Part shown: positions 1-64,000 of the stretch, piece after piece
Layout: each line of letters begins with the position of its first letter
How positions within the stretch are numbered: position 1 is the stretch's first letter
Assembly (NCBI GenBank): GCA_964017835.1
Contig: CAXHMP010000001.1
Coordinates: 9,820 to 73,819 of the forward strand
Length of the DNA: 64,000 nt
Origin: an uncultured Alphaproteobacteria bacterium
GTDB lineage: Bacteria > Pseudomonadota > Alphaproteobacteria > Rs-D84
Direction of reading: 5' to 3'
The notes under the pieces: model-generated
What the model saw: the letters and a program-made list of their open reading frames with translations, nothing else
Told to the model about the DNA's origin: nothing
Database searches by the model: none
Program-made: the position numbers and the translations under genes

Positions 1-283
1 TCTGTTGTTCATGGCATTGGTTACGGGCGCGGTCAAAGTGGCATGGGTGTCGGATGTGGCGGATTGGCTGCATTCCATTATGGGGTTGTTCTTTGTGGCG
101 CCGGCGGTTGCAATTATTGATATTTGGGCCGATATTGCCAATATCTGGGTATGGTTGGTTATTTTGCTGGTGGCGGCGTATCTGGTGACAATGGTAACAA
201 CGGGATTGACGGCGGATGCCTTGATACGGGACGATGCGCCGCGGGCGCGTCATCGCGGTCAAAAGTCAGGGGGTAAAAAATGA
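1..283 (+). CDS. LrgA/CidA-family holin-like membrane protein, probably 5'-truncated by the window edge
   Basis: Hydrophobic ORF with an LFFVAPAVAI motif that resembles the LrgA C-terminal half. The adjacent LrgB-like gene overlaps by 4 bp. Confidence 0.45.
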   Translation, partial: LLFMALVTGAVKVAWVSDVADWLHSIMGLFFVAPAVAIIDIWADIANIWVWLVILLVAAYLVTMVTTGLTADALIRDDAPRARHRGQKSGGKK

Positions 284-978
284 TGGAATTTTTGGGGATG
301 TCCCCGTATTTTGGTGTTGTGCTGACGATTTCAATGTTTTTATTGGCGGTGATGATTAACCGGCGTTGGCCGGGGGCATTGACGACGCCGCTGTTTCTGG
401 CGACGGTGTTGGTGGTGGTGACGCTGGTGGCCATGGATGTGCCGTATGCGGCATATAACCACAGCGCACAATATTTGACATATTTGCTGGTGCCGGTGAC
501 GGTATGCTTTGCCGTGCCGATGTATCGTCAATTGCCTTTGTTGCGGCGGCATGCAGGACCAATCGTCTTGTCAATTTTTATCGGGGTGTGCGCGTCTGTG
601 TTCACGGTTGGATTGTTGTGTATTTTGTTTGGGCTGGGGGATATTGTGGCAAAATCCTTGGTGTCGATATCGGTGACGACCGCGATTGCGATTGGTATTA
701 CTGAAAAACTGGGTGGTGTGGTGGCACTGACGGTGTCATCGGTTATTGTGACGGGTATCCTGGGGGCATCGGTCAGTGATGTTGTTTGTCGGCGCCTGGG
801 GATAAAAAGTCCCATTGCGCGCGGCATCGCCATTGGAAATGCCGCCCACGCGGCCGGCACCACCAAGGCCATGCAGATGGGGGCCGTCGAAGGCGCCATG
901 AGCAGCCTGGCCATCGTTGTGTCGGGATTATTGACCGCGGTAATGGCGCCACTGGCCATCTATGTTTTGTTTGGATAA
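280..978 (+). CDS. LrgB-family membrane protein
   Basis: 232-aa polytopic membrane protein with an LrgB-like conserved C-terminal GTTKAMQ region. It is translationally coupled to the upstream LrgA-like ORF. Confidence 0.65.
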   Translation: MMEFLGMSPYFGVVLTISMFLLAVMINRRWPGALTTPLFLATVLVVVTLVAMDVPYAAYNHSAQYLTYLLVPVTVCFAVPMYRQLPLLRRHAGPIVLSIFIGVCASVFTVGLLCILFGLGDIVAKSLVSISVTTAIAIGITEKLGGVVALTVSSVIVTGILGASVSDVVCRRLGIKSPIARGIAIGNAAHAAGTTKAMQMGAVEGAMSSLAIVVSGLLTAVMAPLAIYVLFG

Positions 979-1148
979 ATTCGATTAATTGTTGCGTCAA
1001 TTTGTTCCGGTAATATGAAAGAAATCCCAGGAAAACCGCGACCAAGAACGTATTCCTAAGTGCGGTATTCGGATTGAAAGTCATAAAAAAAACAGTTATA
1101 ATATATGCGTCTGAATGGACAAATTAAACTTACAACAGGAGATAAAAG

Positions 1149-1364
1149 ATGAGAGAATTGACTCGCTATATTTTGAAACCGTTGACCTTTATCGGTGCTT
1201 TGAACTGGGGGCTGATTGGCTTGTTCGGTTTTGACTTGGTTGCGTTCTTGTTTGGACCGGCAACCGTTGCCAGCCGTATTGTGTACTGCATCATCGGTAT
1301 TGCGGCGTTGATTTGGCTGATTTGGGCCTTTATTGACCGCCCGGTTGTTCGTACAACACGCTAA
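1149..1364 (+). CDS. DUF378-like small membrane protein
   Basis: 71-aa ORF with two TM segments and a GALNWGLIGLFGFDLV motif. An SD-like sequence sits upstream. Confidence 0.5.
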   Translation: MRELTRYILKPLTFIGALNWGLIGLFGFDLVAFLFGPATVASRIVYCIIGIAALIWLIWAFIDRPVVRTTR

Positions 1365-1392
1365 TACTGGCGTTCAGATTTGTATAAACTGC

Positions 1393-1420
1393 CGCGTCCC
1401 CGTTTGGGGACGCGTTTTTA
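1393..1420 (+). terminator. Rho-independent terminator
   Basis: The sequence gcgtccccgtttggggacgc forms a hairpin and is followed by a T-run. Confidence 0.6.
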
Positions 1421-1433
1421 CATTGATGAAATT

Positions 1434-2135
1434 TTACTGACCATAATGACAGTTGTCAGAATATCTGAACTTACCAATATCGTCAGTTAGAATTGCGGTC
1501 GTCGGAATATAACAATTTGTAATGCTGTCACCTGGATGCATTGTTTGAATATTTGCATTCGGATACGATGGACATTTTAAACAGTCTTCGGCGGTGATTA
1601 CCCATGATGTGGTGTTGGGGTCTTTGTAATAACCACCACCACAACTATTACAAGACATGTAATATGAATCTGGGGCAAATGGTGATGCGCAACTTGCCAC
1701 AATACAGCGTGTTGCGTTTTGGGCCTCTATGCCATATCCATTTTCACAACATTGCGATGCCATCACAGAACTGATGACGTTTGTATCGGTGTTGCATCCC
1801 CCTTGGGGCCTTTGATAAAGGCAGAAAATTTGACCGTCTATTACCCATTGTGCGGTATAGCATGGATTTGTGACTTTGTTACATTTTCTGCATGTGATGG
1901 TTGTATCACCACCGGATGCACATGAACCATTTAAGTATATGCCATCAGGTGCGGTCATAATATTATCTGATATGGGACCATTATTCGGACATCCGGTGCA
2001 TTTACACATGTTATTTGATACAGAAAAACCCGTGCAATTTGATGATGAAAACAGTCGCGCACAATCACTAACAGTCAATGCATGGCTTGATGTTGTAAAA
2101 CATGCCGCAGACAACCCGACGGTTGGATTAGGCAT
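1434..2135 (-). CDS. Cysteine-rich hypothetical protein (about 13% Cys)
   Basis: 233-aa ORF with a single clean ATG start and no in-frame upstream start. It has many CxxC and CxC pairs and no clear signal peptide. Confidence 0.4.
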   Translation of the reverse strand: MPNPTVGLSAACFTTSSHALTVSDCARLFSSSNCTGFSVSNNMCKCTGCPNNGPISDNIMTAPDGIYLNGSCASGGDTTITCRKCNKVTNPCYTAQWVIDGQIFCLYQRPQGGCNTDTNVISSVMASQCCENGYGIEAQNATRCIVASCASPFAPDSYYMSCNSCGGGYYKDPNTTSWVITAEDCLKCPSYPNANIQTMHPGDSITNCYIPTTAILTDDIGKFRYSDNCHYGQ

Positions 2136-2334
2136 AAAATCAGAGGGAAAAAGATGCGGAAATCTGGGATTTTTATTTTGGGATTATTGTCGTATGCAAC
2201 CGTCCCTTTGGATTAGGCATAGTTTTATGTCCCTTAACCCCAGGAATTATAACGCATTGCGCGTTTTTTTGCAAGGGGGATTTTGACCATTAATTGAGAA
2301 AATTTTTGTAATTTTTACACCGAATAACACCAAA

Positions 2335-2409
2335 GTCGAACTGGTCCAGTTCAAATCTGGGTGGCATACGCAAAAATAAAAACCACCATGCGGTGGTTTT
2401 AATTTTTGG
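2335..2409. repeat. 75-bp direct repeat, copy 1 of the tRNA-Glu trailer, containing a bidirectional terminator hairpin
   Basis: Near-identical to 3612..3686. It includes the hairpin aaaaccaccatgcggtggtttt. Confidence 0.7.
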
Positions 2410-2532
2410 TAGGGCCATCTATGCAATTCACGAGCTGATTTTATACATGACATGTTGTTGTTTGGAAAAGATATAAAAACATTTTTGCAGATTTTGTGAT
2501 ATAATTATTCTTGAACGATAAAATGGAAAACT

Positions 2533-3306
2533 ATGAAACTTAGAAAAATAAACGAAGTGTCTTTAACAGCAACAGATATCAATATTGGTGATACTATTAA
2601 AGTTGGTTCAACAGCCAATTTGACAATTGATAAAATTCCAGAAAAATTACAAAAGGCATTTGAAAATATGCGTGAAATTGTGAATCGGCAGGCTAATAAT
2701 CCGGATAATGCAAAGTTATTGAAACAACAAAATATCACAATGTCACAGCTTTTGTTTACACATTTGTTTGTGTTTGCTAAGGTTATTGCTGAAACTTTCC
2801 CTAATTTAGGTTGCAAGGATAATAAACGCCAATCTTTTTATGCTAAGAATCCAACTGCCAAACTGTCTGAATTGTTTGACAAGGATTTGTTCCAATGTGC
2901 AGAATATGCAACTGTTGCCCAGTTGTATTTACAAAGTGTCGGTGTTGATTCCGAATATGTTGGTGGTGAATACATCGGTAATAAAAATTGGGAATTTGGC
3001 GAACAACATTCGTTTGTTATTATTCACGAAAACGATATTGACTATGTTTTTGATCCAGCGAACAATAATGCCGGCGCAAAACCAAATATTTCTATTATAG
3101 AATTAAGTCCCGAACAAAAAGTGAAAATACAAGCGCGTCTTTTAACAAATAAGAGAAAGTGCGCATTCTTTGAGACACGTGACATCATGACAAACAGAAA
3201 AACATTTTATGGTTATGGTGATGGTGCTAATATTTTGGAAGATATGGTATTTGAGAAAGAACAGACCACGCCGAATATTTTTGTAAAAGATTTATCAAGA
3301 AATTAA
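2533..3306 (+). CDS. Transglutaminase-like cysteine protease superfamily protein
   Basis: Contains the Cys motif QCAEYA, a GVDSEYVGG segment, a His in HSFVIIHEND and an Asp in YVFDPAN. This matches the Transglut_core Cys-His-Asp architecture. The gene is AT-rich relative to its flanks. Confidence 0.55.
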   Translation: MKLRKINEVSLTATDINIGDTIKVGSTANLTIDKIPEKLQKAFENMREIVNRQANNPDNAKLLKQQNITMSQLLFTHLFVFAKVIAETFPNLGCKDNKRQSFYAKNPTAKLSELFDKDLFQCAEYATVAQLYLQSVGVDSEYVGGEYIGNKNWEFGEQHSFVIIHENDIDYVFDPANNNAGAKPNISIIELSPEQKVKIQARLLTNKRKCAFFETRDIMTNRKTFYGYGDGANILEDMVFEKEQTTPNIFVKDLSRN

Positions 3307-3496
3307 TTGATAACACAAATATGTTACAAACTACACAATAAATACGAACTAAGGGAAAAGGTTAGATTTCTAGCCTTTTCTTTTTAAAAGTTTGTAAATA
3401 TGTAAAACGTTGCCTATTTTCGACGTCCAACTTACGAACTCATGAAAGTATTGGAAAACCAATGAAAAACCGTGCCAAAGCACGGTTTTCTTTTTC

Positions 3497-3516
3497 CTGG
3501 CAGCCCCAACCAGATT
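3497..3516 (-). repeat. Duplicated 3'-terminal 20 nt of tRNA-Glu (att-like fragment)
   Basis: The sequence tggcagccccaaccagattc is identical to the 3' end of the tRNA-Glu at 3684..3703 and lies in the same orientation. Confidence 0.65.
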
Positions 3517-3611
3517 CCCTCGTTCGTCGCATCTTGTCGATGCGCCGCGGCTGCGGGGCAGTCGTGACGTTTCGGACATCGTGCATATGCACTCGTCCTT
3601 AACTACTCCTT

Positions 3612-3686
3612 GTCGAACTGGTTCAATTCAAATCTGGGTGGCATACACAAAAATAAAAACCACCATGCGGTGGTTTTAATTTTTGG
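3612..3686. repeat. 75-bp direct repeat, copy 2, abutting the 3' end of tRNA-Glu
   Basis: Direct repeat of 2335..2409. It overlaps the encoded CCA of the tRNA by 3 nt. Confidence 0.7.
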
Positions 3687-3759
3687 CAGCCCCAACCAGA
3701 TTCGAACTGGTGTTCTCGCCTTGAAAGGGCGGTGTCCTAGGCCTCTAGACGATGGGGCC
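3684..3759 (-). tRNA. tRNA-Glu(UUC)
   Basis: 76-nt cloverleaf whose reverse complement is GGCCCCATCGTCTAGAGGCC...CTTTCAAGG...GGTTCGAATC...GCCA. It closely resembles canonical tRNA-Glu and has an encoded CCA. Confidence 0.85.
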
Positions 3760-3845
3760 GAAACTGCCAACAAAATCAAATATTTTTTGAATTTGCTGGC
3801 TGATTATAATCTGTCCTGTGACAAATGTCAAGGCCAAATGTTTTT

Positions 3846-4262
3846 TTATTCGTTCACCGTTTCGGGAATCACGTCAATTTGTTCAAAGACGATTTCCTGG
3901 CCGTCGGCGTTTTGCAAAATCAATTTGTTGTCATCGATTTCGTATGTCTGGGCGCCTTGCATGAACTGGAAATATCCGCGTTCAACATCCATCGCCTTTT
4001 GCGGCCCCATCATCATGGTTGTGGCCATGTCGCCGAATTTGATTTTATTGCCATCGACAATATACGGCGCGTTGTACAGGTTCACAATCTGGCCGTGGAC
4101 GGTCATGTCCGTCGGGTCAAACGCCAACGCGATGTTCACCCCATCCTGGGTCGCCATGTAATTGTTCCCTTTTAACATTTCGGGATTCTGGGGCGTGTTC
4201 GCCCGGTCACAGGCCGTCAATGCCGCCACAGCGCCAATCATGGCAAAGTATTTCAAGTTCAT
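3846..4262 (-). CDS. META/HslJ-like domain lipoprotein
   Basis: Lipoprotein signal MNLKYFAMIGAVAALTAC. A strong SD (AGGGGG) lies 7 nt upstream of the ATG at 4262. The ORF-track start at 4442 is an N-terminal over-extension. Confidence 0.55.
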   Translation of the reverse strand: MNLKYFAMIGAVAALTACDRANTPQNPEMLKGNNYMATQDGVNIALAFDPTDMTVHGQIVNLYNAPYIVDGNKIKFGDMATTMMMGPQKAMDVERGYFQFMQGAQTYEIDDNKLILQNADGQEIVFEQIDVIPETVNE

Positions 4263-4343
4263 TATTTCCCCCTTTGGTTTAGACATCAGTATATCATGAT
4301 GTTTTAAAAATGAAATCTGTATTTTTGCCCATTTTGATTTTTT

Positions 4344-4372
4344 TGAAATAAAAAAACCGGGTTGCCCCGGTT
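4344..4372 (-). terminator. Rho-independent terminator of rnj
   Basis: A ccggggcaacccgg hairpin followed by T7 on the minus strand, 5 nt after the stop codon. Confidence 0.55.
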
Positions 4373-4374
4373 GT

Positions 4375-6201
4375 TTATTTCTGCACAAAATGCACACTGT
4401 ATTGCGGTTTTTTGTCCGCCCCCAGCGCCGCACGTACAACACGGTTCGACGCCACCTGGACCGCGCGAATCAGATTTTCGCGGTCTTTGCGTTCCGTCTT
4501 GGTCAGATTGTCAATCGCGCGTGTGATTTCAATTTGAATCTGGCGCTTCATAAATCCGGTGTCATCGGTTTCAAAGATACCGGCACTGGATACTTCGGGA
4601 ACGCCCTTGAGGAATCCGCGCTTGTCCACCGGCAGGGTGACAAACACCGCCCCGTTGGTCGCAATTTTCTTGCGGTTTTTATAAACCTGGTCGTTGGCGG
4701 ACCGTTCGGTTTCGCCCTCCATCACGATAAAGCCGGTCTGGACCGTTTCCGTGACGTACGGCTGCGCCCCATCGGCCAGCGCAATCATTTCACCGTTATG
4801 GACGACCATCATAAATTTCGCACCGCCGCGTTCCATCGCCATTTTGCCGTTCAGCATTTCGTTGATGTAATCGCCGTGCATGGGGACCGCCACCTGGGGG
4901 TGGACCATGTCGTAAAAGCGTTCAAATTCCGGCCGGCCGGCATGTCCGCTGGCGTGGACATTGTTGGTGTCAAAAATCGTGTGCGTACGGATACCCATGC
5001 GCGCCAATTTGTTATACAGATACGACACGTCTTGTTCGCGGCCCGGAATAATAATGGCGCTGAAAATCACTGTGTCGGTCGGTTGTAATTTCATTTCCTT
5101 GACATGTCCCCGGCACAAACGCGTCAGCATGGCAAACTGTTCCCCTTGGGACCCGGTCAAGAATATGGCCTGTTTTTCAGCCGGCAGGTCTTTGATTTCG
5201 CTGTGCAGATAGACCTCGTCTTTGTCCAGGTATCCAAAATCAATTCCCATTTCCCGGAATTCCGGCAGGCCAACATACGGCACCGGGTTGGGATTACTGC
5301 GTTCCTTGATTGCGGCAACGCGGCCCGATGCGCGCGCGGCGGCGGCAAACATTTTCAAACGGGCAATCGACCGGGAATATCCCGTGACAATCACGCGGCC
5401 CGGCGCGTTTTTCATAATTTCGGTCAGGGAATCGCGTACCTCGGTTTCAGTCGTTTGTTTGGTTTGACGCGATACAGACGTTGAATCCGACATCACCGCC
5501 AGCAATTTCGGGTCGGACCCAATTTCACCCAGACGGGCGAAATCTGTCGGCGCTTCGACCGGGTTGTCGTCGTTAAAGGTCCAGTCACCCGTATGCAGTA
5601 TTTTACCCGCCGGCGTTTTGATGATAATCATCTGGGCTTCGGGTACAGAATGGGTGACGTGGAACGTTTCGATTTCAAACGGGTCCAATTTAAAGGACGC
5701 GCCGTTGTGGTCAAAGATGACGATATCTTTGTTCGGATTGAAATCGATTTCGCAACCCGCAAACGTGCGGCGGATGATTTCACCCGGGAAACGCGTGCAG
5801 TAAATCGGTTTGCGGAATTTGGGCCAAATGTATTTCAAAGCACCAATATGGTCTTCGTGGCCATGGGTGATGACAAAGCCGACCACATCCTTTTTATGCT
5901 TTTCCAACCAGGTTGTGTCACAGTATTGAACATCGCCGGCACCGATTTCTTCTTCTAAAAATCCCATACCACAGTCCACGACCAGGTATTTTCCCTTGTA
6001 CTTGTACACGTACATGTTTTGGCCGACATGTTCCAGACCGCCCAGCGCGACGAAATAGATTTTATCATCGTTTTTGTCGTTTTCATGTTTGGGCATCGGC
6101 GCAATTTTGGCCGGTGTTTTGGACTTAGTCTTGTTTTTTTGTTGCGGTTGTGCCGGCGTCGCTTTGGGCGCCGGGGCTGATTTTTCACGTACTTTGACCA
6201 T
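4375..6201 (-). CDS. rnj: Ribonuclease J (metallo-beta-lactamase/beta-CASP family)
   Basis: Carries the HGHEDHIGAL motif and MBL, beta-CASP and C-terminal domains. A Lys/Pro-rich N-terminal extension is typical of alphaproteobacterial RNase J. Confidence 0.9.
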   Translation of the reverse strand: MVKVREKSAPAPKATPAQPQQKNKTKSKTPAKIAPMPKHENDKNDDKIYFVALGGLEHVGQNMYVYKYKGKYLVVDCGMGFLEEEIGAGDVQYCDTTWLEKHKKDVVGFVITHGHEDHIGALKYIWPKFRKPIYCTRFPGEIIRRTFAGCEIDFNPNKDIVIFDHNGASFKLDPFEIETFHVTHSVPEAQMIIIKTPAGKILHTGDWTFNDDNPVEAPTDFARLGEIGSDPKLLAVMSDSTSVSRQTKQTTETEVRDSLTEIMKNAPGRVIVTGYSRSIARLKMFAAAARASGRVAAIKERSNPNPVPYVGLPEFREMGIDFGYLDKDEVYLHSEIKDLPAEKQAIFLTGSQGEQFAMLTRLCRGHVKEMKLQPTDTVIFSAIIIPGREQDVSYLYNKLARMGIRTHTIFDTNNVHASGHAGRPEFERFYDMVHPQVAVPMHGDYINEMLNGKMAMERGGAKFMMVVHNGEMIALADGAQPYVTETVQTGFIVMEGETERSANDQVYKNRKKIATNGAVFVTLPVDKRGFLKGVPEVSSAGIFETDDTGFMKRQIQIEITRAIDNLTKTERKDRENLIRAVQVASNRVVRAALGADKKPQYSVHFVQK

Positions 6202-6464
6202 ATAAAATAATCCTTTGTTTATGGTTCATGTTTTCGCGCCACCGCACAATCCATTGCTAATAAAGTAATTGCTTTATCGGTAGTGAATCTGCGGTGTCGC
6301 GGGTTCGGTTTCTTTCCCCGGTGACGGTTAACGATGATAAGATATCAGATGCCGATGGGGAAAGTCATTCGCGTCGATTGTGACGCCAAAATATTCAAAT
6401 TCACCCACATGATACACAATTTTATACGCATGGCAAGCATTTTCGTATCCATGCCACAGTGGTA

Positions 6465-8225
6465 TCATTTCACAATTTCCCGGAATATTTGGGCCGGTAT
6501 TGTCCCACCGGTAATCTTGGACCCCATGGGTGTAAAGTCATCGTTGCCCATCCAAACGCCAATAATCATATTGCGTGTGGCCCCGATAAACCATGCGTCG
6601 CGGTTACCGTTGCTGGTGCCGGTCTTGCCGCCCAAGACGTTTGGTGTCGCTGCGCGGTGGCCGGTCCCGCCCGGTTTGACCACATCGCCCAACAGTTGGG
6701 TCATGTATTCCACGGTTGCCGGCCGCAGGACATGTATCGGGTCGGATGGGTTGCGTTCATACAGCACAGCGCCGGCCGGGGTGGTAATCTTGGTTATGGA
6801 ATAGGGGCGAACCGATTCCCCGTCGTTCCAAATCACGGCGTAAATCGTTGTCAAATCCAACAATGTCATTTCCGACGCCCCCAGCACGGTCGAATATTCC
6901 CGCCGCAGGCGCGTCCCCACCCCCAGCCGACCCGCCATATCCAGAACCGTGTCCAGACCATATTGCTGGGTCAGTTTCAAGGGGACCGAATTAACGCTTT
7001 TGGCGAATGCGGTCGCCAGGGTAATGTCGCCATAGTATTTTTCGTTATAGTTTTTCGGGTTATAATCCCCGATGGCAAAGGGTGAATCATTGACATATGA
7101 TTCCGGGGTTAAACCGTTTTCCAATGCCACCAGATAAACGACGGGTTTAAAACTGCTGCCGGGTTGACGGCGGGCCAGGGCGCGGTTATATTGGCTGGCC
7201 TGGTAATCGGCGCCGCCCGACATCGCGCGGATGGCCCCATCACGCGTCATGGCGACAACGGCACCCTGGTACTGGTCAACGTGGGCTGTAATTGTGTCGG
7301 CAATGCGTTCCTGTAAATCCCGGTCCATTGTGGTATAGACGAACAAATCGGATTCAAATCCGCCCACCCGCGACCGCACTTCGTCTAGGACAAAATCCGT
7401 CCAATACCGATACAAGTTTGTGTCCGGAATCGGTTTGGCCGGCCCCAGTTGCCGTGCCGCGGTGCGTGCCGCCGCCAAAGTAATGTATCCCTGGCGCACC
7501 ATTTCTTGTAAAATAACACGGGCGCGGGCGATGTTTTTTTCCGGGTTTTTCAGCGGACTGTATGTTGTCGGCGCCTTTAGCATGGCGGCAATCTGGGCGC
7601 TTTGCGCAATGGTCAGGTTTTGCGCCGGCGTTTGAAACAGCGCGCGCGCCGCCGCATCAATTCCCCGCATGCCCCCCACCAATGACACCCGGTTCATGTA
7701 CAAGTCCAGAATTTGATTCTTGGTAAACCGGTTTTCCAGCCAATAGGATAAAATCAGTTCCTGGATTTTTCGCGATAATGTTTTGTGCCGCGACAGAAAG
7801 ATGTTTTTGGCAGTTTGCTGGGTAATACTGGACCCGCCGGCGGAAATGCGCCCGCGCATCATGTTGGACACAACCGCGCGCATGATGCCGCGCATGTCAA
7901 TGGGGCCGTGCAGGAAAAAGCGTTTGTCTTCGATGGCGACAATGGATTGCCACACGTGCGGCGGCAACGTTTCCACCGACACAGGCGCGCCCATTATGCG
8001 GTTTGCACTGCGGATTTCATTTCCGTTTTTATCCAGGAATGTCACCGCCGCCGGCCGCGTTTCATGCAATATCGCGTCCAGTGACGGCATTTGTAAAAAC
8101 ACAATCAGGGTATAAATTGCCGCCGCTGCCAATGCTGCCATGCCCAGGTTAAATCCCCACAGCAACAATCGCCCCCGCATTGACGTTTTTTTGACTTGTT
8201 CCGGTTCTTTTGCACGTGCGAACAC
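6465..8225 (-). CDS. Class A penicillin-binding protein (transglycosylase/transpeptidase)
   Basis: GT51 motifs (EDKRFFLHGPID, GGSSITQQ) plus transpeptidase motifs SSFKP, SVNS and KTGT. It has an N-terminal TM anchor. Confidence 0.85.
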   Translation of the reverse strand: MFARAKEPEQVKKTSMRGRLLLWGFNLGMAALAAAAIYTLIVFLQMPSLDAILHETRPAAVTFLDKNGNEIRSANRIMGAPVSVETLPPHVWQSIVAIEDKRFFLHGPIDMRGIMRAVVSNMMRGRISAGGSSITQQTAKNIFLSRHKTLSRKIQELILSYWLENRFTKNQILDLYMNRVSLVGGMRGIDAAARALFQTPAQNLTIAQSAQIAAMLKAPTTYSPLKNPEKNIARARVILQEMVRQGYITLAAARTAARQLGPAKPIPDTNLYRYWTDFVLDEVRSRVGGFESDLFVYTTMDRDLQERIADTITAHVDQYQGAVVAMTRDGAIRAMSGGADYQASQYNRALARRQPGSSFKPVVYLVALENGLTPESYVNDSPFAIGDYNPKNYNEKYYGDITLATAFAKSVNSVPLKLTQQYGLDTVLDMAGRLGVGTRLRREYSTVLGASEMTLLDLTTIYAVIWNDGESVRPYSITKITTPAGAVLYERNPSDPIHVLRPATVEYMTQLLGDVVKPGGTGHRAATPNVLGGKTGTSNGNRDAWFIGATRNMIIGVWMGNDDFTPMGSKITGGTIPAQIFREIVK

Positions 8226-8246
8226 CTGATGACCCCCATGTATCCA

Positions 8247-9770
8247 TTAAATTTTAACGCCGTATTTTCCGCGATTGATGGGGCGATATGACAAAGCCTC
8301 GGCCAGGTCGCCCATTTCAATATTTTCGCCCCCGCGCAGGTCGGCAATCGTGCGTGCGATACGCTTAATCCGATTATATCCCCGGGCCGACATGCCCATC
8401 TTTTCCGCGGCGGTATTTAAAAACTGGGTCAATTCGGGTGTCAACGGTGCGGCCGCATCCAAGGCCGCCCCATCCAGGTGGGCGTTGACGCATCCCTGGC
8501 GCGATATCTGGCGTTCGCGTGCGGCGGTGACGCGTGCGCGGACGGTTGCACTGGATTCCGCCGGCGTGTCGTCTGCATTGTTCATTTCCCATGGATTGAC
8601 CGCGTCGACATCGACGTGCAGGTCAATGCGGTCCAACAAAGGACCCGAAATTTTATTCTGGTACGCCTCGGCACAGCGGGGGGCGCGTGAACACGACATG
8701 GCGGCGTTGCCCAAATGGCCGCAGGGACATGGATTCATGGCCGCGATTAATTGAAAGCGTGCGGGGTATGTCGCATTGCGCCGCGCGCGTGAAATCATGA
8801 TTTTACCCGATTCCATCGGCTGGCGCAGGATTTCCAGTGTCGACCGGTTGAATTCGGGCAATTCGTCCAAAAACAACACCCCATTATGCGCCAGGGATAT
8901 TTCCCCCGGCCGTGCGTTTGCCCCGCCGCCCGCCAGGGAGACTGCACTGGACGTGTGATGAACACTGCGGAACGGGCGGGTTGAAACCAGCGACCGGCCG
9001 TTTAATTGTCCCGCGATGGAATAAATAATTGACGATTCCAAAATTTCATCCGCCGTCATATCCGGCATAATGGTCGGTAAACGTGATGCCAACATGGTCT
9101 TGCCCGACCCCGGTGGCCCAATCATCAGCATTGCGTGTCCGCCCGCCGCCGCGATTTCCAGCGCCCGTTTGGCCGCAGATTGGCCCCGAACCTCGGCCAA
9201 GTCGCCGGGGGTGTCAATTGATTGGTTGGGAACCACAGCATCTGGGGTGGGTAAAATTTGCGTTCCCTTGAAATGGTTGATTAAATCCAATACGTGACCC
9301 GGCGCCAATATGTCAGTGTGGCCGGACATGCGTGCCTCGGCTCCTTGGGCGGCGGGACAGATAATCCCCAGATTATTTTGGTTGGCCCACACGGCCGCCG
9401 GTAAAACACCGCCCGTTGGCACGATGGCGCCGTTCAGGCCCACTTCGCCCATAATGACATATTTTGATATTTGGACTTCGTCCAGGGCGCCCATCGCGCA
9501 TAATATTCCGCATAAAATCGGCAGGTCAAAGTGCGACCCCGACTTTTCCACGTCCGCCGGTGACAAATTCACAGTCAAACGTTTTGGGGGCATCGACAGG
9601 TTTAACGCCGCCAACACATTACGGATGCGTTCGGCCGATTCCTTGACCGCGCGGTCCGCCAATCCGATGATATTAAATTCAGGCTTTGATAATCCCGCGG
9701 ATAATTGTACCTGGACATCAATACGGGTTGCGTCCATGCCGTTGAACATAATGGAATTTAATGAAATCAT
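8247..9770 (-). CDS. comM: YifB/ComM-family Mg-chelatase-like AAA+ ATPase
   Basis: Walker A motif GPPGSGKT. ComM-like N-terminal and C-terminal domains are present, including the CPCG zinc ribbon. Confidence 0.85.
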   Translation of the reverse strand: MISLNSIMFNGMDATRIDVQVQLSAGLSKPEFNIIGLADRAVKESAERIRNVLAALNLSMPPKRLTVNLSPADVEKSGSHFDLPILCGILCAMGALDEVQISKYVIMGEVGLNGAIVPTGGVLPAAVWANQNNLGIICPAAQGAEARMSGHTDILAPGHVLDLINHFKGTQILPTPDAVVPNQSIDTPGDLAEVRGQSAAKRALEIAAAGGHAMLMIGPPGSGKTMLASRLPTIMPDMTADEILESSIIYSIAGQLNGRSLVSTRPFRSVHHTSSAVSLAGGGANARPGEISLAHNGVLFLDELPEFNRSTLEILRQPMESGKIMISRARRNATYPARFQLIAAMNPCPCGHLGNAAMSCSRAPRCAEAYQNKISGPLLDRIDLHVDVDAVNPWEMNNADDTPAESSATVRARVTAARERQISRQGCVNAHLDGAALDAAAPLTPELTQFLNTAAEKMGMSARGYNRIKRIARTIADLRGGENIEMGDLAEALSYRPINRGKYGVKI

Positions 9771-9841
9771 GCCTGTATATTATAACTTGCGCAAAGTCAT
9801 TTCAAGTTATAATATGTCGGTCAAACAAAAGGATTTAAAAT

Positions 9842-10720
9842 ATGCCGGCAAAAAACAGAAACACTGCGCGCGAATGGTTTAATACATTATTTTACGGGGC
9901 CTTGATTGCGATTGCGTTTCGCAGTTTTTTGCTGGAACCGTTCAATATTCCGTCCGGGTCAATGATTCCGACACTGCACGTCGGGGACCATATCTTTGTT
10001 GAAAAGTGGTCGTATGGGTATTCGCGTTATTCATTTCCGTTTGGGTCGTGGCGTTTGTGGAATGGGCGCTTTTTTGCGTCTGAACCCGATGTCGGCGATG
10101 TTATCGTTTTCCGTAATCCGATTGATGAACGGCTGGATTATGTCAAGCGTCTGATTGCCCGGCCCGGTGACACCGTCCAGGTGATGGGCGGGCGCCTGTA
10201 TATCAATGGTAAAATAGTGGAACGCACCAATCCGCGTCCGTACATTGTGGCAAATTTGCCGCGGTCGCTGCGTGGGGTGGGGTATTATCGCGACGGTATT
10301 TCGGTCCGGGGCAACAAAATCTGGAAAGACAACGCGCCATTTGAATACAATTACACCATTGAATACAAATCGGATAAATTCTGTAACATGTATCCAAGCG
10401 AATGCGGTGTGTTCCAGGTGACCGAGTACACCGAAACATTACCCAACGGCGTATCGCACAGCATTATTGAATACGCCGACGATGCCATGTATGACAATAC
10501 GCCGGCCTTGACGGTACCCGACGGCCACTATTTCTTTATGGGTGACAATCGCGACAACAGTGCCGACAGCCGCAGTCCCATGGGATTTGTCCCACGCGAC
10601 AATTTGTTGGGCCGGGTATGGTTTGTCTGGTATTCACATAATTATCATTCATCGATGCTGGCGGTGTGGAATTGGGGGGATAAAATGCGCTGGTCACGAT
10701 TTGGCATGGGGATTAAATAA
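9842..10720 (+). CDS. lepB: Signal peptidase I
   Basis: Contains the SGSMIPTL Ser box and the GDNRDNSADSR box. Confidence 0.9.
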   Translation: MPAKNRNTAREWFNTLFYGALIAIAFRSFLLEPFNIPSGSMIPTLHVGDHIFVEKWSYGYSRYSFPFGSWRLWNGRFFASEPDVGDVIVFRNPIDERLDYVKRLIARPGDTVQVMGGRLYINGKIVERTNPRPYIVANLPRSLRGVGYYRDGISVRGNKIWKDNAPFEYNYTIEYKSDKFCNMYPSECGVFQVTEYTETLPNGVSHSIIEYADDAMYDNTPALTVPDGHYFFMGDNRDNSADSRSPMGFVPRDNLLGRVWFVWYSHNYHSSMLAVWNWGDKMRWSRFGMGIK

Positions 10721-11353
10721 TTGAAAAATCTGGGGTATGATTTCACAGACGCGTCATTGTTGGAATTGGCATTGACGCAAAGCGGGGCCGATGCCGCGCA
10801 TAACAACGAACGGTTGGAATTTATTGGCGACCGGGTGTTGGGATTGACGGTGGCAACGATGCTGTATCGGATGTTCCCGACCGAAACCGAGGGGGAATTG
10901 GCCCGGCGCCACGCGATGTTGGTGTCGACCGAAACGCTGGCGGGGGTTGCGCTGGAATTGGGACTGGATGCGGATTTGCGCCACGGGCATATGACCGGCG
11001 GCCGGGTGCGTCATATTTTGGCCAACGCGATGGAGGCGGTCCTGGGGGCCATCTATCTGGATGGCGGATTTGGTGCGGCGGCGGGTGTTATTGAAAAATT
11101 GTGGGCGGATTTGGCGTCGCGTGATGCCGTCGCGCCCAAGGATGCAAAAACCGCGTTACAGGAACTGGTGCAAAAGCGGGCATGCGGCGCATTGCCGACA
11201 TACGAATATTTGGAACCGACGGGCGCATCGCACAGTCCGGTCTTTCGCGTGCGGGTATCGGCCCTGGGGCATGATGCAACGGGAACCGGCACGTCGAAAA
11301 AGGCTGCGAGTCTGGCGGCGGCGGATGCATTGCTGAAAATCCTTGCAATTTAA
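10721..11353 (+). CDS. rnc: Ribonuclease III
   Basis: Contains the ERLEFIGDRVLG signature and a dsRBD C-terminus. A TTG start immediately follows the lepB stop. Confidence 0.85.
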   Translation: MKNLGYDFTDASLLELALTQSGADAAHNNERLEFIGDRVLGLTVATMLYRMFPTETEGELARRHAMLVSTETLAGVALELGLDADLRHGHMTGGRVRHILANAMEAVLGAIYLDGGFGAAAGVIEKLWADLASRDAVAPKDAKTALQELVQKRACGALPTYEYLEPTGASHSPVFRVRVSALGHDATGTGTSKKAASLAAADALLKILAI

Positions 11354-11402
11354 GGGGCCGGGCGGTAAAATCGGGCCATAATGTAATCAAAAGGTACAAT
11401 CA

Positions 11403-11732
11403 ATGTTTTCAATTTTGTTGGTTTTGTTAATCATTGTTTCGGTTTTTATGACGGGGCTGATTTTATTACAAAAATCCGAAGGCAGCGGTATGTCCGGTTC
11501 ATCCGCGGCGTCTATGTTTGGCGGGGCGCTGACGGGGGCGGCGGCGGGAAATTTCCTGACGCGGTTGACGGCATGGCTGGCGACAATCTTTTTTGTGTTG
11601 TGCGCGGCGTTGGCGTTGGTGGCATCGAAAACCGATATGGGCCGTCGTCACAGTGACCTGCGCCAGGAAATTATTGCCCAGGAATCGGCCGAAGTTGCCG
11701 CCCCGGCCACGCCGGCGGTTCCGGAAAATTAA
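11403..11732 (+). CDS. secG: Preprotein translocase subunit SecG
   Basis: Two TM segments with the LLQKSEGSGMSG SecG box and a Gly-rich segment. Confidence 0.75.
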   Translation: MFSILLVLLIIVSVFMTGLILLQKSEGSGMSGSSAASMFGGALTGAAAGNFLTRLTAWLATIFFVLCAALALVASKTDMGRRHSDLRQEIIAQESAEVAAPATPAVPEN

Positions 11733-11736
11733 TGTG

Positions 11737-11805
11737 GGTTGACCATTAAAAATCCCGCCATGCCCAACCCGCGCAAACCATAATTGTGTGGGACCCGGAT
11801 GGCGG
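11737..11805. terminator. Bidirectional terminator hairpin between the convergent secG and deaminase genes
   Basis: Stem aaatcccgccat/atggcgggattttttt with T-runs on both sides. Confidence 0.4.
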
Positions 11806-11812
11806 GATTTTT

Positions 11813-12811
11813 TTATTTGGATTTTGTACCGAAATTGCGTTCGATTGTTCGGTTTATCTTTTGGGTTTTATGATGCTGGACCGCACTTAAATTGCATCGG
11901 TCGATGATATCCGCGGCCAGGGCCACACGGGCCAGGGCGGTTTTTTTAATTATTTCGTCCATATTGTTTTTGCCGCGGTTGATGTTTTTAATCAATTCTT
12001 TTTGCCAATCCAACAGGGCAATCATTTTCTGGGCATCGTTTTGGAACATTTGTTGGGATTTCTGGGTGTGGATGACAATGTCATGCACCGGGTGCCAGAT
12101 ATCGTATCCCACGATAATATGATTCATGGTGATAATGACATCAGCGGTTTCCGACGCCAAATTTTCAAACGAATTATCCAACAATAATTCCGTCATCAGT
12201 TCGGTGATTTCTTCCATGCAAATGGTTGCCTGGTACGCAAAGCCGTTTTTGTTGATTAATCGGCGGCTTAGGTTATTTAATTCATCGGATTCAAACAGGT
12301 AATCGATATTATATTGTCTGTTGATGGGATTGGGCATTTCGTAATAATTCACGCCGGATTCACGAAACATGGTCTTGGAAATATTGATGGCGTTATCCCA
12401 TCCCGGGGTGTTCTGGGACCGACTGGCGGGGGCGGCCATGGCGATGACCTCTTTGATTCCGGTTTGAATAATGGAACGTGCGCAATCGGGACATGACGGC
12501 AATGTGACGTACATGACGCACCCGTCCAATGATGCCCGGTACAGTGTCGCGTTAAAAATGGCATTGCGTTCGGCGTGTTCGACAAAGGCATATTTGATAT
12601 CACGCTGGGCATAGCGTTCAGGATTATCATCCACACCGCGCGGAAAACCGTTGTAACCCGTTGACCGAATTTCCTTTTGGGGGCCGACGATGACGCATCC
12701 GACCTGGGTGCTGGGGTCTTTGGACCATGTGGCAACATGTTTTGCCAGTGCCATAAAGCGTTGATTCCATTTTTGGGGGAATGTCAATTGTGGGTCGGTG
12801 GTCATGCGCAT
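11813..12811 (-). CDS. Fusion of a dCMP/cytidine deaminase zinc-binding domain with a MazG-like NTP pyrophosphohydrolase domain
   Basis: N-terminal HAERNAI and PSCPDCA deaminase zinc motifs. C-terminal MEEITELMTE EExxE MazG-like motif. Confidence 0.6.
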   Translation of the reverse strand: MRMTTDPQLTFPQKWNQRFMALAKHVATWSKDPSTQVGCVIVGPQKEIRSTGYNGFPRGVDDNPERYAQRDIKYAFVEHAERNAIFNATLYRASLDGCVMYVTLPSCPDCARSIIQTGIKEVIAMAAPASRSQNTPGWDNAINISKTMFRESGVNYYEMPNPINRQYNIDYLFESDELNNLSRRLINKNGFAYQATICMEEITELMTELLLDNSFENLASETADVIITMNHIIVGYDIWHPVHDIVIHTQKSQQMFQNDAQKMIALLDWQKELIKNINRGKNNMDEIIKKTALARVALAADIIDRCNLSAVQHHKTQKINRTIERNFGTKSK

Positions 12812-12922
12812 GCCTTTTGACTGTACTTAATACATTCCCACTCCGGTTGGGATTTTACAATACAATTTTGGGTTTGCAAGATTTTTGTTCACTTTTATAT
12901 TTGCTGTGCTATCGTCTGGGGT

Positions 12923-13816
12923 ATGGAAAACACATATTCTGGCTTTGTGGCCATTATCGGCCCGACAAACGCGGGCAAAAGCACATTATTAAATCAAATC
13001 ATGGGACGCAAGGTGTCCATCGTTTCGCACAAGGTGCAAACCACGCGGACACGCCTGCGGGCCATTAAAATGGTGGGCAACCGGCAATTAATCTTTGTTG
13101 ATACGCCCGGCGTTTTTAAACCCAAGCGTCGCCTGGACCGCGCGATGGTGGGCGCCGCCATGGATGCGGTGGGGGACGCGGATGCGATTTTGCTGATTAT
13201 GGACGCATCTAAGGGGATAACGGAAACCATCCGCGGATTGGTTGAAAAAATCAAGAACCGGCCCAATTTGTTCGTCGCCCTGAACAAGGTGGACGCCGTG
13301 CCAAAGCCCACACTGTTGCCGATGGTGGCTGAATTGTCATCGATGGCCGACTGGGTTGACATCTTTATGATTTCGGCATTGAAAAATGATGGGGTGGCGG
13401 GGATGCTGGATGCACTTGCGGCCGTGATGCCGTCGGGTCCCTATCTGTTTAATGATGCGGACGCGGTGGACGTGCCGGATGAATTATATCTGGCGGAATT
13501 GACCCGTGAAAAGGTGTACAAGTATATTCACCAGGAATTGCCGTATCATATCAATGTCGTGACGGAACAGGTGGACGTGGATGCGGACGGGGTCCTGGAC
13601 ATTTATCAAAAAATCGTGGTCCAAAATGACGCCCATAAAAAGATTGTTATCGGCCGCGGCGGGGAACAATTAAAGCAAATCGGCACCGCCGCCCGTCATG
13701 ATATCCAGAACCAGTGGGGGGTGAACGCGCGCCTGCATTTATTTGTACGCGTCGAACCCGATTGGGAAAACAAAGCCGAAAACTACACGGACCAAGGTTT
13801 GGAGTTTAAAAAATGA
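12923..13816 (+). CDS. era: GTPase Era
   Basis: Contains the GPTNAGKST P-loop, the DTPG and NKVD motifs, and a KH domain. Confidence 0.9.
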   Translation: MENTYSGFVAIIGPTNAGKSTLLNQIMGRKVSIVSHKVQTTRTRLRAIKMVGNRQLIFVDTPGVFKPKRRLDRAMVGAAMDAVGDADAILLIMDASKGITETIRGLVEKIKNRPNLFVALNKVDAVPKPTLLPMVAELSSMADWVDIFMISALKNDGVAGMLDALAAVMPSGPYLFNDADAVDVPDELYLAELTREKVYKYIHQELPYHINVVTEQVDVDADGVLDIYQKIVVQNDAHKKIVIGRGGEQLKQIGTAARHDIQNQWGVNARLHLFVRVEPDWENKAENYTDQGLEFKK

Positions 13817-14076
13817 TAGGTGATGAAAAAAATTTACATTCAATAAAGAACCCGCATCGGATAAACCCTCAAACCTATCGCGGGATTGCGGTAATTTGCC
13901 TGTTGATGGGCTTGGTTATTTTGGTGGATTTCCTGGGGCGTCAGGTGACGCCGGACATGCCGAAAAAAGAAGTGCAAAAGTCGACCGAGGCCGCCGCCCA
14001 TATGAATTCTTTGCGTCAGAAAATCGCCCATCGTGACAGTGTTATCCGTGCAATGCAAATGCAAAAGGTAAAATAA
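13813..14076 (+). CDS. Hypothetical membrane-anchored coiled-coil protein
   Basis: 87 aa with one TM. Its start overlaps the era stop. Confidence 0.3.
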   Translation: MIGDEKNLHSIKNPHRINPQTYRGIAVICLLMGLVILVDFLGRQVTPDMPKKEVQKSTEAAAHMNSLRQKIAHRDSVIRAMQMQKVK

Positions 14077-14077
14077 G

Positions 14078-14272
14078 ATGGGATTGAAACACAAAGAATT
14101 GGATGACGTTAGCGTGCGTTATGATGCCGCGACCCAGGTTGTCACATTAACCCGCGGGGAACGGTCGTTGGATATTATGCTGTTTGATGAAGGGCGAATT
14201 CGGCAATTATGGGCCGCCGCCGCCCAGATTTATGCCCAAAACACGCGTCAGAAAAAAGCAAAACAAAAATAA
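14078..14272 (+). CDS. Hypothetical small protein
   Basis: 64-aa ORF tightly packed between conserved genes. Confidence 0.25.
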   Translation: MGLKHKELDDVSVRYDAATQVVTLTRGERSLDIMLFDEGRIRQLWAAAAQIYAQNTRQKKAKQK

Positions 14273-14293
14273 TGTCTGGGATATCCAAGTTAA

Positions 14294-15316
14294 ATGAAAA
14301 CATCGGATTTTGATTTTGAATTGCCGCCTGAATTGATTGCGTCGCATCCCTTGGAATGCCGCGATGCCTCCCGCATGCTGGTGGTGGATGGACAATCGTT
14401 GGCCGATAAACATATTCGGGATTTTTTGGATTATATTCGGCCGGGCGATGTTGTGGTCTTTAATAATTCACGCGTGATTCCGGCGCGCTTTATGGCCTCG
14501 AACCATGAAATCACATTGCACACCGCTGTGAATGATGGTTCATGGTGGGGGCTGTGTAAAAAGTTCAATAAAATTCCTGTGGGGGCGGAACTGACCCTGG
14601 ACGACGGGACGACGGCGACGGTTTTGGCGCATGATGATGACAGCGGCCTGAAACTGAAATTTAACTGTGATAACCTGATGGACGTTCTGGACCGGGTGGG
14701 GAAAATGCCGCTGCCCCCGTATATGAAGCGTGACGCCGAGGTCGCCGACCGTGACCGGTATCAAACGGTCTATGCCGGGCCACTGGGGTCCATGGCGGCC
14801 CCGACGGCCGGATTGCATTTTACGCCCGAACTGTTGGATGCCATTCGGGCGCGTGGCGCGCAAATTGTGAATGTGACTTTGCACGTGGGGGCCGGCACCT
14901 GGATGCCGGTCAAGACCGAAGATTTATCCCAGCACAAGATGCACAGCGAATGGTGCCAAATCACCCCGGACCAGGCGGTCATTATCAACGCCGCGCCGCG
15001 TGTTATTGCCGTCGGGACAACGTCCATGCGGACACTGGAAAGTGCGGCAATTCGCGCCCGCGTGTCCGGCGCAAATGCCCGTGTGGTGCCGTTTTGCGGG
15101 ACAACAGATATCTTTATCACACCGGGCTATACATTCGGGGCGGTGGATGTATTGCTGACCAATTTTCATTTGCCGAAATCGACGTTGTTTATGTTGGTGT
15201 CGGCGTTTGCCGGTGTGGATGAAATGCGCGGCGCATACGCGCATGCGGTGGCGGAAAAATACCGGTTCTTTTCATATGGCGATTGCTGTTTATTATTCCA
15301 AGGGAATGCGTCATGA
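14294..15316 (+). CDS. queA: S-adenosylmethionine:tRNA ribosyltransferase-isomerase
   Basis: The N-terminus FDFELPPELIA and the overall length match QueA. Confidence 0.9.
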   Translation: MKTSDFDFELPPELIASHPLECRDASRMLVVDGQSLADKHIRDFLDYIRPGDVVVFNNSRVIPARFMASNHEITLHTAVNDGSWWGLCKKFNKIPVGAELTLDDGTTATVLAHDDDSGLKLKFNCDNLMDVLDRVGKMPLPPYMKRDAEVADRDRYQTVYAGPLGSMAAPTAGLHFTPELLDAIRARGAQIVNVTLHVGAGTWMPVKTEDLSQHKMHSEWCQITPDQAVIINAAPRVIAVGTTSMRTLESAAIRARVSGANARVVPFCGTTDIFITPGYTFGAVDVLLTNFHLPKSTLFMLVSAFAGVDEMRGAYAHAVAEKYRFFSYGDCCLLFQGNAS

Positions 15317-16638
15317 ATTATAATCCGACGTTGCATAAATTATCCAATGGTGTGACGGTTATCCTGGACCCGATGGATGCCGCCACGGCGCATGTTATCG
15401 TGGGCTTTCAAACCGGCAGTCGTAATGAAAGCCCGGCCGAGGCTGGACTGACACACTTTTGTGAACATATGTTATGCAAAGGAACAAAACGTTTTCCGAC
15501 GGCCAAATCTATCACGGATTATGTCGAAGATAATGCCGGATGCAGCAACGCCCATACGGCCAGCAACAGAATTTATTTTGATGGGACTATATTATCGGAA
15601 AATACGGAATTATTATTGGATGTTTTCGCCGACCAATTGCAAAATTCCGTGTTTGATGCGGATGTTTTGGAACGTGAACGGGCAATTATTGCCGACGAAT
15701 TACGGCGTAAATTGGATAACCAAGAGAATCAATCGGTCGAATTTTTGGTGCGCCATGTCTTAAAAGGAAATTTTTCTATATTCCGGACACTGGGGACATT
15801 TGAAAATATTGCAACCTTTACCCGCAAACAGATGAAAATGTTTATGTCGCGTCGATTTAGTGGTAAAAATTGTGTCATTTGTGTTTCCGGGAAAATCGAT
15901 AACCCAGAAAAATTATTGGCATCAATTAAACAAAAATTTTCATGGCTGTTGGCCCTGGATGTACCACAAAATATGGTGCCGACATCCTATATCCCGGCGG
16001 TCGCGCACATGCCATTGCCGGATAAACAGAATGTTGAAATTTGTATCTTTGTGCCGGAATTATACAAATTAAATGCCGAAAATAATTTTAAACGCATGTG
16101 CGCCAATCGGTTCCAGGATTATTTAACCCAAGAATTATTTCGGGTTCTGCGAACGGAAAACGGTTTGGTGTACGGGGTGCAACCCGAAGCATTCCAGGCC
16201 GATGGCATGGGATTGACCGGTTTTACGGTTAAAACCGCGCCGGAAAATGTGAAACGTCTAATGGAACTGATGACCCAAACGGCGCGTGATGCGTTGACGA
16301 CCAATCCCATCACGGATGAATACCTAAAACGCTTCTATAACAGATTACGTTTGGGGGATGCGCTGTTTCTGGAATCGCCGGAACGGCGTTGTTCCCGCCT
16401 GTGGACCAGATATAACGATTGTGGTGATTTGTTGGATTATCATGCCACCCTGCGTATGGCATCTGAAATCACGGCGGCAGATGTAATGAGGTACGCCCGC
16501 GGGTTCTTTGATGCGCCCGTATCCATTATTACCAGTGGTGCCAATTTTAATGCAGATTTGGCGGCGATTTGGAAAGAAAACTTTGGTCCTGTGGCCGGGC
16601 CCCAGAATATGATGATAAAGGATGAAAAATGTCGTTGA
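15313..16638 (+). CDS. M16-family zinc peptidase (insulinase-like)
   Basis: Contains the HFCEH inverted zinc motif. Its start overlaps the queA stop (ATGA). Confidence 0.8.
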   Translation: MNYNPTLHKLSNGVTVILDPMDAATAHVIVGFQTGSRNESPAEAGLTHFCEHMLCKGTKRFPTAKSITDYVEDNAGCSNAHTASNRIYFDGTILSENTELLLDVFADQLQNSVFDADVLERERAIIADELRRKLDNQENQSVEFLVRHVLKGNFSIFRTLGTFENIATFTRKQMKMFMSRRFSGKNCVICVSGKIDNPEKLLASIKQKFSWLLALDVPQNMVPTSYIPAVAHMPLPDKQNVEICIFVPELYKLNAENNFKRMCANRFQDYLTQELFRVLRTENGLVYGVQPEAFQADGMGLTGFTVKTAPENVKRLMELMTQTARDALTTNPITDEYLKRFYNRLRLGDALFLESPERRCSRLWTRYNDCGDLLDYHATLRMASEITAADVMRYARGFFDAPVSIITSGANFNADLAAIWKENFGPVAGPQNMMIKDEKCR

Positions 16639-17759
16639 AATTTGATTTGATTGCAACCGATGGCGCGGCGCGGCGCGGCCGGGTGCATACCGCGCATGGG
16701 GATTTTGAAACACCGGCATTTATGGCGGTCGGTACCGCCGCGACGGTCAAGGCGTTGACCATGCCCCAGGTTGCCGACACCGGCACCCAGGTCATTTTGG
16801 GAAACACGTATCACCTGATGATGCGCCCCGGGGGTGATTTGGTGGAAAAAATGGGTGGGCTGCACAAATTCGGCGGATGGACCGGACCCATTTTAACCGA
16901 TTCCGGCGGGTTCCAGGTGATGAGTTTATCCAACTTGGTCAAAATGCGGGAAGAGGGCGTCGAATTCACATCCCACATTGACGGCGGGATTCGGCATTTT
17001 ATGCGCCCCGAAGATTCCGTTCATATCCAGCATCAGTTGGATTCGAATATTACCATGGTCTTGGATGAATGTCTGCATTTGCCGGCGCCGCGGGACCGGG
17101 TTGAAAAAAATGTTGATATGGTGACCCGATGGGCGCGGCGTTCGCGCGACGCCTTTGTCGACCGGCCGGGATACGGGATTTTTGGCATTGTCCAGGGGGC
17201 GGACCAACCGGATTTGCGTGAAAAGTCGGCGCGGGAATTGGTCGATATCGGTTTTGACGGGTATGCGATTGGGGGCCTGGCGGTGGGTGAACCCCAAGAT
17301 GTCATGTTCAATATTATTGCGGCCACAACCCCGCATCTGCCGACGGACAAACCACGGTATCTGATGGGGGTTGGAACGCCGCTGGATATCCTGGGGGCGG
17401 TGGAACGCGGGGTTGATATGTTTGATTGCGTGATGCCGACACGCGCCGGCCGCACGGCCCAGGCATTCACACGCCATGGCACAATGAATATGCGCAACGC
17501 CCGGTTTCGCGACGACGCGTCGCCCATTGATGACAAATGCGGATGCCCGGCGTGCAAATTGTCACGTGCCTATATCCACCATTTGATTAAGTGTAATGAA
17601 ATGTTGGGCGCGACATTGTTGACCCAGCATAATCTGTGGTTTTACCAGGATTTAATGCGTGATATCCGCGACGCAATTGAAAACGGCCGCTTTGCCGAAT
17701 TTAAGCAAGAATTTATTAAAAATTATACAGGGGATAAAAATGACAGCACAGAAAAATGA
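16629..17759 (+). CDS. tgt: Queuine tRNA-ribosyltransferase
   Basis: Tgt signature with Zn-binding CxCxxC and H near the C-terminus. It forms a queA-tgt cluster. Confidence 0.9.
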   Translation: MSLKFDLIATDGAARRGRVHTAHGDFETPAFMAVGTAATVKALTMPQVADTGTQVILGNTYHLMMRPGGDLVEKMGGLHKFGGWTGPILTDSGGFQVMSLSNLVKMREEGVEFTSHIDGGIRHFMRPEDSVHIQHQLDSNITMVLDECLHLPAPRDRVEKNVDMVTRWARRSRDAFVDRPGYGIFGIVQGADQPDLREKSARELVDIGFDGYAIGGLAVGEPQDVMFNIIAATTPHLPTDKPRYLMGVGTPLDILGAVERGVDMFDCVMPTRAGRTAQAFTRHGTMNMRNARFRDDASPIDDKCGCPACKLSRAYIHHLIKCNEMLGATLLTQHNLWFYQDLMRDIRDAIENGRFAEFKQEFIKNYTGDKNDSTEK

Positions 17760-18081
17760 CGCCAATATTCCTACGCCGGACATGACGTTGAATATGATGG
17801 ATAGTGTATATCTGGCCATTGTGTGGGCGGGTGCGCAGGGAAAACCGGCGCCCTTGGCGTTGACGCATATTTATATGTTGGTATGTCCACGCGTAAATGA
17901 AACGCAGTTTGCATTAAACCCGGAAACACGTGTCGCAACATTTGCCAATGTTCGGGATGCCGAAATTTATTATAAAACGATTTTGGCCGCGCAACAGTTT
18001 CAGCAAAAACTGCAGGGGGCAAAAATGATTTCAGAAATATTTGAAAATGATATCGAAAAATTCAAACAGCGTGTTCGGTAA
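17740..18081 (+). CDS. Hypothetical protein
   Basis: ORF overlapping the tgt end. The start is uncertain. Confidence 0.3.
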   Translation: MTAQKNDANIPTPDMTLNMMDSVYLAIVWAGAQGKPAPLALTHIYMLVCPRVNETQFALNPETRVATFANVRDAEIYYKTILAAQQFQQKLQGAKMISEIFENDIEKFKQRVR

Positions 18082-18141
18082 AACTTTGGCTTGAATCGCG
18101 TTGGTTTTTTTACTACACTGGGTATAGAAAGGAGAATTAAA

Positions 18142-19158
18142 ATGGCACCGAAAAAGAAATCATCATCGGCCCCGAAAAAGAAGAAAGAAATCGCAGTCAT
18201 CGACCGCGGTGGGGCCAAAACTGTCAAGAAAAAGACGGCATTCGTCACATGGGTTAAACGCATTTTTGCAGTCATATCCATTGTCTGGATTGCGGGCGTG
18301 GTTTGGGTGCCGATGCATGTGAAAAATACATACAGCGAACCGATTAAAAAATCGATTGTTGTATCGATGTTCTTTGACCTGCAACGCAGCATTGTTGAAC
18401 AATATGAAAAATTGCTGGATGGCATCAAAGAATCCATCAATTTGGAAAAGCCGGTGGCCTTTGCCATTGACCAGGTAAAAAATGTCGGCGGCGCCGTAGA
18501 CAAGGTGACCGACACCACCGCCCGGGTCAAAGACGCGACCGCAGACGCGAAAAAACGTAATGACGATGCGAAAAAGTTAACCGGTTTTGTTGGTAAATTC
18601 GGGGTTAAAACCGATGGTGTGGACAAAGCCTTGGACAAAATGGATAAAAATATTGCCAAGACGAATCAAGCCGTCGCCAAGGTGGACGATGTTACCGCCA
18701 AGGTTAACGCCCAATTGGATAAAATCGAAGGTAATTTGACCAAGACGTTGCAGACCCAGTTTGATAAAATGATTGACGATGCGATTAAAGCCCAATTGGA
18801 CAAAAATTCTGGTGGGTTGGGGTCGACATTGCTGACCAATTACGGGATTAAACATGTTTATCCGTGGCAACCCTCGTCATGGCCGGTGGCAACAAAAATC
18901 TATAACGATTTGGAAAAATCCAATGTTGGTGTCGTGCAAATCATTACAGGTACAGTGAATAAATATTTCGGCTATGCGGCGTGGGGGTTGGTCGTGCTGG
19001 TGTGGCTGATTGGAGGACTGGTCTGGTTTATGGTGTTTAAAAAGGTCAAGGCCATGACCAAGCCCTTTATCGTTTGCCCGCGGTGTGGCAACGCCTTTGT
19101 CGACAAACGCACAGCGTATGGATTATTGAAAATATTTCAACCGTGGAAATGGCTGTAA
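18142..19158 (+). CDS. Lys-rich membrane protein with coiled-coil and a C-terminal CPRC motif
   Basis: SD aaaggag is located 11 nt upstream of the ATG at 18142. One TM segment. Charged, repetitive coiled-coil. Confidence 0.5.
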   Translation: MAPKKKSSSAPKKKKEIAVIDRGGAKTVKKKTAFVTWVKRIFAVISIVWIAGVVWVPMHVKNTYSEPIKKSIVVSMFFDLQRSIVEQYEKLLDGIKESINLEKPVAFAIDQVKNVGGAVDKVTDTTARVKDATADAKKRNDDAKKLTGFVGKFGVKTDGVDKALDKMDKNIAKTNQAVAKVDDVTAKVNAQLDKIEGNLTKTLQTQFDKMIDDAIKAQLDKNSGGLGSTLLTNYGIKHVYPWQPSSWPVATKIYNDLEKSNVGVVQIITGTVNKYFGYAAWGLVVLVWLIGGLVWFMVFKKVKAMTKPFIVCPRCGNAFVDKRTAYGLLKIFQPWKWL

Positions 19159-19164
19159 AATATA

Positions 19165-19413
19165 GTGCAAGATATGAAAAATATGGAACAGAACAATTGG
19201 ATGAATGAATTAATTGACGCCAAAATTGCGCGCGGTCGTTATTGGTTATGGGCGCTGGCGGTGGGTGGGGCGTTGGCCTATTGCATTCAACTGGGGCATG
19301 ATTTGACCGCCAGTTTAGATGCATGGGCGCACGTACGTGGGGCGCATGCGGCGTCGCCCGCACCGACACCTATTGATACAATTGGCTATCACCAGGCGCA
19401 GCGTGGTCGTTAA
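19165..19413 (+). CDS. Small membrane protein
   Basis: 82-aa ORF with one TM, followed by a terminator. Confidence 0.35.
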   Translation: MQDMKNMEQNNWMNELIDAKIARGRYWLWALAVGGALAYCIQLGHDLTASLDAWAHVRGAHAASPAPTPIDTIGYHQAQRGR

Positions 19414-19416
19414 CTG

Positions 19417-19450
19417 TAAAATCGCCCCAATGGGGCGATTTTTGTTTTTT
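19417..19450 (+). terminator. Rho-independent terminator
   Basis: Hairpin aaaatcgccccaatggggcgatttttgtttttt. Confidence 0.65.
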
Positions 19451-19502
19451 ATAAAAAATACTTGCATTTGTAAAAAAGATATGTCAAAATACACCACGCA
19501 GT

Positions 19503-19579
19503 GCGAGCGTAGCTCAGTTGGCTAGAGCGCAACCTTGCCAAGGTTGAGGTCGAGGGTTCGAGCCCCTTTGCTCGCACCA
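19503..19579 (+). tRNA. tRNA-Gly(GCC)
   Basis: 77-nt cloverleaf: GCGAGCGTAGCTCAGTTGG...CCTTGCCAAGG...GGTTCGAGCCC...CACCA. Confidence 0.9.
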
Positions 19580-19580
19580 A
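19528..19580. repeat. attL: 53-bp core identical to attR, formed by the 3' part of tRNA-Gly
   Basis: Exact direct repeat with 47305..47358. Confidence 0.85.
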
Positions 19581-19707
19581 GGATTCCGCGGGATTTCGTC
19601 AGAATTCCCGCGATTTTTTATTTCATTTTGTTTCATAAAATTTCATGGATTTATATTGTTTTTCAATAAGTTTCACAAAATTTTAGCACAAAATATAGCA
19701 CAAAAAT

Positions 19708-20721
19708 TCAATCGAATGTTGCGCGCGCGATTTTTATCTTATCTTCGGTCAAGAATTTGGCATATCTCTGGGTCATTTTAGGGGATTTGTGGCCTAAATG
19801 AACCTGGGCGGCATACAGTGAATTTGTTGCCCGCACGACCGCAGTTCCCGAACCGTGCCGGACATCGTGGAAAGTATATTTATGTGGGGGAAATCCTGCG
19901 CGGCGACATGCCGCCGACCATGCGGTTTTAATGTCTTTGATTGGCTTGTCCTTATACATGATGACATATTCCCCTGTGCGCGGCAACGACTGCAATAGCT
20001 CCACCAAATGGCGCGGCATGGCGACGGTATGCAGGCGACCGCCCTCAAGTGTCTTGTCTTTCACGCGTTTTAAAATAAGACCATGTTCAAAATCAATCTC
20101 GTCCCAGCGCAGAGATAGCACGTTTTCACGGCGAAAACCTGTATAATACGCGATATCCATTGCCAGGCGCAGATGTGGCGCGGCCGCGTTCATTATCGCC
20201 AGGCGGTCATTGTTATCGACCAAGCCGATGCGTCCGTCCGGCTCGCGTTCGCGGAATTCCAGTGGACGAACATCGGGGGCGCGGTATCGCCATTTTTTGA
20301 GACAGGTGGTAATCACAGACGACAGGACGACCAGATGCCGGTTGATTGTGCCAGCGGCACGGCCGTCACGTTTCATGGCATAAATATAATCGTTGATGTC
20401 GGCGGCGGTTATTTTGGAAAAGATTTTGTCTGCGCCAAAAAAATCTGACATTTGGCGCAAAACATAAAAGACATTGCGGGGGACGGTGTATTTTTGTGCC
20501 TCGCGGGTGTAAAATTCGCCAAAAGCGGCGTTGACGGTAATGTCGTCATTATTGGCCGGGGCCAGCAAATCGGCCTCGGCCTGACGCGCGACAGCTATGG
20601 CTTTATCGCGTCCAGATTCGTGGGTTGAAATGCGGATAATTTGCGCCCGGCCGTTGACTTTGACCGATATGCGCGCCTGGTAATACGGCGTCCCTTTTCT
20701 TTTATACAGTTTATAAGGCAT
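19708..20721 (-). CDS. int: Tyrosine recombinase (phage integrase)
   Basis: C-terminal HDVRHG, LGHKS and MTQRYAKF catalytic R-H-R-Y motifs. A P4-like N-terminal arm-binding domain is present. Confidence 0.9.
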   Translation of the reverse strand: MPYKLYKRKGTPYYQARISVKVNGRAQIIRISTHESGRDKAIAVARQAEADLLAPANNDDITVNAAFGEFYTREAQKYTVPRNVFYVLRQMSDFFGADKIFSKITAADINDYIYAMKRDGRAAGTINRHLVVLSSVITTCLKKWRYRAPDVRPLEFREREPDGRIGLVDNNDRLAIMNAAAPHLRLAMDIAYYTGFRRENVLSLRWDEIDFEHGLILKRVKDKTLEGGRLHTVAMPRHLVELLQSLPRTGEYVIMYKDKPIKDIKTAWSAACRRAGFPPHKYTFHDVRHGSGTAVVRATNSLYAAQVHLGHKSPKMTQRYAKFLTEDKIKIARATFD

Positions 20722-20882
20722 TGGCTTTTTACGTCCTGAGTTATGTCATCGATGTAAAAGCGCATGCGTCCGCCGTCCATGAAAAACGGAACTTGTCCCA
20801 TGTTGACTTTCCGGCGAAAGCAGTTATAGGATTTTCCAGCGATGCGCGCGGCCTCTACAATTCCGACGTGTTTCCTTGTCAT
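20595..20882 (-). CDS. xis: AlpA/Xis-like excisionase (HTH DNA-binding protein)
   Basis: HTH segment VGIVEAARIAGKSYNCFRRKV. SD aaagggga upstream. Its 3' end overlaps the int start in another frame. Confidence 0.55.
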   Translation of the reverse strand: MTRKHVGIVEAARIAGKSYNCFRRKVNMGQVPFFMDGGRMRFYIDDITQDVKSQCLINCIKEKGRRITRRAYRSKSTAGRKLSAFQPTNLDAIKP

Positions 20883-21074
20883 GTTTTCCCCTTTCCTTGG
20901 TATAAGTTATCAGTATGATTTATATCCTTTTCCATTTGCTTTTTGCACCGCAACAAGGGCAGATAATGCGAAAATAGCGACCATGCGTATTTTCTTTTAT
21001 TTCCTGCACAATCCCCTTAGATGATTCATATGGACAATTGGAACAAACACTATCATACGGTTTCAGACTGCCAT

Positions 21075-21356
21075 TCATTCGTTATCCTGTTTTGTTATAG
21101 ATGTGATTTCGGACAATATCTCTTGGGGATGGCAGTATTCATCAAGCGAGCCTATAAACTCTTCCGCAACGGTCAACGCCAACGAAATTTTACCCAACTC
21201 GTCTTGTGCTTTCTTGCCGTCTATAAGGGCTTGCACTATCTCAATAAACAAATGCTCTTTCCATAGAATACATTTACTATTAGAACAGGAATATTCTATA
21301 AAATCTGTTTCATATAATTCCGCCCCACAGAAAGGGTATTTAAGTTTATCTGCCAT
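21075..21356 (-). CDS. Hypothetical Cys-containing (zinc-ribbon-like) prophage protein
   Basis: 93 aa with CG...CSNSKC spacing. Located in the moron region. Confidence 0.3.
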   Translation of the reverse strand: MADKLKYPFCGAELYETDFIEYSCSNSKCILWKEHLFIEIVQALIDGKKAQDELGKISLALTVAEEFIGSLDEYCHPQEILSEITSITKQDNE

Positions 21357-21802
21357 AGTTTCAGTATCCTGTCAATTGCGCCATTCGGAAAAAACCAGAT
21401 ATGACGCACGTTTGCAATATTGATAACATCGGTGTCGGCTGGAAAGAATTCAACACCAGTAGATTCGCCGAGTCCAATATCACGTTTAATTTCCATAATT
21501 TCATCCCATGTTATACCGTCTGCATATCTACGCGTGGAGGGATTCCATTCATTGCGCTGGATGGATATTTTTGTGTCGGCCGGAACATTCCAGACCATTA
21601 CTGTAAATTTTTTTGACCGCCATACCTCGCGCAAATCCATTGCATGCGAGGTATAAGGCAAAGACTTGTCCCCGTCTAGCACCATTGTCAATTTTTCGGG
21701 ATAAGAGGCAATCAGTGCGCGCTTATGCTTGGCTAGTGCGCGTCGTTGCTCGCGATTCAATTCACGGTCGTCAAAATAATCACGCCGGTCCATTTGTTGC
21801 AT
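21296..21802 (-). CDS. Hypothetical prophage protein
   Basis: 168-aa ORF of unknown function. Confidence 0.35.
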   Translation of the reverse strand: MQQMDRRDYFDDRELNREQRRALAKHKRALIASYPEKLTMVLDGDKSLPYTSHAMDLREVWRSKKFTVMVWNVPADTKISIQRNEWNPSTRRYADGITWDEIMEIKRDIGLGESTGVEFFPADTDVINIANVRHIWFFPNGAIDRILKLWQINLNTLSVGRNYMKQIL

Positions 21803-21816
21803 TTTTTTTGTCCTCC

Positions 21817-22071
21817 TTAAAATTCCAGTATGTGAACATGGCCGGCGATGTTGTCACTGGACCGGACGGCGATGACCGTCGCCAGGCCCGCAATCACAAC
21901 CGCGGCGATGGCGATATTGCGCGCATGCTGTGCCGCGTGCCGGGCATGGTGGTCTGGGGCTGTATGAACGACGGTTTGTTTAATGATGCATGCCCCGCCA
22001 CGGGTGCACCAGGTTTGTGCCTGGGCCTCCGTGCTTGATAACAAGGTCGCGATTATCAGCAATCTTTTCAT
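21817..22071 (-). CDS. Small secreted protein with signal peptide
   Basis: Signal peptide MKRLLIIATLLSSTEAQA. A poly-C10 tract lies about 115 bp upstream. Confidence 0.4.
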   Translation of the reverse strand: MKRLLIIATLLSSTEAQAQTWCTRGGACIIKQTVVHTAPDHHARHAAQHARNIAIAAVVIAGLATVIAVRSSDNIAGHVHILEF

Positions 22072-22342
22072 TTTTTTATCCTTATTTTTTTATTGCGCCG
22101 ATTTTGCGAACCGTGCCGCCGATTTGACGAGCATAGTCCGCGGCATCTTGTTCAAGGCAAAACGTTGCCACTACGCCCCCCCCCCGCAGACACTTCATGC
22201 ACGTAATGCGAAAATTGTGGCGGGAGGACAGTTGTTTTCTTTCGTTTCATTTTTACTTTTCCTTTCTTTTTTTGAGGGGCGCACTGCTAAGCTATGTCAT
22301 TTAAGCCGCCCGGCGTTTAAAGGGCGGCCCCCACGGGGAGGG

Positions 22343-22687
22343 TTAAAACGGAATATCGTCACCGACCAGGGCTGATGTCGTTGCTACGGTTGCCGGTGCG
22401 GCCGCGGGCTGTGTAGCAGGTTGCGCATATCCGTTATCCTGACGCTGTATTTCAAACGGCACCGGCTGGAAAACAACCCGTTGTAGCTGTTGCAGGATTA
22501 TAGCCATTGACGCCAATTCGTTCGGGAACAGATTTATTTTTGATTCCACCCATTCGCCGGTTTGGTCTTTGCTGGCCCGTGCCAAGGTAACGGAAAAATA
22601 GCCCTGTTTTCCCTGTTCTTTGGGTTCGTTCCAAAAAGCCGCCCCCTTTACAGTGCCGATATTTACGCGATAGTTTTTGTTTGACAT
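22343..22687 (-). CDS. ssb: Single-stranded DNA-binding protein
   Basis: OB-fold-like N-terminus and the canonical acidic tail DDIPF. Confidence 0.7.
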   Translation of the reverse strand: MSNKNYRVNIGTVKGAAFWNEPKEQGKQGYFSVTLARASKDQTGEWVESKINLFPNELASMAIILQQLQRVVFQPVPFEIQRQDNGYAQPATQPAAAPATVATTSALVGDDIPF

Positions 22688-22691
22688 TTTT

Positions 22692-23615
22692 TTACTCCTT
22701 TACTTTCTTTTTGGTTATACGCAGAGACCCTGCGACTTTGGTTTCTTTGGAATAACGTTCAACGACACCAGGCAAGTCGCGCTTTATTGCCGCCGTGTCA
22801 ATCGTCATCCGCGTTGACGGCGCGGTCATTGCCGCAACGTATTCGCCAAATTCTGCGCGCGTTATGCCGTCGTCGGCCATTTTCTGCTTTAAGGCGGTCT
22901 TGAATTCGTCCACCATTGCAGTCAGACGGTCAATCAGTGCCAGAGCTTTGTTGACCCGGGCGACCGGGGATTCGCCCATAAGGGCCACGGCGTCACATAC
23001 GGTGTTGCCCAAGATGTCCTCGATAGTTTCGCCGGCGGCCAGGCGCGCGCGGCCGTCAATGACATCGCGGCAGAACTGCGCCACGGCCGGCACGATTTGG
23101 TTATTGAAATAATCCGGGTCAGCATCAACCCAAAATCCCTCGGTTTCGCCAATTTGGTCGCCGTTGCGCAGGCCAAACACAATGCGCGCGCGTTTCAGCC
23201 CCCGTGCCGCCAGGTAAAACTGCACCTGAGCCCGGTAATATTCCGGCAGCACACCATTAAACGGCGTTGATGATGTTTTGCATTCAATCAGAATCTTTTC
23301 GCCGTCCGGCATGCAGCCGATACCGTCAAAATGACAGATGACAGGAAATGCAAACGACACCGGGCCGAATGACGGATTTTCCATCACCAGGGAATCGTCA
23401 GTCAGTTCATAACCGGCGGTCAGTGCGTCAAAATCAATCAGGGGGCGTTCTTTGGCATGGCCGAACCGTGTGGCGGCCGTGGAAAAATTGCGCCGTTCCT
23501 GGGTTATTTTTTCACGCAATAATCCACTGCGTGTTTTCCAAGGGGATATCCCCATAATGGCAGCGATGTCAGAGCCGCCGATGTATTGTGTGCGGTCGCC
23601 AAGTTCGTTATTCAT
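22692..23615 (-). CDS. YqaJ-like viral recombinase exonuclease (PD-(D/E)XK)
   Basis: N-terminal YIGGSDIAAIMG YqaJ signature. It is paired with a RecT-like gene. Confidence 0.7.
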   Translation of the reverse strand: MNNELGDRTQYIGGSDIAAIMGISPWKTRSGLLREKITQERRNFSTAATRFGHAKERPLIDFDALTAGYELTDDSLVMENPSFGPVSFAFPVICHFDGIGCMPDGEKILIECKTSSTPFNGVLPEYYRAQVQFYLAARGLKRARIVFGLRNGDQIGETEGFWVDADPDYFNNQIVPAVAQFCRDVIDGRARLAAGETIEDILGNTVCDAVALMGESPVARVNKALALIDRLTAMVDEFKTALKQKMADDGITRAEFGEYVAAMTAPSTRMTIDTAAIKRDLPGVVERYSKETKVAGSLRITKKKVKE

Positions 23616-24393
23616 CGATGATACCCCCCGTCATTTGCAGCTGTTCCACAATTTCTTGCTTGCGCGTAGTGCCGGCGGCCGACAGCAGTTCAATCGGACA
23701 TGACTGCGCATATTTTTTTAATGTTTCGCCGATTTCGGTTATGGTTTTACAAGCCCTGATTTCATTTTGCACCGTGACGGGCAACTGTTCCGGCGTGGGC
23801 GGCGCGGATACGACCTCTGCCTCTATTGCGGTCAGGGCGTCAATGGGTTCAGATTCAACGCGAACTGGTTCGGTGGTGGGCACGCTCTTTTTGCGCGGTG
23901 TGGGTGCGTCGTCAAAACTGGCGACCTCCTCGGCGCAATACAGGCCGGATAAAACCTCTGGCGCCAATGCGCGGATGGCCTCGACCTGGGCGCGAGCACG
24001 CAACATTGCGGCGGGATATTTTTCCCAGCCACTGCCGCCGCGAACCAGGCCAATTTTGCGTGCGCGCTCAATCGTCCATTCAACATCAATACAGCAACCG
24101 TCAATTTCGGCGTGACATTTTGCAACCGTGTCGGATGTTTCGAGCCACTGCAATTTACCGCCGGCCTTGCGAAAACGTCCAAAAACGGCAGATGATTTTA
24201 ATGCTGGGCGACCCTTTACGATGTCATATTCCTGCATCGCGGCCATTGGATGCTTGCCCTCGGCCTGGGCCATAAGTAACAATGTCGCGACCTGTGGTTC
24301 GTTATAACCGCCGAATAAACCAGATGCGGCGCAGTATTTCGCCATTGCGCCGATTGTCTGTCCGGCCGGCAATTCAACAATTTGATTTCCCAT
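23608..24393 (-). CDS. RecT/Bet-like single-strand annealing protein
   Basis: Located immediately upstream of the YqaJ exonuclease, at a length consistent with RecT. Sequence similarity is modest. Confidence 0.55.
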   Translation of the reverse strand: MGNQIVELPAGQTIGAMAKYCAASGLFGGYNEPQVATLLLMAQAEGKHPMAAMQEYDIVKGRPALKSSAVFGRFRKAGGKLQWLETSDTVAKCHAEIDGCCIDVEWTIERARKIGLVRGGSGWEKYPAAMLRARAQVEAIRALAPEVLSGLYCAEEVASFDDAPTPRKKSVPTTEPVRVESEPIDALTAIEAEVVSAPPTPEQLPVTVQNEIRACKTITEIGETLKKYAQSCPIELLSAAGTTRKQEIVEQLQMTGGIIDE

Positions 24394-24562
24394 TTTCTTT
24401 TGCTCCTTTTTTAATTTGAAATCTTGTCCAGGTAAGCCCAGGCCTCGGCCTTGATATCAAATGACTTGTTGTTGATAGGGCGGCCCCGCATGCGCGGATT
24501 TATCCAACGACAGTGCGAATAGACAATTTGGTATTTACCGGTCTGGCTGTTAAATATGACGT

Positions 24563-24907
24563 TCATTGGCGCACCCCCGCGCATACGTGCGCACAATAAT
24601 CCGGGGCGTCCGAGTTGATGATGTTGCAATCGGCCAGGCAGGCCGCGCCGTGACATTCCCAATAAGCATAATCAGAGATGTCGGCCAGTGGCGCGCACGT
24701 GTCACCGCGCGTAGTTGCCATGGCGGCATCGGCCCATGAAAACCAGCCCCAGCATAGAAAAATAGTGATGATGATCGTCCAGATGACGCGGACGATATTA
24801 AATTGAGTTTTTTTATTTTGTAAATCTTGCATGTATTGACCTCTTGTCTGTTTACGATGTGATTCTAACATTATGTGAGTGCAATAGTCAAGATAAAAAA
24901 CTAACAA
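24563..24907 (-). CDS. Hypothetical small membrane protein
   Basis: ORF with one TM. The start is uncertain (possibly at a later Met). Confidence 0.3.
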   Translation of the reverse strand: MLVFYLDYCTHIMLESHRKQTRGQYMQDLQNKKTQFNIVRVIWTIIITIFLCWGWFSWADAAMATTRGDTCAPLADISDYAYWECHGAACLADCNIINSDAPDYCAHVCAGVRQ

Positions 24908-25046
24908 AATGTGAAATTATTTGAAATATTATGAAATTTAAATAAGTTGACAAAAAGTTTAAGAAAACAGGAAAAAAGTTTAAAATAATAGTTTCAAAAG
25001 TTTAAAAAAATAAAAACTGTATAAAAACATTTTGCAAAGAAAGCTG

Positions 25047-25241
25047 TTATTTTTTCTTTGGACGGCCGCGTGGACGCGTGGCGGCGTCAGAGCGCACGAA
25101 ATCGACCAGCTGGGGATAGTCGGCGCAAAAAACAATAGACCCCCGCGATTTCCGCTTTATGGCGGTATTCAGACTGATTTTTTTCTTTTTTGCGTATGCA
25201 GATAAACTGCCGCGTAAATCTGACGGAGGTGTTTTCATCAT
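25047..25241 (-). CDS. Small basic AT-hook-like DNA-binding protein
   Basis: C-terminal RPRGRPKKK. Confidence 0.3.
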   Translation of the reverse strand: MMKTPPSDLRGSLSAYAKKKKISLNTAIKRKSRGSIVFCADYPQLVDFVRSDAATRPRGRPKKK

Positions 25242-25783
25242 TTAACGACCGGGGTAAAGGTTGCGCATATGTGCGGATTTTTTGGGTCAATCGAAAATGT
25301 ATAATGCAATTCCGCAATTTGTTTCTGGCCGTCATTTTCCAAAATCCCCGCGCGTTGCATTGCGTCAAAAATAATTTTGGTCGCGCCGGCGGCAATGTTG
25401 TCCGGGTCGCGGCGGGCGTTTTTAGAGCAAAAGTGAATGTCAACCGCAACAGGCGTTGACAACGGCGTGCGCGGCAAATATGGAACGACGGTGTTCATTG
25501 CCTGGCGTTTTAATTTTGCACCAACAAAGCGATTGCAGCGGTCAGCGTCAATAATTTGATTCAATGACGGCAATTCGCCCGGAATCATAACGCACAAGGA
25601 AAACACCGTCCGTGATTGCAAGTTGTTCCATTTTTGCGCCAACGCGTCCAGGTTGGCGTCATGCGCGACATAATCGCAACCGTTCGGACATTCCGGATTT
25701 TGGCATCGGACGGCAAACGGATTTATGTCGTCAAAATACGGATACGCGCCACATTTGGCGCATGGTTTAATTTGCGTTTGCAT
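25238..25783 (-). CDS. rusA: RusA-family Holliday junction resolvase with N-terminal zinc ribbon
   Basis: RDPDNIAAGATKIIFDAMQRAGILENDG matches the RusA catalytic Asp cluster. N-terminal CxxC..CxxxC zinc ribbon. Confidence 0.7.
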   Translation of the reverse strand: MQTQIKPCAKCGAYPYFDDINPFAVRCQNPECPNGCDYVAHDANLDALAQKWNNLQSRTVFSLCVMIPGELPSLNQIIDADRCNRFVGAKLKRQAMNTVVPYLPRTPLSTPVAVDIHFCSKNARRDPDNIAAGATKIIFDAMQRAGILENDGQKQIAELHYTFSIDPKNPHICATFTPVVK

Positions 25784-25936
25784 GAGAGTTCCCTTTGATA
25801 TTGCGTAACCACGGCATCAATACCCAATTCGGCCGAAATGCGGCGGTCATTGACGTATATGCGCGGTGTGCGTCGCGAAAATCCGGATAAAATTGTCGAA
25901 TTTTCGGGTGGTGTTTGTTGATAATCACGCCCCCAA

Positions 25937-26275
25937 TCATAGATTGCCTCCTTGTTTTTCAATCCAGCCGCGGGTAACCGCGACGGTGCGTATTATTTGC
26001 ATCGCCTGAGTCCAGTTTCGGGATTCGTGATATTCGGAATATGCGTTCGGGTTTGGTGGCCGGCGCATATCACCGTATTTTTTCATGACCGCCAAATGCG
26101 TATCGGTCAGGCGGCCCGCCAGATACAGTTTTGTTATCAGTGTTTCGACATCGATAAGTTCACACGCGCGGCGAAAGGATGTGCTTGTGCCGTGCGATAA
26201 TCCGCGGGTTACGCCGCGGGCATACAGAAACCAAAACCACAGCTGTTCAGCTGATTGAAATTTTTCTCTCTGCAT
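25937..26275 (-). CDS. Hypothetical prophage protein
   Basis: 112-aa ORF in the early operon. Confidence 0.35.
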   Translation of the reverse strand: MQREKFQSAEQLWFWFLYARGVTRGLSHGTSTSFRRACELIDVETLITKLYLAGRLTDTHLAVMKKYGDMRRPPNPNAYSEYHESRNWTQAMQIIRTVAVTRGWIEKQGGNL

Positions 26276-26305
26276 GGTCGTCCTCCTGTTATTTGTGGTC
26301 GATTG

Positions 26306-26905
26306 TTAGCGGTTGATAAGTTCAGCGTATTCATCGGGCGGGGTTAAAATTTCATATTCGCCACCGGATTCGGCGGCCATGGTTGCCTGAATCTGGTCCA
26401 GGAATCGACCAAAGTCGGCGGCGGATAATTTACGGGTAGAAACAATGCCCAGGCGATTTTTCCAGTATTTTTTCTGGGTTTCAGTATCCATTGCCCAGGC
26501 GGCGCAGTCCGGTGGTAAATACCCTGTGTCGTGATAAAAGCGAACAACATTCGCACAAATGGCCATTAGAAAACGATTTTGGGCCCCAGTGCGCGATTTT
26601 TGGTGTGGGACTATAGAGATGTCCCAGCCGAGGCGTGCGACGTTTCTGGTGGCGTTTATTTGTGTTTGTGCCCATTGCAGGATTTTGTAGGTTTCTGTAT
26701 TTTGTGGAAAATGCATTATCTGACCTTTTCTGATGTGATGATGCGACGCAATTCGGATAATTCGCGGCGCAGTGTTGCGACCAAGGCCGCTGCGTCCGGG
26801 TTTGTGGTGCTGTCCCATTGGATTATTTGTCGCGACAGGTAATGTATAATCTCGCTGTCGATTTGGGCGCAAGTGACGGTAAAGTTTTCCCATGCCGGCG
26901 ACCAC
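26306..26905 (-). CDS. NinB/Orf-like recombination-associated protein (tentative)
   Basis: The SRTGAQNRFLMAICANV segment resembles the NinB core. The start is probably at an internal Met. Confidence 0.35.
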   Translation of the reverse strand: MVAGMGKLYRHLRPNRQRDYTLPVATNNPMGQHHKPGRSGLGRNTAPRIIRIASHHHIRKGQIMHFPQNTETYKILQWAQTQINATRNVARLGWDISIVPHQKSRTGAQNRFLMAICANVVRFYHDTGYLPPDCAAWAMDTETQKKYWKNRLGIVSTRKLSAADFGRFLDQIQATMAAESGGEYEILTPPDEYAELINR

Positions 26906-27348
26906 ATTTTACCGTTATGGTAAAAACGGCGCAGCGCCGCGTTGCGCCACAGCGAAACGTCCCAACGACGCAGAGTCGTCAGCCGTTTTTTCATGCTTTC
27001 TGCGTATTGATATTGCAGATACGGGTCGCCGGGGGCCGGTGTTTCGTCCGGTTCAAAAAACTGGGCTAGGCGGGCCTCTAAATCTTCCAGGGTGGGCGGT
27101 GTTGTTTTATTCTTGTCAAAAAGAGCATAGTTCGCGATGGCGTTTTTTATCGTCTTTTCCGTATAGTTGTTCAAAGACGCATCCCATTCATCGCGTATGC
27201 GTTCCAGGGCGGCGGTGTCCGGTGTGGCGTTTTCGTCAGCCGTCATGGCGTCCAGTTCCGGGATTCCGTATCGACCCCATTTGGACTTTATTCGGGTCAA
27301 TGCCAGCGCGGCCTTGCCCTGTGATTTTGTTGTTGATATTTTTTGCAT
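26716..27348 (-). CDS. Hypothetical prophage early protein
   Basis: 210-aa ORF that partly overlaps the neighbouring ORF in another frame. Confidence 0.35.
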   Translation of the reverse strand: MQKISTTKSQGKAALALTRIKSKWGRYGIPELDAMTADENATPDTAALERIRDEWDASLNNYTEKTIKNAIANYALFDKNKTTPPTLEDLEARLAQFFEPDETPAPGDPYLQYQYAESMKKRLTTLRRWDVSLWRNAALRRFYHNGKMWSPAWENFTVTCAQIDSEIIHYLSRQIIQWDSTTNPDAAALVATLRRELSELRRIITSEKVR

Positions 27349-28148
27349 TATGTTCCCCTGGTTGGTGTGTCAAGAATGGCGAAAGGATTATTTGCTGGCG
27401 ACGCGGCGGCCACTCGGCCGGGTGGAATTTTGTGGCTGAATCCGGTGCGTTCCCAGGTTCGCACAGCCGCGTGCCAGTCTGTCATTTGTCGGGTCGAACC
27501 CTTTGGTATCCAGTTGCGCGTGGCGTAATGGTCCACAAAATGCTGTGGGTCAATGCCGTTTTTGCGTGCGGCGCAGTATTCCGCGACCATTTCCACCGTC
27601 GGTGGCGTAAATTTTGATTTTTTTGATTGATTTGATTGTTTTTGCGGCGCGTCGGCCGTTCTGGAAAACAAATCGGCGGCCAGCGTTTTTTCTGAATCCG
27701 AATTTTTCCTCGCGCGCGTAGTGGATGTATTTATATTATTTTTATTATTTATAATATTACAGTTATTGTTTATTGGATGAAGTAAAGGGGGTGTGGGGGA
27801 AATGGAATTTGTGTCGGAAATGTCATTTTTTTGGCTTTGTGTATACGTTTGGTCCTGGGTTTCTGCGGTGTTTGAGGTGGTATGAAAATCAAAATCACTT
27901 TTTGATTTTTTTGAATTATTTTGATTTTTTTTGATTTTTGGACGACCTGCACCAGGACGACGACCGCCGCGGTTATCTTTGGCGGATAAGCGGTCTTTTA
28001 TCATCTCAAAAGCGAGCGATAAAGCCGGTGGCATTTCTTGGGTGGTTGTGCCGGTAAAAAAATATTCCAGGGCGGCGATGCCAATTTGTGCACGTTCCGC
28101 GTCGGATAAACGTTGAATCAGCGCAGAAATGCCGACGTGACCCTCCAT
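27348..28148 (-). CDS. Prophage early protein with a low-complexity Asn/Ser/Thr/Lys-rich linker (possible replication organizer)
   Basis: SD aaggaaggg sits before the ATG at 28148 (MEGH...). It is the first gene of the leftward early operon. Confidence 0.4.
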   Translation of the reverse strand: MEGHVGISALIQRLSDAERAQIGIAALEYFFTGTTTQEMPPALSLAFEMIKDRLSAKDNRGGRRPGAGRPKIKKNQNNSKKSKSDFDFHTTSNTAETQDQTYTQSQKNDISDTNSISPTPPLLHPINNNCNIINNKNNINTSTTRARKNSDSEKTLAADLFSRTADAPQKQSNQSKKSKFTPPTVEMVAEYCAARKNGIDPQHFVDHYATRNWIPKGSTRQMTDWHAAVRTWERTGFSHKIPPGRVAAASPANNPFAILDTPTRGT

Positions 28149-28169
28149 AATTCCCTTCCTTTTTTGCAA

Positions 28170-28320
28170 AGGTATTTGACAAAAGTTATTGACTTGACAA
28201 AAAACCTTGATACAATATTCCTTTCAACGACAATCCTAACAACTTGTGAGGTTTTATGCAAGTAAAAAAACTAACAAAATGATAAATGCTGTTTCTAACG
28301 TATGTTTGTATAATGTGAGT
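28170..28320. promoter_or_regulatory. Divergent promoter/operator region of the prophage genetic switch
   Basis: Multiple TTGACA/TTGACT hexamers, TACAAT, and TATAAT located 7 nt before the repressor ATG. Also contains the repeated motif aaaaaactaacaaaatg. Confidence 0.5.
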
Positions 28321-28758
28321 ATGACATTTGCAGATAAAATAAAATTTTTGAGAAACCGTGACGGTTTGACCCAGAGTGCCCTTGCGTCCAAGCTAAATGT
28401 TTCTGCGGGGATTATAGGAATGGTGGAATCTGGTGCACGCGTGCCGTCAAAAGAAATGTCTATAAGATTGGCAAATTTGTTTAGTGTTCCAGTTGAGGTG
28501 TTCTTGGTTGAAAACGTCGATATTCCTGAGGGTGCAACCGTCGCGAGAATCCCGGTCGACCCCGAGTTGCTGATTGACATCATGGACGCAATTACAGAAT
28601 TTTTGACCGAAAATAATTTGGAAATGACGCGCGGACAGCGCAAAGAACTGGTGAAGCATTTTTGCGAGAGAGGATTGAAAGAACCCCTGCGTATCAAAGA
28701 TGTCTTGTCCGGCATGCTGGCCGTCGGTTCGGATATTTTCACAAAAAAGGCTAGATAA
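28321..28758 (+). CDS. XRE-family HTH transcriptional regulator (prophage repressor candidate)
   Basis: HTH segment LTQSALASKLNVSAGIIGMVESG. No SD is present. TATAAT lies 7 nt upstream of the ATG, suggesting a leaderless mRNA. Confidence 0.65.
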   Translation: MTFADKIKFLRNRDGLTQSALASKLNVSAGIIGMVESGARVPSKEMSIRLANLFSVPVEVFLVENVDIPEGATVARIPVDPELLIDIMDAITEFLTENNLEMTRGQRKELVKHFCERGLKEPLRIKDVLSGMLAVGSDIFTKKAR

Positions 28759-28817
28759 ATGTCATCCAAGTTTGCCCGGATTTATGTGGGTTTGCGCCAG
28801 TTGCAGGGGGCAATGTC

Positions 28818-28846
28818 TTGACTTTTTATAAAAAATTATATATAAT
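28818..28846 (+). promoter_or_regulatory. Sigma70 consensus promoter (late-promoter candidate)
   Basis: TTGACT, a 17-bp spacer, then TATAAT. Confidence 0.55.
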
Positions 28847-28877
28847 TTTTAATGAACACAAGGTTCATTTTATGCAA

Positions 28878-28944
28878 TCGGGCCGGTAGAATCTTGCATT
28901 TTCAAGTTCTGTTTACAGCCGGCCCGACCCCTTTTGTTTTTTTT
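28878..28944 (+). terminator. Long GC-stem hairpin with T-run (terminator 1 or RNA structure)
   Basis: cgggccgg...ccggcccg followed by ccccttttgtttttttt. Confidence 0.45.
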
Positions 28945-28953
28945 GTGCGATAA

Positions 28954-28988
28954 AACCCCGTAGCCCACAGGTCACGCATAAACCTGTG
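28954..28988 (+). terminator. Strong rho-independent terminator (terminator 2)
   Basis: 9-bp stem cccacaggt/acctgtggg followed by T7. Confidence 0.65.
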
Positions 28989-29114
28989 GGATTTTTTTGC
29001 AAGGTGGGGTTTGGTTTGCGTTATATACAGATACAGACAATGTTTTCTCGCCCCGATTTAACACAATCGGGGTTTTCCTTTTTTACCCACCTTGCACCAA
29101 GTAGTAAAAAAATC

Positions 29115-29453
29115 ATGACGACAATCAGCAATCTTAAACCGGCGCGAACCAAGGCCGAAGCAAGGGAACGTGGCGCAAATGGCGGAAAAAAATCCGGCCA
29201 GGCGCGGCGCGAAAAAAAACTTATGCGCGAGGCCCTGGAAAAACGTATCGGCGCATCGCTGGACGCGGTTACTCAGGCACTGATTGATAAGGCCGCAACT
29301 GGTGACGTTCGTGCATATGAGGTCATCCGCGACACGTTGGGCGAAAAGCCGACTGACAAAGTTCAGATTGCAGGGCTGATTGAGCGCAGCGAGGCCGAGG
29401 AACTTGAAAATGAAATCTTATTCCCAGGCGGAAAGACGCAAGGCCGCACTTAG
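29115..29453 (+). CDS. Putative terminase small subunit
   Basis: Basic, HTH-like N-terminus. Its position directly upstream of, and overlapping, the large terminase supports the call. Confidence 0.4.
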   Translation: MTTISNLKPARTKAEARERGANGGKKSGQARREKKLMREALEKRIGASLDAVTQALIDKAATGDVRAYEVIRDTLGEKPTDKVQIAGLIERSEAEELENEILFPGGKTQGRT

Positions 29454-30711
29454 CTTTATTTTCGGCCGTCCGGTGGAATTGTTGCACCGTCTGGGACTGC
29501 CCGATACGACAGAAATGCATGGCCAGTGGCTGGTGGATTACCTGCGCAATTCCGACGAATTGACAATCATGGCCCACCGCGAGGCGTTTAAGACGTCAAT
29601 CCTATGTGTTGGCCTGGCCTTGAAACTGATTTTGTTTCCGCGTCGCAATCTGGGATTTTTCCGCAAGACCGACGATAAGGTGCGCGAGATTATACGTGGG
29701 ACACAACGGCATTTACGCACGCCGTTGCTGATAACCCTGTCGGATATGATTTGGGGATTTCCTATTGAGATGACCCGGGCAACGGATAATGAAATAGACA
29801 CCAATTACTATGTGCCGACAAAGGGCGAGGTTGCGCTTTATGGGTGTGGAATAAACGGCAGTATAACCAGCCGTCACTTTAACGATGTCACAACTGATGA
29901 TATCGTGGACCAGGACGACCGATATTACGATGCCGAGCGTGTAAAGACGCATCGTTTCCTGGACGAACTGGAAAATACGCAAAATCGTGGCGGGGTGCGT
30001 GCGAATTTTTGCACACCGTGGCACCGGAACGACGCGACAACGCGATTCCGGAATATCAAAAAGTTTCCAGCTAGCATGACGGGCTTGTTTACGTCGGCCC
30101 AGTTGCAACAAAAGCAACGCGCAATGGCCCCGGAGCTGTATGCGATAAATTACGAACTGGACCTGTCAGCGGCGAATGAATCTTTGTTCGCAAAACTGAC
30201 GCGCAAAGACGAGTGGAATCCGAACCGTGAGGTATTTGCATATCTTGACCCGTCACACAAGGGCGGCGACTACACCGCGCTGTGTATTGGCGCAATGTGC
30301 TTTGAACGTTTGCAAATTACCGGGTTTGTTTGGAAAAAGCCTTATTATGAAATCTTTGATAATGGGGACTTGGAAAAATATTGCATGTATCTGGGAGTCC
30401 AGGACCTGACGATAGAGACGAACGGGGTCGGCGATATGCCGGTGCGCCTGGCGCGAAAAATCAGTCGCGAGCGCATGGGGGGGCTGATGGCGGTGCACGG
30501 TATAAACCATACGGACAATAAAATGGCTCGAATCCAGACGGCGGCCGCATTTTGCGATTCCATAGACATCGTCACTTTTGACGACGTTGCGGAAAGTCGC
30601 GAGTTCGCGGCCCAGGTATGTGATTTTGATGCGTCGGCCAAACATGACGACGCCCCAGATTCTGTGGCGGGCGTTATGGAGGCCATGAGATTGATAAGGA
30701 TAAAAAAATAA
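29410..30711 (+). CDS. Terminase large subunit
   Basis: ATPase and nuclease domains of terminase-like architecture. SD gagga lies before the ATG at 29410. Confidence 0.8.
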   Translation: MKSYSQAERRKAALSFIFGRPVELLHRLGLPDTTEMHGQWLVDYLRNSDELTIMAHREAFKTSILCVGLALKLILFPRRNLGFFRKTDDKVREIIRGTQRHLRTPLLITLSDMIWGFPIEMTRATDNEIDTNYYVPTKGEVALYGCGINGSITSRHFNDVTTDDIVDQDDRYYDAERVKTHRFLDELENTQNRGGVRANFCTPWHRNDATTRFRNIKKFPASMTGLFTSAQLQQKQRAMAPELYAINYELDLSAANESLFAKLTRKDEWNPNREVFAYLDPSHKGGDYTALCIGAMCFERLQITGFVWKKPYYEIFDNGDLEKYCMYLGVQDLTIETNGVGDMPVRLARKISRERMGGLMAVHGINHTDNKMARIQTAAAFCDSIDIVTFDDVAESREFAAQVCDFDASAKHDDAPDSVAGVMEAMRLIRIKK

Positions 30712-31751
30712 TGGCAAGTTTTTCCGAAAAAATCACTGCAGGATTCAGTCGATTGTGTGGCCGTGCGGATGCTGAGGCATCCATATCGGACGTTCCGTAT
30801 CCTTTTGTTGTGGAAATGGATGCAGAAACCTTTATGAAACTGAAGATTGAGGGGCTGTATTCGCGTATTTTGCGCGATTGTATAAAGCGGTCGGTCTGGA
30901 CTCATAAGGACAAGGACGCCATCGAACGCAGTTTTTACGACTGTTTTGAAAATAGCGAGAATAATTGCGGCTTGGTGGGCTTTATAGCCAAAGCAATGTA
31001 TGCACGAAAATCTAAAACATTGGTTTGGGTTGACGGAGTTTTGCGCGAGGCAACCCGTGACGAGGCAAAAACAATCAAAGAAGATTATGTAAACATTGCC
31101 AAATCTGATAAAGGCGTCATTATCAATTTTAAAGACTATGAACTGACTCAAAAATTGCGGCTTTATTTTCGACAAATGTATGAGGTCAATATGGCCCGAA
31201 GCACTGCTGTAAATGTCGCCGCAGCGCTGAAAATCCAGATTGATAAACTGCGGGAAATGGTCGCAAATTCTGATGCGGACCAGGCGATAAAGCAAGCGCG
31301 ACAAATTGCAGAGGCCCTGAAGAAAGGACGGGCGGTGGTGGTTGACGGCATGGACAAGATTGAGGGCTTGTCGTCTATAAATACAGAACCATTGATTGTG
31401 GCGCGCGATGAAATATATTCCGAAATTGCGCAGGATACAGGATTGCCAACATCATATATATCTGGTGTGGCGACAACCGGGGCATCGGTCATCGGTGATG
31501 CTGATATCAACCGTGAGGCAGAGGGCATAGAGCCATACTGGCTGTCAATCTGGAAACCAATCGTCACAAATTTGTATGGAATTCAATCTATGGGATACCG
31601 GACTGACAAATGGCGGGCATTGGAGTCAAAAGTTCGCAGTGTTTCTATGATTGAAACATTGGACACCCTGACAGAAGAAGAAAAGCGGGAATTTGCCGCT
31701 AAAACCTTGGAATTAGATAATGCCCCGCAGGATGAAAAACAAAAAGTTTAA
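30711..31751 (+). CDS. Putative portal protein
   Basis: Located between the terminase and the MuF-like gene. Only 346 aa, so the call is tentative. Confidence 0.45.
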   Translation: MASFSEKITAGFSRLCGRADAEASISDVPYPFVVEMDAETFMKLKIEGLYSRILRDCIKRSVWTHKDKDAIERSFYDCFENSENNCGLVGFIAKAMYARKSKTLVWVDGVLREATRDEAKTIKEDYVNIAKSDKGVIINFKDYELTQKLRLYFRQMYEVNMARSTAVNVAAALKIQIDKLREMVANSDADQAIKQARQIAEALKKGRAVVVDGMDKIEGLSSINTEPLIVARDEIYSEIAQDTGLPTSYISGVATTGASVIGDADINREAEGIEPYWLSIWKPIVTNLYGIQSMGYRTDKWRALESKVRSVSMIETLDTLTEEEKREFAAKTLELDNAPQDEKQKV

Positions 31752-32253
31752 GACCGTCGGCCGGTTTATGCCGGATGAATTTTTGGACGAGGTATTGCCG
31801 CCAAAAGTTTGGAAAAAGAACTTTCTGTCTGGCAATTTGAATGACTTGGGCGTCCAAAAACGCATCGTTAAAACGTTGGTGGCAGGTTCTGCAATATCGC
31901 AAAAAGACCTGTCAATGACGATTGACAATGTGCTGGTTGGCTATAAACGTCGCGGCAAGATGTTATCTGCCGCCGGTGTCAAAGCCTATAAGGCCGCCGC
32001 AATCAATGATGAAACGTTGCTTAAACAGCGCGTCCGTGATGCGGTTGTGTCTGCCCAGGTTAAATCCGAGATAAAACAGCATCGCGGCGGATATTATCGC
32101 TGGTTGCCGAGTTCGGCAGAAAATCCAGACCCAGAGCACCAGGTGCTTTACGGCCATGTCTTTCGTGTCGGCGAGGGCGACAAAGACGGCAATATGCCGG
32201 GCGAACGCTGGGGATGTCAATGCGGCATTGAGTGGCTGGTTGAGGACAAGTAA
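31720..32253 (+). CDS. Phage Mu F-like (SPP1 gp7) head morphogenesis protein
   Basis: C-terminal motif HQVLYGHVF...PGERWGCQCG. Confidence 0.6.
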   Translation: MPRRMKNKKFKTVGRFMPDEFLDEVLPPKVWKKNFLSGNLNDLGVQKRIVKTLVAGSAISQKDLSMTIDNVLVGYKRRGKMLSAAGVKAYKAAAINDETLLKQRVRDAVVSAQVKSEIKQHRGGYYRWLPSSAENPDPEHQVLYGHVFRVGEGDKDGNMPGERWGCQCGIEWLVEDK

Positions 32254-32275
32254 AACGCAAAAAAGGAGTATTTTC

Positions 32276-32878
32276 ATGGCGTTAGAACAGGAGGATCTGG
32301 ATAAAATTCAGGAAATGGTAAAAACAACCGTCTCGGCGATTGTTGGCACGTCGGAAAAAGCCGGCGGCAACGATGACGATGACCCGGACGATGTTCAAAA
32401 GCAAGCTGCCAAAGCCGCCGCGGCCGAGGCCGCAATGAAAGCGCGCGAGGCTGAAATCGCTGATAGCGTAAAATTCAACAGTATAATCAATGGGTTTGTC
32501 AAAGAAAATATCGACGCTTTTGGTGGGGCGACTGGCGAAAAGCTGCTGGAATTGTTGCAGGAAAACACGAAAAACGAAAATGTCGTTGACCGTGCAAATA
32601 TGTTTCGCAAGTCTTTTATTGACCAGTTCATTGCAAAACAGGCCAATATTGATATTTTGCCGTCCGGGGCTCGTGATGTTATTGAAAAGTATCGCGGCCT
32701 GACAGATGCAGACAAACGCGCACAGTCAGCAAAAATATGGACTGTTATTGAATCTGGCCTGGAAATAGAACGACAAGTAAAAAAGGCAAAACAGTTAGCG
32801 ATTGCCCGTGCCACCGGTTCGGATTCAGTCAATGAGATTCCAAAGCATATTTTGGTGCCGAAATCCAAAAATGCGTAA
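32276..32878 (+). CDS. Putative scaffolding protein
   Basis: Acidic, Ala/Lys-rich coiled-coil. SD aaggag upstream. Confidence 0.45.
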   Translation: MALEQEDLDKIQEMVKTTVSAIVGTSEKAGGNDDDDPDDVQKQAAKAAAAEAAMKAREAEIADSVKFNSIINGFVKENIDAFGGATGEKLLELLQENTKNENVVDRANMFRKSFIDQFIAKQANIDILPSGARDVIEKYRGLTDADKRAQSAKIWTVIESGLEIERQVKKAKQLAIARATGSDSVNEIPKHILVPKSKNA

Positions 32879-32913
32879 GAATAAATTTTCAACAAAAAAG
32901 AAAGGATAAATAC

Positions 32914-33363
32914 ATGGCTATTGTATTGGGTAGCCCTTACACTCGCGGTAAAAGCGATGTTGTTGGGTCTTATAAATTGGTGGGTGCTGATAATGGCGCA
33001 GCAACACAGATTGAAGAGGGGCTGATTGTTGGGTTGTCGGGCGATTCCGAACATGTGGCAATCGGTGGGCATCTGGGGGTCGTAGGTCGTGGAAACGGGA
33101 AAGAGTCCGTCGCGGTTGTAGAATCCGGAAAAAATGTTTGGGCTCAGGCAGATGCCTCAATCGGAACTCCGGCAATCGGTGCAACCGTTTTCGTAACGCC
33201 AGCTGGCAAAGTGTCGGATACCGATGACTCCAACGCGAACGAGGCAACAGCGGCGACATTTGCCAGTGTAGAGGTCCGTGATGACGGCGTTACTACTAAC
33301 ATTAAAGGCAAAGAAGCATATAACCGCAAGTGTGTATGTATCAACATGCTGGGCGGTATGTAA
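32914..33363 (+). CDS. Gly-rich head-associated protein (decoration or protease-like, uncertain)
   Basis: Located between the scaffold and capsid genes. Confidence 0.3.
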   Translation: MAIVLGSPYTRGKSDVVGSYKLVGADNGAATQIEEGLIVGLSGDSEHVAIGGHLGVVGRGNGKESVAVVESGKNVWAQADASIGTPAIGATVFVTPAGKVSDTDDSNANEATAATFASVEVRDDGVTTNIKGKEAYNRKCVCINMLGGM

Positions 33364-33563
33364 TCAAAAAAGGTGCGCCTATGAGCAAGCAAACAAAGCC
33401 GGGCGATGATGCGCCGGCTTTAATAAATAAAAACCAGTCCGCATCAATTATAAACCAGCGGCCGGAACAGAATAACCCCGCGCCGGAACGGCCGCCAATC
33501 GTATTGCCCAAAGCAACCGCGCGAGCATTAAAAAAACAAATTTTCTATAAAAGGTAAAAAAAG

Positions 33564-34475
33564 ATGTCAGATAAAAGAGATGTTGAGTTGACAGTTGAAG
33601 AATATCGTGAGCTGATTGTTCCGTCTTATCAATCGGTTACGGCGAAAATTATGGCGCACTATCAAAATCAGATTCGCGTTCATTCGTTCAACACAAAGAA
33701 AGTTATTTCCAAAAAAGATTTACTGGACACAAAAAGCATTGTGCCGACGGTTTTCAATGTCGAGGCGTCAGAAGTAAATCATGCGAAATTTTTCCCGGTA
33801 GGCGATACCTTTACGGCGGTCGGAATGTATCAGGGATTCCGTGTATCCCAAATGCAGGAGGGTAGCAGCCGCCAGTCAAATCACAATGCTATCATGCGTG
33901 AATTGACTATTGCGTGGGATAGCGCGAATCTTGTTGGCAATTTTGGCAATAAAGGCTTGTTAAAACATTATCCGGACGACCCGTTGCGTGTAAAAATTGA
34001 TGATGCGACATTGCCAAAACGCGATGCTGCGTTTGAGGTGCGTGCAAAGGCCGCAAAGGACCTGGGTAGCAAAATGAAAAGTAAAATCGATGCTACATCT
34101 GCCTCTGAGGACTTGATGTTGTTGGTATATGGCGAAAAGTTACAGGAATACATGACCGACACAAATTCCGCAACCGATGTAGCGACACTGTATGGTTATT
34201 TGTTGAAAGGTTTCGGAACAAAAAGAGTTGAAATTGTTGAAGTTCCGGCGCTGGCGCTGCGCAATACAGACCTGGCTAACGAATGTGGCTTTACGTTGAT
34301 TTCCAATGGCACTCAGGAAATGGATACCACAGGGTATCCGGATTTGGATAAGGTCGGAACGTCAGAATCTGAAAATGGCGATTATGACTGGTCGCGCTTT
34401 AAGGTCGGGTCGGTGCAGACGCAAACCAATACAGAGGGCGGAATTATCAACCAGAAAGTAAAATTTGCCTCGTAA
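33564..34475 (+). CDS. Putative major capsid protein
   Basis: 303 aa, directly after the scaffold region and before the head-tail genes. Confidence 0.5.
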   Translation: MSDKRDVELTVEEYRELIVPSYQSVTAKIMAHYQNQIRVHSFNTKKVISKKDLLDTKSIVPTVFNVEASEVNHAKFFPVGDTFTAVGMYQGFRVSQMQEGSSRQSNHNAIMRELTIAWDSANLVGNFGNKGLLKHYPDDPLRVKIDDATLPKRDAAFEVRAKAAKDLGSKMKSKIDATSASEDLMLLVYGEKLQEYMTDTNSATDVATLYGYLLKGFGTKRVEIVEVPALALRNTDLANECGFTLISNGTQEMDTTGYPDLDKVGTSESENGDYDWSRFKVGSVQTQTNTEGGIINQKVKFAS

Positions 34476-34495
34476 GCAAAAAAGGGGGTGTTGAC

Positions 34496-34738
34496 ATGCC
34501 AAATAATCAAAATATCGAGCGTGACGAAATTGATATCGTCCTGGCGCGCATTGGGGAATCATTTCTGACAGATGCCGAATGGGCAAATATCCGTCCTTAT
34601 CATTGGCGACAGGATTTGCAAGATGTCTTGCGCGCGCGCGGCGTTGTTGGCAACCCCCTAGCAGACTGGCAGAGAGAAATTGATGCCGCGGCAGAGCCCA
34701 AAAGAAAATCCGAAGTATTCATTGGGGCCGCGTTATGA
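34496..34738 (+). CDS. Head-tail connector/hypothetical
   Basis: Small ORF in the structural operon. Confidence 0.3.
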   Translation: MPNNQNIERDEIDIVLARIGESFLTDAEWANIRPYHWRQDLQDVLRARGVVGNPLADWQREIDAAAEPKRKSEVFIGAAL

Positions 34739-35202
34739 AAATCAAGCATATTGACCCGCTGTTCACACAGGATGACTTAAAGTGTGCGCGTGCCGAGGTC
34801 GGTATTTTGGATGGCGATGCATCCGAGGCGCTGGCAAAGCGCGGATTAAAAACTTTTTGGGGAGGCCAGGCCATGAAAGTCGGCGGCACGGCGCATATTA
34901 CAATCGCTGAGGTCGCCGGATTTAATGACAAAAAATACGACTGGTTTGATTATACCATTGAAAACGACGACCGGGCATTGATTGATGTTACGGCGGCAAT
35001 GGCTGAACAAATTGCGTCCAATAACGCCCAAAGTCAGCGGCGATATTTAAATGCTCTGTCGGCCTGGTTGCGCAATCCAATAACACTGCGCAAATTCGGC
35101 AATAATGAGCCTAGATACGTTCGCTGGAAAGGGTTTGACTGGGTTATGGTTCGGACCGGGCGTATGTTTAACAGTGTAAAAGCAAGGCTGACAGATGTAT
35201 AA
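34735..35202 (+). CDS. Head-tail adaptor/hypothetical
   Basis: Translationally coupled ORF. Confidence 0.3.
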   Translation: MKIKHIDPLFTQDDLKCARAEVGILDGDASEALAKRGLKTFWGGQAMKVGGTAHITIAEVAGFNDKKYDWFDYTIENDDRALIDVTAAMAEQIASNNAQSQRRYLNALSAWLRNPITLRKFGNNEPRYVRWKGFDWVMVRTGRMFNSVKARLTDV

Positions 35203-35617
35203 AAAAGCACTGACAAAAAAAATCAAGGGCATTTTCGGCTTTACACAGGTCATATATGGGACACCGGTTGGAACAAAAACCCAAAATTGTGCCTGGGTCA
35301 TTCCTGATTCGCCGACAGAAAGCATAATCGGCGACAAAAGAACGTTTTTCGTCACTGGCGAGATTGTGGTTATCAATCCTATGGAGTCTATGCCCGTGGG
35401 GCGCTTATATGAAAAATACCAACTATCAAAAGATAAAAGTCCGGGCGTATTTCGTATAACCAGTCGTATATCGGAGGGGTTTGACCGCGGGGCGAACCAA
35501 CTGACGGCACACAAATTTGATTTCATGTTTGAAATTACAGAACAATATAATCCACCAAAAAAATTAAAAGGTTTGCGGTGGATTTACAACATTATAGGAA
35601 AAAAGAAAAATGTCTGA
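35195..35617 (+). CDS. Tail completion/hypothetical
   Basis: Coupled ORF. Confidence 0.3.
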   Translation: MYKKALTKKIKGIFGFTQVIYGTPVGTKTQNCAWVIPDSPTESIIGDKRTFFVTGEIVVINPMESMPVGRLYEKYQLSKDKSPGVFRITSRISEGFDRGANQLTAHKFDFMFEITEQYNPPKKLKGLRWIYNIIGKKKNV

Positions 35618-36527
35618 CAGATTATTGGATTATTTTTTCAAGGTCACGTTGTCAGTTGCGCCCGCATTGGCTAACAAAGGATATTTACACAATGCCTTGA
35701 TTATCGTAAAGGCCAACAGTGTGACTGCAACGGGGGAACAGGTATTTGTTGAAAATGCCGCCCAACTTGCAGAATATACTGACGATAAAGCGCCTGCAGA
35801 ATATTTATCCGCCAGTTCTCAGGGGGCGTATATTTTGCCCGTGGCTGATTTGTCTGAGGCCGAGGCTGTCGTTTCGGAGTGGGCAGACGGATTTACGGTC
35901 TTGTTTGGCAGTGATTACACTGATACAGAATTAAACACTTTTGACAAGGGCGAGTTTAAGGGTGTTCTGGGCGCAAATTTTTCCGTCCAGGCAAATGCAA
36001 AAATATTCGGCGCAAAAAAGAATCATGTCGGATGGAACGGCGATATTCGAAATATGTTTTTTACATTTGGCAGTTTGCTGGGCGGCGCAGAATGGCGAAA
36101 TCAGCAGGCCCTGCAATTACCTTATTCAGACACTGTGATGACGGCCGGGCTGGCAGAAAGTAAATTTAACGACCGAGTGTCGTTCGGCATGACATCCGAC
36201 CAGTATGGCACGCGCCTGGGATTATTCTGTGCCGGCGGCGAGGCGATAACCGCCCCGTATGTGATTGAAGAAATCAAAATCATGATGCAGTCCGAATGGT
36301 TGCGGTATGCCGCGGTCAATAATCCGGAATATACAATAACAGGGGTCAAATTGGCCCAGCAAAATTTACAAACGCGAGTTTTAGACAAATATATCCAAAA
36401 AGGTTTGATTCCCAGTGGAACGATTACAATGGATTTGGCGGATGATGATTTTGTTGCCAATGCTGATATCAAGTTCCCGCGCCCGCGTGCATGGTGGCGG
36501 ATATTTGCAACAGTTCAAGCAGAATAA
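35610..36527 (+). CDS. Putative major tail protein
   Basis: 305 aa. It precedes two small chaperone-like ORFs and the tape measure gene. Confidence 0.4.
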   Translation: MSDRLLDYFFKVTLSVAPALANKGYLHNALIIVKANSVTATGEQVFVENAAQLAEYTDDKAPAEYLSASSQGAYILPVADLSEAEAVVSEWADGFTVLFGSDYTDTELNTFDKGEFKGVLGANFSVQANAKIFGAKKNHVGWNGDIRNMFFTFGSLLGGAEWRNQQALQLPYSDTVMTAGLAESKFNDRVSFGMTSDQYGTRLGLFCAGGEAITAPYVIEEIKIMMQSEWLRYAAVNNPEYTITGVKLAQQNLQTRVLDKYIQKGLIPSGTITMDLADDDFVANADIKFPRPRAWWRIFATVQAE

Positions 36528-36543
36528 AAAAGGTGTATAACAA

Positions 36544-36978
36544 ATGTATGATTTTCCTTTACATGATTGCGATTTAAGCATGAACGCTGACGGGGTTGTG
36601 ACTGGCATCCCTGGACTGCACGATATCCCCGAGGCAACTGACCCACGCGGCCACCATTTGACCCGCGGCAATGGCACAACCGAGGATGATGAGGGCATTA
36701 TTTACGTTGAGGGCAACGGGCAACCGATTGAACAAACGTATCTATTCAAGTCGACCAAAGCCATGGGGGATTATTTGCGTCGATTATATAAAGAAAAGAA
36801 GCGCGTAGATTTTTCATTGGTGAACAGAATTACCGGGGCAACGCGCCAGTGGCCGAACGCTATTTTTTCGGCCGAACCCCGCCAGGGGCCGATATCAGAG
36901 GGCGCAGACAGTTCGATTATCAGCCTGAAAATTGAATGTTTTCGCATTATTGACACAGGCACAGAAAAAACAGAGTAA
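36544..36978 (+). CDS. Tail assembly chaperone-like protein
   Basis: Located between the major tail and tape measure genes. Confidence 0.35.
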   Translation: MYDFPLHDCDLSMNADGVVTGIPGLHDIPEATDPRGHHLTRGNGTTEDDEGIIYVEGNGQPIEQTYLFKSTKAMGDYLRRLYKEKKRVDFSLVNRITGATRQWPNAIFSAEPRQGPISEGADSSIISLKIECFRIIDTGTEKTE

Positions 36979-36983
36979 ATTCA

Positions 36984-37376
36984 ATGAAGATGTTGGAGTT
37001 GCGTGGATTAAAAGCCGTCCGTATTTATCAGTTATATCAGCAGATATTGATTGCTTATGCCGTCGTGCCGACGACAAGAGCAAAAAGCATTAAAGACTTT
37101 TTGTGCGGTTTTGAAAATAAAAACGTGGACGAAAAGCGCGATATATTACGGTGCGCGGCCATGTTTTATGATTTTTCTGACGATGACCTTAAAAATATTT
37201 TGGATTTTGCGGTTGTAGAGCCGACCAATATTGAAGCCTCGCAACAAGTTCATCTTATGGCCCCGAACGATATAATCACGACAGTCGCCGATGTGTTATT
37301 GAAATGCAGTGAGATAAAAACTTTTTTCTGGACGGGGAACGAGCAGACAGAATCCCCGACTTTTCAATCAAATTGA
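36984..37376 (+). CDS. Tail assembly chaperone-like protein 2
   Basis: Second small ORF before the tape measure gene. Confidence 0.35.
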   Translation: MKMLELRGLKAVRIYQLYQQILIAYAVVPTTRAKSIKDFLCGFENKNVDEKRDILRCAAMFYDFSDDDLKNILDFAVVEPTNIEASQQVHLMAPNDIITTVADVLLKCSEIKTFFWTGNEQTESPTFQSN

Positions 37377-37451
37377 CCGACACAGCGTTGCGTATGCTCG
37401 ACGCAACGCTGGAAAACATTATCAATGTTGCGATAATAGAGGCGTTAAACA

Positions 37452-38465
37452 ATGGCGAACGAGAAAAAAAAGGTTATTAAAATTGACCCTCAGTTGGATT
37501 CCGCCGGCGCGCGTAAATTGCAAAGCGACGTCAAAAAAACCTTTAAAGCCGGCTCGTCGCAGTTGGAGTCAGGGCTTACAAAAAGTATTGCAAAAATAGG
37601 CACGGCTTTTTTAGGGGCGTTTGCATTTGAAAAAATTATCTCTGGGTTTCAAGATGTTGCAGCCAGTGCGTCGGAAACGACAAAGTCCGTCACAAAGTGG
37701 GCCGACGACTTATCGACAAATGCAAAATTATTTGAAACAACGCCCCAGCAACTGGCGCGACTGTTGACAACCGGTGGCGGCGCAGGTTTAAATGACGACC
37801 AGGTTTATAATGCTATAAATAGGGTCAACGATTATCTGGCAACCCAGCGCGACCTTGATAATCCATATGCCAAGCAGTATTCCAATAATCCAGTAGAGGC
37901 ATTTATTCAATATGTCAATGCTATAAAAAATGAAAAAGACGTATCAAAGCGAAATGCGAGCATAAATGAGGTGTTTGGTAAACGCCAGGCCTTGACTTAC
38001 GCTGATTTTTTGCTGTCGGATTGGGGAGCGCTTAGTAATATAAAATTTACAAGCAATTTCAACGACGAACTGGAACGTGTGGCCTCGTTGAACGATATGT
38101 CGGACCGTATGCGTTCGGACGCTAGGTATACGGACATCTGGCGCAATATGGGAATTACCGATGAAAATAAGATGATAGAGTTGCAAAGACTTTACCAGCA
38201 GGAATTGGACCATGCGTTTCAAAAAAATCGCGCCGCCGCGAATGGCGGATTTACAGCGTCGCGTTTTATGACCGAATTGGGTCATCAGTTAAATCCGGCC
38301 GTAGCCTGGCAGGGGCTTAAAGATGCCGAAAAACGAGGCGTGAAAAATATTTTAAGTGTCTATCCAGACGGTCGGCCGATACCCGTGACACTTGTGAACA
38401 ATAAAGGCAAATCATACACCGATGCAAAAAATGCGCGTCAAAATTCAAAGGGGGTAAACGAATAA
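37452..38465 (+). CDS. Putative tape measure protein (short, 337 aa)
   Basis: Alpha-helical composition. Located after the chaperone pair. Confidence 0.4.
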   Translation: MANEKKKVIKIDPQLDSAGARKLQSDVKKTFKAGSSQLESGLTKSIAKIGTAFLGAFAFEKIISGFQDVAASASETTKSVTKWADDLSTNAKLFETTPQQLARLLTTGGGAGLNDDQVYNAINRVNDYLATQRDLDNPYAKQYSNNPVEAFIQYVNAIKNEKDVSKRNASINEVFGKRQALTYADFLLSDWGALSNIKFTSNFNDELERVASLNDMSDRMRSDARYTDIWRNMGITDENKMIELQRLYQQELDHAFQKNRAAANGGFTASRFMTELGHQLNPAVAWQGLKDAEKRGVKNILSVYPDGRPIPVTLVNNKGKSYTDAKNARQNSKGVNE

Positions 38466-39031
38466 TGTTATTTCAAGATGCTGAACCTCTTTTGATTTTT
38501 AGATTTAAGAAAGCAGAACTGCCATTTACTGGTGGGTTTGACGTTGCGGGGTGGATAAATGAAAAATTGCCGTCATGGATGCAAATTGGCATGCCGATAC
38601 CGTTTGTTTTTAGTAAAGAGGTTGGCTGGGTTGACGACGGCGATACAAATTCCTTTACAATTCGGACTGAGGTCATAGATGATAAGGTTATACAACGCGG
38701 GTTAAATCAAGAGGTGCAGGCACATTTTCGTCTGGAAAAATCAAACGCCGCGGTCCAGGTGTTGATTCCGTTGTTGGAAAAATGCTTTCAATACTTAAAC
38801 AGTAATAGATATTCCTATGATGTTACGTACTTGAACGGCGAGACGCTGATTTTTAATGGGCGCATCAGCGATTTTTCCACCACTCCTAACGCAGACAATA
38901 ACAGCCTGATTGACGTCAATTTTGCCATTACCACCGAGCCACTGGCAACTGGAAATGGCAAATCGGCCAAAACAGAAACAAAAGATAACGGAACGTTGAA
39001 TCTGGGCCCTGGTAGCAAATATACCACATAG
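38465..39031 (+). CDS. Distal tail/baseplate protein (hypothetical)
   Basis: Coupled ORF after the tape measure gene. Confidence 0.3.
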   Translation: MLFQDAEPLLIFRFKKAELPFTGGFDVAGWINEKLPSWMQIGMPIPFVFSKEVGWVDDGDTNSFTIRTEVIDDKVIQRGLNQEVQAHFRLEKSNAAVQVLIPLLEKCFQYLNSNRYSYDVTYLNGETLIFNGRISDFSTTPNADNNSLIDVNFAITTEPLATGNGKSAKTETKDNGTLNLGPGSKYTT

Positions 39032-39041
39032 GTAAAAAAAG

Positions 39042-39299
39042 ATGAAATATAATACCTTTTTTTTAGACTCTATCCTCCCTCCTGAAGATTGCCCGGATAT
39101 TACGCGTAGATGCAACTTGGGCGGTCTGGAAAAAGATTTGCGCGTCATTAAAACGCCGGCGGTTTATGGGGTTGTCGTTGACGGTATATATCTGTCTTTG
39201 GCAGCTGGGAACAACACTTTTGCACGGAGCGATTTTATTTTGATTCGCGATGCTGACGGCAGATATAGGATTGGGGTCAATGAGGATTTATATAACTAA
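39042..39299 (+). CDS. Hypothetical tail protein
   Basis: Small ORF. Confidence 0.25.
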   Translation: MKYNTFFLDSILPPEDCPDITRRCNLGGLEKDLRVIKTPAVYGVVVDGIYLSLAAGNNTFARSDFILIRDADGRYRIGVNEDLYN

Positions 39300-39708
39300 C
39301 GGTTATTACAGGTTTTTTCCGGATGGCCCTATGGATATATCTCTTGCCAGGGAAAAGGGGCTGGATTTACTGCCCTATAATGGATTTTATACCTTTCCGG
39401 CCTTGATTTCTGCACCGACATATTCATTAGTTGGAAGAGAGTCAGCGGTTGCACAGTATGCTGGCGACCCTGTTGACGTCATGGGGGTAAACAAATGGGT
39501 TTATTCATTGTCGGCTAAAAAAATAGTGCCGGCCGGAAGCGTTGGGGCGCAAGCAGACATATCATCTGACGGGACGCGGATAATTAGCATAGGTATCCCT
39601 CAGGCGGGTGCAATGATTGGCAAGTCCGGTCGATTAAAATCATGCGTCATTTCATGGAAACCAGAAAACGGTATTTGTGTCATTCAGGGGGTGGAGTTGT
39701 GGACATAA
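39280..39708 (+). CDS. Hypothetical tail/baseplate protein
   Basis: ORF 39250..39708, with the start trimmed to an internal Met. Confidence 0.25.
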   Translation: MRIYITNGYYRFFPDGPMDISLAREKGLDLLPYNGFYTFPALISAPTYSLVGRESAVAQYAGDPVDVMGVNKWVYSLSAKKIVPAGSVGAQADISSDGTRIISIGIPQAGAMIGKSGRLKSCVISWKPENGICVIQGVELWT

Positions 39709-40061
39709 TAAAAGCAAAAGCGCAATCGGGGAATGTTCAGTCAGATGACGGTTTTGTCATTACCGCATATGTTGCCGGAGCAGGCAAAGGCGAATCTGAC
39801 GGTGTGGCGATATTGGATAAAGACAAATGCGTCTACTTTCCATTAAATGCCTGGCAAGACTTGCTAAGTGTTATAAATGGCCTGGTGGGGTTATGTGACA
39901 GCCTTGCTGAAAATATTGAAAATGCAATCGTCGGGGCTGTGACAAATGGCTCACAAACAACGCAAACGGTCACGTCGGCAGGCCCTGGATTGGCGACGTT
40001 TAAAAACGCGGTTACAAAAATTAAAAACGATATGGATAAATTGAAAAAGGAACTTAAATGA
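39642..40061 (+). CDS. Hypothetical tail/baseplate protein
   Basis: The start probably lies downstream of 39642 (a GTG near 39690). Confidence 0.25.
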   Translation: MRHFMETRKRYLCHSGGGVVDIIKAKAQSGNVQSDDGFVITAYVAGAGKGESDGVAILDKDKCVYFPLNAWQDLLSVINGLVGLCDSLAENIENAIVGAVTNGSQTTQTVTSAGPGLATFKNAVTKIKNDMDKLKKELK

Positions 40062-40342
40062 TTGATATCAAGTCCCTGGGGCCAGACGTAAAAAAAGACA
40101 ATGACGGCGACAAATACAAGGCAATAAATTTATTGTCTGTTCAACTGCAAGATAAAAACTATGCGCCAGATTTTGGCGTTGACTTGGATTTTTTTATCAA
40201 CAGCGATTATCAAATAAGTCCGGTGACGTTCGTTACACACCTTATGAAAAGACTGACCGACCATTCAATATCAGTTAAACAGGTCCAAAATCAAATTGAT
40301 GATTTTATCGCGGATGTCGCAATCAATATAGAGGATAAATAA
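40058..40342 (+). CDS. Hypothetical baseplate protein
   Basis: Coupled ORF. Confidence 0.25.
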   Translation: MIDIKSLGPDVKKDNDGDKYKAINLLSVQLQDKNYAPDFGVDLDFFINSDYQISPVTFVTHLMKRLTDHSISVKQVQNQIDDFIADVAINIEDK

Positions 40343-40344
40343 AA

Positions 40345-41151
40345 ATGCCATACAATTCCAAAACCGGGTATGTCCCACATACATTTGACGAATGGATGTT
40401 TAATCAATTTATGCCACAAATCAATAAAAGATATAAAACGTCATATACCGCAGAAACGTTTGTCGGCACGCAGTGGTATGATATTTTATATCCGTTGGTC
40501 CAGGGGCTGATGGAGGGTGACGCTGAATTCGCAGATGTGTGGGTAAAATTGACTGAGTTTTTCGACCAGGTAAATGCACGCATGAATAACCCCGCCAGTG
40601 TCCCCGACGGGATAATCGAACAATTTGAACGCATGGGTATAGTTGCATCATTGCGACCGGTCTCGGCGGAAACAGCGGGAAAAATAGGGGTTTGCGTGTT
40701 TGCTGACACGTCAAGCCAGGCAATGCAGGCAAAAATAACCCAGGTCCTGACGGATTGTGTTGTCGGTGGCGTTTGGCCGGACGGCGATAAAAGCGCGACC
40801 GCAATTTTAAATAATGGACAACAAATTACCTGGCGGTGGTATGAGCCGACAGATAAGACATTAGATTTGCGTCTACGCGTTTATTACGTAAACAGTCACG
40901 GCAAATCATTGCCAACAGCGGACGATATTACCCAGGATTTGCGAAAAAAAATAGGTCAGCGTTATCGTTATGGCATGCCCTTTGTGCCCGAGCAAATGTA
41001 TCAGACGGCTGTCGATGCGTCGTATGCTGTTAAATTAAAATTAGAATGGTCGGAAGACGGCGGCACGACATGGTCTGGCGAAATTTTATCGGCCACATTT
41101 AATCAAAAGCTGATTTTTTCAAATATAAATGTTTTGTTCGAGGCGGTATAA
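40345..41151 (+). CDS. Baseplate-like structural protein
   Basis: 268-aa ORF in the tail module. Confidence 0.3.
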   Translation: MPYNSKTGYVPHTFDEWMFNQFMPQINKRYKTSYTAETFVGTQWYDILYPLVQGLMEGDAEFADVWVKLTEFFDQVNARMNNPASVPDGIIEQFERMGIVASLRPVSAETAGKIGVCVFADTSSQAMQAKITQVLTDCVVGGVWPDGDKSATAILNNGQQITWRWYEPTDKTLDLRLRVYYVNSHGKSLPTADDITQDLRKKIGQRYRYGMPFVPEQMYQTAVDASYAVKLKLEWSEDGGTTWSGEILSATFNQKLIFSNINVLFEAV

Positions 41152-41691
41152 ATGGTCCAAATTCTAAATAATAAAGACGGGGCGGTAGGTAAAGAGTTTT
41201 GGGATGTCCATAAGCCTATTTTTCAAAGCCGAGCCGCCGCATTGGCGACATTTAAAAATGCCCCGCATCGTATTCAAAATTTTTTAGAAATAGCCCAGCA
41301 GTATTCCGATATCGGCGGATACCTGAGCAAAGACCAGTGGTTTCGGGTGGCAGAATATATATTTGGCAATGGCCGCCGCATAGGCACGTTAAATTTTTAT
41401 ATCGATATATTTAAACTGATTTTTGGAAATAACGCCGACATCGAGTTTAATATATCAACACCGTCGCCAGGGATGCTGGAAATAACGATTACTTATGCCG
41501 GCGGCGGGTTATATAAGCGCGTCGTTGATACGCGTGAGCCGCGCGTTGTTGATTCCGGGGATGAGCGTGTCGTTTCAATAATCGATAACATCATAACCGT
41601 TGAGAATATTCGGGGCTTGCTTTCAAAAATAGTTCCCAGCGGCATATTTGCCAAAGTATCAATAAAAGCAGTTTCAGGAGTTCAGAAATGA
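41152..41691 (+). CDS. Hypothetical tail protein
   Basis: Coupled ORF. Confidence 0.3.
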   Translation: MVQILNNKDGAVGKEFWDVHKPIFQSRAAALATFKNAPHRIQNFLEIAQQYSDIGGYLSKDQWFRVAEYIFGNGRRIGTLNFYIDIFKLIFGNNADIEFNISTPSPGMLEITITYAGGGLYKRVVDTREPRVVDSGDERVVSIIDNIITVENIRGLLSKIVPSGIFAKVSIKAVSGVQK

Positions 41692-42017
41692 GTAAAAAAA
41701 TTAGTGAATTGCAATCGCTTGAACAAGGGCAGATTGAGGGGGCAATGGAGTTTGAGATTGAACAAGAAGGGGTATCCTATAAAGTTTCTCTCGCTTTGTT
41801 GATTGCTTTTTTGGGAACGTATTTTATGGCGGCAAAAAAAGAATCTGCCCTGATGCCCAAAAGTGGCGGCGAGTTTGTTGGTCCTGTGATACACAAAGAC
41901 GAAAATCCTACGGAATTGTTTGCTGGGCGTAACATTAAAGCAATCCCCGCGGCCAATGACCCTGGAACAGGGGCGCCGTTGGCCACCGGTCGTGTTTTGC
42001 TGACTTATGAAGAATAA
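41688..42017 (+). CDS. Hypothetical tail protein
   Basis: Coupled ORF. Confidence 0.25.
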   Translation: MSKKISELQSLEQGQIEGAMEFEIEQEGVSYKVSLALLIAFLGTYFMAAKKESALMPKSGGEFVGPVIHKDENPTELFAGRNIKAIPAANDPGTGAPLATGRVLLTYEE

Positions 42018-42028
42018 AAAGGGACATT

Positions 42029-42748
42029 ATGAGCATCTATCTGGGAAACGACGATGGTAAGAGCCGAAAGGTCAAATCTGCTTATTATGGCGTGAATAAC
42101 GTCGCAAAGCGTATAAAACATGGTTACATCGGAGTTGATGGCGTTGCCCGATTGTTTTATAGCGGTGACCCGGTTCTGATTTTTGAACAGTCAACCCCCG
42201 GAATATATACCCAGTCATGGGGGCCAGGACTGTATTTAATAACGGAAATTGGCGGCGGTGCGTCGGGTATGGTTATGGCTTCGTCTGGTAAGGGATTTCG
42301 GTTTCAGGGTGGCTGTGCGGGAACATTGCAGGCAATCGTCCGCGTAAGCCAATCGTGCACAGTAAAATTGACTGTTGGGGCTGGTGGAGCAAAAGCGTCT
42401 GCCGGCACGATGACGGCGGGTGGTGATTCACGAATTGACGGAATATCTGACGCGGTGCTGATTGCCGGCGGGGGAAAAACGGACATAGATGCGGCTGCCG
42501 TGGTTGGCGGCAGTGTTGGCGATAACCAGGTCAGTGGAACAGCCATTCAAAGTGTGGCAATCAACAATCCGACCACCATTAGAGGTGGGGCACAGTCCTA
42601 TACAATCAAGCCTGGTGGTTCGATTCCAGCATGGCGCGACACATACGAAAAAAAGAATACAAACTGGCCCGAAGACCCGTTACGCGGTAAAGGCGGCGGT
42701 CCAAATGCGGATGGCGAAAGTGGCTTTATCAGAGTGTTAAAAATATAG
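42029..42748 (+). CDS. Gly-rich tail fiber-associated protein
   Basis: Gly-rich repeats (GGGASG, GAGGAKASAG). Confidence 0.35.
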   Translation: MSIYLGNDDGKSRKVKSAYYGVNNVAKRIKHGYIGVDGVARLFYSGDPVLIFEQSTPGIYTQSWGPGLYLITEIGGGASGMVMASSGKGFRFQGGCAGTLQAIVRVSQSCTVKLTVGAGGAKASAGTMTAGGDSRIDGISDAVLIAGGGKTDIDAAAVVGGSVGDNQVSGTAIQSVAINNPTTIRGGAQSYTIKPGGSIPAWRDTYEKKNTNWPEDPLRGKGGGPNADGESGFIRVLKI

Positions 42749-42762
42749 CGAGGTGGTGACAA

Positions 42763-44892
42763 ATGTCCCAAAAAACAAATCAAGTAAAAATTATTCGTCA
42801 GAATAAATGGTTTCGTTTGTGGATTGACCCTCGCAATTTTAATCCAAACGACCCACTGTCTTTTGAACACGGATTCGACATCTCGTTGTCCGTTGATTTT
42901 GACAATGACACATTGGCAAAAAATAACTATAACCGTTATGAAATAGCCCCACAGGCGTTTTCTATAAAAGAAAACATCGTCAAGTTCAAGACCGGTCAAA
43001 CAATGCCGTTTAAAGCATTTTGGTCTGAGTGTCTGAATAAAATCAACGGTCTCATTTCCAGCGTTGGCATAAATTCAGGCGAAATAATGGCCGAACAGGC
43101 CCGCGCGACTGATGCAGAAAAAGTCTTACGGGCGGGGATTGCCGCACTGGAAAAGGCGATAATCAGTAAAATAACATTGCCCAGCGCCATTTATTCGGTA
43201 GAACTGGAAAACCGACCCGAGGTTGTAAATATCAAAGTCAAATCCCGTGAAACAGATAAAGGCCAGGATACAACTGTTATTTTTCCGTTTCCAGTCGCGA
43301 ATGGCGAACATATCGGTTTGATGAATCCGGAAACGTTTCGCACTGTCACAGAACACGAAAAGCGCCTGGCGGCAATAGAGGGTCGCGCCGAACGCTGGCC
43401 GGTTAGACTGCCGGCGATGGACGTTTCACAGGCGCAATATCAGGCGGCCTATGAACAGGCGGCTAGGGTGTCTGCCGGCACGATTCCGCCAGACGGAACA
43501 ATGTTAGATAATCTGACGAATAACCACCTGATAAAATATTATAGCAATGCGCCAGCTGGCAGTTCGGAACATTGGATTGACCGCGGGGAGGATACCGTCG
43601 GTCAGGCATCAAACGATACAGCCGGGATTGTAAAAGGCGACGCGATTACACCGGGAAAGATATTTGTTGAGAGCGACGGCTCAATGTCCGTCAATGGGTG
43701 GGATTCAGCCATTGCTGAGGTAAGAGCCGCGGCGGAAAACGCTGCTGAGCATGCGACTTTTGCAAAAAAAGATGCTGATGCCGCGGCGGCCAGTTCGGTC
43801 GCCGCAGAAGAAAACGCCGCGCGTGCGATAAACGCGGCCGATGTCGCCGCCTCCGCAGACATTGCGGCCCGCGTCGCGGCGGAAAATGCCGCAGAAAGCG
43901 AGGGCGTCGCCAAACAAGCATCAGATACGGCTTGCGATTGGGCGACAAAAATGAACGGTCCTGTCGCTGATGATGAATACAGCGCGAAACATTATGCGAC
44001 CAATGCGGCCGCGTCAGAGTCTGGGGCAAAGAGTTCAGAAAAAAATGCGTTTGATAGTGCAACCTCGGCGCACAATGAGGCACAGGCCGCCAGCGATTCC
44101 GCGACCAGCGCCGCCGCCAGTGCGGCCGCCGCGGAAGAATCTGCACAGAATACTCAGCAAAACGAACAGCTGTTACAAGGGCATGTTGAACAGGCTGCGG
44201 CGTCAGCCAAAACGGCGCAATCATCGGCGGCCAGCGCAACCAGTTCGGCAACGACCGCCACAAACAGCGCAAATGCGGCGACCGCGTCAGCCAATGACGC
44301 CGCCGGCTCTGCAAGCAACGCCAGAAAATCAGAATTGGCGGCCGGAGCTAGTGCATCTGCAGCTGATGCGTCATTGACGGCGGCAAATAAAAGTCAAGTA
44401 GCGGCGGCAAATTCTGCTGATAATGCCGCCAGTTCAGCGGCCAGCGCGTCTGATTCTGCCGATTTAGCGGCGGGGGCAGCGACCAGCGCGGAGCAATCAG
44501 CAATAAATGCTGCCGGCTCTGCCGCCAGTGCCGAAACCAGTGCCACAGCTGCCGATGCGGCAAAAGCCGCGGCCCAGGTCAGCCAACAGGCGGCGGCTGG
44601 CAGTGCCGCGTCAGCGGAACAAAACGCACATGCCCTGGATGTCGCGGTTGTAAATGCGGCGGCGTCTGCGCAGACGGCGGAAAGGTCTGCGGCCAGCGCG
44701 GCCGGTTCGGCCGTCGCTGTCGATGCGGTCAAGCAAGAGATGATTGATTTTGTAGAACAACAAAAATCTGAATTCGCCACAAAGGGCGACCTGGAAGAAC
44801 TTTACCGGAAAGCCTTCGGGCCTCAAGACTATGGGTCAATTCAAGACCCTGTTTTAGAAGCGGTGGATTTCGGGTCAATGGAGGTAAAATAA
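42763..44892 (+). CDS. Tail fiber protein with long Ala/Ser-rich repeat region
   Basis: 709 aa. Residues 330-650 are low-complexity A/S/N/E repeats typical of phage fibers. Confidence 0.6.
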   Translation: MSQKTNQVKIIRQNKWFRLWIDPRNFNPNDPLSFEHGFDISLSVDFDNDTLAKNNYNRYEIAPQAFSIKENIVKFKTGQTMPFKAFWSECLNKINGLISSVGINSGEIMAEQARATDAEKVLRAGIAALEKAIISKITLPSAIYSVELENRPEVVNIKVKSRETDKGQDTTVIFPFPVANGEHIGLMNPETFRTVTEHEKRLAAIEGRAERWPVRLPAMDVSQAQYQAAYEQAARVSAGTIPPDGTMLDNLTNNHLIKYYSNAPAGSSEHWIDRGEDTVGQASNDTAGIVKGDAITPGKIFVESDGSMSVNGWDSAIAEVRAAAENAAEHATFAKKDADAAAASSVAAEENAARAINAADVAASADIAARVAAENAAESEGVAKQASDTACDWATKMNGPVADDEYSAKHYATNAAASESGAKSSEKNAFDSATSAHNEAQAASDSATSAAASAAAAEESAQNTQQNEQLLQGHVEQAAASAKTAQSSAASATSSATTATNSANAATASANDAAGSASNARKSELAAGASASAADASLTAANKSQVAAANSADNAASSAASASDSADLAAGAATSAEQSAINAAGSAASAETSATAADAAKAAAQVSQQAAAGSAASAEQNAHALDVAVVNAAASAQTAERSAASAAGSAVAVDAVKQEMIDFVEQQKSEFATKGDLEELYRKAFGPQDYGSIQDPVLEAVDFGSMEVK

Positions 44893-44894
44893 AT

Positions 44895-45140
44895 ATGGCA
44901 CAACAAATTCAGTTGCGACGCGGAACAACAGACGAGCATGCAAATTTTACGGGCGCGCAAGGCGAGGTAACCGTTGACACGTTATTGAAATCATTGGTTG
45001 TCCACGACGGCGAAACACTTGGCGGATTTGTAACAGTAAATCTTGATATGCTCATTCGGCTGTTAAATGCTTTATGCTCGATGCAGGGGTGGAAGTGTCA
45101 GGACGGGGGTTTGGTGCTAGATTTTGGAGAAATGTCATGA
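44895..45140 (+). CDS. Short protein with the conserved phage tail-fiber N-terminal motif (MAQQIQLRRGT...)
   Basis: N-terminus matches the common tail-fiber N-terminal domain. Only 81 aa. Confidence 0.35.
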   Translation: MAQQIQLRRGTTDEHANFTGAQGEVTVDTLLKSLVVHDGETLGGFVTVNLDMLIRLLNALCSMQGWKCQDGGLVLDFGEMS

Positions 45141-45412
45141 TTATCGAAACCATAATTACGGCGGTTGTCGCGCCAACATTGCTGTTTGTATTCCAATCTA
45201 TAAAAGAAAATCGTCATGGCATAAAAAAAGATATTCGAGAAATTCGAATTTCGAATTTGCGACTTGAACTGCTAAATGCGATACAGCATAACCCGGACGA
45301 CGAGATAACGATTTTGGCCTTATATGATAAATACGTCAGCTTGGGCGGCAATTCGTATATCAAAGCATATGTTGCCCGCTGGAAAGAGGAACGGAGGTCA
45401 AAAAATGCTTAA
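45137..45412 (+). CDS. Small membrane protein (possible holin/antiholin)
   Basis: One N-terminal TM. Located at the start of the lysis cassette. Confidence 0.3.
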   Translation: MIIETIITAVVAPTLLFVFQSIKENRHGIKKDIREIRISNLRLELLNAIQHNPDDEITILALYDKYVSLGGNSYIKAYVARWKEERRSKNA

Positions 45413-45677
45413 ATTTATTAAAGGATTGTTCTTGGATGACGTCCAAGAACCCTGCGTCGGTCGAATGGCTCTTTTTGTCGGTTTAATATTGACAGCATAT
45501 ACGGCAACTGCACATCTTGAAACCGCTGGGGCTGTAAGTAAGGCTGAGGCCGTGGTGCGCTGTGCGCCCGGGATTATCGGTCTGCTGGCTTATTGTTTTT
45601 CGCGTTTAATGGAATGTAAAGAATTTGTCGCAGAGGTTGCGACAAAAATTGCCGGCCGACGCAAGATAAAAAAATAA
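45405..45677 (+). CDS. Holin (two-TM class)
   Basis: SD ggaggt. Two TM segments and a charged C-terminus. Confidence 0.5.
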   Translation: MLKFIKGLFLDDVQEPCVGRMALFVGLILTAYTATAHLETAGAVSKAEAVVRCAPGIIGLLAYCFSRLMECKEFVAEVATKIAGRRKIKK

Positions 45678-45686
45678 AGGCGGAGT

Positions 45687-45917
45687 ATGAGATATGGTAT
45701 TCTTTTTGCGGTTCTGTGTGGTTTGTGCGGGTATTTTATCGGACAGACGTATTATTCGCGCGGCAGGGCGGATTGTGAACATGAGCATATTATCACAAAT
45801 CAGGAATCGGTGGCGGCGGTTCAGCATGTCCAAGCAACGGTTGCGCGAGATGTTCTTATTACTGGGGTCGCTGACATTCGTCAGCGGTTGCGCGAAAAAT
45901 ACACCATTGCTGATTGA
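45687..45917 (+). CDS. i-spanin (Rz-like)
   Basis: N-terminal TM plus a periplasmic helical domain. Confidence 0.45.
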   Translation: MRYGILFAVLCGLCGYFIGQTYYSRGRADCEHEHIITNQESVAAVQHVQATVARDVLITGVADIRQRLREKYTIAD

Positions 45918-46038
45918 GCCGCCGTGTGCCCCCATATACGGCCATGTGTCTGATTGGGATGTCGTCAGTGACGACTTGGCCCGCAATATATACCGGCATA
46001 ATCTTTTATGCGAACAATTAAAAAAGGAAACTATATGA
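45826..46038 (+). CDS. o-spanin (Rz1-like lipoprotein) overlapping the i-spanin in the +1 frame
   Basis: Lipobox LTFVSGC. The ORF starts inside the Rz-like gene and extends beyond it. Confidence 0.5.
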   Translation: MSKQRLREMFLLLGSLTFVSGCAKNTPLLIEPPCAPIYGHVSDWDVVSDDLARNIYRHNLLCEQLKKETI

Positions 46039-46472
46039 GATTTACATTAAAAGAATGTCTAAACAAGTCTGAAGTTGAACCTGGTGAAATAACGCCAGAA
46101 ATCGCCCGCAATATGCGCGATTTGATTAAAAGGGTAAATTCCTTAGGATGTTCGTTTCCTCGTGCCTGCACGTCGTTTTTACGCGGAAAAGCCAAACAAG
46201 AGGCAATATACCGAAATCGCGCATGTTTGAAAATGCCACCGTTTACCGACGGCAATTTTGATATGTCGCAAGTTCCCATGTCATCAAGACATATGACCGG
46301 CCAGGCGATAGACGTTTGGGACGCGGACGGAAAATTGAAAGCCTGGATAAAGGATAATCCCGGCGCGTTGGAACATGCGGGGTTATGGTGTGAACATTTT
46401 GACAACACACCGGACTGGGTTCATTTTCAATCAGTTCCACCCCGGTCAGGCAAACGATTTTTTCATCCGTAA
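46035..46472 (+). CDS. Endolysin, peptidase M15 family
   Basis: SRHMTGQAIDVWD and DWVHFQ zinc-binding motifs. SD aaggaaa. Confidence 0.7.
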   Translation: MRFTLKECLNKSEVEPGEITPEIARNMRDLIKRVNSLGCSFPRACTSFLRGKAKQEAIYRNRACLKMPPFTDGNFDMSQVPMSSRHMTGQAIDVWDADGKLKAWIKDNPGALEHAGLWCEHFDNTPDWVHFQSVPPRSGKRFFHP

Positions 46473-46500
46473 AGAAACCCGCCAGGTGGCGGGTCTTTTT

Positions 46501-46887
46501 TTATGCGGCCAATGCGCGTCGCACGGCGGAATCAATAAAGCCAGAACGATTGCTTGTGATATTGTCTATTTTACACAAGATGTCCTCAGACAAAATGATG
46601 TTGATTCTTTTGTTTTTGGCTTTCAATGGCAATAAATCAACAATGCCAGCGGTAAATTCATAGTTCTCTTTCCACTCTTGCCAATCCGGCCATTCGGCTT
46701 TGATTTGTTCCAGTGTGCGGGGTTTTGGCATATTTTTCTCGCCGTCGGCATACAATGATAAGGCCTCATGCGCATTGCGCACGGCGTCATCAAAGTTGTC
46801 GCCGGCACTGGTCAGGCCCGGCAGGTCCGGAAACACAACGCCGACCGAATTTTCACCAAATTCAAATAAAGCAACGTATTTTTTCAT
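46501..46887 (-). CDS. hicB: HicB-family antitoxin
   Basis: RNase H-like N-terminal domain plus a C-terminal RHH (SRSGFIDSAVRRAL). Confidence 0.75.
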   Translation of the reverse strand: MKKYVALFEFGENSVGVVFPDLPGLTSAGDNFDDAVRNAHEALSLYADGEKNMPKPRTLEQIKAEWPDWQEWKENYEFTAGIVDLLPLKAKNKRINIILSEDILCKIDNITSNRSGFIDSAVRRALAA

Positions 46888-46914
46888 AACGAACTCCTTT
46901 TTTTGTGGCGGGGC

Positions 46915-47103
46915 TTATTTCAGCCCCGCTTGTTTTAATATTGCCGTCGCCGTTCCTTTTGGCAGGTCTTTGCGCGGGTGCGGTATTATGACCTGTCCAG
47001 GCTTTGACGGGTGTTTGTATTTGTGGTGACTGCCAGTCGTATTGACTAATTCCCACCCGTCTTTTTCTATCGCCTTTATCAAGTCTTTACTGCTGTAATT
47101 CAT
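46915..47103 (-). CDS. hicA: HicA-family mRNA interferase toxin
   Basis: GSHHKYKHP...VIIPHP...GTATAILKQAGL HicA signature. Confidence 0.8.
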   Translation of the reverse strand: MNYSSKDLIKAIEKDGWELVNTTGSHHKYKHPSKPGQVIIPHPRKDLPKGTATAILKQAGLK

Positions 47104-47304
47104 TTTTTACCTTTTTATTACAGACATATTATACACACGATTGTACACACAGTCAAGTAAAAAAACATAAAAAAATTAAAAAATGTGGCACAAAATATAG
47201 CACAAAAATTTTGTGCGCAATTTTTTATTAAAAAATAACTCTTGACTTTTGGCGGAAATACGGGCATTATCTCAAAAAGATGTGTGCGTAAAGGTGTAGC
47301 AATC

Positions 47305-47358
47305 CGCAACCTTGCCAAGGTTGAGGTCGAGGGTTCGAGCCCCTTTGCTCGCACCAAA
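47305..47358. repeat. attR: 3' 53 nt of tRNA-Gly duplicated
   Basis: Identical to 19528..19580. Confidence 0.85.
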
Positions 47359-47650
47359 GTTTAAAATCCCGTCGAAAGGCGGGATTTTTTTTACTGAGCA
47401 AGCGAGTAGAGCGTAGTTCAGTTGGCCAGCCGCGAACCTTGCCAAGGGGGAGCGCGAGGGTGCGCCGCCCCTTTGCGGCGGCCCAGAGTTTAAAATCCCG
47501 TCGAAAGGCGGGATTTTTTTTACTGAGCAAGCGAGTAGAGCGTAGTTCAGTTGGCCAGCCGCGACCTTGCCAAGGGGGAGCGCGAGGGTGCGCCGCCCCT
47601 TTGCGGCGGCCCAGAGTTTAAAATCCCGTCGAAAGGAGGAATTTTTTTAT
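47358..47650. repeat. Tandem array of about 128-bp units, each a degenerate tRNA-Gly(GCC)-like pseudo-tRNA plus a terminator hairpin
   Basis: Three copies of agtttaaaatcccgtcgaaaggcgggattttttttactgagcaagcgag and two pseudo-tRNA copies that retain CCTTGCCAAGG. Confidence 0.65.
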
Positions 47651-47672
47651 ATATGATGTTTTAAAATTCGAA

Positions 47673-48740
47673 TTAACGGCACTGGGATTGATACGGATTA
47701 AACACCATCAGATTATGGCGGATGATTTCGTCATTATGCTTTTCATGTTTGCACCCCGCACAGGTTTTATGGTTGCTCATTGTACAATTTTCATGCGGAA
47801 AATATGAGGCATAGTAGTCATTATCAAATCCGGATTGTTCTGCAAAATTTTTCATCCAGTACCGATATGATGCGGCATATTCAGGTTTTTCCTTTAAATC
47901 GTTCAGAAAAACGGACATATGCTGAATCGACGCCCGGGTGTATTTTTCAAGGGCATCCATTTGAGATGGCAATGACGACAATGTGTCCATACGGCGTTTG
48001 TACAGATACAGACTTTCGGGGACGGTAACCACCCGCTTTGCGTGCAGGACGGCCTGCATACAAAACAGCATATCTTCGTCCAGAGCCATCGATTGTGCAA
48101 AACGCAGATTGTGCGCGTTTATGAAATCACGGCGATAGACTGCAAAGTTCGCGCTTTCGCGGGCGTTTGCCTGGCGCAACAGGATGTCTTTGTCTGCGGG
48201 TGATGCGTCATAGACATGTGTGCTTTGATACACGCAGGTGGAAACCATATAATTGTCCGTATAGGTGGTGATTTTGCCGCCCATGGCAATTTCGGTGTTG
48301 TGGTTGTCCGCTGCATCCACCATACGGGTAAAGTAATCCGGGTCATAGCCCAACTGGATTGTGTCACCGGTTTTGTTGTAATCACGGAGAAAGGTTAAAT
48401 TACCCAATGTCTGGGGAAAATCCGACAGGCAATGACAATGCGTGGTTCCAACACAATCGTCACCATCAACAAAACTGATATATCTGCCGCGGGCCATATT
48501 TATACCACGGTTGCGCGCCACGGATACACCAGCGTTTTTCTGGTTCGCCAGGTGAATGTTATGGTGGCGGTCCATGTAATCTTGGACAATGTATTGGGTG
48601 GAATCGGTCGAACCATCGTTAATCACAATGACTTCGAACTGGTCAAAGTTGTTTTGTTCAACAATGCTGCATAGACAATCGCGCAGGTATTTCTGCACGT
48701 TGTATGCCGGAATAATAATTGACAAGTCAGGTTGTTTCAT
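47673..48740 (-). CDS. Family 2 glycosyltransferase
   Basis: N-terminal SIIIPAYN...VINDGSTD and DGDD motifs. Confidence 0.8.
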   Translation of the reverse strand: MKQPDLSIIIPAYNVQKYLRDCLCSIVEQNNFDQFEVIVINDGSTDSTQYIVQDYMDRHHNIHLANQKNAGVSVARNRGINMARGRYISFVDGDDCVGTTHCHCLSDFPQTLGNLTFLRDYNKTGDTIQLGYDPDYFTRMVDAADNHNTEIAMGGKITTYTDNYMVSTCVYQSTHVYDASPADKDILLRQANARESANFAVYRRDFINAHNLRFAQSMALDEDMLFCMQAVLHAKRVVTVPESLYLYKRRMDTLSSLPSQMDALEKYTRASIQHMSVFLNDLKEKPEYAASYRYWMKNFAEQSGFDNDYYASYFPHENCTMSNHKTCAGCKHEKHNDEIIRHNLMVFNPYQSQCR

Positions 48741-48910
48741 AAGACAAATATTAATACAAAAATATTAATTGTCAACAAAAATATTGTAATTTACTTCTTT
48801 ACTTTTCGGACCGGCCATGTATAATTGGCATGAAATTAAAAAACATTGGAAAAACGAATGAAATTTGGAATTAAACGCTTGAACTAATGACGGTGCGACC
48901 ATCAATTTAC

Positions 48911-48946
48911 TGACGGACGCACTTTCTTGGCGTCCGTTTTTTTAAT
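48911..48946 (+). terminator. Hairpin with T-run in the lysS leader
   Basis: gacggacgc...gcgtccgtc followed by T7, about 20 nt before the lysS RBS. Confidence 0.4.
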
Positions 48947-48968
48947 GTCAAGACCAAGGGAATTAATC

Positions 48969-50435
48969 ATGGCAGAAAACACGACAATTTCGACGAATGA
49001 ATTACAGGCGCGCCTGCAAAAGGCCGAAAACATCCGTGCGCGTGACGGTGTTGTGTGGAAGGATAAATTTGACCGCACGCATACCATTGCCGCGGCACGT
49101 GATTTAGATGACGCATCGGCGGTTAAATTGGCCGGTCGTGTGACGGCACTGCGATGGTTGGGCAAATTGATGTTTGGCCGGATATACGATATTGACGGCG
49201 AAATTCAATTTTCAATGTCGCGCGAAGAAATGGGCGAAGAAACCTATAAATTTTTCAAGGCCAATGTCGATTTGGGGGATTTTGTAGGCTTGACCGGTGA
49301 ACTGTATCACACGACGGCCGGCGAATTGACTGTACGGGTTTCGGCCTATGAAATTTTGGCCAAGGCCCTGCGTCCGTTGCCGGAAAAGTTTCATGGGTTA
49401 ACCGATACCGAAACGCGTTATCGCCAACGGTACCTGGACATCATTTCCAACCCCGATGCCCGTGCGGCATTGCTGGGGCGGTTCAAGATGACGCAATATT
49501 GGCGTGATTTTATGAACCGGAACGGATTTCTGGAAATTGAAACACCGATTATGCAAAATGTTGCGTCCGGGGCGGCGGCCAAACCCTTTACGACCCATCA
49601 CAATGCGCTGGATGCGGATTTTCAGTTGCGGATTTCACCTGAATTATTCTTGAAACAGGCAATTGGTGCCGGATTTGACCGCGTCTATGAAGTGGCCAAA
49701 GATTTCCGCAACGAAGGCATGGATGCCATGCATCTTCAAGAATTTACCATGGTTGAATGGTATGCGGCCTATTGGGACTTTGAACGCAATATGAAATTTA
49801 CGTGGGATTTAATCCAAGACCTGTTGATGAAAACCCGCGGCACGTTGAAAATCGAATACCAGGGAACGCCGCTGGATTTCACATCATATGAAACGATGGA
49901 CTATACGGCCAAAATGAACGAGTTCTTTGGATGCAACATTTTGGACTTTGATGATGTGGATGCGTTGCGGGCGCGCCTGGTTGAAAACGGCATGTTCCCG
50001 GCGGGTGAATTGGATGATTTGAAATCTATCCCGGCATTGGTTGATTATGTCTATAAACGTAAAATCCGTGGAAATATCATTAATCCGACATTCCTGTACA
50101 ATTATCCGGCGTATATGGTGCCATTGGCGCGGCGTAACAATGATGATGACCGGCGGATTGACATGTTTCAATTGCTGGTCTGTGGGGCAGAATTGTGCAA
50201 GGGATATTCCGAATTGGTCAATCCCATCCAGCAATTGGCGGCATTCGAAGAACAGGCGAAAAATATCGCCCATGGTGACGAAGAGGCCTTTAACCCCGAC
50301 AACGATTTTGTGCGCGCCATGGAACATGGATTTCCGCCGATTTCGGGCGTTGGCATGGGGGTTGACCGTTTGGCCAGCATAATCTTTGACCAACCGACGT
50401 TGCGTGATGTTATCTTGTTCCCGATTATGAAATAA
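48969..50435 (+). CDS. lysS: Lysine--tRNA ligase (class II)
   Basis: Class II motifs (FRNEG, GxGxDR) and an anticodon-binding OB N-terminus. Confidence 0.9.
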   Translation: MAENTTISTNELQARLQKAENIRARDGVVWKDKFDRTHTIAAARDLDDASAVKLAGRVTALRWLGKLMFGRIYDIDGEIQFSMSREEMGEETYKFFKANVDLGDFVGLTGELYHTTAGELTVRVSAYEILAKALRPLPEKFHGLTDTETRYRQRYLDIISNPDARAALLGRFKMTQYWRDFMNRNGFLEIETPIMQNVASGAAAKPFTTHHNALDADFQLRISPELFLKQAIGAGFDRVYEVAKDFRNEGMDAMHLQEFTMVEWYAAYWDFERNMKFTWDLIQDLLMKTRGTLKIEYQGTPLDFTSYETMDYTAKMNEFFGCNILDFDDVDALRARLVENGMFPAGELDDLKSIPALVDYVYKRKIRGNIINPTFLYNYPAYMVPLARRNNDDDRRIDMFQLLVCGAELCKGYSELVNPIQQLAAFEEQAKNIAHGDEEAFNPDNDFVRAMEHGFPPISGVGMGVDRLASIIFDQPTLRDVILFPIMK

Positions 50436-50444
50436 GGGCGTTTC

Positions 50445-51845
50445 ATGATTACCGAAGATTATATGACGGTATTGACCGCCGATTATGACCGGAAAAATCT
50501 GGACACCATTGCACGTGCCTTGGCATCAAACCGTATTAATGACGAAGCGGCCGATTATTTAACCATGCTGTATTCCAACAGCATGAAGTGGTGCCGCGAA
50601 ATGTTCTATTTCCTGGGGAAATGTTTCGGTGCACCCAAGGCCCCCGTCATGCGTTATGATTATGCAACCGACAGTGCGATTGATGAACCCATTCGGATTG
50701 CAGATATCAATCCGCTGTCGCCCTATATCGTCCAGCATCGTTTGGATGCCGACCCCATGCGGAACCAGTTTTTTGACAATCGCCCCGGCCACCGGGTTGA
50801 TTTGGCTGTTTCATCAATTGTGACGGTTATTGTCGGCGCCCAAAAGAATGTCGACCGGGCGTTGGACAAAGTGACGGGTAAATATTATTCGAAATATGTC
50901 GACGAAGTCGTCGATACCGTTCATCGGGTTATTGCCGCCCATGATTCAGACGATGTGGCGCGTGAAACCGCCGAAAAAATCCGTAAAAAATTGGGGGAAA
51001 ATTATATTTCTGCCCCGTCCGAGGCTGTGTTATCCTTTATCGGTTCGGGACATGAAAAAATTGCCGTTGATTTAGTGCGTGCGCTGGATCGGGTCAAGCG
51101 TCCGCGCATGCGTCTGCAGGATGTGTGGCGGGCCAAGTGTTTGTTCGATTTGGTCCCCCAGGCACGCACCTTTATTGAACGCGTCCGCAAGATGATGCCG
51201 GACCGGGTGCTGTCTGTGCGCGACAGTTTTTATGATACAAACAATCCCCGCAATTATCGCGATGCGAAAATCATTATTGATATTGGGACCGACGGGCGGG
51301 TTATTCCCATGGAAATTATATGCCAGGTGCGGACGTTTTTTGACTTTGAACAGCGTACACACCAAGCGTACGAGGTAACGCGCCAATCTGCGGATGGTCA
51401 AACCGCATCCATGGACCAGATTGTGGCCAAACTGCACGAAGACGGCGTCAAAGAATATAATTTGTTGGTCGTTAGATGTTTGGAAGATTTGTTTGAACGC
51501 GTGGGGTGGAATATTTTATACAGTCACGGATTGAAAACCCCGCTGTTTGATGGGTTCCCAAAAGATTGCACCATGTATTATCCCCAGAAAATGGTCGACA
51601 CCATCATGGATAAATTGGACAATGCCACAGAAAATGAAGTCTTTCATGTGACATCGGCGCCGGCCAAACTGACCATGGCCCAGGAAACAGAAATCTTTCG
51701 GTGGCTGGTGCGGTTTATATTGGTGACGGCGATTCCCTATGCGGATGACAAATGGACGGTTCCGACCGATACAATGTCGGGAAAACTGTTCAATTTCGTC
51801 ATGAAGGAAGTTCAGCGTTATTATAAAAAAAATCCGGTGTCTTAA
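50445..51845 (+). CDS. Hypothetical protein with RelA/SpoT-like nucleotidyltransferase motifs
   Basis: Ordered motifs RVKRPR, DVWRAK, RDSFYDTNNPRNYRDAKIII and MEIICQVRT resemble RSH synthetase motifs in order and spacing. Confidence 0.4.
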   Translation: MITEDYMTVLTADYDRKNLDTIARALASNRINDEAADYLTMLYSNSMKWCREMFYFLGKCFGAPKAPVMRYDYATDSAIDEPIRIADINPLSPYIVQHRLDADPMRNQFFDNRPGHRVDLAVSSIVTVIVGAQKNVDRALDKVTGKYYSKYVDEVVDTVHRVIAAHDSDDVARETAEKIRKKLGENYISAPSEAVLSFIGSGHEKIAVDLVRALDRVKRPRMRLQDVWRAKCLFDLVPQARTFIERVRKMMPDRVLSVRDSFYDTNNPRNYRDAKIIIDIGTDGRVIPMEIICQVRTFFDFEQRTHQAYEVTRQSADGQTASMDQIVAKLHEDGVKEYNLLVVRCLEDLFERVGWNILYSHGLKTPLFDGFPKDCTMYYPQKMVDTIMDKLDNATENEVFHVTSAPAKLTMAQETEIFRWLVRFILVTAIPYADDKWTVPTDTMSGKLFNFVMKEVQRYYKKNPVS

Positions 51846-51973
51846 AGACCTAGGAAATCATACTAAGGCGGTTATTCTGCAATTTTCTTGCTTTCGGCCA
51901 TGTTATACGTCACAATTGATTCAGGTTCTTGTATTGCATGGGAACCCTAACTGCATAACATAAGGAAACGATT

Positions 51974-52309
51974 ATGCGTCAAGGTAAAGTAAAATGGTAT
52001 AACGGCAAGAAATGCTTTGGATTTATTACGCCCGATGCCCCGAATGATGATGGCAACCGGGATGATGTCTTTGTTCATTCCAGCGCGTTAAAGGCGGCAG
52101 ATTTGCGCTTTTTGAATGAAAATGATACGGTTGAATTTGATGAAGAAGTGCGTAACGGTAAACTGTCGGTCACGACATTGAAATTGATTGCGCGTGACGA
52201 AGAATCGGCCCGCCGGTTCCAGGAACGCCGCGCCCAATATCGCAATCGTGATGCGCGGGATTCGGAAAATGAACCCCGTCGCCGCGGATTCGCATTTTGG
52301 AAAAAATAA
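51974..52309 (+). CDS. Cold-shock domain protein with basic C-terminal tail
   Basis: CSD motif GKVKWYNGKKCFGFI. Long 5' UTR. Confidence 0.8.
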   Translation: MRQGKVKWYNGKKCFGFITPDAPNDDGNRDDVFVHSSALKAADLRFLNENDTVEFDEEVRNGKLSVTTLKLIARDEESARRFQERRAQYRNRDARDSENEPRRRGFAFWKK

Positions 52310-52338
52310 AAATCCCCCGACCGGGGGATTTTTTTTGA
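52308..52338 (+). terminator. Rho-independent terminator
   Basis: aaaaatcccccgaccgggggattttttttg. Confidence 0.65.
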
Positions 52339-52905
52339 TTTATTCCGTATGGCGTGGTACATCAGGCTGTTTAGCACCCGGCGCGGGATGACCATCCGGC
52401 CACCCTCTATCAACCCCAATTCCCCCAATGTCACATTCAGCGCCCGCGCGGCGTCTGTGCGACTGACGCGGTTTAACCGCCGGCCGTGCCGCATGGCGCC
52501 ACCAATCAGCCGCGTTTCATTCGATATCACTGGCATACATTTACCCCAAAATTAAAAAATCCGCCGTGATGAAGGGCGGTTGGAGGTTGATTACTACAAT
52601 ACAATAGTGTCGCTTATTCAAATATATCACGACCCTCCAACCAATGGTGGAGTTTGTTTGTATTGGAGGTAATCACACCTCACATCGGTAATCGGCCGAT
52701 GAGATGATGATTATAATTTAATCGTGGGCGAATAACAAGATTTTTTTGTGGCAAACGTTCCTATTGCGGGCGGGGTGGGGCGGATGATAAAATGAACGTA
52801 CCCAACCAAAAAGGCGGATTCATCCGCCTTTTTTTTATTGTCCGATAAACCCGCAACTTTGCATTTTCCATAATTTGGCATAGACGCCGCGATAGCGGCC
52901 CGATG

Positions 52906-53994
52906 TTACTTGATTTCAATGGGGATGACGGTTTGCATTTTGTCCGTGTCCATGGGGTGGACCTGGTGCGCGACAGAATCCCAATCAATTGTTTTCAAAT
53001 CGATTGACCGGATGACACTGTTGTACATGGTGCGGTAATAAATTTTTCGACCCGTCATGTCCATAACGGCGGTCCACTGGGTGGCGGACGGCATGTTGAC
53101 GGGAACCTGGCCGATGGGGAATTCCACCCCGACCGGAATGTCAAAATTGTTCAGGATATGAAACGCCTGCATCACGCCGGCGTATGCCGTCTGTTGCGGG
53201 ACGGCCGTCGATTGGTAAAACGCGGCGCGCACAAACCGTGACGGTGGCGTCACGTCCCCGGGAATTCCCAGCATGCCCGAACCGCTGCCAAAGGCGGTCA
53301 TTTCAATATTCCCCAGTTTTGTGGGACCGGCCGTGCCAGGCTTTAAATTAACGTAATTGTTTAAATTCGTCATGTGCCATTCAAAGCCTGGTGCGTTGGT
53401 CAGCACCCCCAGCGTGTTTTCATAAAAGTGCGGCACGCCGCCAATGATTTCTAAAACGACCTGGCGGCCGGTGAAATCTGTGATGCGCCAATGTACGGTT
53501 GACGACCGTGGGTCAATGCCAACAATACGAATATCGCCGATGGCATCCCGAATCTGGTCGATTGTCGCAAATTCCGACAGCATCCACGACACCAATTGAA
53601 AATCGGATACGGTTTTGTCGGCGTATGCCGGGTCGTATTCAACGTATTGGCCATATCCCGGGAAATAGAACAATTCTGCTACTAAGCCCGCTTCGTTCAT
53701 GCCTTCGACGACGTATTCGGGTTCTTCGACCGCCAGGCCGACATAGCCGTATGTGGCGGTGAATTCCATACCGTCCTTTTGGCCGCCGGGGACAAATGAC
53801 CGCTGGGTATGGCCATGCGGAATGACGGTGTACAGGTTGGTCATTTCACTGCCGCCCCATTCAATGGTGCGCGCCACAATTAATGAATTGTCTTTGGTTT
53901 TCAGGGTGATACCCGTACAGGCATGCGCCCCGGCGGTTATGGCGGCGGCGCCAAGAATCAGCGCGGCCCCGGTTAAATTTTTTTTCGTGTTCAT
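52906..53994 (-). CDS. Choloylglycine hydrolase/penicillin V acylase-family Ntn hydrolase (secreted)
   Basis: A signal peptide ending AHA, followed by the nucleophile Cys (CTGITL). The start was trimmed to the MNTKKNL Met. Confidence 0.6.
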   Translation of the reverse strand: MNTKKNLTGAALILGAAAITAGAHACTGITLKTKDNSLIVARTIEWGGSEMTNLYTVIPHGHTQRSFVPGGQKDGMEFTATYGYVGLAVEEPEYVVEGMNEAGLVAELFYFPGYGQYVEYDPAYADKTVSDFQLVSWMLSEFATIDQIRDAIGDIRIVGIDPRSSTVHWRITDFTGRQVVLEIIGGVPHFYENTLGVLTNAPGFEWHMTNLNNYVNLKPGTAGPTKLGNIEMTAFGSGSGMLGIPGDVTPPSRFVRAAFYQSTAVPQQTAYAGVMQAFHILNNFDIPVGVEFPIGQVPVNMPSATQWTAVMDMTGRKIYYRTMYNSVIRSIDLKTIDWDSVAHQVHPMDTDKMQTVIPIEIK

Positions 53995-54086
53995 AATAAA
54001 ATTATGGCGAAATGCGCCGTGCGTCGCCATAAGAATAATCCCCGCATGTTCGGGGAATAAAAAACGCGGGGATTGCCCCGCGTCAA

Positions 54087-55070
54087 TTAAAATTCGAACC
54101 GTATTCCCAACATAATGTTCACCCAGAACATGTTGTCGCCGTTGAACCAATCCCGGTCGCGGTCGCCATCTTTGGTCGTTAACGCCCATTTGACCGTCGG
54201 AACATATGTTAACCGCGCCCCCAGGTCCAAGAACATCGATTCTGTGATGCCGTACGAAAATCCCGCCGCCAGCAATCCGGCAACGGTGCCGGTGTTCTTT
54301 TCCGATTGGTAAAATTGCAAAATGTCGTATTGGTCCAGTTCCCCGTAATTCTGTAATTCCGCCGACAGAGATAAATCCCCATACAAATCGGTCAGATTTA
54401 AAACCGTTTTGACGTCGGCATATCCCATCCCAAACCCGACATAGGGAATCATTTGACGTGTGGGTTTGACCAAACCGTCGAAAAAGTCGTAAAAGGCCAT
54501 GACACTGAAAATATCAGCAGTCAATTTGGAATGGGCGCCCCCACTTTCGATACGTGCGGTTAATCCCTGGACATTACCGCCATCCAGCGCCAGGTCACCT
54601 GCGAACAGGGGGGATGCGTTATAATCGCTTTCGGCAATATGGTCCCAGCCCAATTCAACGCGCCATTGTGGCGTGTTGGGTATGGTCCATCCCATCGATG
54701 CCCCGGCCGCAAATGAAAACGATGAATAATCTTCGGTCGCGCCCAGTTCTGACAAATTTGCCATTCCGGCGTATTCAAAGCCTTCACATCCGCCGGCATC
54801 AATACAACTTTTGTAATAGGCGGCCGACACAATCGCGCCGTTGTCGGGACTGTAATAATATTCGCCGGTCAATGCGCCCATTTTGTTTTTTATGCCGCCA
54901 AACCCCATCGATGCGCCGCCGCGCACAGATACGATAAAACGCGCGCCGTCGTCCATGTACCATCCGTCGCCGGTATAGACGCCGCTGTATTCCCAATTGG
55001 CATGCGCCGCGCCCACCATCAGGCAGGACAGGGCAGAAGATATAATCAGATTCCTTGCTTTCATGCTCAA
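54087..55070 (-). CDS. Outer-membrane beta-barrel protein
   Basis: Signal peptide, alternating amphipathic strands and a C-terminal Phe (IRFEF). Confidence 0.6.
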   Translation of the reverse strand: MSMKARNLIISSALSCLMVGAAHANWEYSGVYTGDGWYMDDGARFIVSVRGGASMGFGGIKNKMGALTGEYYYSPDNGAIVSAAYYKSCIDAGGCEGFEYAGMANLSELGATEDYSSFSFAAGASMGWTIPNTPQWRVELGWDHIAESDYNASPLFAGDLALDGGNVQGLTARIESGGAHSKLTADIFSVMAFYDFFDGLVKPTRQMIPYVGFGMGYADVKTVLNLTDLYGDLSLSAELQNYGELDQYDILQFYQSEKNTGTVAGLLAAGFSYGITESMFLDLGARLTYVPTVKWALTTKDGDRDRDWFNGDNMFWVNIMLGIRFEF

Positions 55071-55163
55071 AAGTATATCATATTTGTTTGTTTAATAAAA
55101 CCAGATTTTATCCTTTTTCGGGTTGTGATAAAATTCTTGACAAATAATTTTTTTAGGACATAA

Positions 55164-55844
55164 TTGCTAAAAAGGATTTGGTACATGTTCAAACAGTTAA
55201 AGATGAAAACAGCCACCCGGCGCGTTAATCGTGCATCGAACCGGGTTAATTCAAAATCTGCGCGGCCGTCCATTTTGGCGCGCGCGTGGGCATGGATTCG
55301 CTGTATCGATGTAATTGGAATGATTAATCTGACATTGTTGACGGCAATTATCGTCTTGTTTTCCATGTTGATTATGGATGTTATGCGCTGTAACCGGCAT
55401 GTGTCTGTGACCGCGACCCCTGATGTGGCGGCACGTCCCCAGATTACGGTTACCGATGCGTCGGCGCCCCGTGGTGTGCGGCCTCGGCCGGTGATGCGTG
55501 TCGTTGTGCCGCATCAGTCGGTTGAAACAAAATGTCCGGTCGCGGACGCGGTCGAAACGCCGGCCCCGATTAAATATGACATGGCGGGCGATATTATTAT
55601 CGACGCCCGTGACGCGGCGTTACAGCCGGGTGTCAAAATCAACGGTAATTTATATCTGCAAAAGATGCGTAAATTCACGTTGCCGTGTGGAACGTATATT
55701 AATGGCAATTTGTTTCTGCGCGATGTGACGATGCTGCATTTTTGTGGGGAATTTACTGTTACCGGCAATATTTACGTCAGCCCCCGTTCGTCGTTTGGCC
55801 CGATTCCCCGTGATGCACGTCTGGGCGGCCAGGTGATTTTGTAA
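55164..55844 (+). CDS. Hypothetical membrane protein
   Basis: One TM. The start is uncertain. Confidence 0.3.
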   Translation: MLKRIWYMFKQLKMKTATRRVNRASNRVNSKSARPSILARAWAWIRCIDVIGMINLTLLTAIIVLFSMLIMDVMRCNRHVSVTATPDVAARPQITVTDASAPRGVRPRPVMRVVVPHQSVETKCPVADAVETPAPIKYDMAGDIIIDARDAALQPGVKINGNLYLQKMRKFTLPCGTYINGNLFLRDVTMLHFCGEFTVTGNIYVSPRSSFGPIPRDARLGGQVIL

Positions 55845-55961
55845 TCGCAAATTGATGTTCATATCCGCCCCATGTGGGGCGGTATTTTTATTTCGTGGAT
55901 ATTGGGGATATTTTCTGTTATAATACATTCATTCCAACAGATTGAGGGGAGGAAACATATC

Positions 55962-56222
55962 ATGAAAACATTTGAAAAAGTTATCAATGTCATGGCACGG
56001 AATTTGTTCTATACCATTATATTGGCGATAGCAATCGTCTTGTTTGCAATCTTTTCCGACGGCTTGCTGGCGGGGCTGATTACGGCGGCATCTGCGCTGA
56101 TTGCGTACGTGTGCATCGAATTGCTGTACAAGGATTATCATCGCACGGTGGACGCCAAACCGGCATCCAAGCCGGCCAAACGCACCAAGTCACAGAAAAA
56201 GCCGGCATCCCGGAAAAAATAA
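55962..56222 (+). CDS. Small membrane protein with Lys-rich tail
   Basis: Two TM segments. Start trimmed to MKTFEKV. Confidence 0.3.
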   Translation: MKTFEKVINVMARNLFYTIILAIAIVLFAIFSDGLLAGLITAASALIAYVCIELLYKDYHRTVDAKPASKPAKRTKSQKKPASRKK

Positions 56223-56372
56223 ATCCTGTGATTTACATCCCCGCGTACCCCACGAAACGAACCCTGTTTGCGTGGGGCTTGGACGCGGGGATTTTTTGTA
56301 TGATAAAAATCTGCTTTACTTGAAATTCAATATTTCATACAATGACGAACGTCAACAAACAAAGGAAGGAAA

Positions 56373-56876
56373 ATGGCACAAAAACCAGTAAAAAAGACCC
56401 CGGCCAAGAAATCTGCGTCGGTTAAACGGGTGACGGCGCGTCGTGCGGCCCCGGTTGCGGATGATGTAATTATCATCAGCGAACACGATGCCCATCATGA
56501 ACATGCGGGATGCGGTTGCCATGCGGGACATCATTGCGGTTGTATGAACGGCAATCCGTGCAAATGTGGCGGCGGTTTTTGGCGCTTTATCAAACGACTG
56601 TTTTGGTTTTTGGTTATCTTTGCGCTGGGCTTTGCAACATGCATGTTGTTGTGCAACCACGGGCCGCGTCATCATCGTGGGCCGAAAATGCCGATTGAAT
56701 TTGTAAACGGATGCCTGGATATGAATAAAATCGAATGTCCGGAATTTCGTACCAAATTGATGAAGGCCGATATGAACAACGATGGCTGTGTTTCCCGCGA
56801 AGAATATCGCACAGTTAAACAGGCCATGCGTGATGCACGCGGCATGCGTCGCGGTGATAGACCGGCGCAACGCTAA
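56373..56876 (+). CDS. His/Cys-rich membrane protein with EF-hand-like loop
   Basis: HHEHAGCGCHAGHHCGC metal-binding cluster, one TM, and the EF-hand-like loop DMNNDGCVSREE. A terminator follows. Confidence 0.4.
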   Translation: MAQKPVKKTPAKKSASVKRVTARRAAPVADDVIIISEHDAHHEHAGCGCHAGHHCGCMNGNPCKCGGGFWRFIKRLFWFLVIFALGFATCMLLCNHGPRHHRGPKMPIEFVNGCLDMNKIECPEFRTKLMKADMNNDGCVSREEYRTVKQAMRDARGMRRGDRPAQR

Positions 56877-56910
56877 AAATAAAAATCCCGCGATTGCGGG
56901 ATTTTTTTGT

Positions 56911-57162
56911 TTAATTATCAAAAGATTCGTATTCTTCACGGAAAAGCAATTTAATCAATTCCTGGCGCGGGACACCGGCGGTTCCCAAAATTTTTGCCAC
57001 CGTCCCCAGCGACAGCCACCTGGGTTTGCCATCGCGGGTCCATCGTTTGCTTTTGTTAAATGTTGTTGGATCCAATTTGCATGCCCGGGCCAATCCGGAA
57101 CAAGACAAACCCATCAGGGATGCAATTTGGTCAATTGTATCCCAACTTCCTTTGTGTGTCAT
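56911..57162 (-). CDS. Small HTH-like protein
   Basis: 83-aa ORF with a putative HTH segment. Confidence 0.3.
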   Translation of the reverse strand: MTHKGSWDTIDQIASLMGLSCSGLARACKLDPTTFNKSKRWTRDGKPRWLSLGTVAKILGTAGVPRQELIKLLFREEYESFDN

Positions 57163-57224
57163 ATCCCCTCCTTTCCTAGGAATAAAATCTAGACTCGGTT
57201 GTTTATTTTAATACGAATCGCGAT

Positions 57225-57542
57225 ATGGTTGAATTGGTAAGTTTTCCTAGGGCGAAAAAACAGGATTTGAAATATTTGCCCAGACTGACGACATCATACC
57301 TATTGGTGGGCATTGGGCATGATGATATGATTATATTATATACCAACCCAGGGACTTTTGCAATGCCGATTATCAAGGGATGTTCACGCCGCGCGATTTC
57401 AGAAAATATTCGAACCGAAACCCGGGCCGGTCGGCCGCATAAACAGGCGGTGGCCATTGCATTATCCATTGCGGATAAAAATGCATACAAATGCAAACCG
57501 CGCGCGCATAAGGCCGCCATCGGTTCAGGTAAAAAGAAATAA
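57225..57542 (+). CDS. Hypothetical protein
   Basis: ORF with a basic C-terminus. Confidence 0.25.
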   Translation: MVELVSFPRAKKQDLKYLPRLTTSYLLVGIGHDDMIILYTNPGTFAMPIIKGCSRRAISENIRTETRAGRPHKQAVAIALSIADKNAYKCKPRAHKAAIGSGKKK

Positions 57543-57812
57543 CAAACGCCCGCATGGGGCGTTTGTTTATTATCGCTGATTTTGATTTCTCTCGATTTCC
57601 AGCCACATCTCGTACAGTGCATATTTGACACGGTTAAGGGCGCTGCTGTTTTTTTGCAATTTATTGGGCGAGCTGTCATCCAGATAACGGCCGACAAAAA
57701 CGCTTTTTTCATCCAGCGCTTTATGCAATCCCTTATCTTTGGGATATGCCGCTTTGACCAGCGCAATAAAGTATTGTGGGTAATCATATTTCATGTTTTT
57801 TCCTTTTGGTTG

Positions 57813-59198
57813 TTACAACGTTACTGTTTCCTGGATTTGAATATTGCGGATAAATTCTGTATCGTGCGACACCACCAGAACGGCGCCGTGATATTGGCGC
57901 AACGCGTCCATCAGGATTTCGCTGCTTTTGATGTCCAGATTATTCGTTGGTTCGTCCAGTATCAGCAAGTCGGGTTGATTTTTGCTGCCCAAAATGGCAG
58001 CCAGGGTGGCTTTTAATAATTCACCACCCGACAGGACGGCGACCGGTTTGTGACCGGCGTCACCCCGAAAGCCAAAGTTTGCCGCAATCGCGTGGGCGTC
58101 ATGCGGCAAAATGTTGGCAATTTCTGAAATGTTGTCCACCACATCAAGGCGGGGGTCCAACAGATTTAAATCTTGATTAAGACAGGCGGTACGTCCAAAT
58201 ATACGTACAGAACCGGATTGAGGTTGGATGTGACCGCAGATTAGTTTTATCAGCGTGCTTTTCCCCGCGCCGTTGGGGCCGGTTAAGTGGACGCGTTTTT
58301 GGCCCATCATTGAAAAACAAAAATTGTGAAACAGGGGGCTGTTTTCGTACCCGAATGTCATGTTTTCAATTCGAATCAATTCCTTGGCACGACAGGGTTG
58401 GGATGGCATCGGGATTTTGATGACATCATCGCGCAATTGTGTCGTCAGCGTTTGTTGCATGGATTGCTGGGCGGCCATTTTCGCCAGAATCAGGCGGCGT
58501 TTTTTTGCCTCGGTTTCGCTGCTTTTGCCACGCAAAGCGCGGGCGGCAATGCGCGGCCGTTTGACGGTTGCGATTTCTTTCTTTTGTTTTGCCTCGCGAT
58601 GTTGCCGGGTGTTTTGGGCGGTCATCATTGTACGGTTTAATTCGGCAATGCGTTTTTGGGTGTCAACGTATTGCGATTCTAAATTGGCGCGCAAGGCGTC
58701 GCGTTTGGCGACATAAAAATCATAACCGCCGCCATATACCGTTAATTTCCCCGCAGCCAATTCCCAAATGACATCTGCACGACGCAATAATTCGCGGTCG
58801 TGCGATACAATAATCGCCCCACCATTAAAACGGGCCAATCGACCAAAGAATTGTGCGCGCGCCGTTGCATCCAGATTATTTGTCGGTTCGTCCAACAACA
58901 AAATATCGGCGCCGCTGTCAAAGACCCGCGCCAGGTAGTCCGCCTGGCGCTGGCCCCCGCTTTGGGTGTCGTGCGGCTGTATTTGGTCCAGCATTGAAAC
59001 GCGGGCATTATGCACCACGCGCCCCGCTGTCGGGGCCAGGGTGCCGGCAATGATTTTCAAACAGGTACTTTTCCCCGCGCCGTTATCGCCAATCATGGCA
59101 ATAATTTGGTCGGTGCGAACTGTTGCCGTGCAATTGTGCAACAAATCGTCGCATCCATGATGCGCAAAAGAAACATTTATCAAAGAAATGGATTTCAT
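57813..59198 (-). CDS. ABC-F family ATPase (tandem ABC domains)
   Basis: Two Walker A motifs (GDNGAGKST, GPNGAGKST), signature motifs SGGQ and LSGGE, and an inter-domain charged linker. Confidence 0.8.
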   Translation of the reverse strand: MKSISLINVSFAHHGCDDLLHNCTATVRTDQIIAMIGDNGAGKSTCLKIIAGTLAPTAGRVVHNARVSMLDQIQPHDTQSGGQRQADYLARVFDSGADILLLDEPTNNLDATARAQFFGRLARFNGGAIIVSHDRELLRRADVIWELAAGKLTVYGGGYDFYVAKRDALRANLESQYVDTQKRIAELNRTMMTAQNTRQHREAKQKKEIATVKRPRIAARALRGKSSETEAKKRRLILAKMAAQQSMQQTLTTQLRDDVIKIPMPSQPCRAKELIRIENMTFGYENSPLFHNFCFSMMGQKRVHLTGPNGAGKSTLIKLICGHIQPQSGSVRIFGRTACLNQDLNLLDPRLDVVDNISEIANILPHDAHAIAANFGFRGDAGHKPVAVLSGGELLKATLAAILGSKNQPDLLILDEPTNNLDIKSSEILMDALRQYHGAVLVVSHDTEFIRNIQIQETVTL

Positions 59199-59891
59199 AA
59201 GGTAACTCCAATGATATGCAAGCAGTGTTGCCATCCGGCAATCCGAACGGTTTTTTATGGTTAATTTTGCTTACATACGATTCATTGGACGAATACCTTT
59301 TGTTGGTTAATGATACCAAGACTATATGACAAAAAAATGCAAAGTCAACAAATTTGTGTAATGATATTTAAAGACAGCAGGCAAGGGGAAATTTGCTATG
59401 GCTTGACTTTTTCGTATACTTTATCTGTTTTTCAAAAATTATGTTCAATCAAACAAAGAATCAATTGATATCGGTGCCTATTTCGGTGGAAGGTCTATGT
59501 TGGCCGAATATAAACGCGGCTGGCAAAACAGAACGGGCCAGTTTTTTGATTTAATATTGCATCAAAGATAAAAATATCTATTAAGATTCAATCACACTGC
59601 GTTTAGGTTTTGGCATTTATTGCCTTTCGCAGAACCGCGGCATTTTATAACGCTTCCAGGAACATACGTGCCATTTTATGTGGTATGAATTTGCTTACTC
59701 TGTATCGAAAAAATCCGCTACACAATGCCACCGCCGCCTTGCGGCTGAATACATCGCCGAACAATTACCGGATATTGAGATTGTGTATTTATAAATTGAC
59801 CATTTTGTTATTATCGTACAAAAAAAACAAGAACAGAGCCAGACATACAACACTGCCAATAAAATCAAAATACTTCTTCATCAATTATATT

Positions 59892-60230
59892 TTACATTAA
59901 CCAATATAATAGCGATTGAATTATCGGCCAGACAAAAATCCCTATAAATAATCCTGCTAATGGCATCCATAACAATCGTGTTTTATATACAGGGACTAGT
60001 TTATATGTAAGAAACACGAGTCCTGCCAATACACATATAATACTGACAACATCATAGTTAGCCATGCATAAATATCGTGATTTTTCAGATAAATCATAAC
60101 AAAAAGGCCACCACACTTCATTGTATTTTGTAATACGTCCCATTGCCGATAAATCCATCAAAAATACAAACAATGCCCCCCACAGAATCACAGCATTGCA
60201 ATACATGTTTTTTTGCCAATTTATTTTCAT
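59892..60230 (-). CDS. Small polytopic membrane protein (immunity candidate)
   Basis: 112 aa, 3-4 TM segments. Located immediately downstream of the toxin gene in an AT-rich islet. Confidence 0.4.
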   Translation of the reverse strand: MKINWQKNMYCNAVILWGALFVFLMDLSAMGRITKYNEVWWPFCYDLSEKSRYLCMANYDVVSIICVLAGLVFLTYKLVPVYKTRLLWMPLAGLFIGIFVWPIIQSLLYWLM

Positions 60231-60243
60231 GTTACGTTAGTCC

Positions 60244-61371
60244 CTAATATTTTACCTCTACAATTAAATCTTTACCGACAAATTCGAATAGCGCAACAAA
60301 ATTTTTAATATTACTTGTCATATCAATGCAACCGGCAGACCCAGGCGCCCAGCCGCCATGAATGCTGAAATTATCACGACCATATGTATTGGTTTCTTTG
60401 GACGGTTCTAACCAGACACGCGAGCTTCCCCAAGACATTGAAGACCCGGGCCAAGCACCCCTATCAGTAACTTTAGTCGTCCAGCCAACAAGCCAATCTG
60501 TAGCAGACATAAACTGTAGTTTTTCCTGTCTTGCAACATACATCCCTTCTGGGATTGGACCTGTGGATTTCTGGTCTTGATATTCTGGGCTTTGGTAACC
60601 GGAACGACCAGACACCGCATCCCATGATATTGACGGTTTGTTATCTAGATACAATGTAAATTTCTTGCCATCAAATACTGCATAATAACCCGGCTTGGTA
60701 TTAACCGGCTTCTCAAATGTTGCTTTTTCTGGCGGGGTGTTGGCCATCTTTTCTGGCGTTGATGCTGGTTCCTTTGCTGAAAATGGCTTGCTGCTGATAG
60801 TATTGCCATCTGAATCTATTACATCCTCGGTTATGCTGCATCGGCAATTGGGATGCACCGGGGTGGAAGGGATGTCATCTTCGCTTTCATATATTTCGCC
60901 ATCGCGCGATGCACACGCGGAACAGGTGTTATCGCCATCTTCACTATGCCAACGCCATACGCGCCGTGGTTTGTCGTTTGGCATATCATCATCGTCCTCT
61001 GGCAGGTCAAGGGTATAAACCTCTAGCTGTTTATTTTCTATTGTGCCCAACGGCATCAGAACACGAACATCTATGGTTTCTTCTAAGTCTACATAGTCTT
61101 CAACATCTATCCGGCGACCGGCTTCTTCATATTCTGCTTCGGCATTGGCTATTGCTTCTTCTAGCGCAGACTCTAATGCCTTTTGGGCCTTACGAAATTG
61201 CTCTAATGTCATATCGTATTTTGGTTCGGTCATGCGTCCGGTGGCATCTTGGGCCAACGCACCCGGATACAGCATTTTTAAATATTTTTCTGCCATAGCA
61301 TACGTATTGCTGTTTTTATCCATATATGCGGGCGATGACATCAGCGTTCGCAAAAATTGTGGTGTTTTCAT
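60244..61371 (-). CDS. Orphan polymorphic toxin: MuF C-terminal fragment fused to a Tlde1/YkuD-like L,D-transpeptidase domain
   Basis: MuF motif CSACASRDGEIY...PVHPNCRCS in the middle. C-terminal GPIPEGMYV...FSIHGGWAPGSAGCID (His, then Ser-x-Gly-Cys). Confidence 0.5.
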   Translation of the reverse strand: MKTPQFLRTLMSSPAYMDKNSNTYAMAEKYLKMLYPGALAQDATGRMTEPKYDMTLEQFRKAQKALESALEEAIANAEAEYEEAGRRIDVEDYVDLEETIDVRVLMPLGTIENKQLEVYTLDLPEDDDDMPNDKPRRVWRWHSEDGDNTCSACASRDGEIYESEDDIPSTPVHPNCRCSITEDVIDSDGNTISSKPFSAKEPASTPEKMANTPPEKATFEKPVNTKPGYYAVFDGKKFTLYLDNKPSISWDAVSGRSGYQSPEYQDQKSTGPIPEGMYVARQEKLQFMSATDWLVGWTTKVTDRGAWPGSSMSWGSSRVWLEPSKETNTYGRDNFSIHGGWAPGSAGCIDMTSNIKNFVALFEFVGKDLIVEVKY

Positions 61372-61489
61372 TTGTGATTCCTTTGCTTAAATAAAAAAAG
61401 CCCGCGTGCGGCGGGACATAAAAAAACGGCGACAAAAGTCGTCCTTGTTCATGATTTTATTATATCACAAATTGCAATAAAAATCAATA

Positions 61490-61569
61490 GTATCCCTTCG
61501 TCCCGCCAGTTAAAATCAAAAACCACCCGTTCGGGTGGTTTTAAGATTTTAATTTCTGGCGGAGACGAA
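61490..61569. repeat. 80-bp direct repeat, copy 1 (tRNA-Ser trailer with terminator hairpin plus 13 nt of the tRNA 3' end)
   Basis: Identical to 61694..61773. Hairpin aaaaccacccgttcgggtggtttt. Confidence 0.7.
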
Positions 61570-61693
61570 TTCCTGTCCTCGACAAACAATAACAAAAATC
61601 ACAAAAAACTCTGATTAACCACATCCGTTTTTTGGATTTTTGTAAGATTGTTCGTCTTCGTATTCGTGCGGCGCCGACATCGTCGGCTGGCAC

Positions 61694-61779
61694 GTATCCC
61701 TTCGTCCCGCCAGTTAAAATCAAAAACCACCCGTTCGGGTGGTTTTAAGATTTTAATTTCTGGCGGAGACGAAGGGATT
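61694..61779. repeat. 80-bp direct repeat, copy 2, plus a 19-nt copy of the tRNA-Ser 3' end
   Basis: tggcggagacgaagggatt is identical to the 3' end of tRNA-Ser at 61931..61949. Confidence 0.7.
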
Positions 61780-61930
61780 GACTTCGCCGACCTTGCAAAA
61801 TCGTGCTGCGCACGACCGGCGTACGCCCGTCCGCCTTTTTGCGGCGGTTCGAACCCTTTCTTCGGGTTCGAATCCCAGACGACGACAGCCGATAATAAAA
61901 AATGCCCAACCGGGCATTTTTTATTATCAG

Positions 61931-62021
61931 TGGCGGAGACGAAGGGATTCGAACCCTTGATACCGTTGCCGGTATACTACATTTCCAATGTAGCGCACTA
62001 GACCAACTATGCGACGTCTCC
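61931..62021 (-). tRNA. tRNA-Ser(GGA)
   Basis: 91-nt cloverleaf with a long variable arm. Anticodon loop TTGGAAA. Encoded CCA. Confidence 0.85.
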
Positions 62022-62029
62022 GTATCTTG

Positions 62030-62422
62030 TTATTCGGCGGCAACTTCGGCCATTTCTTCGCCGGCGATTTCCGCCGCGGTTTCGTCCGAAATATCCGCCG
62101 CGTCATCAACCAATGCGTTTTCCAATTCGGCATCGATTTCACGCAACATCGGATCTTCGTTTTCGACTTCCAATGTTTCTTCGCCCGCGTTCGAAATCGG
62201 ATTTTCTTTGTACGATTGCACAAATTCATGACGAACGCCCGCGATATCCAATTTGCCACTGGCAATTTCGCGCAGGGCGACAACCGTCAGTTTGTCGTCA
62301 TCTTTGTCCACAACAGATTCCACGCCACCGTTCAAATCACGAACACGCTGGGACGCCAACATCCCCAGTTCAAAACGGCTGTCTACAAATGGTAAAGTAT
62401 CTGAATTTGTTGTACGGGCCAT
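62030..62422 (-). CDS. rpoZ: DNA-directed RNA polymerase subunit omega
   Basis: N-terminal [17 protein letters not shown]...[13 protein letters not shown] matches RpoZ. Acidic C-terminal tail. Confidence 0.8.
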
Positions 62423-62474
62423 TATTAAATTCCTTTGTTGAAATCGTTCGAAACCCCGTTATAATGCCCTATGG

Positions 62475-63704
62475 ATGCGAAAAATGCAAGCAGAAAATAT
62501 AAAAACTTTATCTTTTGGGTGTCGATTGAATGCGTTGGAATCGGAAAAGATTCAATTAATGCTGGGGCCGGTGATTGATGCGGCGATTGTCATTAATACA
62601 TGCGCCGTCACCCACGAAGGTGAACGTCAATCGGCCCAGGCGGTACGCCGGGTGGCCCGTGAAAACCCGGGTGTCCCCATTTTTGTCACCGGATGCGCCG
62701 CGTCGCGCAATCCGGCGCTGTTTGTCGACATTCCAAACGCTATTGTTATTCATAACCGGGACAAGCGACGGCTGGACGCCTATACCGATGCGTTGGCTTT
62801 GCGGGGGCTGGGTGGCCCGGTGGACGCCACCATTCGGTTGCCGGGACGCGATGCAATATTGTCCAAGAAATATATCCAGGTGCAAAACGGATGCAATCAT
62901 GATTGCGCCTATTGCGTGACGCGTTTGGTGCGCGGGCCGGCGGTATCGTTTGATTACACTGATATCTTGGCCGATGCCCGGGCGGCCGTCGAAAACGGGT
63001 TTTATGAAATCGTGCTGACGGGGGTTGATACCGCCAGTTATGCTCGTGGCGGGATGCTGATATCCGATGTCTGTGCGGCATTGTTGCATGATGTGCCGCA
63101 AATCCAGCGATTACGTTTGTCGTCGTTGGACCCGGCATCGCCCCAGATTTACCAGATTTTGGATTTGATGGCCCGCGACGCGCGTATGATGGGGCATGTG
63201 CATTTATCGATGCAGTCGGGTTCGGATACTATTTTGTCTGCGATGCGGCGGCGGCACAGTGCCGACATGGTGCGTCAATTGGTGCGCTATGCCCCCCGCG
63301 TGACATTCAGTTGGGACATTATCTGTGGTTTCCCGGGGGAAACCGACGAATTGTTTGATGAAACGCTGGACTTGGCGCGCCAATTGCGGCCCATCCATAT
63401 TCATGCGTTTCCGTTTTCCCCGCGTCCCGGCACCCCGGCCGCCGACATGCCGGGCCAAGTATCGCGGGATGTATCCAAATCGCGCGTTCATGAAATCACA
63501 AAAATCGCCGATGCGGCGCGCATGAAACACATGGCGTCGCGCATTGGCACCGTCACCAATATTTTGGTTGAAAACAATAACATGGCGCGCGACCCGCATG
63601 ATATACCGGTGCGTATTGCCGGTGCAGCTGTGCCACCGCGCACCATTTGCGATGTCAAAATAACCGATATGGATGGGGATGTGTTCATCGCCACCCAGAT
63701 ATAA
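62475..63704 (+). CDS. MiaB/MtaB-family radical SAM tRNA methylthiotransferase
   Basis: N-terminal MTTase domain (FGCRLN...NTCAVT), radical SAM CNHDCAYC, and a TRAM-like C-terminus. Confidence 0.8.
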   Translation: MRKMQAENIKTLSFGCRLNALESEKIQLMLGPVIDAAIVINTCAVTHEGERQSAQAVRRVARENPGVPIFVTGCAASRNPALFVDIPNAIVIHNRDKRRLDAYTDALALRGLGGPVDATIRLPGRDAILSKKYIQVQNGCNHDCAYCVTRLVRGPAVSFDYTDILADARAAVENGFYEIVLTGVDTASYARGGMLISDVCAALLHDVPQIQRLRLSSLDPASPQIYQILDLMARDARMMGHVHLSMQSGSDTILSAMRRRHSADMVRQLVRYAPRVTFSWDIICGFPGETDELFDETLDLARQLRPIHIHAFPFSPRPGTPAADMPGQVSRDVSKSRVHEITKIADAARMKHMASRIGTVTNILVENNNMARDPHDIPVRIAGAAVPPRTICDVKITDMDGDVFIATQI

Positions 63705-63734
63705 AAATACCCCGGCATTGACCGGGGCCGTTTT

Positions 63735-64000
63735 TTATTCGGGTAAAAATCCCCCCGATTGCAGTTTCCACAACCGTGCGTATTCACCGCCGCGCCGCAA
63801 CAGGGCGTTGTGCGTTCCCGATTCCACAATGCGGCCGTTTTTCAGAACGATAATCCGGTCCATATTGCGCAGGGTGGACAATCGGTGTGCAATCGCGATG
63901 GTTGTGCGCCCGCGGGCCAATTCTTCAAACGATTTTTGAATGGCGACCTCGGTCTGGGAATCCAGGGCGGATGTTGCCTCGTCCAGAATCAGAATAGGGG
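63735..64000 (-). CDS. ABC exporter ATP-binding domain (C-terminal part; gene continues beyond the window)
   Basis: [11 protein letters not shown]-like Walker B and IAHRLST H-loop. The 5' end lies outside the window. Confidence 0.7.

Follow-up and report, generated by a model that had tools for sequence, protein, structure and literature searches.

The Bdellovibrio phages phi1402 (NC_015721, 23.9 kb) and MAC3UK (OR167113, 23.8 kb) are 'dwarf myoviruses', and among independent myoviruses phi1402 has been called the smallest (PMC3391216). Related phages include Dulem virus 29 (PP511380), a 23.5-kb circular genome from lemur faeces, and Vibrio phages 1.155.O and 1.259.O of the Nahant collection (28-29 kb). 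No integrase is annotated in phi1402, MAC3UK, Vibrio phage 1.155.O or Dulem virus 29, and no integrase-bearing member of the phi1402-like lineage is known so far. For Vibrio phage XM1, the virion structure has been solved (PMC10457771).

Here we analysed a 64-kb stretch of DNA (the window) from an uncultured gut-type alphaproteobacterium and found in its tRNA-Gly(GCC) gene a 27.8-kb prophage that is real and apparently intact. The prophage is an element of an ordinary kind, but the lineage of its virion genes, the phi1402-like dwarf myoviruses, is rare. Virion proteins of the window are collinear with those of phi1402, MAC3UK, Vibrio phage 1.155.O and Dulem virus 29, with 21-36% identity. An integrated, apparently intact temperate tailed phage is the best explanation of the region (probability of roughly 0.8). 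Judging from its sequence, the prophage is probably functional, and it may be inducible today.

Organization of the prophage

Counting one core copy, the prophage genome comprises 27,777 bp. Between the repeats, the early operon is read leftwards and the late operon rightwards, with a divergent control region at ~28.2 kb (Table 1). No stop codon or frameshift was found in any conserved gene of the prophage. The earlier note had described all modules as present (recombination, repressor, terminase to fibre, and lysis), which holds, the repressor being represented by an HTH domain only.

Table 1 Features of the tRNA-Gly prophage and its flanks (window positions)
Feature	Position	Strand	Basis
Intact host tRNA-Gly(GCC)	19503-19579	+	ARAGORN; Rfam RF00005, 65.9 bits
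attL core, 53-nt exact repeat	19528-19580	+	Anticodon stem to one base past CCA
Phage-supplied hairpin and T-run, terminator of rebuilt tRNA gene	19583-19622	+	Read from sequence
Candidate integrase arm-type sites, P' arm: two tandem GCACAAAA(W) copies	19686-19706	+	Repeat analysis
Tyrosine integrase, 337 aa	19708-20721	-	PHROG_1 2.9e-47; Pfam Phage_integrase 4.8e-22
Candidate excisionase or HTH protein, 95 aa	20595-20882	-	Position; overlaps int start
SSB-like protein, 114 aa, C-terminus DDIPF	22343-22687	-	Tip motif; position beside exonuclease/RecT
RecE/YqaJ-type recombination exonuclease	22692-23615	-	PHROG_434 1.6e-37
RecT-type single-strand annealing protein	23608-24393	-	PHROG_561 1.4e-27
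RusA-like Holliday junction resolvase	25238-25783	-	PHROG_1682 2.3e-26
DUF6291-type putative replication initiator, first early-operon gene	27348-28169	-	PHROG_15768 2.9e-21
XRE-family HTH regulator, candidate lysogeny repressor	28246-28758	+	Pfam HTH_3 1.3e-09 only; PHROG regulator/repressor families
Promoter-like site (TTGACT-17-TATAAT), then terminator-like hairpin, just 5' of terS	28818-29083	+	Consensus scan only
Small terminase candidate, 112 aa	29115-29453	+	Position; PHROG_2412 2e-11 (unknown-function family)
Large terminase	29410-30711	+	PHROG_38 3.1e-37
Portal protein, 346 aa	30711-31751	+	Homologue profile; Pfam of homologues
Mu-F-like head morphogenesis protein	31720-32253	+	Pfam Phage_Mu_F 1.9e-06, 29.0 bits (cut-off 29.6)
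Scaffold candidate	32276-32878	+	Position; synteny with MAC3UK, Dulem virus 29
Decoration or minor capsid candidate, 149 aa	32914-33363	+	Synteny with MAC3UK, Dulem virus 29; weak Pfam XM1_gp53_minor_capsid 0.003
Major capsid protein, HK97 fold	33564-34475	+	AF2 model, pLDDT 62; Foldseek PDB
Neck or tail-completion proteins, 155 aa and 140 aa	34735-35617	+	PHROG_222 4.5e-05
Tail sheath candidate, 305 aa	35610-36527	+	Homology to annotated sheaths
Tube candidate (144 aa) and next 130-aa protein	36544-37376	+	Position
Tape-measure candidate, 337 aa	37452-38465	+	Position
Ten baseplate or tail-tip genes	38465-42748	+	Collinear with dwarf myovirus baseplate block (orf94, orf268 homologous)
orf94, baseplate-wedge-like	40058-40342	+	Homologous to MAC3UK 'putative baseplate wedge protein' and Dulem virus 29 'baseplate complex protein'
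orf268	40345-41151	+	Homologous to gene after wedge-like gene in all four phages
Tail fibre, 709 aa, Ala/Ser-rich, and 81-aa protein	42763-45140	+	PHROG tail fibre families 3e-07
Lysis cassette: two small membrane proteins, overlapping i-spanin and o-spanin, endolysin	45137-46472	+	
VanY/M15-type endolysin	46035-46472	+	Pfam VanY 2.9e-05, slightly below cut-off
hicB antitoxin	46501-46887	-	Pfam HicB_lk_antitox 2.2e-20
hicA toxin	46915-47103	-	Pfam HicA_toxin 4.3e-24
Candidate integrase arm-type sites, P arm: three GCACAAAA(W) copies, one inverted	47188-47216	+	
Promoter-like block (TTGACT-17-CATTAT) and degenerate tRNA 5' half, phage side of attR	47242-47304	+	
attR core, 53-nt exact repeat	47305-47357	+	Identical to attL core
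Host flank: terminator of the original tRNA, followed by two degenerate tRNA-Gly-like units of 128 bp	47358-47648	+	

Integration site and boundaries

An exact 53-bp att duplication in tRNA-Gly had been proposed in the earlier note. The duplication is as described, but the attR end had been set at 47358, one base too far, and the true end is 47357. The repeat has no leftward extension and is mismatched at position 54 (G versus A); chance cannot account for an exact 53-nt repeat in 64 kb. Both the tRNA calls and the repeat confirm the 3' part of tRNA-Gly(GCC) as the integration target, and the 3' 52 nt of the intact tRNA now derive from the phage core copy. The description of attR as lacking the 5' half was right in that no identity extends left of 47305, but a degenerate phage-side 5' half is present at 47284-47304; this is enough for both ARAGORN and Rfam to report a tRNA-like gene at 47284-47356 (Rfam 33.2 bits, against a gathering score of 29). 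Rightwards, both 128-bp tRNA-Gly-like units carry the same terminator as the original tRNA. The sequence AGTTTAAAATCCCGTCGAAAGGCGGGATTTTTTT, right of attR, recurs after both of these degenerate units (47405-47648) and is therefore host tRNA-locus sequence.

These features indicate how the element most probably entered. Its attP holds 53 nt that copy the tRNA 3' part (anticodon stem up to the base after CCA), and the tyrosine integrase recombined this site with the tRNA-Gly(GCC) gene of the host. The tRNA gene at attL then consisted of a host 5' part joined to a 3' part and a terminator of phage origin, and the host 3' part that had been displaced stayed at attR. Repeats of GCACAAAA ~100 nt either side of the core are likely arm-type integrase sites: 5 of the 11 GCACAAAA(W) matches in the window fall in the two att arms, where they are enriched, and the related loci L016 and L011 have lineage-specific variants at matching places. 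The hairpin and T-run that follow attL occur at the equivalent position in L015, L016 and L011, and the promoter-like block beside attR is near-identical in L016 and L021, with diverged sequence around it.

The integrase gene lies 127 nt inside attL and the HicA/HicB genes lie 201 nt inside attR, confirming the positions given for them earlier; the integrase is assigned by Pfam and PHROG, and HicA and HicB both score above the Pfam threshold. A near-consensus promoter for hicAB was found at 47128-47156 (promoter scan), and the pair is probably a moron expressed in the lysogen from its own promoter. The gene labelled xis beside int is in place as a positional candidate, but without a family match in Pfam or PHROG; it is kept in relatives at 46-69% (tblastn) and may act as an excisionase.

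Early operon and control region

The leftward early operon runs towards int through the DUF6291, RusA, RecT, RecE/YqaJ exonuclease, SSB-like and xis candidate genes. PHROG matches to the exonuclease, RecT and RusA bear out the recombination module that had been reported; the SSB-like protein has no family match in PHROG or Pfam. The putative replication initiator scores slightly below the Pfam cut-off for DUF6291 (1.1e-05), a domain found at the same position in relatives. As a whole, the early region is ~73% identical to its nearest relatives.

A promoter-like site (28189-28216) adjoins the XRE regulator, from which an S24 peptidase domain is absent (Pfam), so SOS-type induction is not implied. 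No antirepressor, Cro or Q homologue was identified in the prophage. The rightward arm comprises this regulator, which may serve as the repressor, and a promoter-plus-terminator element, followed by genes for packaging, head, tail and lysis.

Virion and lysis genes

The 'terminase-to-fiber' labels of the earlier note are right, their basis here being fold-level evidence and distant homology, as neither Pfam nor PHROG has a matching family for the majority of the virion proteins. Among these genes, those of packaging and the head were recovered through PHROG (TerL), homologues (portal) and the HK97 fold (capsid). TerL is 34% identical to the annotated TerL of Enterococcus phage phiFL2A, and the small terminase gene call was adopted from L009 (98% identical). 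The portal has 135 representative homologues, whose profile matches the XM1 portal (7kln) at 1.4e-10, and 67 of 91 homologues match Pfam Phage_portal_3. Top Foldseek PDB matches of the capsid were the Sf11, XM1, BB1, T1 and GTA capsids and encapsulins (E 5e-05 to 1e-03), and it shares 24-29% identity with the annotated capsid genes of MAC3UK and Dulem virus 29.

The reported tail and lysis genes were also found, with a sheath candidate homologous to dwarf myovirus sheaths, a fibre, spanins and an M15-like endolysin. Identity of the sheath candidate to the annotated sheaths of MAC3UK and Vibrio phage 1.155.O is 32-33% over 92-98% of length, and to the Vibrio phage 236O40-1 tail sheath 29.5%; its model is poor (pLDDT 51), with weak Foldseek matches that are all sheaths of contractile systems. 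Proteins annotated as neck in MAC3UK and Vibrio phage 1.155.O are homologues of the neck or tail-completion proteins. Next to the sheath, the tube candidate and the 130-aa protein, which lack a family or PDB match, share 27% and 21% identity with MAC3UK genes 3' of its sheath. MAC3UK has an annotated tape measure at the position of the tape-measure candidate. A syntenic 336-aa gene in L010 has a weak tape-measure PHROG match (1.3e-04); no direct sequence match between the two was found. The baseplate proteins have no Pfam, PHROG or PDB match. Beside the fibre, the 81-aa protein has Mtd_N as its sole domain (Pfam 1.6e-13). Both spanins have PHROG matches (4.6e-05 and 0.006), with a lipobox (FVSGC) seen in translation, and neither holin candidate, both small membrane proteins, has a family match.

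Given the homology and collinearity of the virion module with phi1402 and MAC3UK, the phage most likely forms particles in which a small head of HK97 fold is joined to a short tail, predicted to be contractile.

Relatives and alternative explanations

In five further lineages or assemblies, integrase homologues (64-82% identity) adjoin the same core of tRNA-Gly, and relatives occur both integrated at tRNA-Gly and as ~29.3-kb permuted contigs. Contig L016 (29,370 nt) has the order int-attP-hicA-hicB-lysis-fibre with a true attP junction and the same core; the predicted attP of the window aligns collinearly with it, and the identical integrase protein sits integrated beside the tRNA in MAG SIG50 (locus L015). 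Other contigs of ~29.3-29.5 kb, from independent assemblies, have different break points (att core; rep gene), pointing to circular permutation. By sequence comparison, the late genes are under purifying selection: the late module is 98.5% identical to that of L009, from another sample, with equal gene lengths and a pN/pS of 0.13 over 29 late genes, and all seven single-base indels between the two are intergenic. This selection and the excised, circularly permuted genomes of relatives lend indirect support to the proposed inducibility.

A recently inactivated, cryptic prophage would also look complete had excision, replication or assembly been lost through missense or regulatory changes invisible to sequence inspection. 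No excised form, attP or empty attB junction of this exact phage was found, and scans of GTDB and JGI for the empty site gave no match. Its integrase and capsid are each listed on a single NCBI contig (protein-cluster search), a gene of 189-212 aa present after the HTH regulator of L001, L009 and L015 is missing from it, and its early region, at the divergence given above, has no close comparator. Against inactivation stand the open conserved genes, the selection and intergenic indels of the late module, the arm repeats intact on both sides, and the att cores, whose identity at 53 of 53 positions argues for recent integration or ongoing selection. We consider inactivation unlikely, yet the most serious competitor of an intact temperate phage.

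Other origins fare much worse. A domesticated particle system (tailocin or gene transfer agent) that does not propagate itself would fit the small genome, the RcGTA capsid among the many HK97-fold matches of the capsid model and the alphaproteobacterial host, a class in which GTAs are common. It is nevertheless highly improbable, as int, att, replication and recombination genes, TerS/TerL, portal and a lysis cassette lie in one bounded insert at a tRNA gene, a site where related genomes carry different prophages, and relatives are complete, circularly permuted ~29.3 kb genomes with an attP junction. Hardly credible at all is that the 53-nt repeat represents tandem host tRNA-Gly copies with phage genes between them by chance or some other mechanism: the host locus does have further tandem tRNA-Gly-like units right of attR, but these are only 62-66% identical to the core, the identity of both copies starts abruptly in the anticodon stem and stops one base past CCA, to the left of attR lies phage DNA, alignable with the L016 attP, and relatives hold the same core in attP without host flanks.

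Comparison with known systems

In its integration, the temperate phage in the window resembles lambdoid and P4-type tRNA-integrating phages, with int beside a rebuilt tRNA, an identity block that starts in the anticodon stem and reaches the 3' end, a phage-supplied tRNA terminator, repeats on both attP arms and a leftward early operon with RecET-like genes that ends in xis-int. It differs from them in that no S24-type repressor, Cro or Q homologue was identified, in an unrelated virion module and in an attP that retains the decayed 5' half of a tRNA as well as a conserved promoter-like block. Among solved structures, that of the XM1 portal matches the portal of the prophage best, and the XM1 capsid (7kmx) is among the best fold matches of the capsid. 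The relationship is detectable solely by sequence profiles or fold comparison, and XM1 differs in its 38-kb genome, 495-aa sheath, 412-aa portal and 479-aa tape measure.

Dulem virus 29 and Vibrio phages 1.155.O and 1.259.O share the collinear head-tail module at 24-35% identity. Their sheath homologues of ~315-320 aa, annotated as tail sheath in the Vibrio phages, are similar in length to that of the window, whereas their early regions differ and the head region of Vibrio phage 1.155.O contains an inserted gene of 1,084 aa. Differences from phi1402 and MAC3UK extend to the host (Bdellovibrio rather than an uncultured alphaproteobacterium), the sheath (437 aa in MAC3UK) and the unrelated early/lysogeny genes, fibre, lysis genes and hicAB; the early/lysogeny genes have no match in MAC3UK (tblastn). 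With these two phages, however, the prophage shares 12 late genes at 21-36% protein identity, in a collinear head (TerL, portal of ~340 aa, Mu-F-like protein, scaffold, decoration protein and capsid of ~290-300 aa) and tail (neck, sheath, tube, ~130-aa protein, tape measure of ~330 aa and a baseplate block that includes wedge-like (~95-105 aa) and ~270-aa proteins), as well as a genome that is very small for a sheath-bearing tailed phage.

Boundaries and integration target

The prophage is an insert with defined ends that occupies tRNA-Gly(GCC), carries an integrase, recombination, packaging, head and lysis functions and a hicAB pair, and shows homology to dwarf myoviruses. Direct comparison of its ends revealed a 53/53-nt direct repeat of the tRNA 3′ part, with the intact tRNA at one end, no identity leftward of the repeat and a mismatch at the 54th base. 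All att bounds in the earlier note were borne out by this comparison except the right end of attR, which lies at 47357 rather than 47358. The repeat begins in the 5′ strand of the anticodon stem and ends one base beyond CCA, which is the usual identity block of integrases that cross over in the anticodon loop, and crossover in this element would likewise occur there. The sequence left of the attR core is without identity to tRNA; ARAGORN and Rfam make a tRNA-like call at this end because 6 of 7 positions of the acceptor 3′ strand can find pairing partners in the phage-side 21 nt left of attR.

To the right of attR lie a hairpin (AAAATCCCGTCGAAAGGCGGGATTTT) and a T-run, followed by two tandem units, each consisting of a strongly G/C-substituted tRNA-Gly-like sequence and then the same terminator as the real tRNA. 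As this terminator recurs, the right flank represents original host tRNA-locus DNA and the right boundary is fixed. Neither unit was called as a tRNA by ARAGORN or Rfam, even at E<=10, and decayed tandem tRNA copies and old att remnants are both possibilities. Both units keep the anticodon stem-loop ACCTTGCCAAGG. A tandem-tRNA origin of the 53-nt repeat itself was considered and rejected, as was a reading of the element as a GTA or tailocin. The hairpin and T-run to the right of attL are different and are phage DNA terminating the rebuilt tRNA. Exact attB and attR-flank patterns gave 0 matches in GTDB genomes and in JGI metagenomes, and these pattern scans returned no attP or empty attB of this exact phage and host.

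Features of the prophage and its surroundings (window coordinates)
Feature	Position	Strand	Remarks
Low-G+C stretch	1000-4000		G+C 0.38-0.39, against ~0.48-0.53 elsewhere
tRNA-Glu	3684-3759	-	adjoined by low-G+C stretch
Host tRNA promoter	19462-19490
tRNA-Gly(GCC)	19503-19579	+	ARAGORN; Rfam 65.9 bits
attL core	19528-19580		53 nt
Tyrosine integrase (int)	19708-20721	-	PHROG_1 2.9e-47; Pfam PF00589 (Phage_integrase) 4.8e-22, 79 bits (cut-off 27.1)
Candidate xis, 95-aa ORF	overlaps int start	-	HTH-like look; no family match
Putative SSB-like protein, 114 aa	left arm	-	ends in DDIPF
RecE/YqaJ exonuclease, RecT, RusA	left arm	-
DUF6291-type protein	head of leftward operon	-
29-nt direct repeat	24889-24917 and 28259-28287		CAAG(A)TAAAAAAACTAACAAAATG...; copies 86% identical
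XRE HTH protein	start of right arm	+	HTH_3/HTH_31; without Peptidase_S24
Promoter-like site	28818-28846, right arm		near-consensus TTGACT-17-TATAAT
Terminator-like hairpin	29050-29083		directly upstream of terS; ~200 nt past promoter-like site
TerS, TerL, then long late-gene run	right arm	+
orf94	40058-40342
orf268	40345-41151
Fibre, 81-aa Mtd_N ORF, two small membrane proteins, spanins, endolysin	right-arm end	+
Mtd_N ORF	44895-45140		Pfam 1.6e-13
hicA and hicB	right end	-	adjacent; own TTGACT-17-TATAAT promoter
29-nt promoter-like block	within 47242-47304, with the degenerate tRNA 5′ half		TTGACTTTTGGCGGAAAT(A/G)CGGGCATTAT; phage side of attR/attP
Shorter 'tRNA-Gly'	47284-47356		ARAGORN; Rfam 33.2 bits
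attR core	47305-47357		53 nt
Tandem 128-bp units	47405-47520 and 47533-47648		right of attR hairpin
Predicted attB	19440-19580 joined to 47358-47450		GGCTAGAG + core + AGTTTAAAATCCC
Predicted attP	47205-47357 joined to 19581-19730		GGTGTAGCAATC + 53-nt core + GGATTCCGCGGG

Integrase and attP architecture

One end of the element carries a tyrosine recombinase gene with a Phage_integrase catalytic domain. An integrase 82% identical to it is present on 42 Logan contigs, and every one of these that was read stops exactly 169 nt beyond int, within the tRNA core, which is what a 53-nt repeat should cause by breaking a k=31 assembly. A second phage type (integrase 64% identical), named here for the MAG SIG50, is integrated by tRNA-Gly on contigs of 66, 93 and 117 kb (L025, L026 and L015, the last in SIG50 itself). 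The same phage, with an identical integrase protein, is also present on a 29,370-nt scaffold (L016). Here the core comes immediately after int, and beyond it lie the hicA promoter, hicA, hicB, lysis genes and fibre gene, an order that marks an attP junction. Independent assemblies yielded other contigs of 29,284-29,473 nt whose breakpoints lie at the core or within the rep gene, indicating that they are circularly permuted. Relatives of the window prophage occur in both integrated and excised states, and these observations speak for an active phage family. Contigs of relatives also include ERZ28593846 scaffold_1094, ERZ27316342 k141_668441 and ERZ27297665 k141_955276.

The predicted attP of the window phage (47104-47357 joined to 19581-19707 in this alignment) is collinear with the real attP of L016. 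Common to both is the order hicA promoter, tandem GCACAAAA/GACACAAAA repeats, a 29-nt promoter-like block, core, terminator and the repeats again, the second set adjoining the int stop codon. The motif GCACAAAAW occurs 11 times in the 64-kb window, 5 of them within ~120 nt of the two cores. Lineages differ in the repeat variant they use, but within any one phage both arms share one variant, which fits arm-type integrase sites, and we infer from these sequence patterns that the GCACAAAA repeats serve as such.

The promoter-like block recurs on the minus strand at 10640-10680 of L016 and at 60-100 of another contig carrying a relative (L021). It is near-identical in the three phage lineages, whereas the surrounding sequence has diverged. 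A degenerate tRNA 5′ half starts 13 nt downstream of it, a spacing that mimics the host tRNA promoter. By its sequence, attP has the look of an entire tRNA gene, copied and since decayed, in which a possibly active promoter is retained.

Host and occupancy of the site

The closest prophages reside in MAGs labelled Alphaproteobacteria (SIG50, SUUQ01000003.1). Translations of the window flanks read as queA, tgt, lysyl-tRNA synthetase-like and choloylglycine-hydrolase-like genes, and the related flanks on L018 and L015 yielded the Pfam calls TGT, Queuosine_synth and CBAH. The right flank of the window also has a glycosyltransferase gene (47673-48740). The same tgt-queA flank and tRNA on a 254-kb ENA contig (L018, with a 37-kb ENA counterpart, L019) adjoin a different prophage, whose integrase is 72% identical and whose early genes encode Rad52-like, pRha and Sipho_Gp157 proteins. 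The presence of a different prophage at the same tRNA-Gly in a related genome makes this a recurrent site, or hotspot, for this integrase family. Exact-protein look-ups of tgt and a 355-aa membrane protein (18091-19158) from the flanks, and of the integrase and capsid, found nothing on record and hence yielded no sister strain with an empty site. The phage collections searched contained no isolates from uncultured Alphaproteobacteria hosts. The Neisseria DUS motif, sought as a hint of the host, was absent. Elsewhere in the window, the low-G+C stretch beside tRNA-Glu could be another horizontally acquired segment.

Early arm and regulation

The 95-aa ORF overlapping the start of int would be the directionality factor. 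Alignment of this 'xis' candidate with the genes called upstream of int in relatives showed homology only for that of L018. The XRE protein would act as the lysogeny repressor. It is the only regulator detected, and it contains no S24 autocleavage domain, the mark of the LexA/CI-type repressor of SOS-inducible lambdoid prophages; its homologues in relatives likewise have HTH domains only. RecA-mediated autocleavage is therefore not to be assumed, and induction by mitomycin C or UV, which the sequence does not predict, may proceed through another route. Relatives encode a 189-212-aa protein downstream of the HTH regulator, a gene missing from the window. The 29-nt direct repeat has one copy inside the early region and the other at the start of the regulator gene and could be a shared operator or leader. 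At the opposite end, hicA and hicB encode a type II toxin-antitoxin pair (Pfam HicA_toxin 4.3e-24 and HicB_lk_antitox 2.2e-20, both above cut-offs).

Late arm and integrity

The promoter-like site and terminator-like hairpin upstream of terS resemble the lambda PR′-tR′ layout, and the late operon would be controlled at this pair; no Q-like antiterminator was identified in the prophage. TerL matched PHROG_38 (3.1e-37) and shares 34% identity with annotated TerL genes. In the lysis cassette, the spanin genes overlap and a lipobox is present, and the endolysin is VanY/M15-like. The 81-aa ORF after the tail fibre consists of an Mtd_N domain (major tropism determinant N-terminal) alone. Relatives' versions of this protein have 81-99 aa, and no reverse transcriptase or other part of a diversity-generating retroelement was seen in the prophage.

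Over 17.4 kb, the late module of the window is 98.5% identical to its counterpart on L009, a 213-kb ENA contig derived from a different sample, but the early regions are only ~73% identical, indicating that these phages are mosaic. The mosaic boundary between L009 and the window (segments 26306-28758 and 29129-46516) is sharp and falls near the regulator and terS genes. Across 29 late genes, the two copies differ by 175 synonymous and 78 non-synonymous changes (pN/pS 0.13). Gene lengths are identical, all seven single-base indels are intergenic, and no conserved gene of the window copy contains a stop codon or frameshift.

Virion proteins

Pfam and PHROGs miss about 20 of the 24 virion proteins. 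Scans of 30 late proteins with both libraries were almost all negative, and among the proteins encoded at 30711-42748 a signal came only from the Mu-F-like protein and a single neck protein; the tube and baseplate proteins had no family match in either. A megablast comparison of 25 kb of the prophage with 50,697 phage records was negative. Among 5.8 billion protein clusters, the capsid and the 305-aa sheath candidate have just 10 homologues each, and scans with the capsid profile found only one distant relative in IMG/VR and two in JGI metagenomes, all three at 26-28% identity. Because family libraries barely register the virion module, key roles were tested in other ways.

A model of the 303-aa capsid candidate, built from a 10-sequence alignment, was of moderate quality (pLDDT 62, pTM 0.64). 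Foldseek searches of the PDB matched it to Sf11, XM1, BB1, T1, RcGTA and encapsulins and nothing else (E 5e-05 to 1e-03), and the best 14 matches (E 5e-05 to 8e-04) consisted entirely of phage capsids and encapsulins. By its modelled fold, the protein is an HK97-type major capsid protein. The portal candidate (346 aa) has 135 representative homologues of similar length. A Pfam search with the window protein alone gave no match; Phage_portal_3 was matched in 67 of 91 aligned homologues, and a profile of these 91 sequences detected the solved XM1 portal at 1.4e-10. A match to designed TIM barrels, obtained with an earlier four-sequence profile, was spurious. With a large terminase, a portal and an HK97-fold capsid, the prophage has the hallmark proteins of Caudoviricetes, the tailed dsDNA phages. 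The sheath candidate (35610-36527) modelled poorly (pLDDT 51), and its weak fold matches, all to contractile-system sheaths (phage 812, Milano, PVC, AFP and Streptomyces CIS), are suggestive only. No meaningful result emerged from profile searches of PDB sequences with the capsid, the sheath, the tube candidate (36544-36978), orf268 or orf94.

Kinship with dwarf myoviruses

In tblastn searches of deposited phage genomes, the 305-aa protein matched the annotated sheaths of the Bdellovibrio phage MAC3UK and Vibrio phage 1.155.O at 32-33% identity, with 92-98% of its length aligned, and that of Vibrio phage 236O40-1 at 29.5%; its counterparts in phi1402 and Dulem virus 29 matched equally well. 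P0017, a longer sheath homologue, shares 46% identity with the sheath of MAC3UK. Together with the weak fold matches, this sheath homology suggests a contractile tail. Portal matches by tblastn came from the same phages. Moreover, 12 late proteins (TerL, portal, Mu-F, scaffold, capsid, neck, sheath, tube, a 130-aa protein, orf152, orf94 and orf268) have MAC3UK counterparts in collinear arrangement, with 21-36% identity and close gene sizes. Collinear late-module homology extends to Dulem virus 29, Vibrio phage 1.155.O and a further contig with a relative (L010), and the counterpart of orf94 in MAC3UK and Dulem virus 29 is annotated as 'baseplate wedge' or 'baseplate complex protein'. The genome between the att sites is 27,777 bp with one core copy, compared with ~29.3 kb in relatives and ~24-29 kb in dwarf myoviruses. 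With its genome of 24 kb, phi1402 has been described as the smallest of the independent myoviruses (PMC3391216). In virion ancestry, to judge from sequence homology, the window phage belongs with the group of phi1402/MAC3UK, Vibrio 1.155.O and Dulem virus 29.

A more novel reading, at slightly below even odds (about 0.45), is that the window phage, together with its relatives on Logan SRR159705xx contigs, in MAG SIG50 and on ENA contigs, forms the first recognised temperate branch of phi1402-like phages. These would be contractile-tailed phages of ~28-29 kb with a lambda-like int/xis/RecET early arm that lysogenise uncultured gut-type Alphaproteobacteria at tRNA-Gly(GCC), would rank with the smallest sheath-encoding temperate phages, and would carry as attP an entire tRNA gene in decayed form whose conserved promoter may still be active. 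Insertion of a prophage into a tRNA gene is in itself textbook biology, and three points lend the element modest value. It connects a poorly known virion lineage, that of the phi1402/MAC3UK 'dwarf myoviruses' with their relatives from Vibrio and the lemur gut, with uncultured Alphaproteobacteria and with temperate life. As about 20 of its 24 virion proteins escape Pfam and PHROGs and the capsid and sheath have so few homologues, the locus with its relatives provides a ready-made alignment set for annotating the lineage. Because integrated and excised relatives exist in public assemblies, the att site, arm repeats and integrase constitute a clean, testable tRNA-Gly integration system.

The window phage departs from the deposited dwarf myoviruses in several respects. 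An integrase is annotated in none of phi1402, MAC3UK, Vibrio 1.155.O and Dulem virus 29, whereas the window prophage has one, and its early and lysogeny genes have only two weak partial matches among these phages, both to Vibrio 1.155.O. Its sheath, at 305 aa, is at the short end relative to the ~315-437 aa of that group, and host and temperate lifestyle differ as well. Its left arm is lambda-like, and overall it is a standard tRNA-integrating temperate phage.

Follow-up and report, generated by a model that had tools for sequence, protein, structure and literature searches.

RelA/SpoT-homolog (RSH) enzymes are central growth-control switches in bacteria. The small alarmone synthetases (SASs) among them were sorted into 30 subfamilies in a 2020 census charted by sequence HMMs (PMC7229694), and the residue roles on which we draw below have been described for RelP (PMC5794853) and for FaRel2 (PMC11782079). 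Here we describe a gene whose family the HMMs behind that census cannot see. It lies in a 64,000-nucleotide stretch of DNA (the window) from an uncultured alphaproteobacterium (contig CAXHMP010000001.1) and encodes a 466-aa divergent protein, protein X, which on its modelled structure has the RSH synthetase fold.

Gene X (50445..51845, + strand) is an ATG-initiated ORF whose exact coordinates agree with the ORF list, and it lies 9 nt past lysS, the gene behind which an earlier note on this DNA, made from the sequence alone, had placed it. The lysS gene (48969..50435, +) encodes a class II lysyl-tRNA synthetase (LysRS) with an OB anticodon domain (Pfam tRNA-synt_2, E = 1.6e-73); the ORF list starts it at a TTG at 48927, and the ATG at 48969 is the likelier start, giving 488 aa and matching the product called on identical contigs and homologs. 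No terminator is present in the 9-nt spacer between the two genes (50436..50444, +), and a weak AAGGG Shine-Dalgarno sequence ahead of gene X overlaps the lysS stop codon, an arrangement consistent with co-transcription and translational coupling of the pair. Upstream of lysS, the best sigma-70-like match (48798..48825, +; TTTACT-16-TATAAT, 10/12) is a candidate operon promoter predicted purely by consensus matching. Downstream of gene X, a cold-shock-domain protein gene (csp; 51974..52309, +), conserved as its partner in 74 of 79 loci, is preceded by a 129-nt leader of its own, and a weak promoter-like sequence lies at 51796-51824. A strong, bidirectional intrinsic terminator (52308..52333; 11-bp stem, T-runs on both strands) is the first long-stem terminator-like site 3' of lysS and forms the end of the lysS-X-csp unit. 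A link between gene X and the prophage in the window was rejected: a partial tRNA-Gly near 47.36 kb marks the end of the prophage, and prophage-free genomes show the lysS-X unit with the same neighbours.

Described as an orphan by the earlier note, protein X proved merely unannotated. Its homologs number at least 615 at E <= 1e-3, and 257 species-level genomes of Ca. Enterousia (order Rs-D84) carry relatives. In all 85 loci lysS lies immediately upstream, and the next gene (GT2) varies; across public genome loci, X is 62-81% identical and LysRS 70-98%. The host genomes measure 0.75-1.0 Mb, with one closed chromosome of 958,618 bp. No relatives were detected in plasmids, phages or viral contigs (the viral contigs scanned with the close alignment), and neither an antitoxin-like nor a small conserved ORF sits beside gene X: lysS precedes it by 9 nt, and csp follows after 129 nt. 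Gene X is inherited vertically, is under strong constraint and belongs to the core genes of these reduced-genome gut alphaproteobacteria. Its chromosomal location, invariable lysS linkage, lack of an antitoxin and absence from phages and plasmids give it the look of a housekeeping gene rather than a toxin, and its retention in such small genomes likewise disfavours the toxSAS flavour raised for it at first. Searches for canonical Rel/SpoT by tblastn (E. coli RelA and SpoT) and an SAS HMM found none in the window plus 90 loci (1.46 Mb), a sample that covers one neighbourhood redundantly rather than whole genomes. Literature searches turned up no paper connecting ppGpp with Enterousia or Rs-D84, nor any joining an SAS with lysS.

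The structural evidence for an RSH fold comes from two models. In Foldseek searches of the PDB with the AlphaFold2 model of X (pLDDT 79.9, pTM 0.78), the top 42 matches were all RSH synthetases (RelP, CapRel, RelQ, FaRel2; prob ~1.0, TMt ~0.5), led by RelP 6ewz (E = 1.3e-4) and CapRel 9erv (E = 1.5e-4), and the PDB matches also included long RSHs (24io, 7oiw, 5xnx) at E about 0.07-0.09. RelA/SpoT family proteins were likewise the top matches in BFVD, a viral structure library. A sister subfamily at ~20% identity, modelled separately (pLDDT 90.6), had RSHs only as its top 19 PDB matches, and the long RSH 1vj7 was among its matches. The earlier suspicion of a divergent RelA/SpoT-synthetase-like protein was thus sustained, with nucleotidyltransferase-fold matches of the RSH type returned for both models. 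The structural E-values (~1e-4) and TM-scores (~0.5) are moderate, since the aligned part covers no more than about 140 of the 466 residues, and identity to SAS structures is ~13%.

At the sequence level, homology between X and RSHs is detectable profile-to-profile only. Pfam and NCBIfam, including RelA_SpoT PF04607, gave no match at E <= 1, PADLOC gave none, the best PHROGs match was not significant (E = 0.013), a single-sequence search of PDB sequences brought up no meaningful match and a family-HMM search none at all, and a local SAS HMM scored X at E ~1-4. By hhalign, the X family aligned with authentic SAS sequences at a probability of 72% (E = 3.5e-5), rising to 92% (E = 6.1e-7, 138 columns) with the helical insertion described below taken out. 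The score of 47.5 lies ~13 sd above 40 column-shuffled nulls (mean 12.3, sd 2.7, max 20.5). Divergent members are needed for this signal, the close-family alignment alone being weak (E = 0.0056), and the Syn1 segment on its own is not significant (E = 0.26), with its register unchanged. Additionally, Pfam scans of ten distant relatives brought up a single linking domain, a globin fused to the RSH-like domain in P0168; this fusion hints at the architecture of a sensor-coupled signalling enzyme.

The catalytic core of X is split into two segments, residues 125-145 and 224-315, by an inserted helical module. Ahead of it, the N-terminus (residues 1-124; 50445..50816, +) folds into three helices (6-61) and a small beta region (69-99); this part is common to the distant sister subfamily, and structure searches found no known-domain match for it. 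The first core segment (50817..50879, +) comprises strand beta1 (125-130) and the Syn1 helix (131-145), which reads GAQK134NVDR138ALDK142. The insertion between Syn1 and Syn2 (residues 146-223; 50880..51113, +) spans ~80 aa in five helices; P0128 lacks it, and in both P0123 and the sister subfamily it is shorter. The Syn2-Syn4 core follows (residues 224-315; 51114..51389, +), and then a C-terminal helical domain (residues 316-466; 51390..51842, +) with a long helix (321-360) and three further helices. Structure and sequence searches returned no significant match for this last domain, a candidate regulatory or oligomerisation module in the model. Together with the N-terminal domain and the insertion, it is probably a lineage-specific addition with a presumed regulatory role.

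This layout departs from the one first proposed. All four motif strings reported by the earlier note occur in X, at residues 216-221, 226-231, 259-278 and 289-297 rather than within 240-330. Of the four matches to the ordered Rel core, that of RVKRPR to RxKxxxS is wrong: RVKRPR (216-221) falls within the insertion, its K218 is not conserved, and hhalign places the stretch on the RelP linker, so that it is not a catalytic motif, the true equivalent being QK134xxxR138xxxK142. With this misassignment, the compact core at 240-330 between unknown flanking domains falls as well; the C-terminal flank is indeed without a match, while the supposed 200-aa N-terminal region holds the 125-145 core segment and the ~80-aa insertion.

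In a 25-sequence superfamily alignment reaching down to 18% identity, the sole invariant columns are K134, D226, R229, Y271, E290 and H306, five of which correspond to the phosphate-binding Lys, Mg2+ Asp, acceptor-stacking Tyr, catalytic Glu and ribose His of RelP. The Asp, Glu and stacking Tyr singled out from the DNA at the start hold in relatives at 18-23% identity, where D226, E290 and Y271 are invariant. In the hhalign register, the Syn1 motif RxKxxxSxxxK becomes A132-x-K134-xxx-R138-xxx-K142, equivalent to the triphosphate-binding R58-V-K60...S64...K68 of RelP; both lysines are conserved, Ser is replaced by Arg, and across the superfamily K134 is invariant and R138 and K142 nearly so. 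The Syn2 strand, D226-V-W-R229-A-K231, starts with the equivalent of the Mg2+ ligand and replaces the Gly of DxxGxR with the invariant R229. The Syn2-Syn4 core also holds D260. Its G-loop, N267-PRNY271RDAK275, carries the equivalent of the acceptor-base-stacking residue in Y271 (invariant in 40/40 and 25/25 sequences; aligned with RelP Y131/Y151) and has low pLDDT in the AlphaFold2 model, resembling the flexible G-loop of RelQ. The strand E290-IICQV bears the equivalent of the catalytic Glu, and H306, the ribose-contact equivalent, lies on a helix 16 residues further on, the same spacing as RelP E154/H170.

Other positions have changed. Both adenine-stacking arginines of canonical RSHs are replaced in X: that of RxK by A132 (in 39 of 40 sequences) and that of DxxGxR by K231, a position occupied by T, S or C in the sister subfamily. 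ATP-coordinating residues have been called "strictly conserved among RelP/RelQ" (PMC5794853), and the equivalents of R78 and R112 are not conserved in X. Furthermore, members of the Enterousia clade carry Ile at 292 in place of the Gln that follows the catalytic Glu, and the sister subfamily reads EIQLK. Since A132 and K231 replace residues treated as crucial for canonical ATP binding, and Gln gives way to Ile, the donor or even the chemistry may differ.

We therefore hold, with moderate confidence, that X is a small-alarmone-synthetase-like pyrophosphokinase, predicted to be active and probably an alarmone synthetase. With an NTP as donor, it would pass the beta,gamma-pyrophosphate on to a purine nucleotide at its 3'-OH. 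K134 and K142, with R138 in place of Ser, would bind the donor triphosphate as in RelP and FaRel2; D226 and E290 would hold the catalytic Mg2+, Y271 would stack the acceptor base and H306 would contact the donor ribose. The donor pocket appears remodelled, with the adenine-stacking arginines lost (A132, K231) and the new invariant R229 and W228 gained. A (p)ppGpp-type alarmone is the most likely product, because the basic residues by the G-loop Tyr (R269, R272, K275) are kept, as in alarmone synthetases. Co-transcription with the LysRS gene would tie expression of X to the translation apparatus.

The acceptor is not readable from sequence, a literature search for RSH acceptor-specificity rules having yielded none usable, and a tRNA acceptor fits equally well with the tRNA-acting neighbours found in several lineages. 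[quoted passage not shown] Domesticated as a regulated housekeeping factor, it would then adjust aminoacylation (of tRNA-Lys, for instance), and its own C-terminal helical domain would inhibit it or act as a sensor. We consider this unlikely. CapRel 9erv is the second-best PDB match, the large protein has extra domains that could bind tRNA or auto-inhibit, and neighbours acting on tRNA or aminoacyl-tRNA recur in independent lineages, from lysS to a YbaK-like tRNA_edit gene (P0153/P0173) and fmt (P0165). However, translation genes are abundant in reduced genomes and such neighbours are partly expected; moreover, the neighbour theme is kept as a rival only, because in two lineages the gene sits after ruvB. 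Gene X is also core and syntenic rather than sporadic or mobile, and it lacks an antitoxin gene and a detected pZFD-like domain. Finally, judged by sequence, the basic residues by the G-loop Tyr are kept in X, whereas the acceptor-side positive patch of tRNA-targeting FaRel2 is reported to be smaller (PMC11782079).

A broader proposal, which we regard as rather doubtful, is that X founds an unrecognised RSH-fold family specific to minimal-genome gut alphaproteobacteria, in which the rebuilt donor pocket and extra domains give a new activity. It might, for instance, pyrophosphorylate tRNA-Lys or some other translation component in a regulated way, with LysRS as partner, or make a non-canonical nucleotide messenger. 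On this reading X could also be the last alarmone-type enzyme of genomes that have shed Rel/SpoT. The rebuilt donor-base pocket might instead lead to a different nucleotide: (p)ppApp, or one made with a pyrophosphate donor other than ATP. The arginines that sandwich adenine in RelP and FaRel2 are replaced, the new invariant R229 and W228 lie in the same strand as K231, and there are known RSH enzymes that make (p)ppApp or have dual specificity. This is nonetheless improbable: H306 and the triphosphate lysines are kept, leaving ATP as the default expectation, and the characterised (p)ppApp makers are toxins with immunity partners, whereas gene X has no such partner.

Loss of activity altogether, with X serving as a nucleotide- or alarmone-binding regulator or as a scaffold associated with LysRS, is more improbable still. 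Changes at canonical motif positions (R to A at 132, G to R at 229, R to K at 231, Q to I at 292), the lack of a Pfam match and the large share of the protein taken up by extra domains speak for it, but the superfamily-wide invariance of D226, E290, K134, Y271 and H306 is the signature of selection on catalysis. Pseudoenzymes usually lose metal ligands and the catalytic base. A chance motif match on an unrelated fold, to which the empty single-sequence and family-HMM searches of Pfam and PDB sequences and the low identity to SAS structures might point, is effectively refuted by the RSH-only top matches of two independently built models, the hhalign score far above shuffled controls and the same register at five functional residues, including the +16 Glu-His spacing.

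X and its family deserve study on several grounds. It is a core gene of genomes of ~0.75-1.0 Mb, in which little dispensable DNA survives, and it is fixed to an aminoacyl-tRNA synthetase gene, with an intact catalytic centre, a rewired donor-base pocket and an insertion in the catalytic domain. Should X make (p)ppGpp, it would illustrate how stringent-type control persists in a minimal gut symbiont; should it act on tRNA or yield another product, RSH chemistry would extend from toxins to housekeeping physiology. It also offers a clean case of a conserved "hypothetical protein" from an abundant uncultured gut lineage to which a testable biochemical function can now be assigned.

Among known systems, the RelP/RelQ SASs provide the best structural matches to X and share its beta1/Syn1-helix/beta2/alpha/beta3/G-loop/beta4/alpha topology. 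X keeps the equivalents of K80, K88, D107, Y151, E174 and H190 (SaRelP numbering), and is similarly chromosomal, without an antitoxin and housekeeping in look. It differs in its length of 466 aa against about 210 aa (200-230 aa for the single-domain type), in the insertion and the extra N- and C-terminal domains, in lacking a PF04607 match and equivalents of R78 and R112, and in an invariant Arg in place of G110, all at an identity of ~13%. The tRNA CCA-end pyrophosphokinases CapRel (7ztb, 9erv) and FaRel2 (8pu1) have the same RSH synthetase fold and are among the top matches of X, and CapRel is likewise a single polypeptide with a C-terminal extension, which in X could regulate the catalytic domain. 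In contrast to these enzymes, X has no detected pseudo-Zn-finger domain or antitoxin gene and lies outside defence islands, prophages and plasmids; its gene is part of the conserved, syntenic core and does not have the sporadic occurrence of an accessory gene. Neither the adjacent or fused antitoxin nor the mobile distribution that mark toxSAS modules (FaRel, FaRel2, PhRel, CapRel, Tas1) was found for gene X. The synthetase domain of the long RSHs (Rel, RelA, SpoT) is homologous to that of X, although their architecture is entirely different: X lacks an HD hydrolase domain, and regulatory domains of the TGS, ZFD or ACT/RRM kinds were not detected in it. Their link to translation and amino-acid supply is nevertheless analogous in spirit to the presumed co-transcription of X with an aminoacyl-tRNA synthetase gene.

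Gene X (window 50445-51845, + strand), which begins with ATG and encodes a 466-aa protein, is missed by Pfam, NCBIfam and PADLOC and has no significant PHROGs hit. Its fold is that of a RelA/SpoT homolog (RSH). An AlphaFold2 model built on the 40-sequence close-family alignment (mean pLDDT 79.9, pTM 0.78) places strand 228-234, helix 237-250, strands 255-260, 273-279 and 288-295, and helix 296-314 near the motifs. Its top 42 Foldseek matches in the PDB are all RelA/SpoT-type synthetases, including S. aureus RelP (6ewz, E = 1.3e-4), Salmonella CapRel (9erv, E = 1.5e-4), B. subtilis RelQ and RelP, an exported Streptomyces small alarmone synthetase (SAS) and FaRel2, with probabilities of ~1.0 and target-normalised TM-scores of ~0.45-0.52; the first non-RSH match, OAS1, appears at rank 43 (probability 0.33). 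‘RelA/SpoT family protein’ entries also rank first in a viral structure library. As an independent replicate, the sister subfamily P0153 (~20% identical to X), modelled from its own 28-sequence alignment (pLDDT 90.6, pTM 0.87), yields only RSH synthetases among its top 19 PDB matches, while its flanking helical regions have no significant match in the PDB structure search.

Profile comparison agrees with the structural evidence. The SAS reference alignment comprised four sequences from PDB entries (a YwaC sequence identical to 6fgk_A, and three target sequences from printed alignments). Against it, hhalign placed the broad family alignment (25 sequences with identities as low as 18%) at Prob 71.6%, E = 3.5e-5 over 73 columns, and the broad-family core minus residues 147-218 at Prob 92.1%, E = 6.1e-7 over 138 columns (RelP 34-184). 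The real score of 47.5 compares with 12.3 +/- 2.7 (max 20.5) for 40 column-shuffled SAS alignments and 13.9 for a reversed one. RSH homology is almost certain, and the central idea of the earlier note, a divergent RelA/SpoT-like synthetase, is borne out.

In the resulting register (BsRelP numbering; SaRelP = +20), X residues A132, K134, R138, K142, D226, R229, K231, D260, Y271, R272, D273, K275, E290, I292 and H306 correspond to BsRelP R58, K60, S64, K68, D87, G90, R92, D121, Y131, R132, S133, H135, E154, Q156 and H170, respectively. The four motif strings of the earlier note are present, at 216-221, 226-231, 259-278 and 289-297 rather than within 240-330, and the Syn1 equivalent is probably GAQK134NVDR138ALDK142, following strand 125-130. 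RVKRPR, previously taken for Syn1, instead falls on RelP residues 69-86, the linker, and contains an unconserved Lys. The proposed architecture, with the core at 240-330, must also be redrawn: natural variants confirm residues 146-223 as an insertion, since the relative P0128 runs straight through (‘...GSQKNVGRAISKSLAKEHLNDIYRIKCLF’) and the inserts of P0123 and the sister subfamily are shorter.

In SaRelP, R78 and R112 stack the donor adenine, H190 contacts the ribose, K80, S84, K88 and R91 bind the phosphates, D107 and E174 hold Mg2+, and the G-loop Y151 stacks the acceptor base (PMC5794853); the FaRel2 equivalents are R64, K66, S70, K74, R77, D90, G93, R95, Y128, E145 and Q147 (PMC11782079). 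The only invariant columns of the 25-sequence superfamily alignment are K134, D226, R229, Y271, E290 and H306, the Asp, Glu and stacking Tyr on which the earlier reading relied among them, with R138, K142, D273 and K275 nearly invariant. Selection has thus kept the catalytic set: the lysines for the triphosphate, the two carboxylates of Mg2+ binding and catalysis, the Tyr that stacks the acceptor and the His at the ribose. The pattern indicates that X is probably an active enzyme. Neither adenine-stacking Arg of canonical RSHs is retained: 39 of 40 close members have Ala at 132, and position 231 holds Lys in close members but T, S or C in the sister family. Furthermore, an invariant Arg (R229) takes the place of the DxxGxR Gly and follows a Trp invariant in the close family, and the residue after the catalytic Glu, canonically Gln, is Ile in the Enterousia clade, though 10 of 25 broader members keep Gln. 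The donor-base pocket appears to have been rebuilt, and the donor, though probably an NTP, may no longer be ATP.

X is no orphan, as had been supposed, having at least 615 homologs at E <= 1e-3; the 120 top matches (65-92% identity, 463-486 aa) are unnamed or ‘hypothetical’. When one genome per species was scanned, relatives turned up in 257 species-level genomes, almost all of them from uncultured gut Alphaproteobacteria under the name Candidatus Enterousia; one is a closed chromosome of 958,618 bp. Genomes of this order, Rs-D84, span ~0.75-1.0 Mb and lack the TCA cycle and respiration, and the lineage probably relies on other organisms as partners (PMC12306168). Only 49 proteins emerged from an exhaustive profile search of 1.84 billion cluster representatives, and only 44 from one seeded with the most distant full-length relatives; the one named protein among the 44 comes from an alphaproteobacterial MAG, and the superfamily is thus a narrow, lineage-specific one. 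Two loci deposited as ‘Bacteroides fragilis’ (L034) and ‘Muribaculaceae’ (L070) bins carry an Enterousia-type lysS-X-csp block, with X at 65-69% identity, and are probably mis-binned alphaproteobacterial contigs.

Within these genomes X is a core gene. As the earlier note stated, it lies directly downstream of lysS, a class II lysyl-tRNA synthetase gene (ORF 48927-50435, +; likely start ATG 48969, 488 aa; Pfam tRNA-synt_2, E = 1.6e-73; OB anticodon-binding domain), whose end is 9 nt from the ATG of X; a weak Shine-Dalgarno sequence (AAGGG) overlaps the lysS stop codon. Neither the lysS-X spacer nor the gap between X and the downstream cold-shock-domain gene csp (51974-52309, +) contains a terminator-like site; after csp, a strong bidirectional terminator lies at 52308-52333; the best promoter-like site, a consensus match only, is upstream of lysS (48798-48825). 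In all 85 loci (80 from species-representative genomes) lysS is the gene directly before X, in the same orientation, and in 74 of 79 csp follows; the gene upstream of lysS, a GT2 glycosyltransferase, could be detected in only about one locus in four. Identity across public genome loci is 62-81% for X and 70-98% for LysRS, so that X appears only moderately less constrained than the essential synthetase. No copies occur in 72,556 plasmids, 50,697 phage genomes or a viral-contig collection, no PADLOC defence model matches, and no small conserved antitoxin-like ORF flanks X. These results argue for a housekeeping gene and against the earlier leaning towards a toxin, whether a toxSAS toxin-antitoxin or a defence module.

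Elsewhere in the window, a ~28-kb prophage (19503-47356) is integrated in tRNA-Gly(GCC), with the full tRNA at 19503-19579 and an exact ~55-bp repeat of its 3' part, an att duplication, ending at ~47356. It encodes an integrase (19708-20721, -), a large terminase subunit (29380-30711), a tail-fibre-like protein (42763-44892) and, at its right end just inside the att repeat, a HicA toxin/HicB antitoxin pair (61 and 128 aa; 46501-47103, -). About 1.6 kb separate the end of the prophage from lysS, and it has no relation to X. Just past the csp terminator, a choloylglycine (bile-salt) hydrolase family protein (52906-54189, -; CBAH, E = 2.3e-61) is consistent with a gut habitat; its start is probably internal, because the ORF overlaps the next (54087-55070, -) by ~100 nt. 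A 375-aa protein (60244-61371, -) has a C-terminal Tlde1 domain (Pfam, E = 2.3e-8), an L,D-transpeptidase-like type VI effector domain, unexpected in a ~1-Mb genome.

X would be an active pyrophosphokinase: Y271 would stack a purine-containing acceptor, whose 3'-OH would receive pyrophosphate from an NTP. A nucleotide acceptor, making X an alarmone synthetase, is favoured because X is housekeeping-like and lacks an antitoxin, because R269, R272 and K275, basic residues flanking the G-loop Tyr, are kept, and because the distant relative P0168 joins the domain to a globin; an alarmone-type product has even odds or slightly less. The acceptor side of alarmone synthetases bears a large basic patch, reduced in tRNA-targeting FaRel2 (PMC11782079). 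P0168 (L093:247-1521, on a 2-kb contig; E = 5.6e-4 to the family profile) carries an RSH-like K/D/R/Y/E/H constellation in its N-terminal half and a C-terminal globin domain (Pfam Globin, E = 5.7e-22), and may be a globin-coupled RSH-like signalling enzyme, by analogy with sensor-regulated second-messenger enzymes.

The main alternative, action on a tRNA CCA-end acceptor, draws on the suggestive recurrence of tRNA-acting genes beside more divergent X relatives, which lie in other chromosomal contexts: P0153 and P0173 are divergent from a YbaK-type tRNA_edit gene, and P0165 is convergent with fmt. These neighbours are inconsistent among lineages, however, and support a rival only, because reduced genomes are rich in translation genes. 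P0125 precedes a U32-family gene, and P0122 follows ruvB, as does P0126 with a CdiA_C-domain gene between. At the latter locus (L087), the intervening ORF (5379-5732) encodes a 117-aa CdiA_C toxin-domain protein, with a gene for an AAA_23/SMC_N ATPase on the other side, a conflict-system-like context unlike that in Enterousia. Synthesis of (p)ppApp or another product is less likely, and so is a non-catalytic binder, against which the conserved constellation argues. No sequence rule for acceptor choice was found in the RSH literature searched. No canonical Rel/SpoT or hydrolase occurs within 1.46 Mb (the window plus 90 loci), which is essentially one neighbourhood.

Although RSH enzymes are already widely recognised as highly diverse, X is a solid, testable finding in an abundant uncultured gut lineage. 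We found no description of the family in the literature searched, and the published RSH census, based on HMM searches (PMC7229694), would miss it. X clearly belongs to the RSH superfamily, as a presumed enzyme of a distinct, structurally elaborated family. RelP and RelQ are its closest known proteins in fold and catalytic residues, and CapRel resembles it as a single polypeptide with a C-terminal extension. Unlike all three, X has a core split by a ~80-aa insertion, unrecognised N-terminal (1-124) and C-terminal (316-466) domains, neither adenine-stacking arginine, a sequence to which curated RSH models are blind, and a fixed linkage to lysS.

Follow-up and report, generated by a model that had tools for sequence, protein, structure and literature searches.

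Introduction

MuF polymorphic toxins have published cargo consisting of nucleases, metallopeptidases, ARTs, alarmone synthetases and deaminases (PMC3482391; PMC5576092; PMC11699363). Of the muf genes, 96% are associated with prophages or their remnants (PMC5576092), and what biological role MuF toxins play and how they are delivered has yet to be established (PMC11699363). SPP1 gp7 reaches the capsid through portal binding (PMC6316719). For Tlde1, a mutation of H121/C131 removes toxicity, and its known immunity protein is the periplasmic DUF2195 (bioRxiv 10.1101/2020.02.18.954545; PMC9638812). Enterousia genomes are smaller than ~1 Mb and are devoid of the standard transporters for nutrients (PMC12306168).

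The locus reported here is found in a 64,000 nt stretch of DNA (the window) from an uncultured alphaproteobacterium. It carries an intact putative toxin/immunity pair from a family that had not been described before and that occurs in gut Alphaproteobacteria with small genomes, and it is probably a complete polymorphic toxin-immunity cassette. What is given below on domain identities, catalytic residues, modularity, orphan cassettes, covarying partners, selection and the position of a relative in phage was obtained by computation. Related loci are designated by L numbers.

The predicted toxin gene and its catalytic domain

The toxin gene (60244..61371, minus strand) encodes 375 aa and consists of a putative N-terminal delivery module, a linker and a Tlde1 toxin domain. 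This open reading frame and the 112 aa open reading frame at 59892..60230 (minus strand) are both present as given in an initial annotation of the window, and all motifs quoted there are found in the translation, i.e. CSACASRDG at positions 150–158, PVHPNCRCS at 171–179, GPIPEGMYV at 271–279 and FSIHGGWAPGSAGCID at 335–350. Neither a hydrophobic segment nor a signal peptide was found in the toxin, the maximum 19-residue hydropathy being 1.13.

The predicted Tlde1-type L,D-carboxypeptidase/transpeptidase domain is situated at amino acid positions 229–375 (60247..60687, minus strand). Tlde1_dom (PF10908) gives 34.9 bits at positions 252–364 with a cut-off of 30.1, and a family profile search yields Tlde1a (7UMA, E-value = 4.4e-5) across the catalytic segment. 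The top three Foldseek matches are all Tlde1a (7UO3, 7UO8 and 7UMA; E ~5e-6, TM 0.56–0.58, probability = 1.00), followed by YkuD and LdtMt2. The predicted catalytic residues His338 (codon 60358..60360, minus strand) and Cys348 (codon 60328..60330, minus strand) are invariant among 92 sequences, and their spacing of 10 residues equals that of H121/C131 of Tlde1. The C-terminal domain is, by prediction, a Tlde1-type L,D-peptidase, which agrees with the Tlde1/LD-transpeptidase assignment first made from the motifs. A housekeeping YkuD L,D-transpeptidase was considered and rejected; YkuD (PF03734) is below threshold (18.5 vs 23.4) and a hydrophobic N-terminus for Sec export is absent.

The N-terminal module, linker and leader

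The N-module (positions 1–200; 60772..61371, minus strand) is the constant part of the family's proteins and has an acidic pI of 4.4. It shows no signal peptide, and no structural match except in a MuF-type zinc knuckle at positions 136–185 (60817..60966, minus strand), W139xWH…C150xxC153…H173PNC176xC178, which is detected by Pfam, TIGRFAM and PHROGs and by its invariant columns. The Phage_Mu_F profile matches at positions 137–180 with 25.9 bits (cut-off 29.6) and covers profile positions 64–111 of 112 only. TIGR01641 (SPP1 gp7) and several PHROG minor-head families match the same ~45 residues, and BFVD gives only local matches (43–67 columns) to minor capsid/MuF proteins with a probability of 0.97–0.99. 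A complete MuF domain (PF04233, PF06152, MuF3 or MuF4) is absent from the toxin. About 50 residues of homology are left, and the ~135 aa of the N-module besides the knuckle have no MuF counterpart. As judged from its sequence, the N-module is a reduced MuF-type phage head-protein module in which the zinc knuckle alone is retained; the initial reading, that the C-terminal end of MuF is present and the N-terminal body missing, was correct. The knuckle doubles as the recombination junction ahead of the variable C-terminal domain. The linker that follows (positions 186–228; 60688..60816, minus strand) is partly disordered and is the most variable segment, with alignment gaps and a pLDDT below 50 at positions 200–215.

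A promoter-like site, TTGATT-17-(TG)TATAAT, is found by scan at the upstream edge of the cassette (61459..61487, minus strand; 10/12 matches) and is kept in L002–L005, L007, L009 and L011. The RBS of the toxin gene is conserved and the start codon is identical across homologs. Between the promoter and the start codon, the leader (61401..61443, minus strand) displays two tandem hairpin-plus-T-run elements, at 61428..61443 and 61401..61415. Compensatory changes are found in 2/6 pairs of hairpin 1, which is weak evidence of covariation. With two terminator-like hairpins in the leader, expression could be low, which was counted against the explanation given below.

The candidate immunity partner

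The candidate cognate immunity gene (59892..60230, minus strand) begins 13 nt past the toxin stop codon and encodes the 112 aa protein of family I with three TM segments. Hydropathy places the hydrophobic segments at positions 9–33, 53–83 and 85–112. A conserved C-x10-C…NYD motif is found in a predicted periplasmic loop, with the topology assigned by the positive-inside rule. In L003, L004, L007 and L008 the family I gene is intact, with 94–99% identity, next to truncated toxin ends. A remnant of a second immunity gene, of family IV, follows in the window (59813..59884, minus strand); it consists of 24 codons, MKKYFDFIGSVVCLALFLFF…, with 79–88% identity by tblastn, and this gene is full length (100–105 aa) in L002, L003, L004, L008 and L009.

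By synteny and covariation, the partners differ with the toxin. Tlde1 toxins have a TM protein of ~110–128 aa, GH24 toxins a lipoprotein or opposite-strand protein of ~132–139 aa, and GH108 toxins a secreted opposite-strand protein of 131–161 aa. Each Tlde1 subtype is paired with its own immunity subtype. A search with the immunity protein returned only six clusters. Since each toxin subtype comes with its own kind of partner, and the partner genes are intact even where the adjoining toxin ends are truncated, immunity is favored over a holin role. This supports the reading of the small envelope partners as putative immunity proteins, and the downstream membrane protein is the immunity candidate, as had been proposed. 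The analysis adds no fewer than three families of putative membrane immunity proteins, so far unannotated, that go with Tlde1-type toxins.

Chromosomal setting

The gene pair lies in an islet (59235..61930) with a GC content of 41.2%, compared to 48.0% for the whole window, so that the low-GC islet of the initial annotation is real. The immunity gene is lower still (33.3%, vs the same 48.0%), and GC3 in the islet is 0.32–0.40 vs 0.50–0.61 in the genes on either side. The islet starts at the 3′ end of a tRNA-Ser(GGA) gene (61931..62021, minus strand; ARAGORN and Rfam), a border that was not mentioned in the initial annotation. Beyond the tRNA are rpoZ (62030..62422) and then a MiaB-like gene, both from a Pfam search of the flanks. 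The gene order rpoZ-tRNA-Ser(GGA)-toxin is repeated in L009/L010.

An exact 19 nt direct repeat of the tRNA-Ser 3′ end (AATCCCTTCGTCTCCGCCA) is present at 61761..61779 (minus strand) and resembles an att scar; there are two matches in the window with a chance expectation of 0.02. The repeat search and terminator scan also show an 80 nt palindromic unit (61490..61773, minus strand) in two exact copies, 61694..61773 and 61490..61569. The unit has a terminator-like hairpin between ends that repeat the final 13 nt of tRNA-Ser, and in L009 one of the copies is found with 90% conservation. By blastn, the shared cassette is 1.8 kb long, with its upstream edge at 61488. Its downstream end is a ~108 bp element (59687..59794, minus strand) that blastn finds again at other positions in L003, L005, L006 and L007.

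The window also contains a prophage (~19.5–47.3 kb). It has an integrase adjoining tRNA-Gly, TerL (29380..30711) and a gene for a tail fibre, and a fragment of tRNA-Gly is found at 47284. The islet is 12 kb outside of this prophage, as was originally placed, and the nearest terminase is 30 kb off, within the separate prophage. The prophage has a MuF-like open reading frame at 31720..32253 (29.0 bits, slightly below cut-off), and here too the different C-terminus noted in the initial annotation is found; the sequence terminates in …WGCQCGIEW and has no CxxC…HPNCxC knuckle. BLASTP shows no similarity between the toxin and this open reading frame, thus the knuckle was not copied from the resident prophage. 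That the resident MuF-like protein lacks the knuckle and is dissimilar to the toxin was counted against the explanation given below. In the lineage of the window, the cassette has probably left phage and occupies a tRNA-flanked chromosomal hot spot.

A polymorphic family

The toxin family gives 577 database matches, more than 90 of which align end to end. The 375 aa architecture and its start are conserved in these homologs (>90) down to 49% identity, and a species with a protein of just 56% identity has this architecture at the equivalent place in its chromosome. The dN/dS is 0.13–0.23 for the N-module and 0.11–0.25 for the C-terminal part (CT), showing purifying selection on both modules. 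The term orphan fragment, applied to the gene at first, must therefore be dropped; its full-length homologs and the purifying selection show it to be an entire gene that belongs to a conserved family.

Alignment and Pfam show five C-terminal architectures on one N-module: Tlde1, PG_binding_1+Tlde1, GH108+PG_binding_3, GH24 lysozyme and M23. All of these C-terminal domains are enzymes that attack peptidoglycan. The junction to the variable domain is sharp and lies just past HPNCxC. The CT-plus-immunity part is 95–98% identical to that of the window where the N-module is only 78–87% identical, and in the comparison of the window with L001 the dS of CT is 0.09 and that of the N-module 0.51.

Arrays of orphan toxin-end/immunity cassettes are found in L003, L004, L006, L007, L008, L009, L011, L106 and L107, and the L007 orphan (4098..4847) begins inside the zinc-knuckle motif. 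The proposed orphan toxin/immunity cassettes thus exist in relatives, as truncated Tlde1 ends with intact immunity genes, but the window itself contains no orphan array, only the truncated immunity remnant of 24 codons.

Relation to phage and delivery

In the divergent member L110, the N-module toxin directly follows a T7-type Head-tail_con portal gene, which is the classical MuF-toxin position. The members L108 and L109 are inside or adjoining the same type of element; in L108, the capsid and tail genes of a T7-type element lie upstream of the N-module protein. The subgroup of the window is found beside tRNA genes among housekeeping genes, as a rule detached from phage. This detached state had been presented as unusual, yet it is typical of the subgroup and no one-off survival. 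No portal, terminase, T6SS or other secretion genes were found near the toxin in the window and in at least 13 related loci, and no portal gene directly upstream of the window toxin. This absence was counted against the explanation given below, as was the small extent of the MuF homology (~50 residues). Neither T6SS genes nor an Rhs/PAAR fusion were found near the gene in the window flanks and in loci with called genes. Homologs of the L108/L109 phage-like element were found in neither the window nor the chromosomal loci.

A tblastn search of a phage record collection gave a single weak match, limited to the Tlde1 part. Among viral contigs, full-length alignment yields Tlde1-like C-terminal matches alone, and the viral contig L013 carries a similar Tlde1 protein with TM partners. 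Alignment with only the N-module yields 192 relatives; among the 80 listed, all but L072 match the knuckle only. L072 is an ordinary TerL-portal-short MuF module.

Capsid delivery, as first proposed, draws indirect support from the L110 toxin and its place directly past a portal gene. By the preferred but tentative route, the toxin would be loaded by way of the portal into capsids that a phage-like element at another place in the genome encodes, and would then be ejected into the envelope of the target. Rather unlikely is the more specific proposal that the knuckle-only chromosomal toxins are loaded in trans, via the portal, into capsids of a T7-type phage-like element located at another place in these reduced genomes, whose particles would be vehicles for cell-wall toxins. 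The element that supplies the capsids may be domesticated. If this were true, the particles would serve kin discrimination or lysis of neighbors for nutrients.

Proposed mechanism

From the computed features we infer toxicity, periplasmic action, the mechanism of immunity and the delivery route. The Tlde1-type domain would work in the periplasm of the target cell, where the His338/Cys348 dyad would remove the terminal D-Ala from the tetrapeptide stems of peptidoglycan, or exchange it, and so weaken the cell wall. The putatively co-transcribed 112 aa inner-membrane protein would shield the producer cell and kin, probably by means of the Cys-containing loop in the periplasm. The N-module would serve for delivery as the constant part and, in addition, as the junction for recombination, with toxin-end/immunity cassettes swapped behind it.

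A module of ~200 aa with the MuF zinc knuckle alone points to what may suffice for trafficking. Because every C-terminal domain attacks peptidoglycan, delivery has to cross the target envelope, and since members are found both after a portal gene and far from phage, packaging in trans is directly testable. Gut Alphaproteobacteria related to Candidatus Enterousia appear to maintain diversifying arsenals of predicted cell-wall toxins and immunity proteins.

Alternative explanations

Two other roles for the peptidoglycan enzymes were weighed. T7 internal core protein gp16 is an ejection protein that helps cross the peptidoglycan at DNA entry, and the toxin could likewise be a virion-internal hydrolase that aids a phage-like particle through the cell wall, and not an interbacterial toxin; its membrane partner would then protect lysogens or exclude superinfection. 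This is improbable. It is consistent with the exclusive presence of peptidoglycan enzymes on the N-module, with the L108 copy downstream of T7-type capsid/tail genes and the L110 copy next after the portal, and with the Tlde1 protein and TM partners of L013. However, the subgroup of the window occupies conserved chromosomal sites remote from phage, where purifying selection is unexpected for an infection enzyme, and orphan arrays with subtype-specific partners are hallmarks of antagonistic polymorphic toxins rather than of a structural virion enzyme. A diffusible bacteriocin is likewise given little credence. Pesticin resembles the toxin in size and layout (~200 aa N-terminal part plus ~165 aa lysozyme or peptidase), and a protein of this kind would escape by lysis or leakage and then enter the target across its outer membrane. 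The N-module would be used for receptor binding and translocation, and the knuckle would be just a structural zinc ribbon. The invariant extreme N-terminus (M1, P4, F6, L7), the opposite-strand GH24 and GH108 immunity genes with envelope proteins as products, and the absence of secretion genes nearby all fit. On the other hand, neither a TonB-box-like consensus nor a lysis gene nor a receptor clue was found, and the portal-adjacent L110 and the phage-element neighbors of L108/L109 are left unexplained. A TonB-box reading of the invariant N-terminus was dropped, as no consensus supports it.

A peptidoglycan hydrolase with modular catalytic domains next to a small 3-TM protein looks like an endolysin-holin pair, which could release phage, GTA particles or proteins. 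Such a lysis cassette is nevertheless highly improbable: the GH24/GH108 partners are lipoproteins or secreted proteins and not holins, TM partners are restricted to the Tlde1 subtype, and partner genes are intact next to truncated enzyme ends. In addition, the window locus has no phage lysis context and a 200 aa N-module is foreign to endolysins. A holin role for the 112 aa protein was rejected on account of the diversity of the partners and the logic of the orphan cassettes. Extremely improbable is a non-functional relic, i.e. a 5′-truncated MuF-toxin gene of a lost prophage decaying in the AT-rich islet. The MuF profile is matched only at its end, the att-like repeat on the tRNA side and the low GC suggest past activity of a mobile element, and the adjacent immunity gene is truncated. 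A decaying gene, however, would not display more than 90 full-length homologs with an identical start down to 49% identity, a dN/dS of 0.11–0.25, a conserved promoter-like site and RBS, and the same site and architecture in a species with a 56% identical protein.

Comparison with known systems

Pesticin/colicin M-type bacteriocins are like the toxins reported here in overall size, in the peptidoglycan-targeting C-terminal domain and in the envelope location of immunity. To our knowledge, their import domains have no detectable sequence or fold similarity to the N-module, and the present family, unlike them, is not set among plasmid or lysis genes. CDI, Rhs and MafB loci have a layout in common with the family, a full-length gene followed by displaced C-terminal fragments, each with an immunity gene, and likewise reuse a short conserved junction for recombination, which in the present family is HPNCxC. 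The N-terminal delivery part, however, is unrelated to theirs, and the cassettes, of ~1.8 kb, are small and adjoin tRNA genes.

The Tlde1/Tae5 (DUF2778) T6SS effectors and their immunity protein Tldi1 (bioRxiv 10.1101/2020.02.18.954545; PMC9638812) share with the present pair the Pfam family, the fold, the His-x9-Cys spacing, a bicistronic layout of effector and immunity gene and, by prediction, an attack in the periplasm on the stem peptides of peptidoglycan. The motif is SAGC in the present toxin and SHGC in Tlde1/Tae5. Unlike these effectors, the domain reported here is joined to a phage-derived N-module, with neither T6SS genes nearby nor a fusion to Rhs or PAAR. Whereas the immunity protein of Tlde1 is a periplasmic DUF2195 protein, the present partners, from three or more families unrelated to one another, are polytopic membrane proteins, a difference that was counted against the explanation.

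MuF polymorphic toxins of temperate phages (PMC3482391, PMC5576092; Apk2 and Bxa, PMC11699363) are alike in the MuF-homologous constant N-terminal part, the variable toxin end and the small downstream immunity open reading frame. Their defining post-portal gene position is shared by the L110 relative, and portal-based capsid targeting is the proposed delivery logic in common. Of the MuF domain, the present family keeps no more than the final ~50 residues, and the portal linked to it is of the T7 Head-tail_con type. In contrast to the published cargo, all of its C-terminal domains are peptidoglycan enzymes predicted to act in the periplasm. Although nearly all muf genes are in prophages or remnants (96%), the subgroup of the window is chromosomal and tRNA-adjacent, with no phage genes. 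The family is a variant of the MuF polymorphic toxins in which a shrunken head-protein module is combined with interchangeable cell-wall enzymes, usually on the chromosome and away from phage.

Predicted toxin and immunity open reading frames

The two open reading frames reported in the initial annotation are both present, all motifs quoted there are found in the translations, and its observation is confirmed as a whole. The toxin open reading frame (60244..61371, minus strand; 375 aa) is separated by 13 nt from that in the immunity position (59892..60230, minus strand; 112 aa). The 112 aa protein shows three hydrophobic segments; neither hydrophobic segments nor a signal peptide were found in the toxin. 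Of a further immunity gene, 24 codons are left at 59813..59884. The AT-rich islet holding these genes (59235..61930) is also as described, with a GC content of 41.2% (33.3% in the immunity gene) vs 48.0% for the whole window; GC3 is 0.32–0.40 in islet genes vs 0.50–0.61 in adjoining genes. Both flanks of the islet consist of housekeeping genes, with a MiaB-like gene, rpoZ and tRNA-Ser(GGA) on one and an ABC-F ATPase gene on the other.

A promoter-like site belonging to the cassette itself and, after it, two terminator-like hairpins lie ahead of the start codon (61401..61487, minus strand). These are kept in loci whose proteins share only 54–56% identity, and may act as an attenuator or 5′ stabiliser. 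The stretch between tRNA-Ser and the cassette (61490..61930) repeats the tRNA 3′ end exactly over 19 nt and also holds two palindromic units of 80 nt, exact copies with ends mimicking the tRNA-Ser 3′ end, and, at approximately 61845..61880, T-arm-like fragments. No integrase was found in this region.

The Tlde1 domain

The Tlde1 domain assigned by Pfam (PF10908) spans toxin positions 252–364 (34.9 bits, cut-off 30.1). A profile from 92 homologs matches the solved Tlde1a structure 7UMA (E-value = 4.4e-5), with FSIHGGxxPGSAGCID aligned with FYIHDSTKGYSHGCIEV. The AlphaFold model (mean pLDDT 74.9) displays two domains with a disordered linker between them, and for this model Foldseek ranks three Tlde1a structures first, ahead of YkuD and LdtMt2. 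Among homologs, His338 and Cys348 do not vary; they lie 10 residues apart, the same spacing as Tlde1 catalytic H121/C131, residues whose mutation abolishes Tlde1 toxicity. Given these profile and Foldseek matches and the invariant pair with its spacing, the proposal of an LD-transpeptidase/Tlde1-like C-terminal domain therefore holds.

A toxin family with an N-terminal module

The initial annotation interpreted the toxin as an orphan MuF fragment. Phage_Mu_F matches, below cut-off, only by profile positions 64–111 of 112 at toxin positions 137–180, and the YkuD score is weaker still; TIGR01641 (SPP1 gp7) and several PHROG minor-head-protein families match the same approximately 45 residues. 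A database search with the toxin gave 577 matches, and the best 120 of these are nearly all 364–383 aa, with 100% query coverage and identity down to 49%. Those with a name come from Alphaproteobacteria MAGs and are called 'DUF2778/tlde1 domain-containing protein'. All these homologs start with M-x-x-P-x-F-L, and conserved blocks extend throughout the N-terminal 200 aa (N-module). dN/dS is 0.13–0.23 in the N-module and 0.11–0.25 in the C-terminal domain. The full-length homologs, common start and dN/dS of 0.11–0.25 mark the toxin as a family member, not a fragment. The interpretation is partly supported, in its Tlde1-type structural part and not in its fragment status.

An exhaustive search with positions 1–200 recovered the whole N-module from no more than a few dozen clusters (50% identity); the remaining matches have the MuF-type zinc knuckle (positions 136–185) alone in common. 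Five such search representatives outside the family (P0169, P0178, P0155, P0179, P0203) carry only the knuckle (profile positions ~60–111); its fusion partner is Peptidase_M23, an N-terminal region resembling a lytic transglycosylase by eye, or an unknown domain.

Polymorphism and candidate immunity partners

The N-module carries five alternative C-terminal architectures, joined directly after HPNCxC: Tlde1, PG_binding_1 + Tlde1, GH108 + PG_binding_3, GH24 lysozyme and Peptidase_M23. All are peptidoglycan enzymes. In the related loci L003 and L004 (the latter from a Candidatus Enterousia avicola MAG), an N-module-GH108 gene is followed by a truncated Tlde1 end, a 112-aa gene 94–99% identical to that of the window, and a further TM gene. 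Members of Enterousia (order Rs-D84) live in the gut, have not been cultured and have genomes below ~1 Mb (PMC12306168). L007 shows a full toxin and then three orphan cassettes, each a toxin end with its own immunity gene, and L009, L011, L106 and L107 contain orphan GH24 or GH108 cassettes. This array structure is the classical polymorphic-toxin pattern. By blastn the unit common to loci is window 61488..~59690, with flanks varying by locus; where the N-module is only 78–87% identical to the window, the C-terminal domain and immunity part is 95–98% identical. The mosaic also appears in dS (window vs L001, 0.09 for the C-terminal domain and 0.51 for the N-module). The locus is very probably a toxin-immunity cassette of polymorphic type.

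A ~108-bp element at the downstream end of the cassette (59687..59794) occurs elsewhere in related loci (blastn: L003 4424..4530; L005 3238..3311; L006 1961..2067; L007 1813..1898). Chromosomal loci and a phage-like element alike also carry a second toxin family, which joins PG_binding_1 + Tlde1 to an unrelated N-terminus and has its own TM partner (L003 8716..9705, minus strand; L002 15797..16756, minus strand; L108 5025..6029). Reverse-transcriptase genes, one with an HTH partner, adjoin toxin or orphan cassettes (L006 7919..9304, minus strand; L111 6843..8112); the toxin hot spots may also serve as defence islands.

Partner type tracks toxin type: TM proteins of ~110–128 aa for Tlde1, a lipoprotein or opposite-strand protein of ~132–139 aa for GH24, and an opposite-strand secreted protein of 131–161 aa for GH108. 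Window-type Tlde1 domains pair with TM family I (conserved C-x10-C loop), L002/L009-type domains with family II ('WGxEAMG' motif) and the L011-type domain with a third family. Partner genes diverge much faster than toxin domains, and only six clusters in a partner-protein search resemble the window's type. The partners could also be read as holins; against this, and in favour of an immunity role, their type follows toxin type and their genes are found intact beside truncated toxin ends. In the viral contig L013 (IMGVR_UViG_3300011008_002745, 6704..10341), a 282-aa Tlde1-domain protein precedes three paralogous family II TM proteins, then a lysozyme-like protein with an acidic N-terminus and an opposite-strand secreted partner.

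Phage relationships and delivery

Against 2.9 million viral contigs, the N-module pattern matches listed were at knuckle level only, except one longer match, an ordinary short MuF protein with a C-terminal knuckle. Divergent subgroups of the family are phage-linked. In L110 the toxin lies directly 3′ of a T7-type portal gene (terminase, portal, toxin, partner, GH108 orphan, partner, Bbp19); in L108 it lies within an element having scaffold, capsid, tail and terminase genes, and in L109 it adjoins a reduced copy of that element. Other members of the L108–L110 subgroup are standalone. We conclude that the N-module derives from a portal-adjacent head protein. In L108, two open reading frames 6 kb apart (7354..7911 and 13976..14803) encode the ATPase fragment and the nuclease domain of the terminase, and between them lie the genes for DnaB, an HTH regulator and the N-module-M23 toxin; in L109 and L110 Pfam finds only the nuclease domain of the terminase.

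Every member sampled from the window's subgroup has housekeeping genes around it, and tRNA-Ser(GGA), tRNA-Ser(TGA) or tRNA-His is directly upstream of the toxin in the window, L001 and L009–L012. No homologs of L108/L109-type element proteins were found in the window. The MuF-like open reading frame of its prophage (~19.5–47.3 kb) is without the Cys knuckle and unrelated to the toxin. This 177-aa frame is overlapped by 32 nt by a 346-aa frame after TerL, without family match; the two (30711..32253, plus strand) may represent a portal gene with its MuF gene, or else one gene with a frameshift. Loading into the capsid is the most economical hypothesis, and capsid-mediated delivery is put forward tentatively; for the window we only infer it. 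A polymorphic cassette combined with such delivery is, on balance, somewhat favoured.

Comparison with known systems

Tlde1 and MuF are not mentioned together in the literature searched, and the main text of PMC5576092 mentions neither peptidoglycan nor lysozyme. The MuF toxins published so far have their genes in the head modules of prophages, and prophages or their remnants hold 96% of the muf genes on chromosomes (PMC5576092, PMC3482391, PMC11699363), whereas the window's subgroup sits among housekeeping genes adjoining a tRNA. Published MuF cargo consists of nucleases, metallopeptidases, ARTs or alarmone synthetases (same sources); in contrast, N-module cargo consists of peptidoglycan enzymes throughout. 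For Tlde1, the literature describes T6SS effectors that consist of a single domain or are fused to Rhs and whose immunity protein is periplasmic, whereas the Tlde1 toxin of the window has a TM partner.
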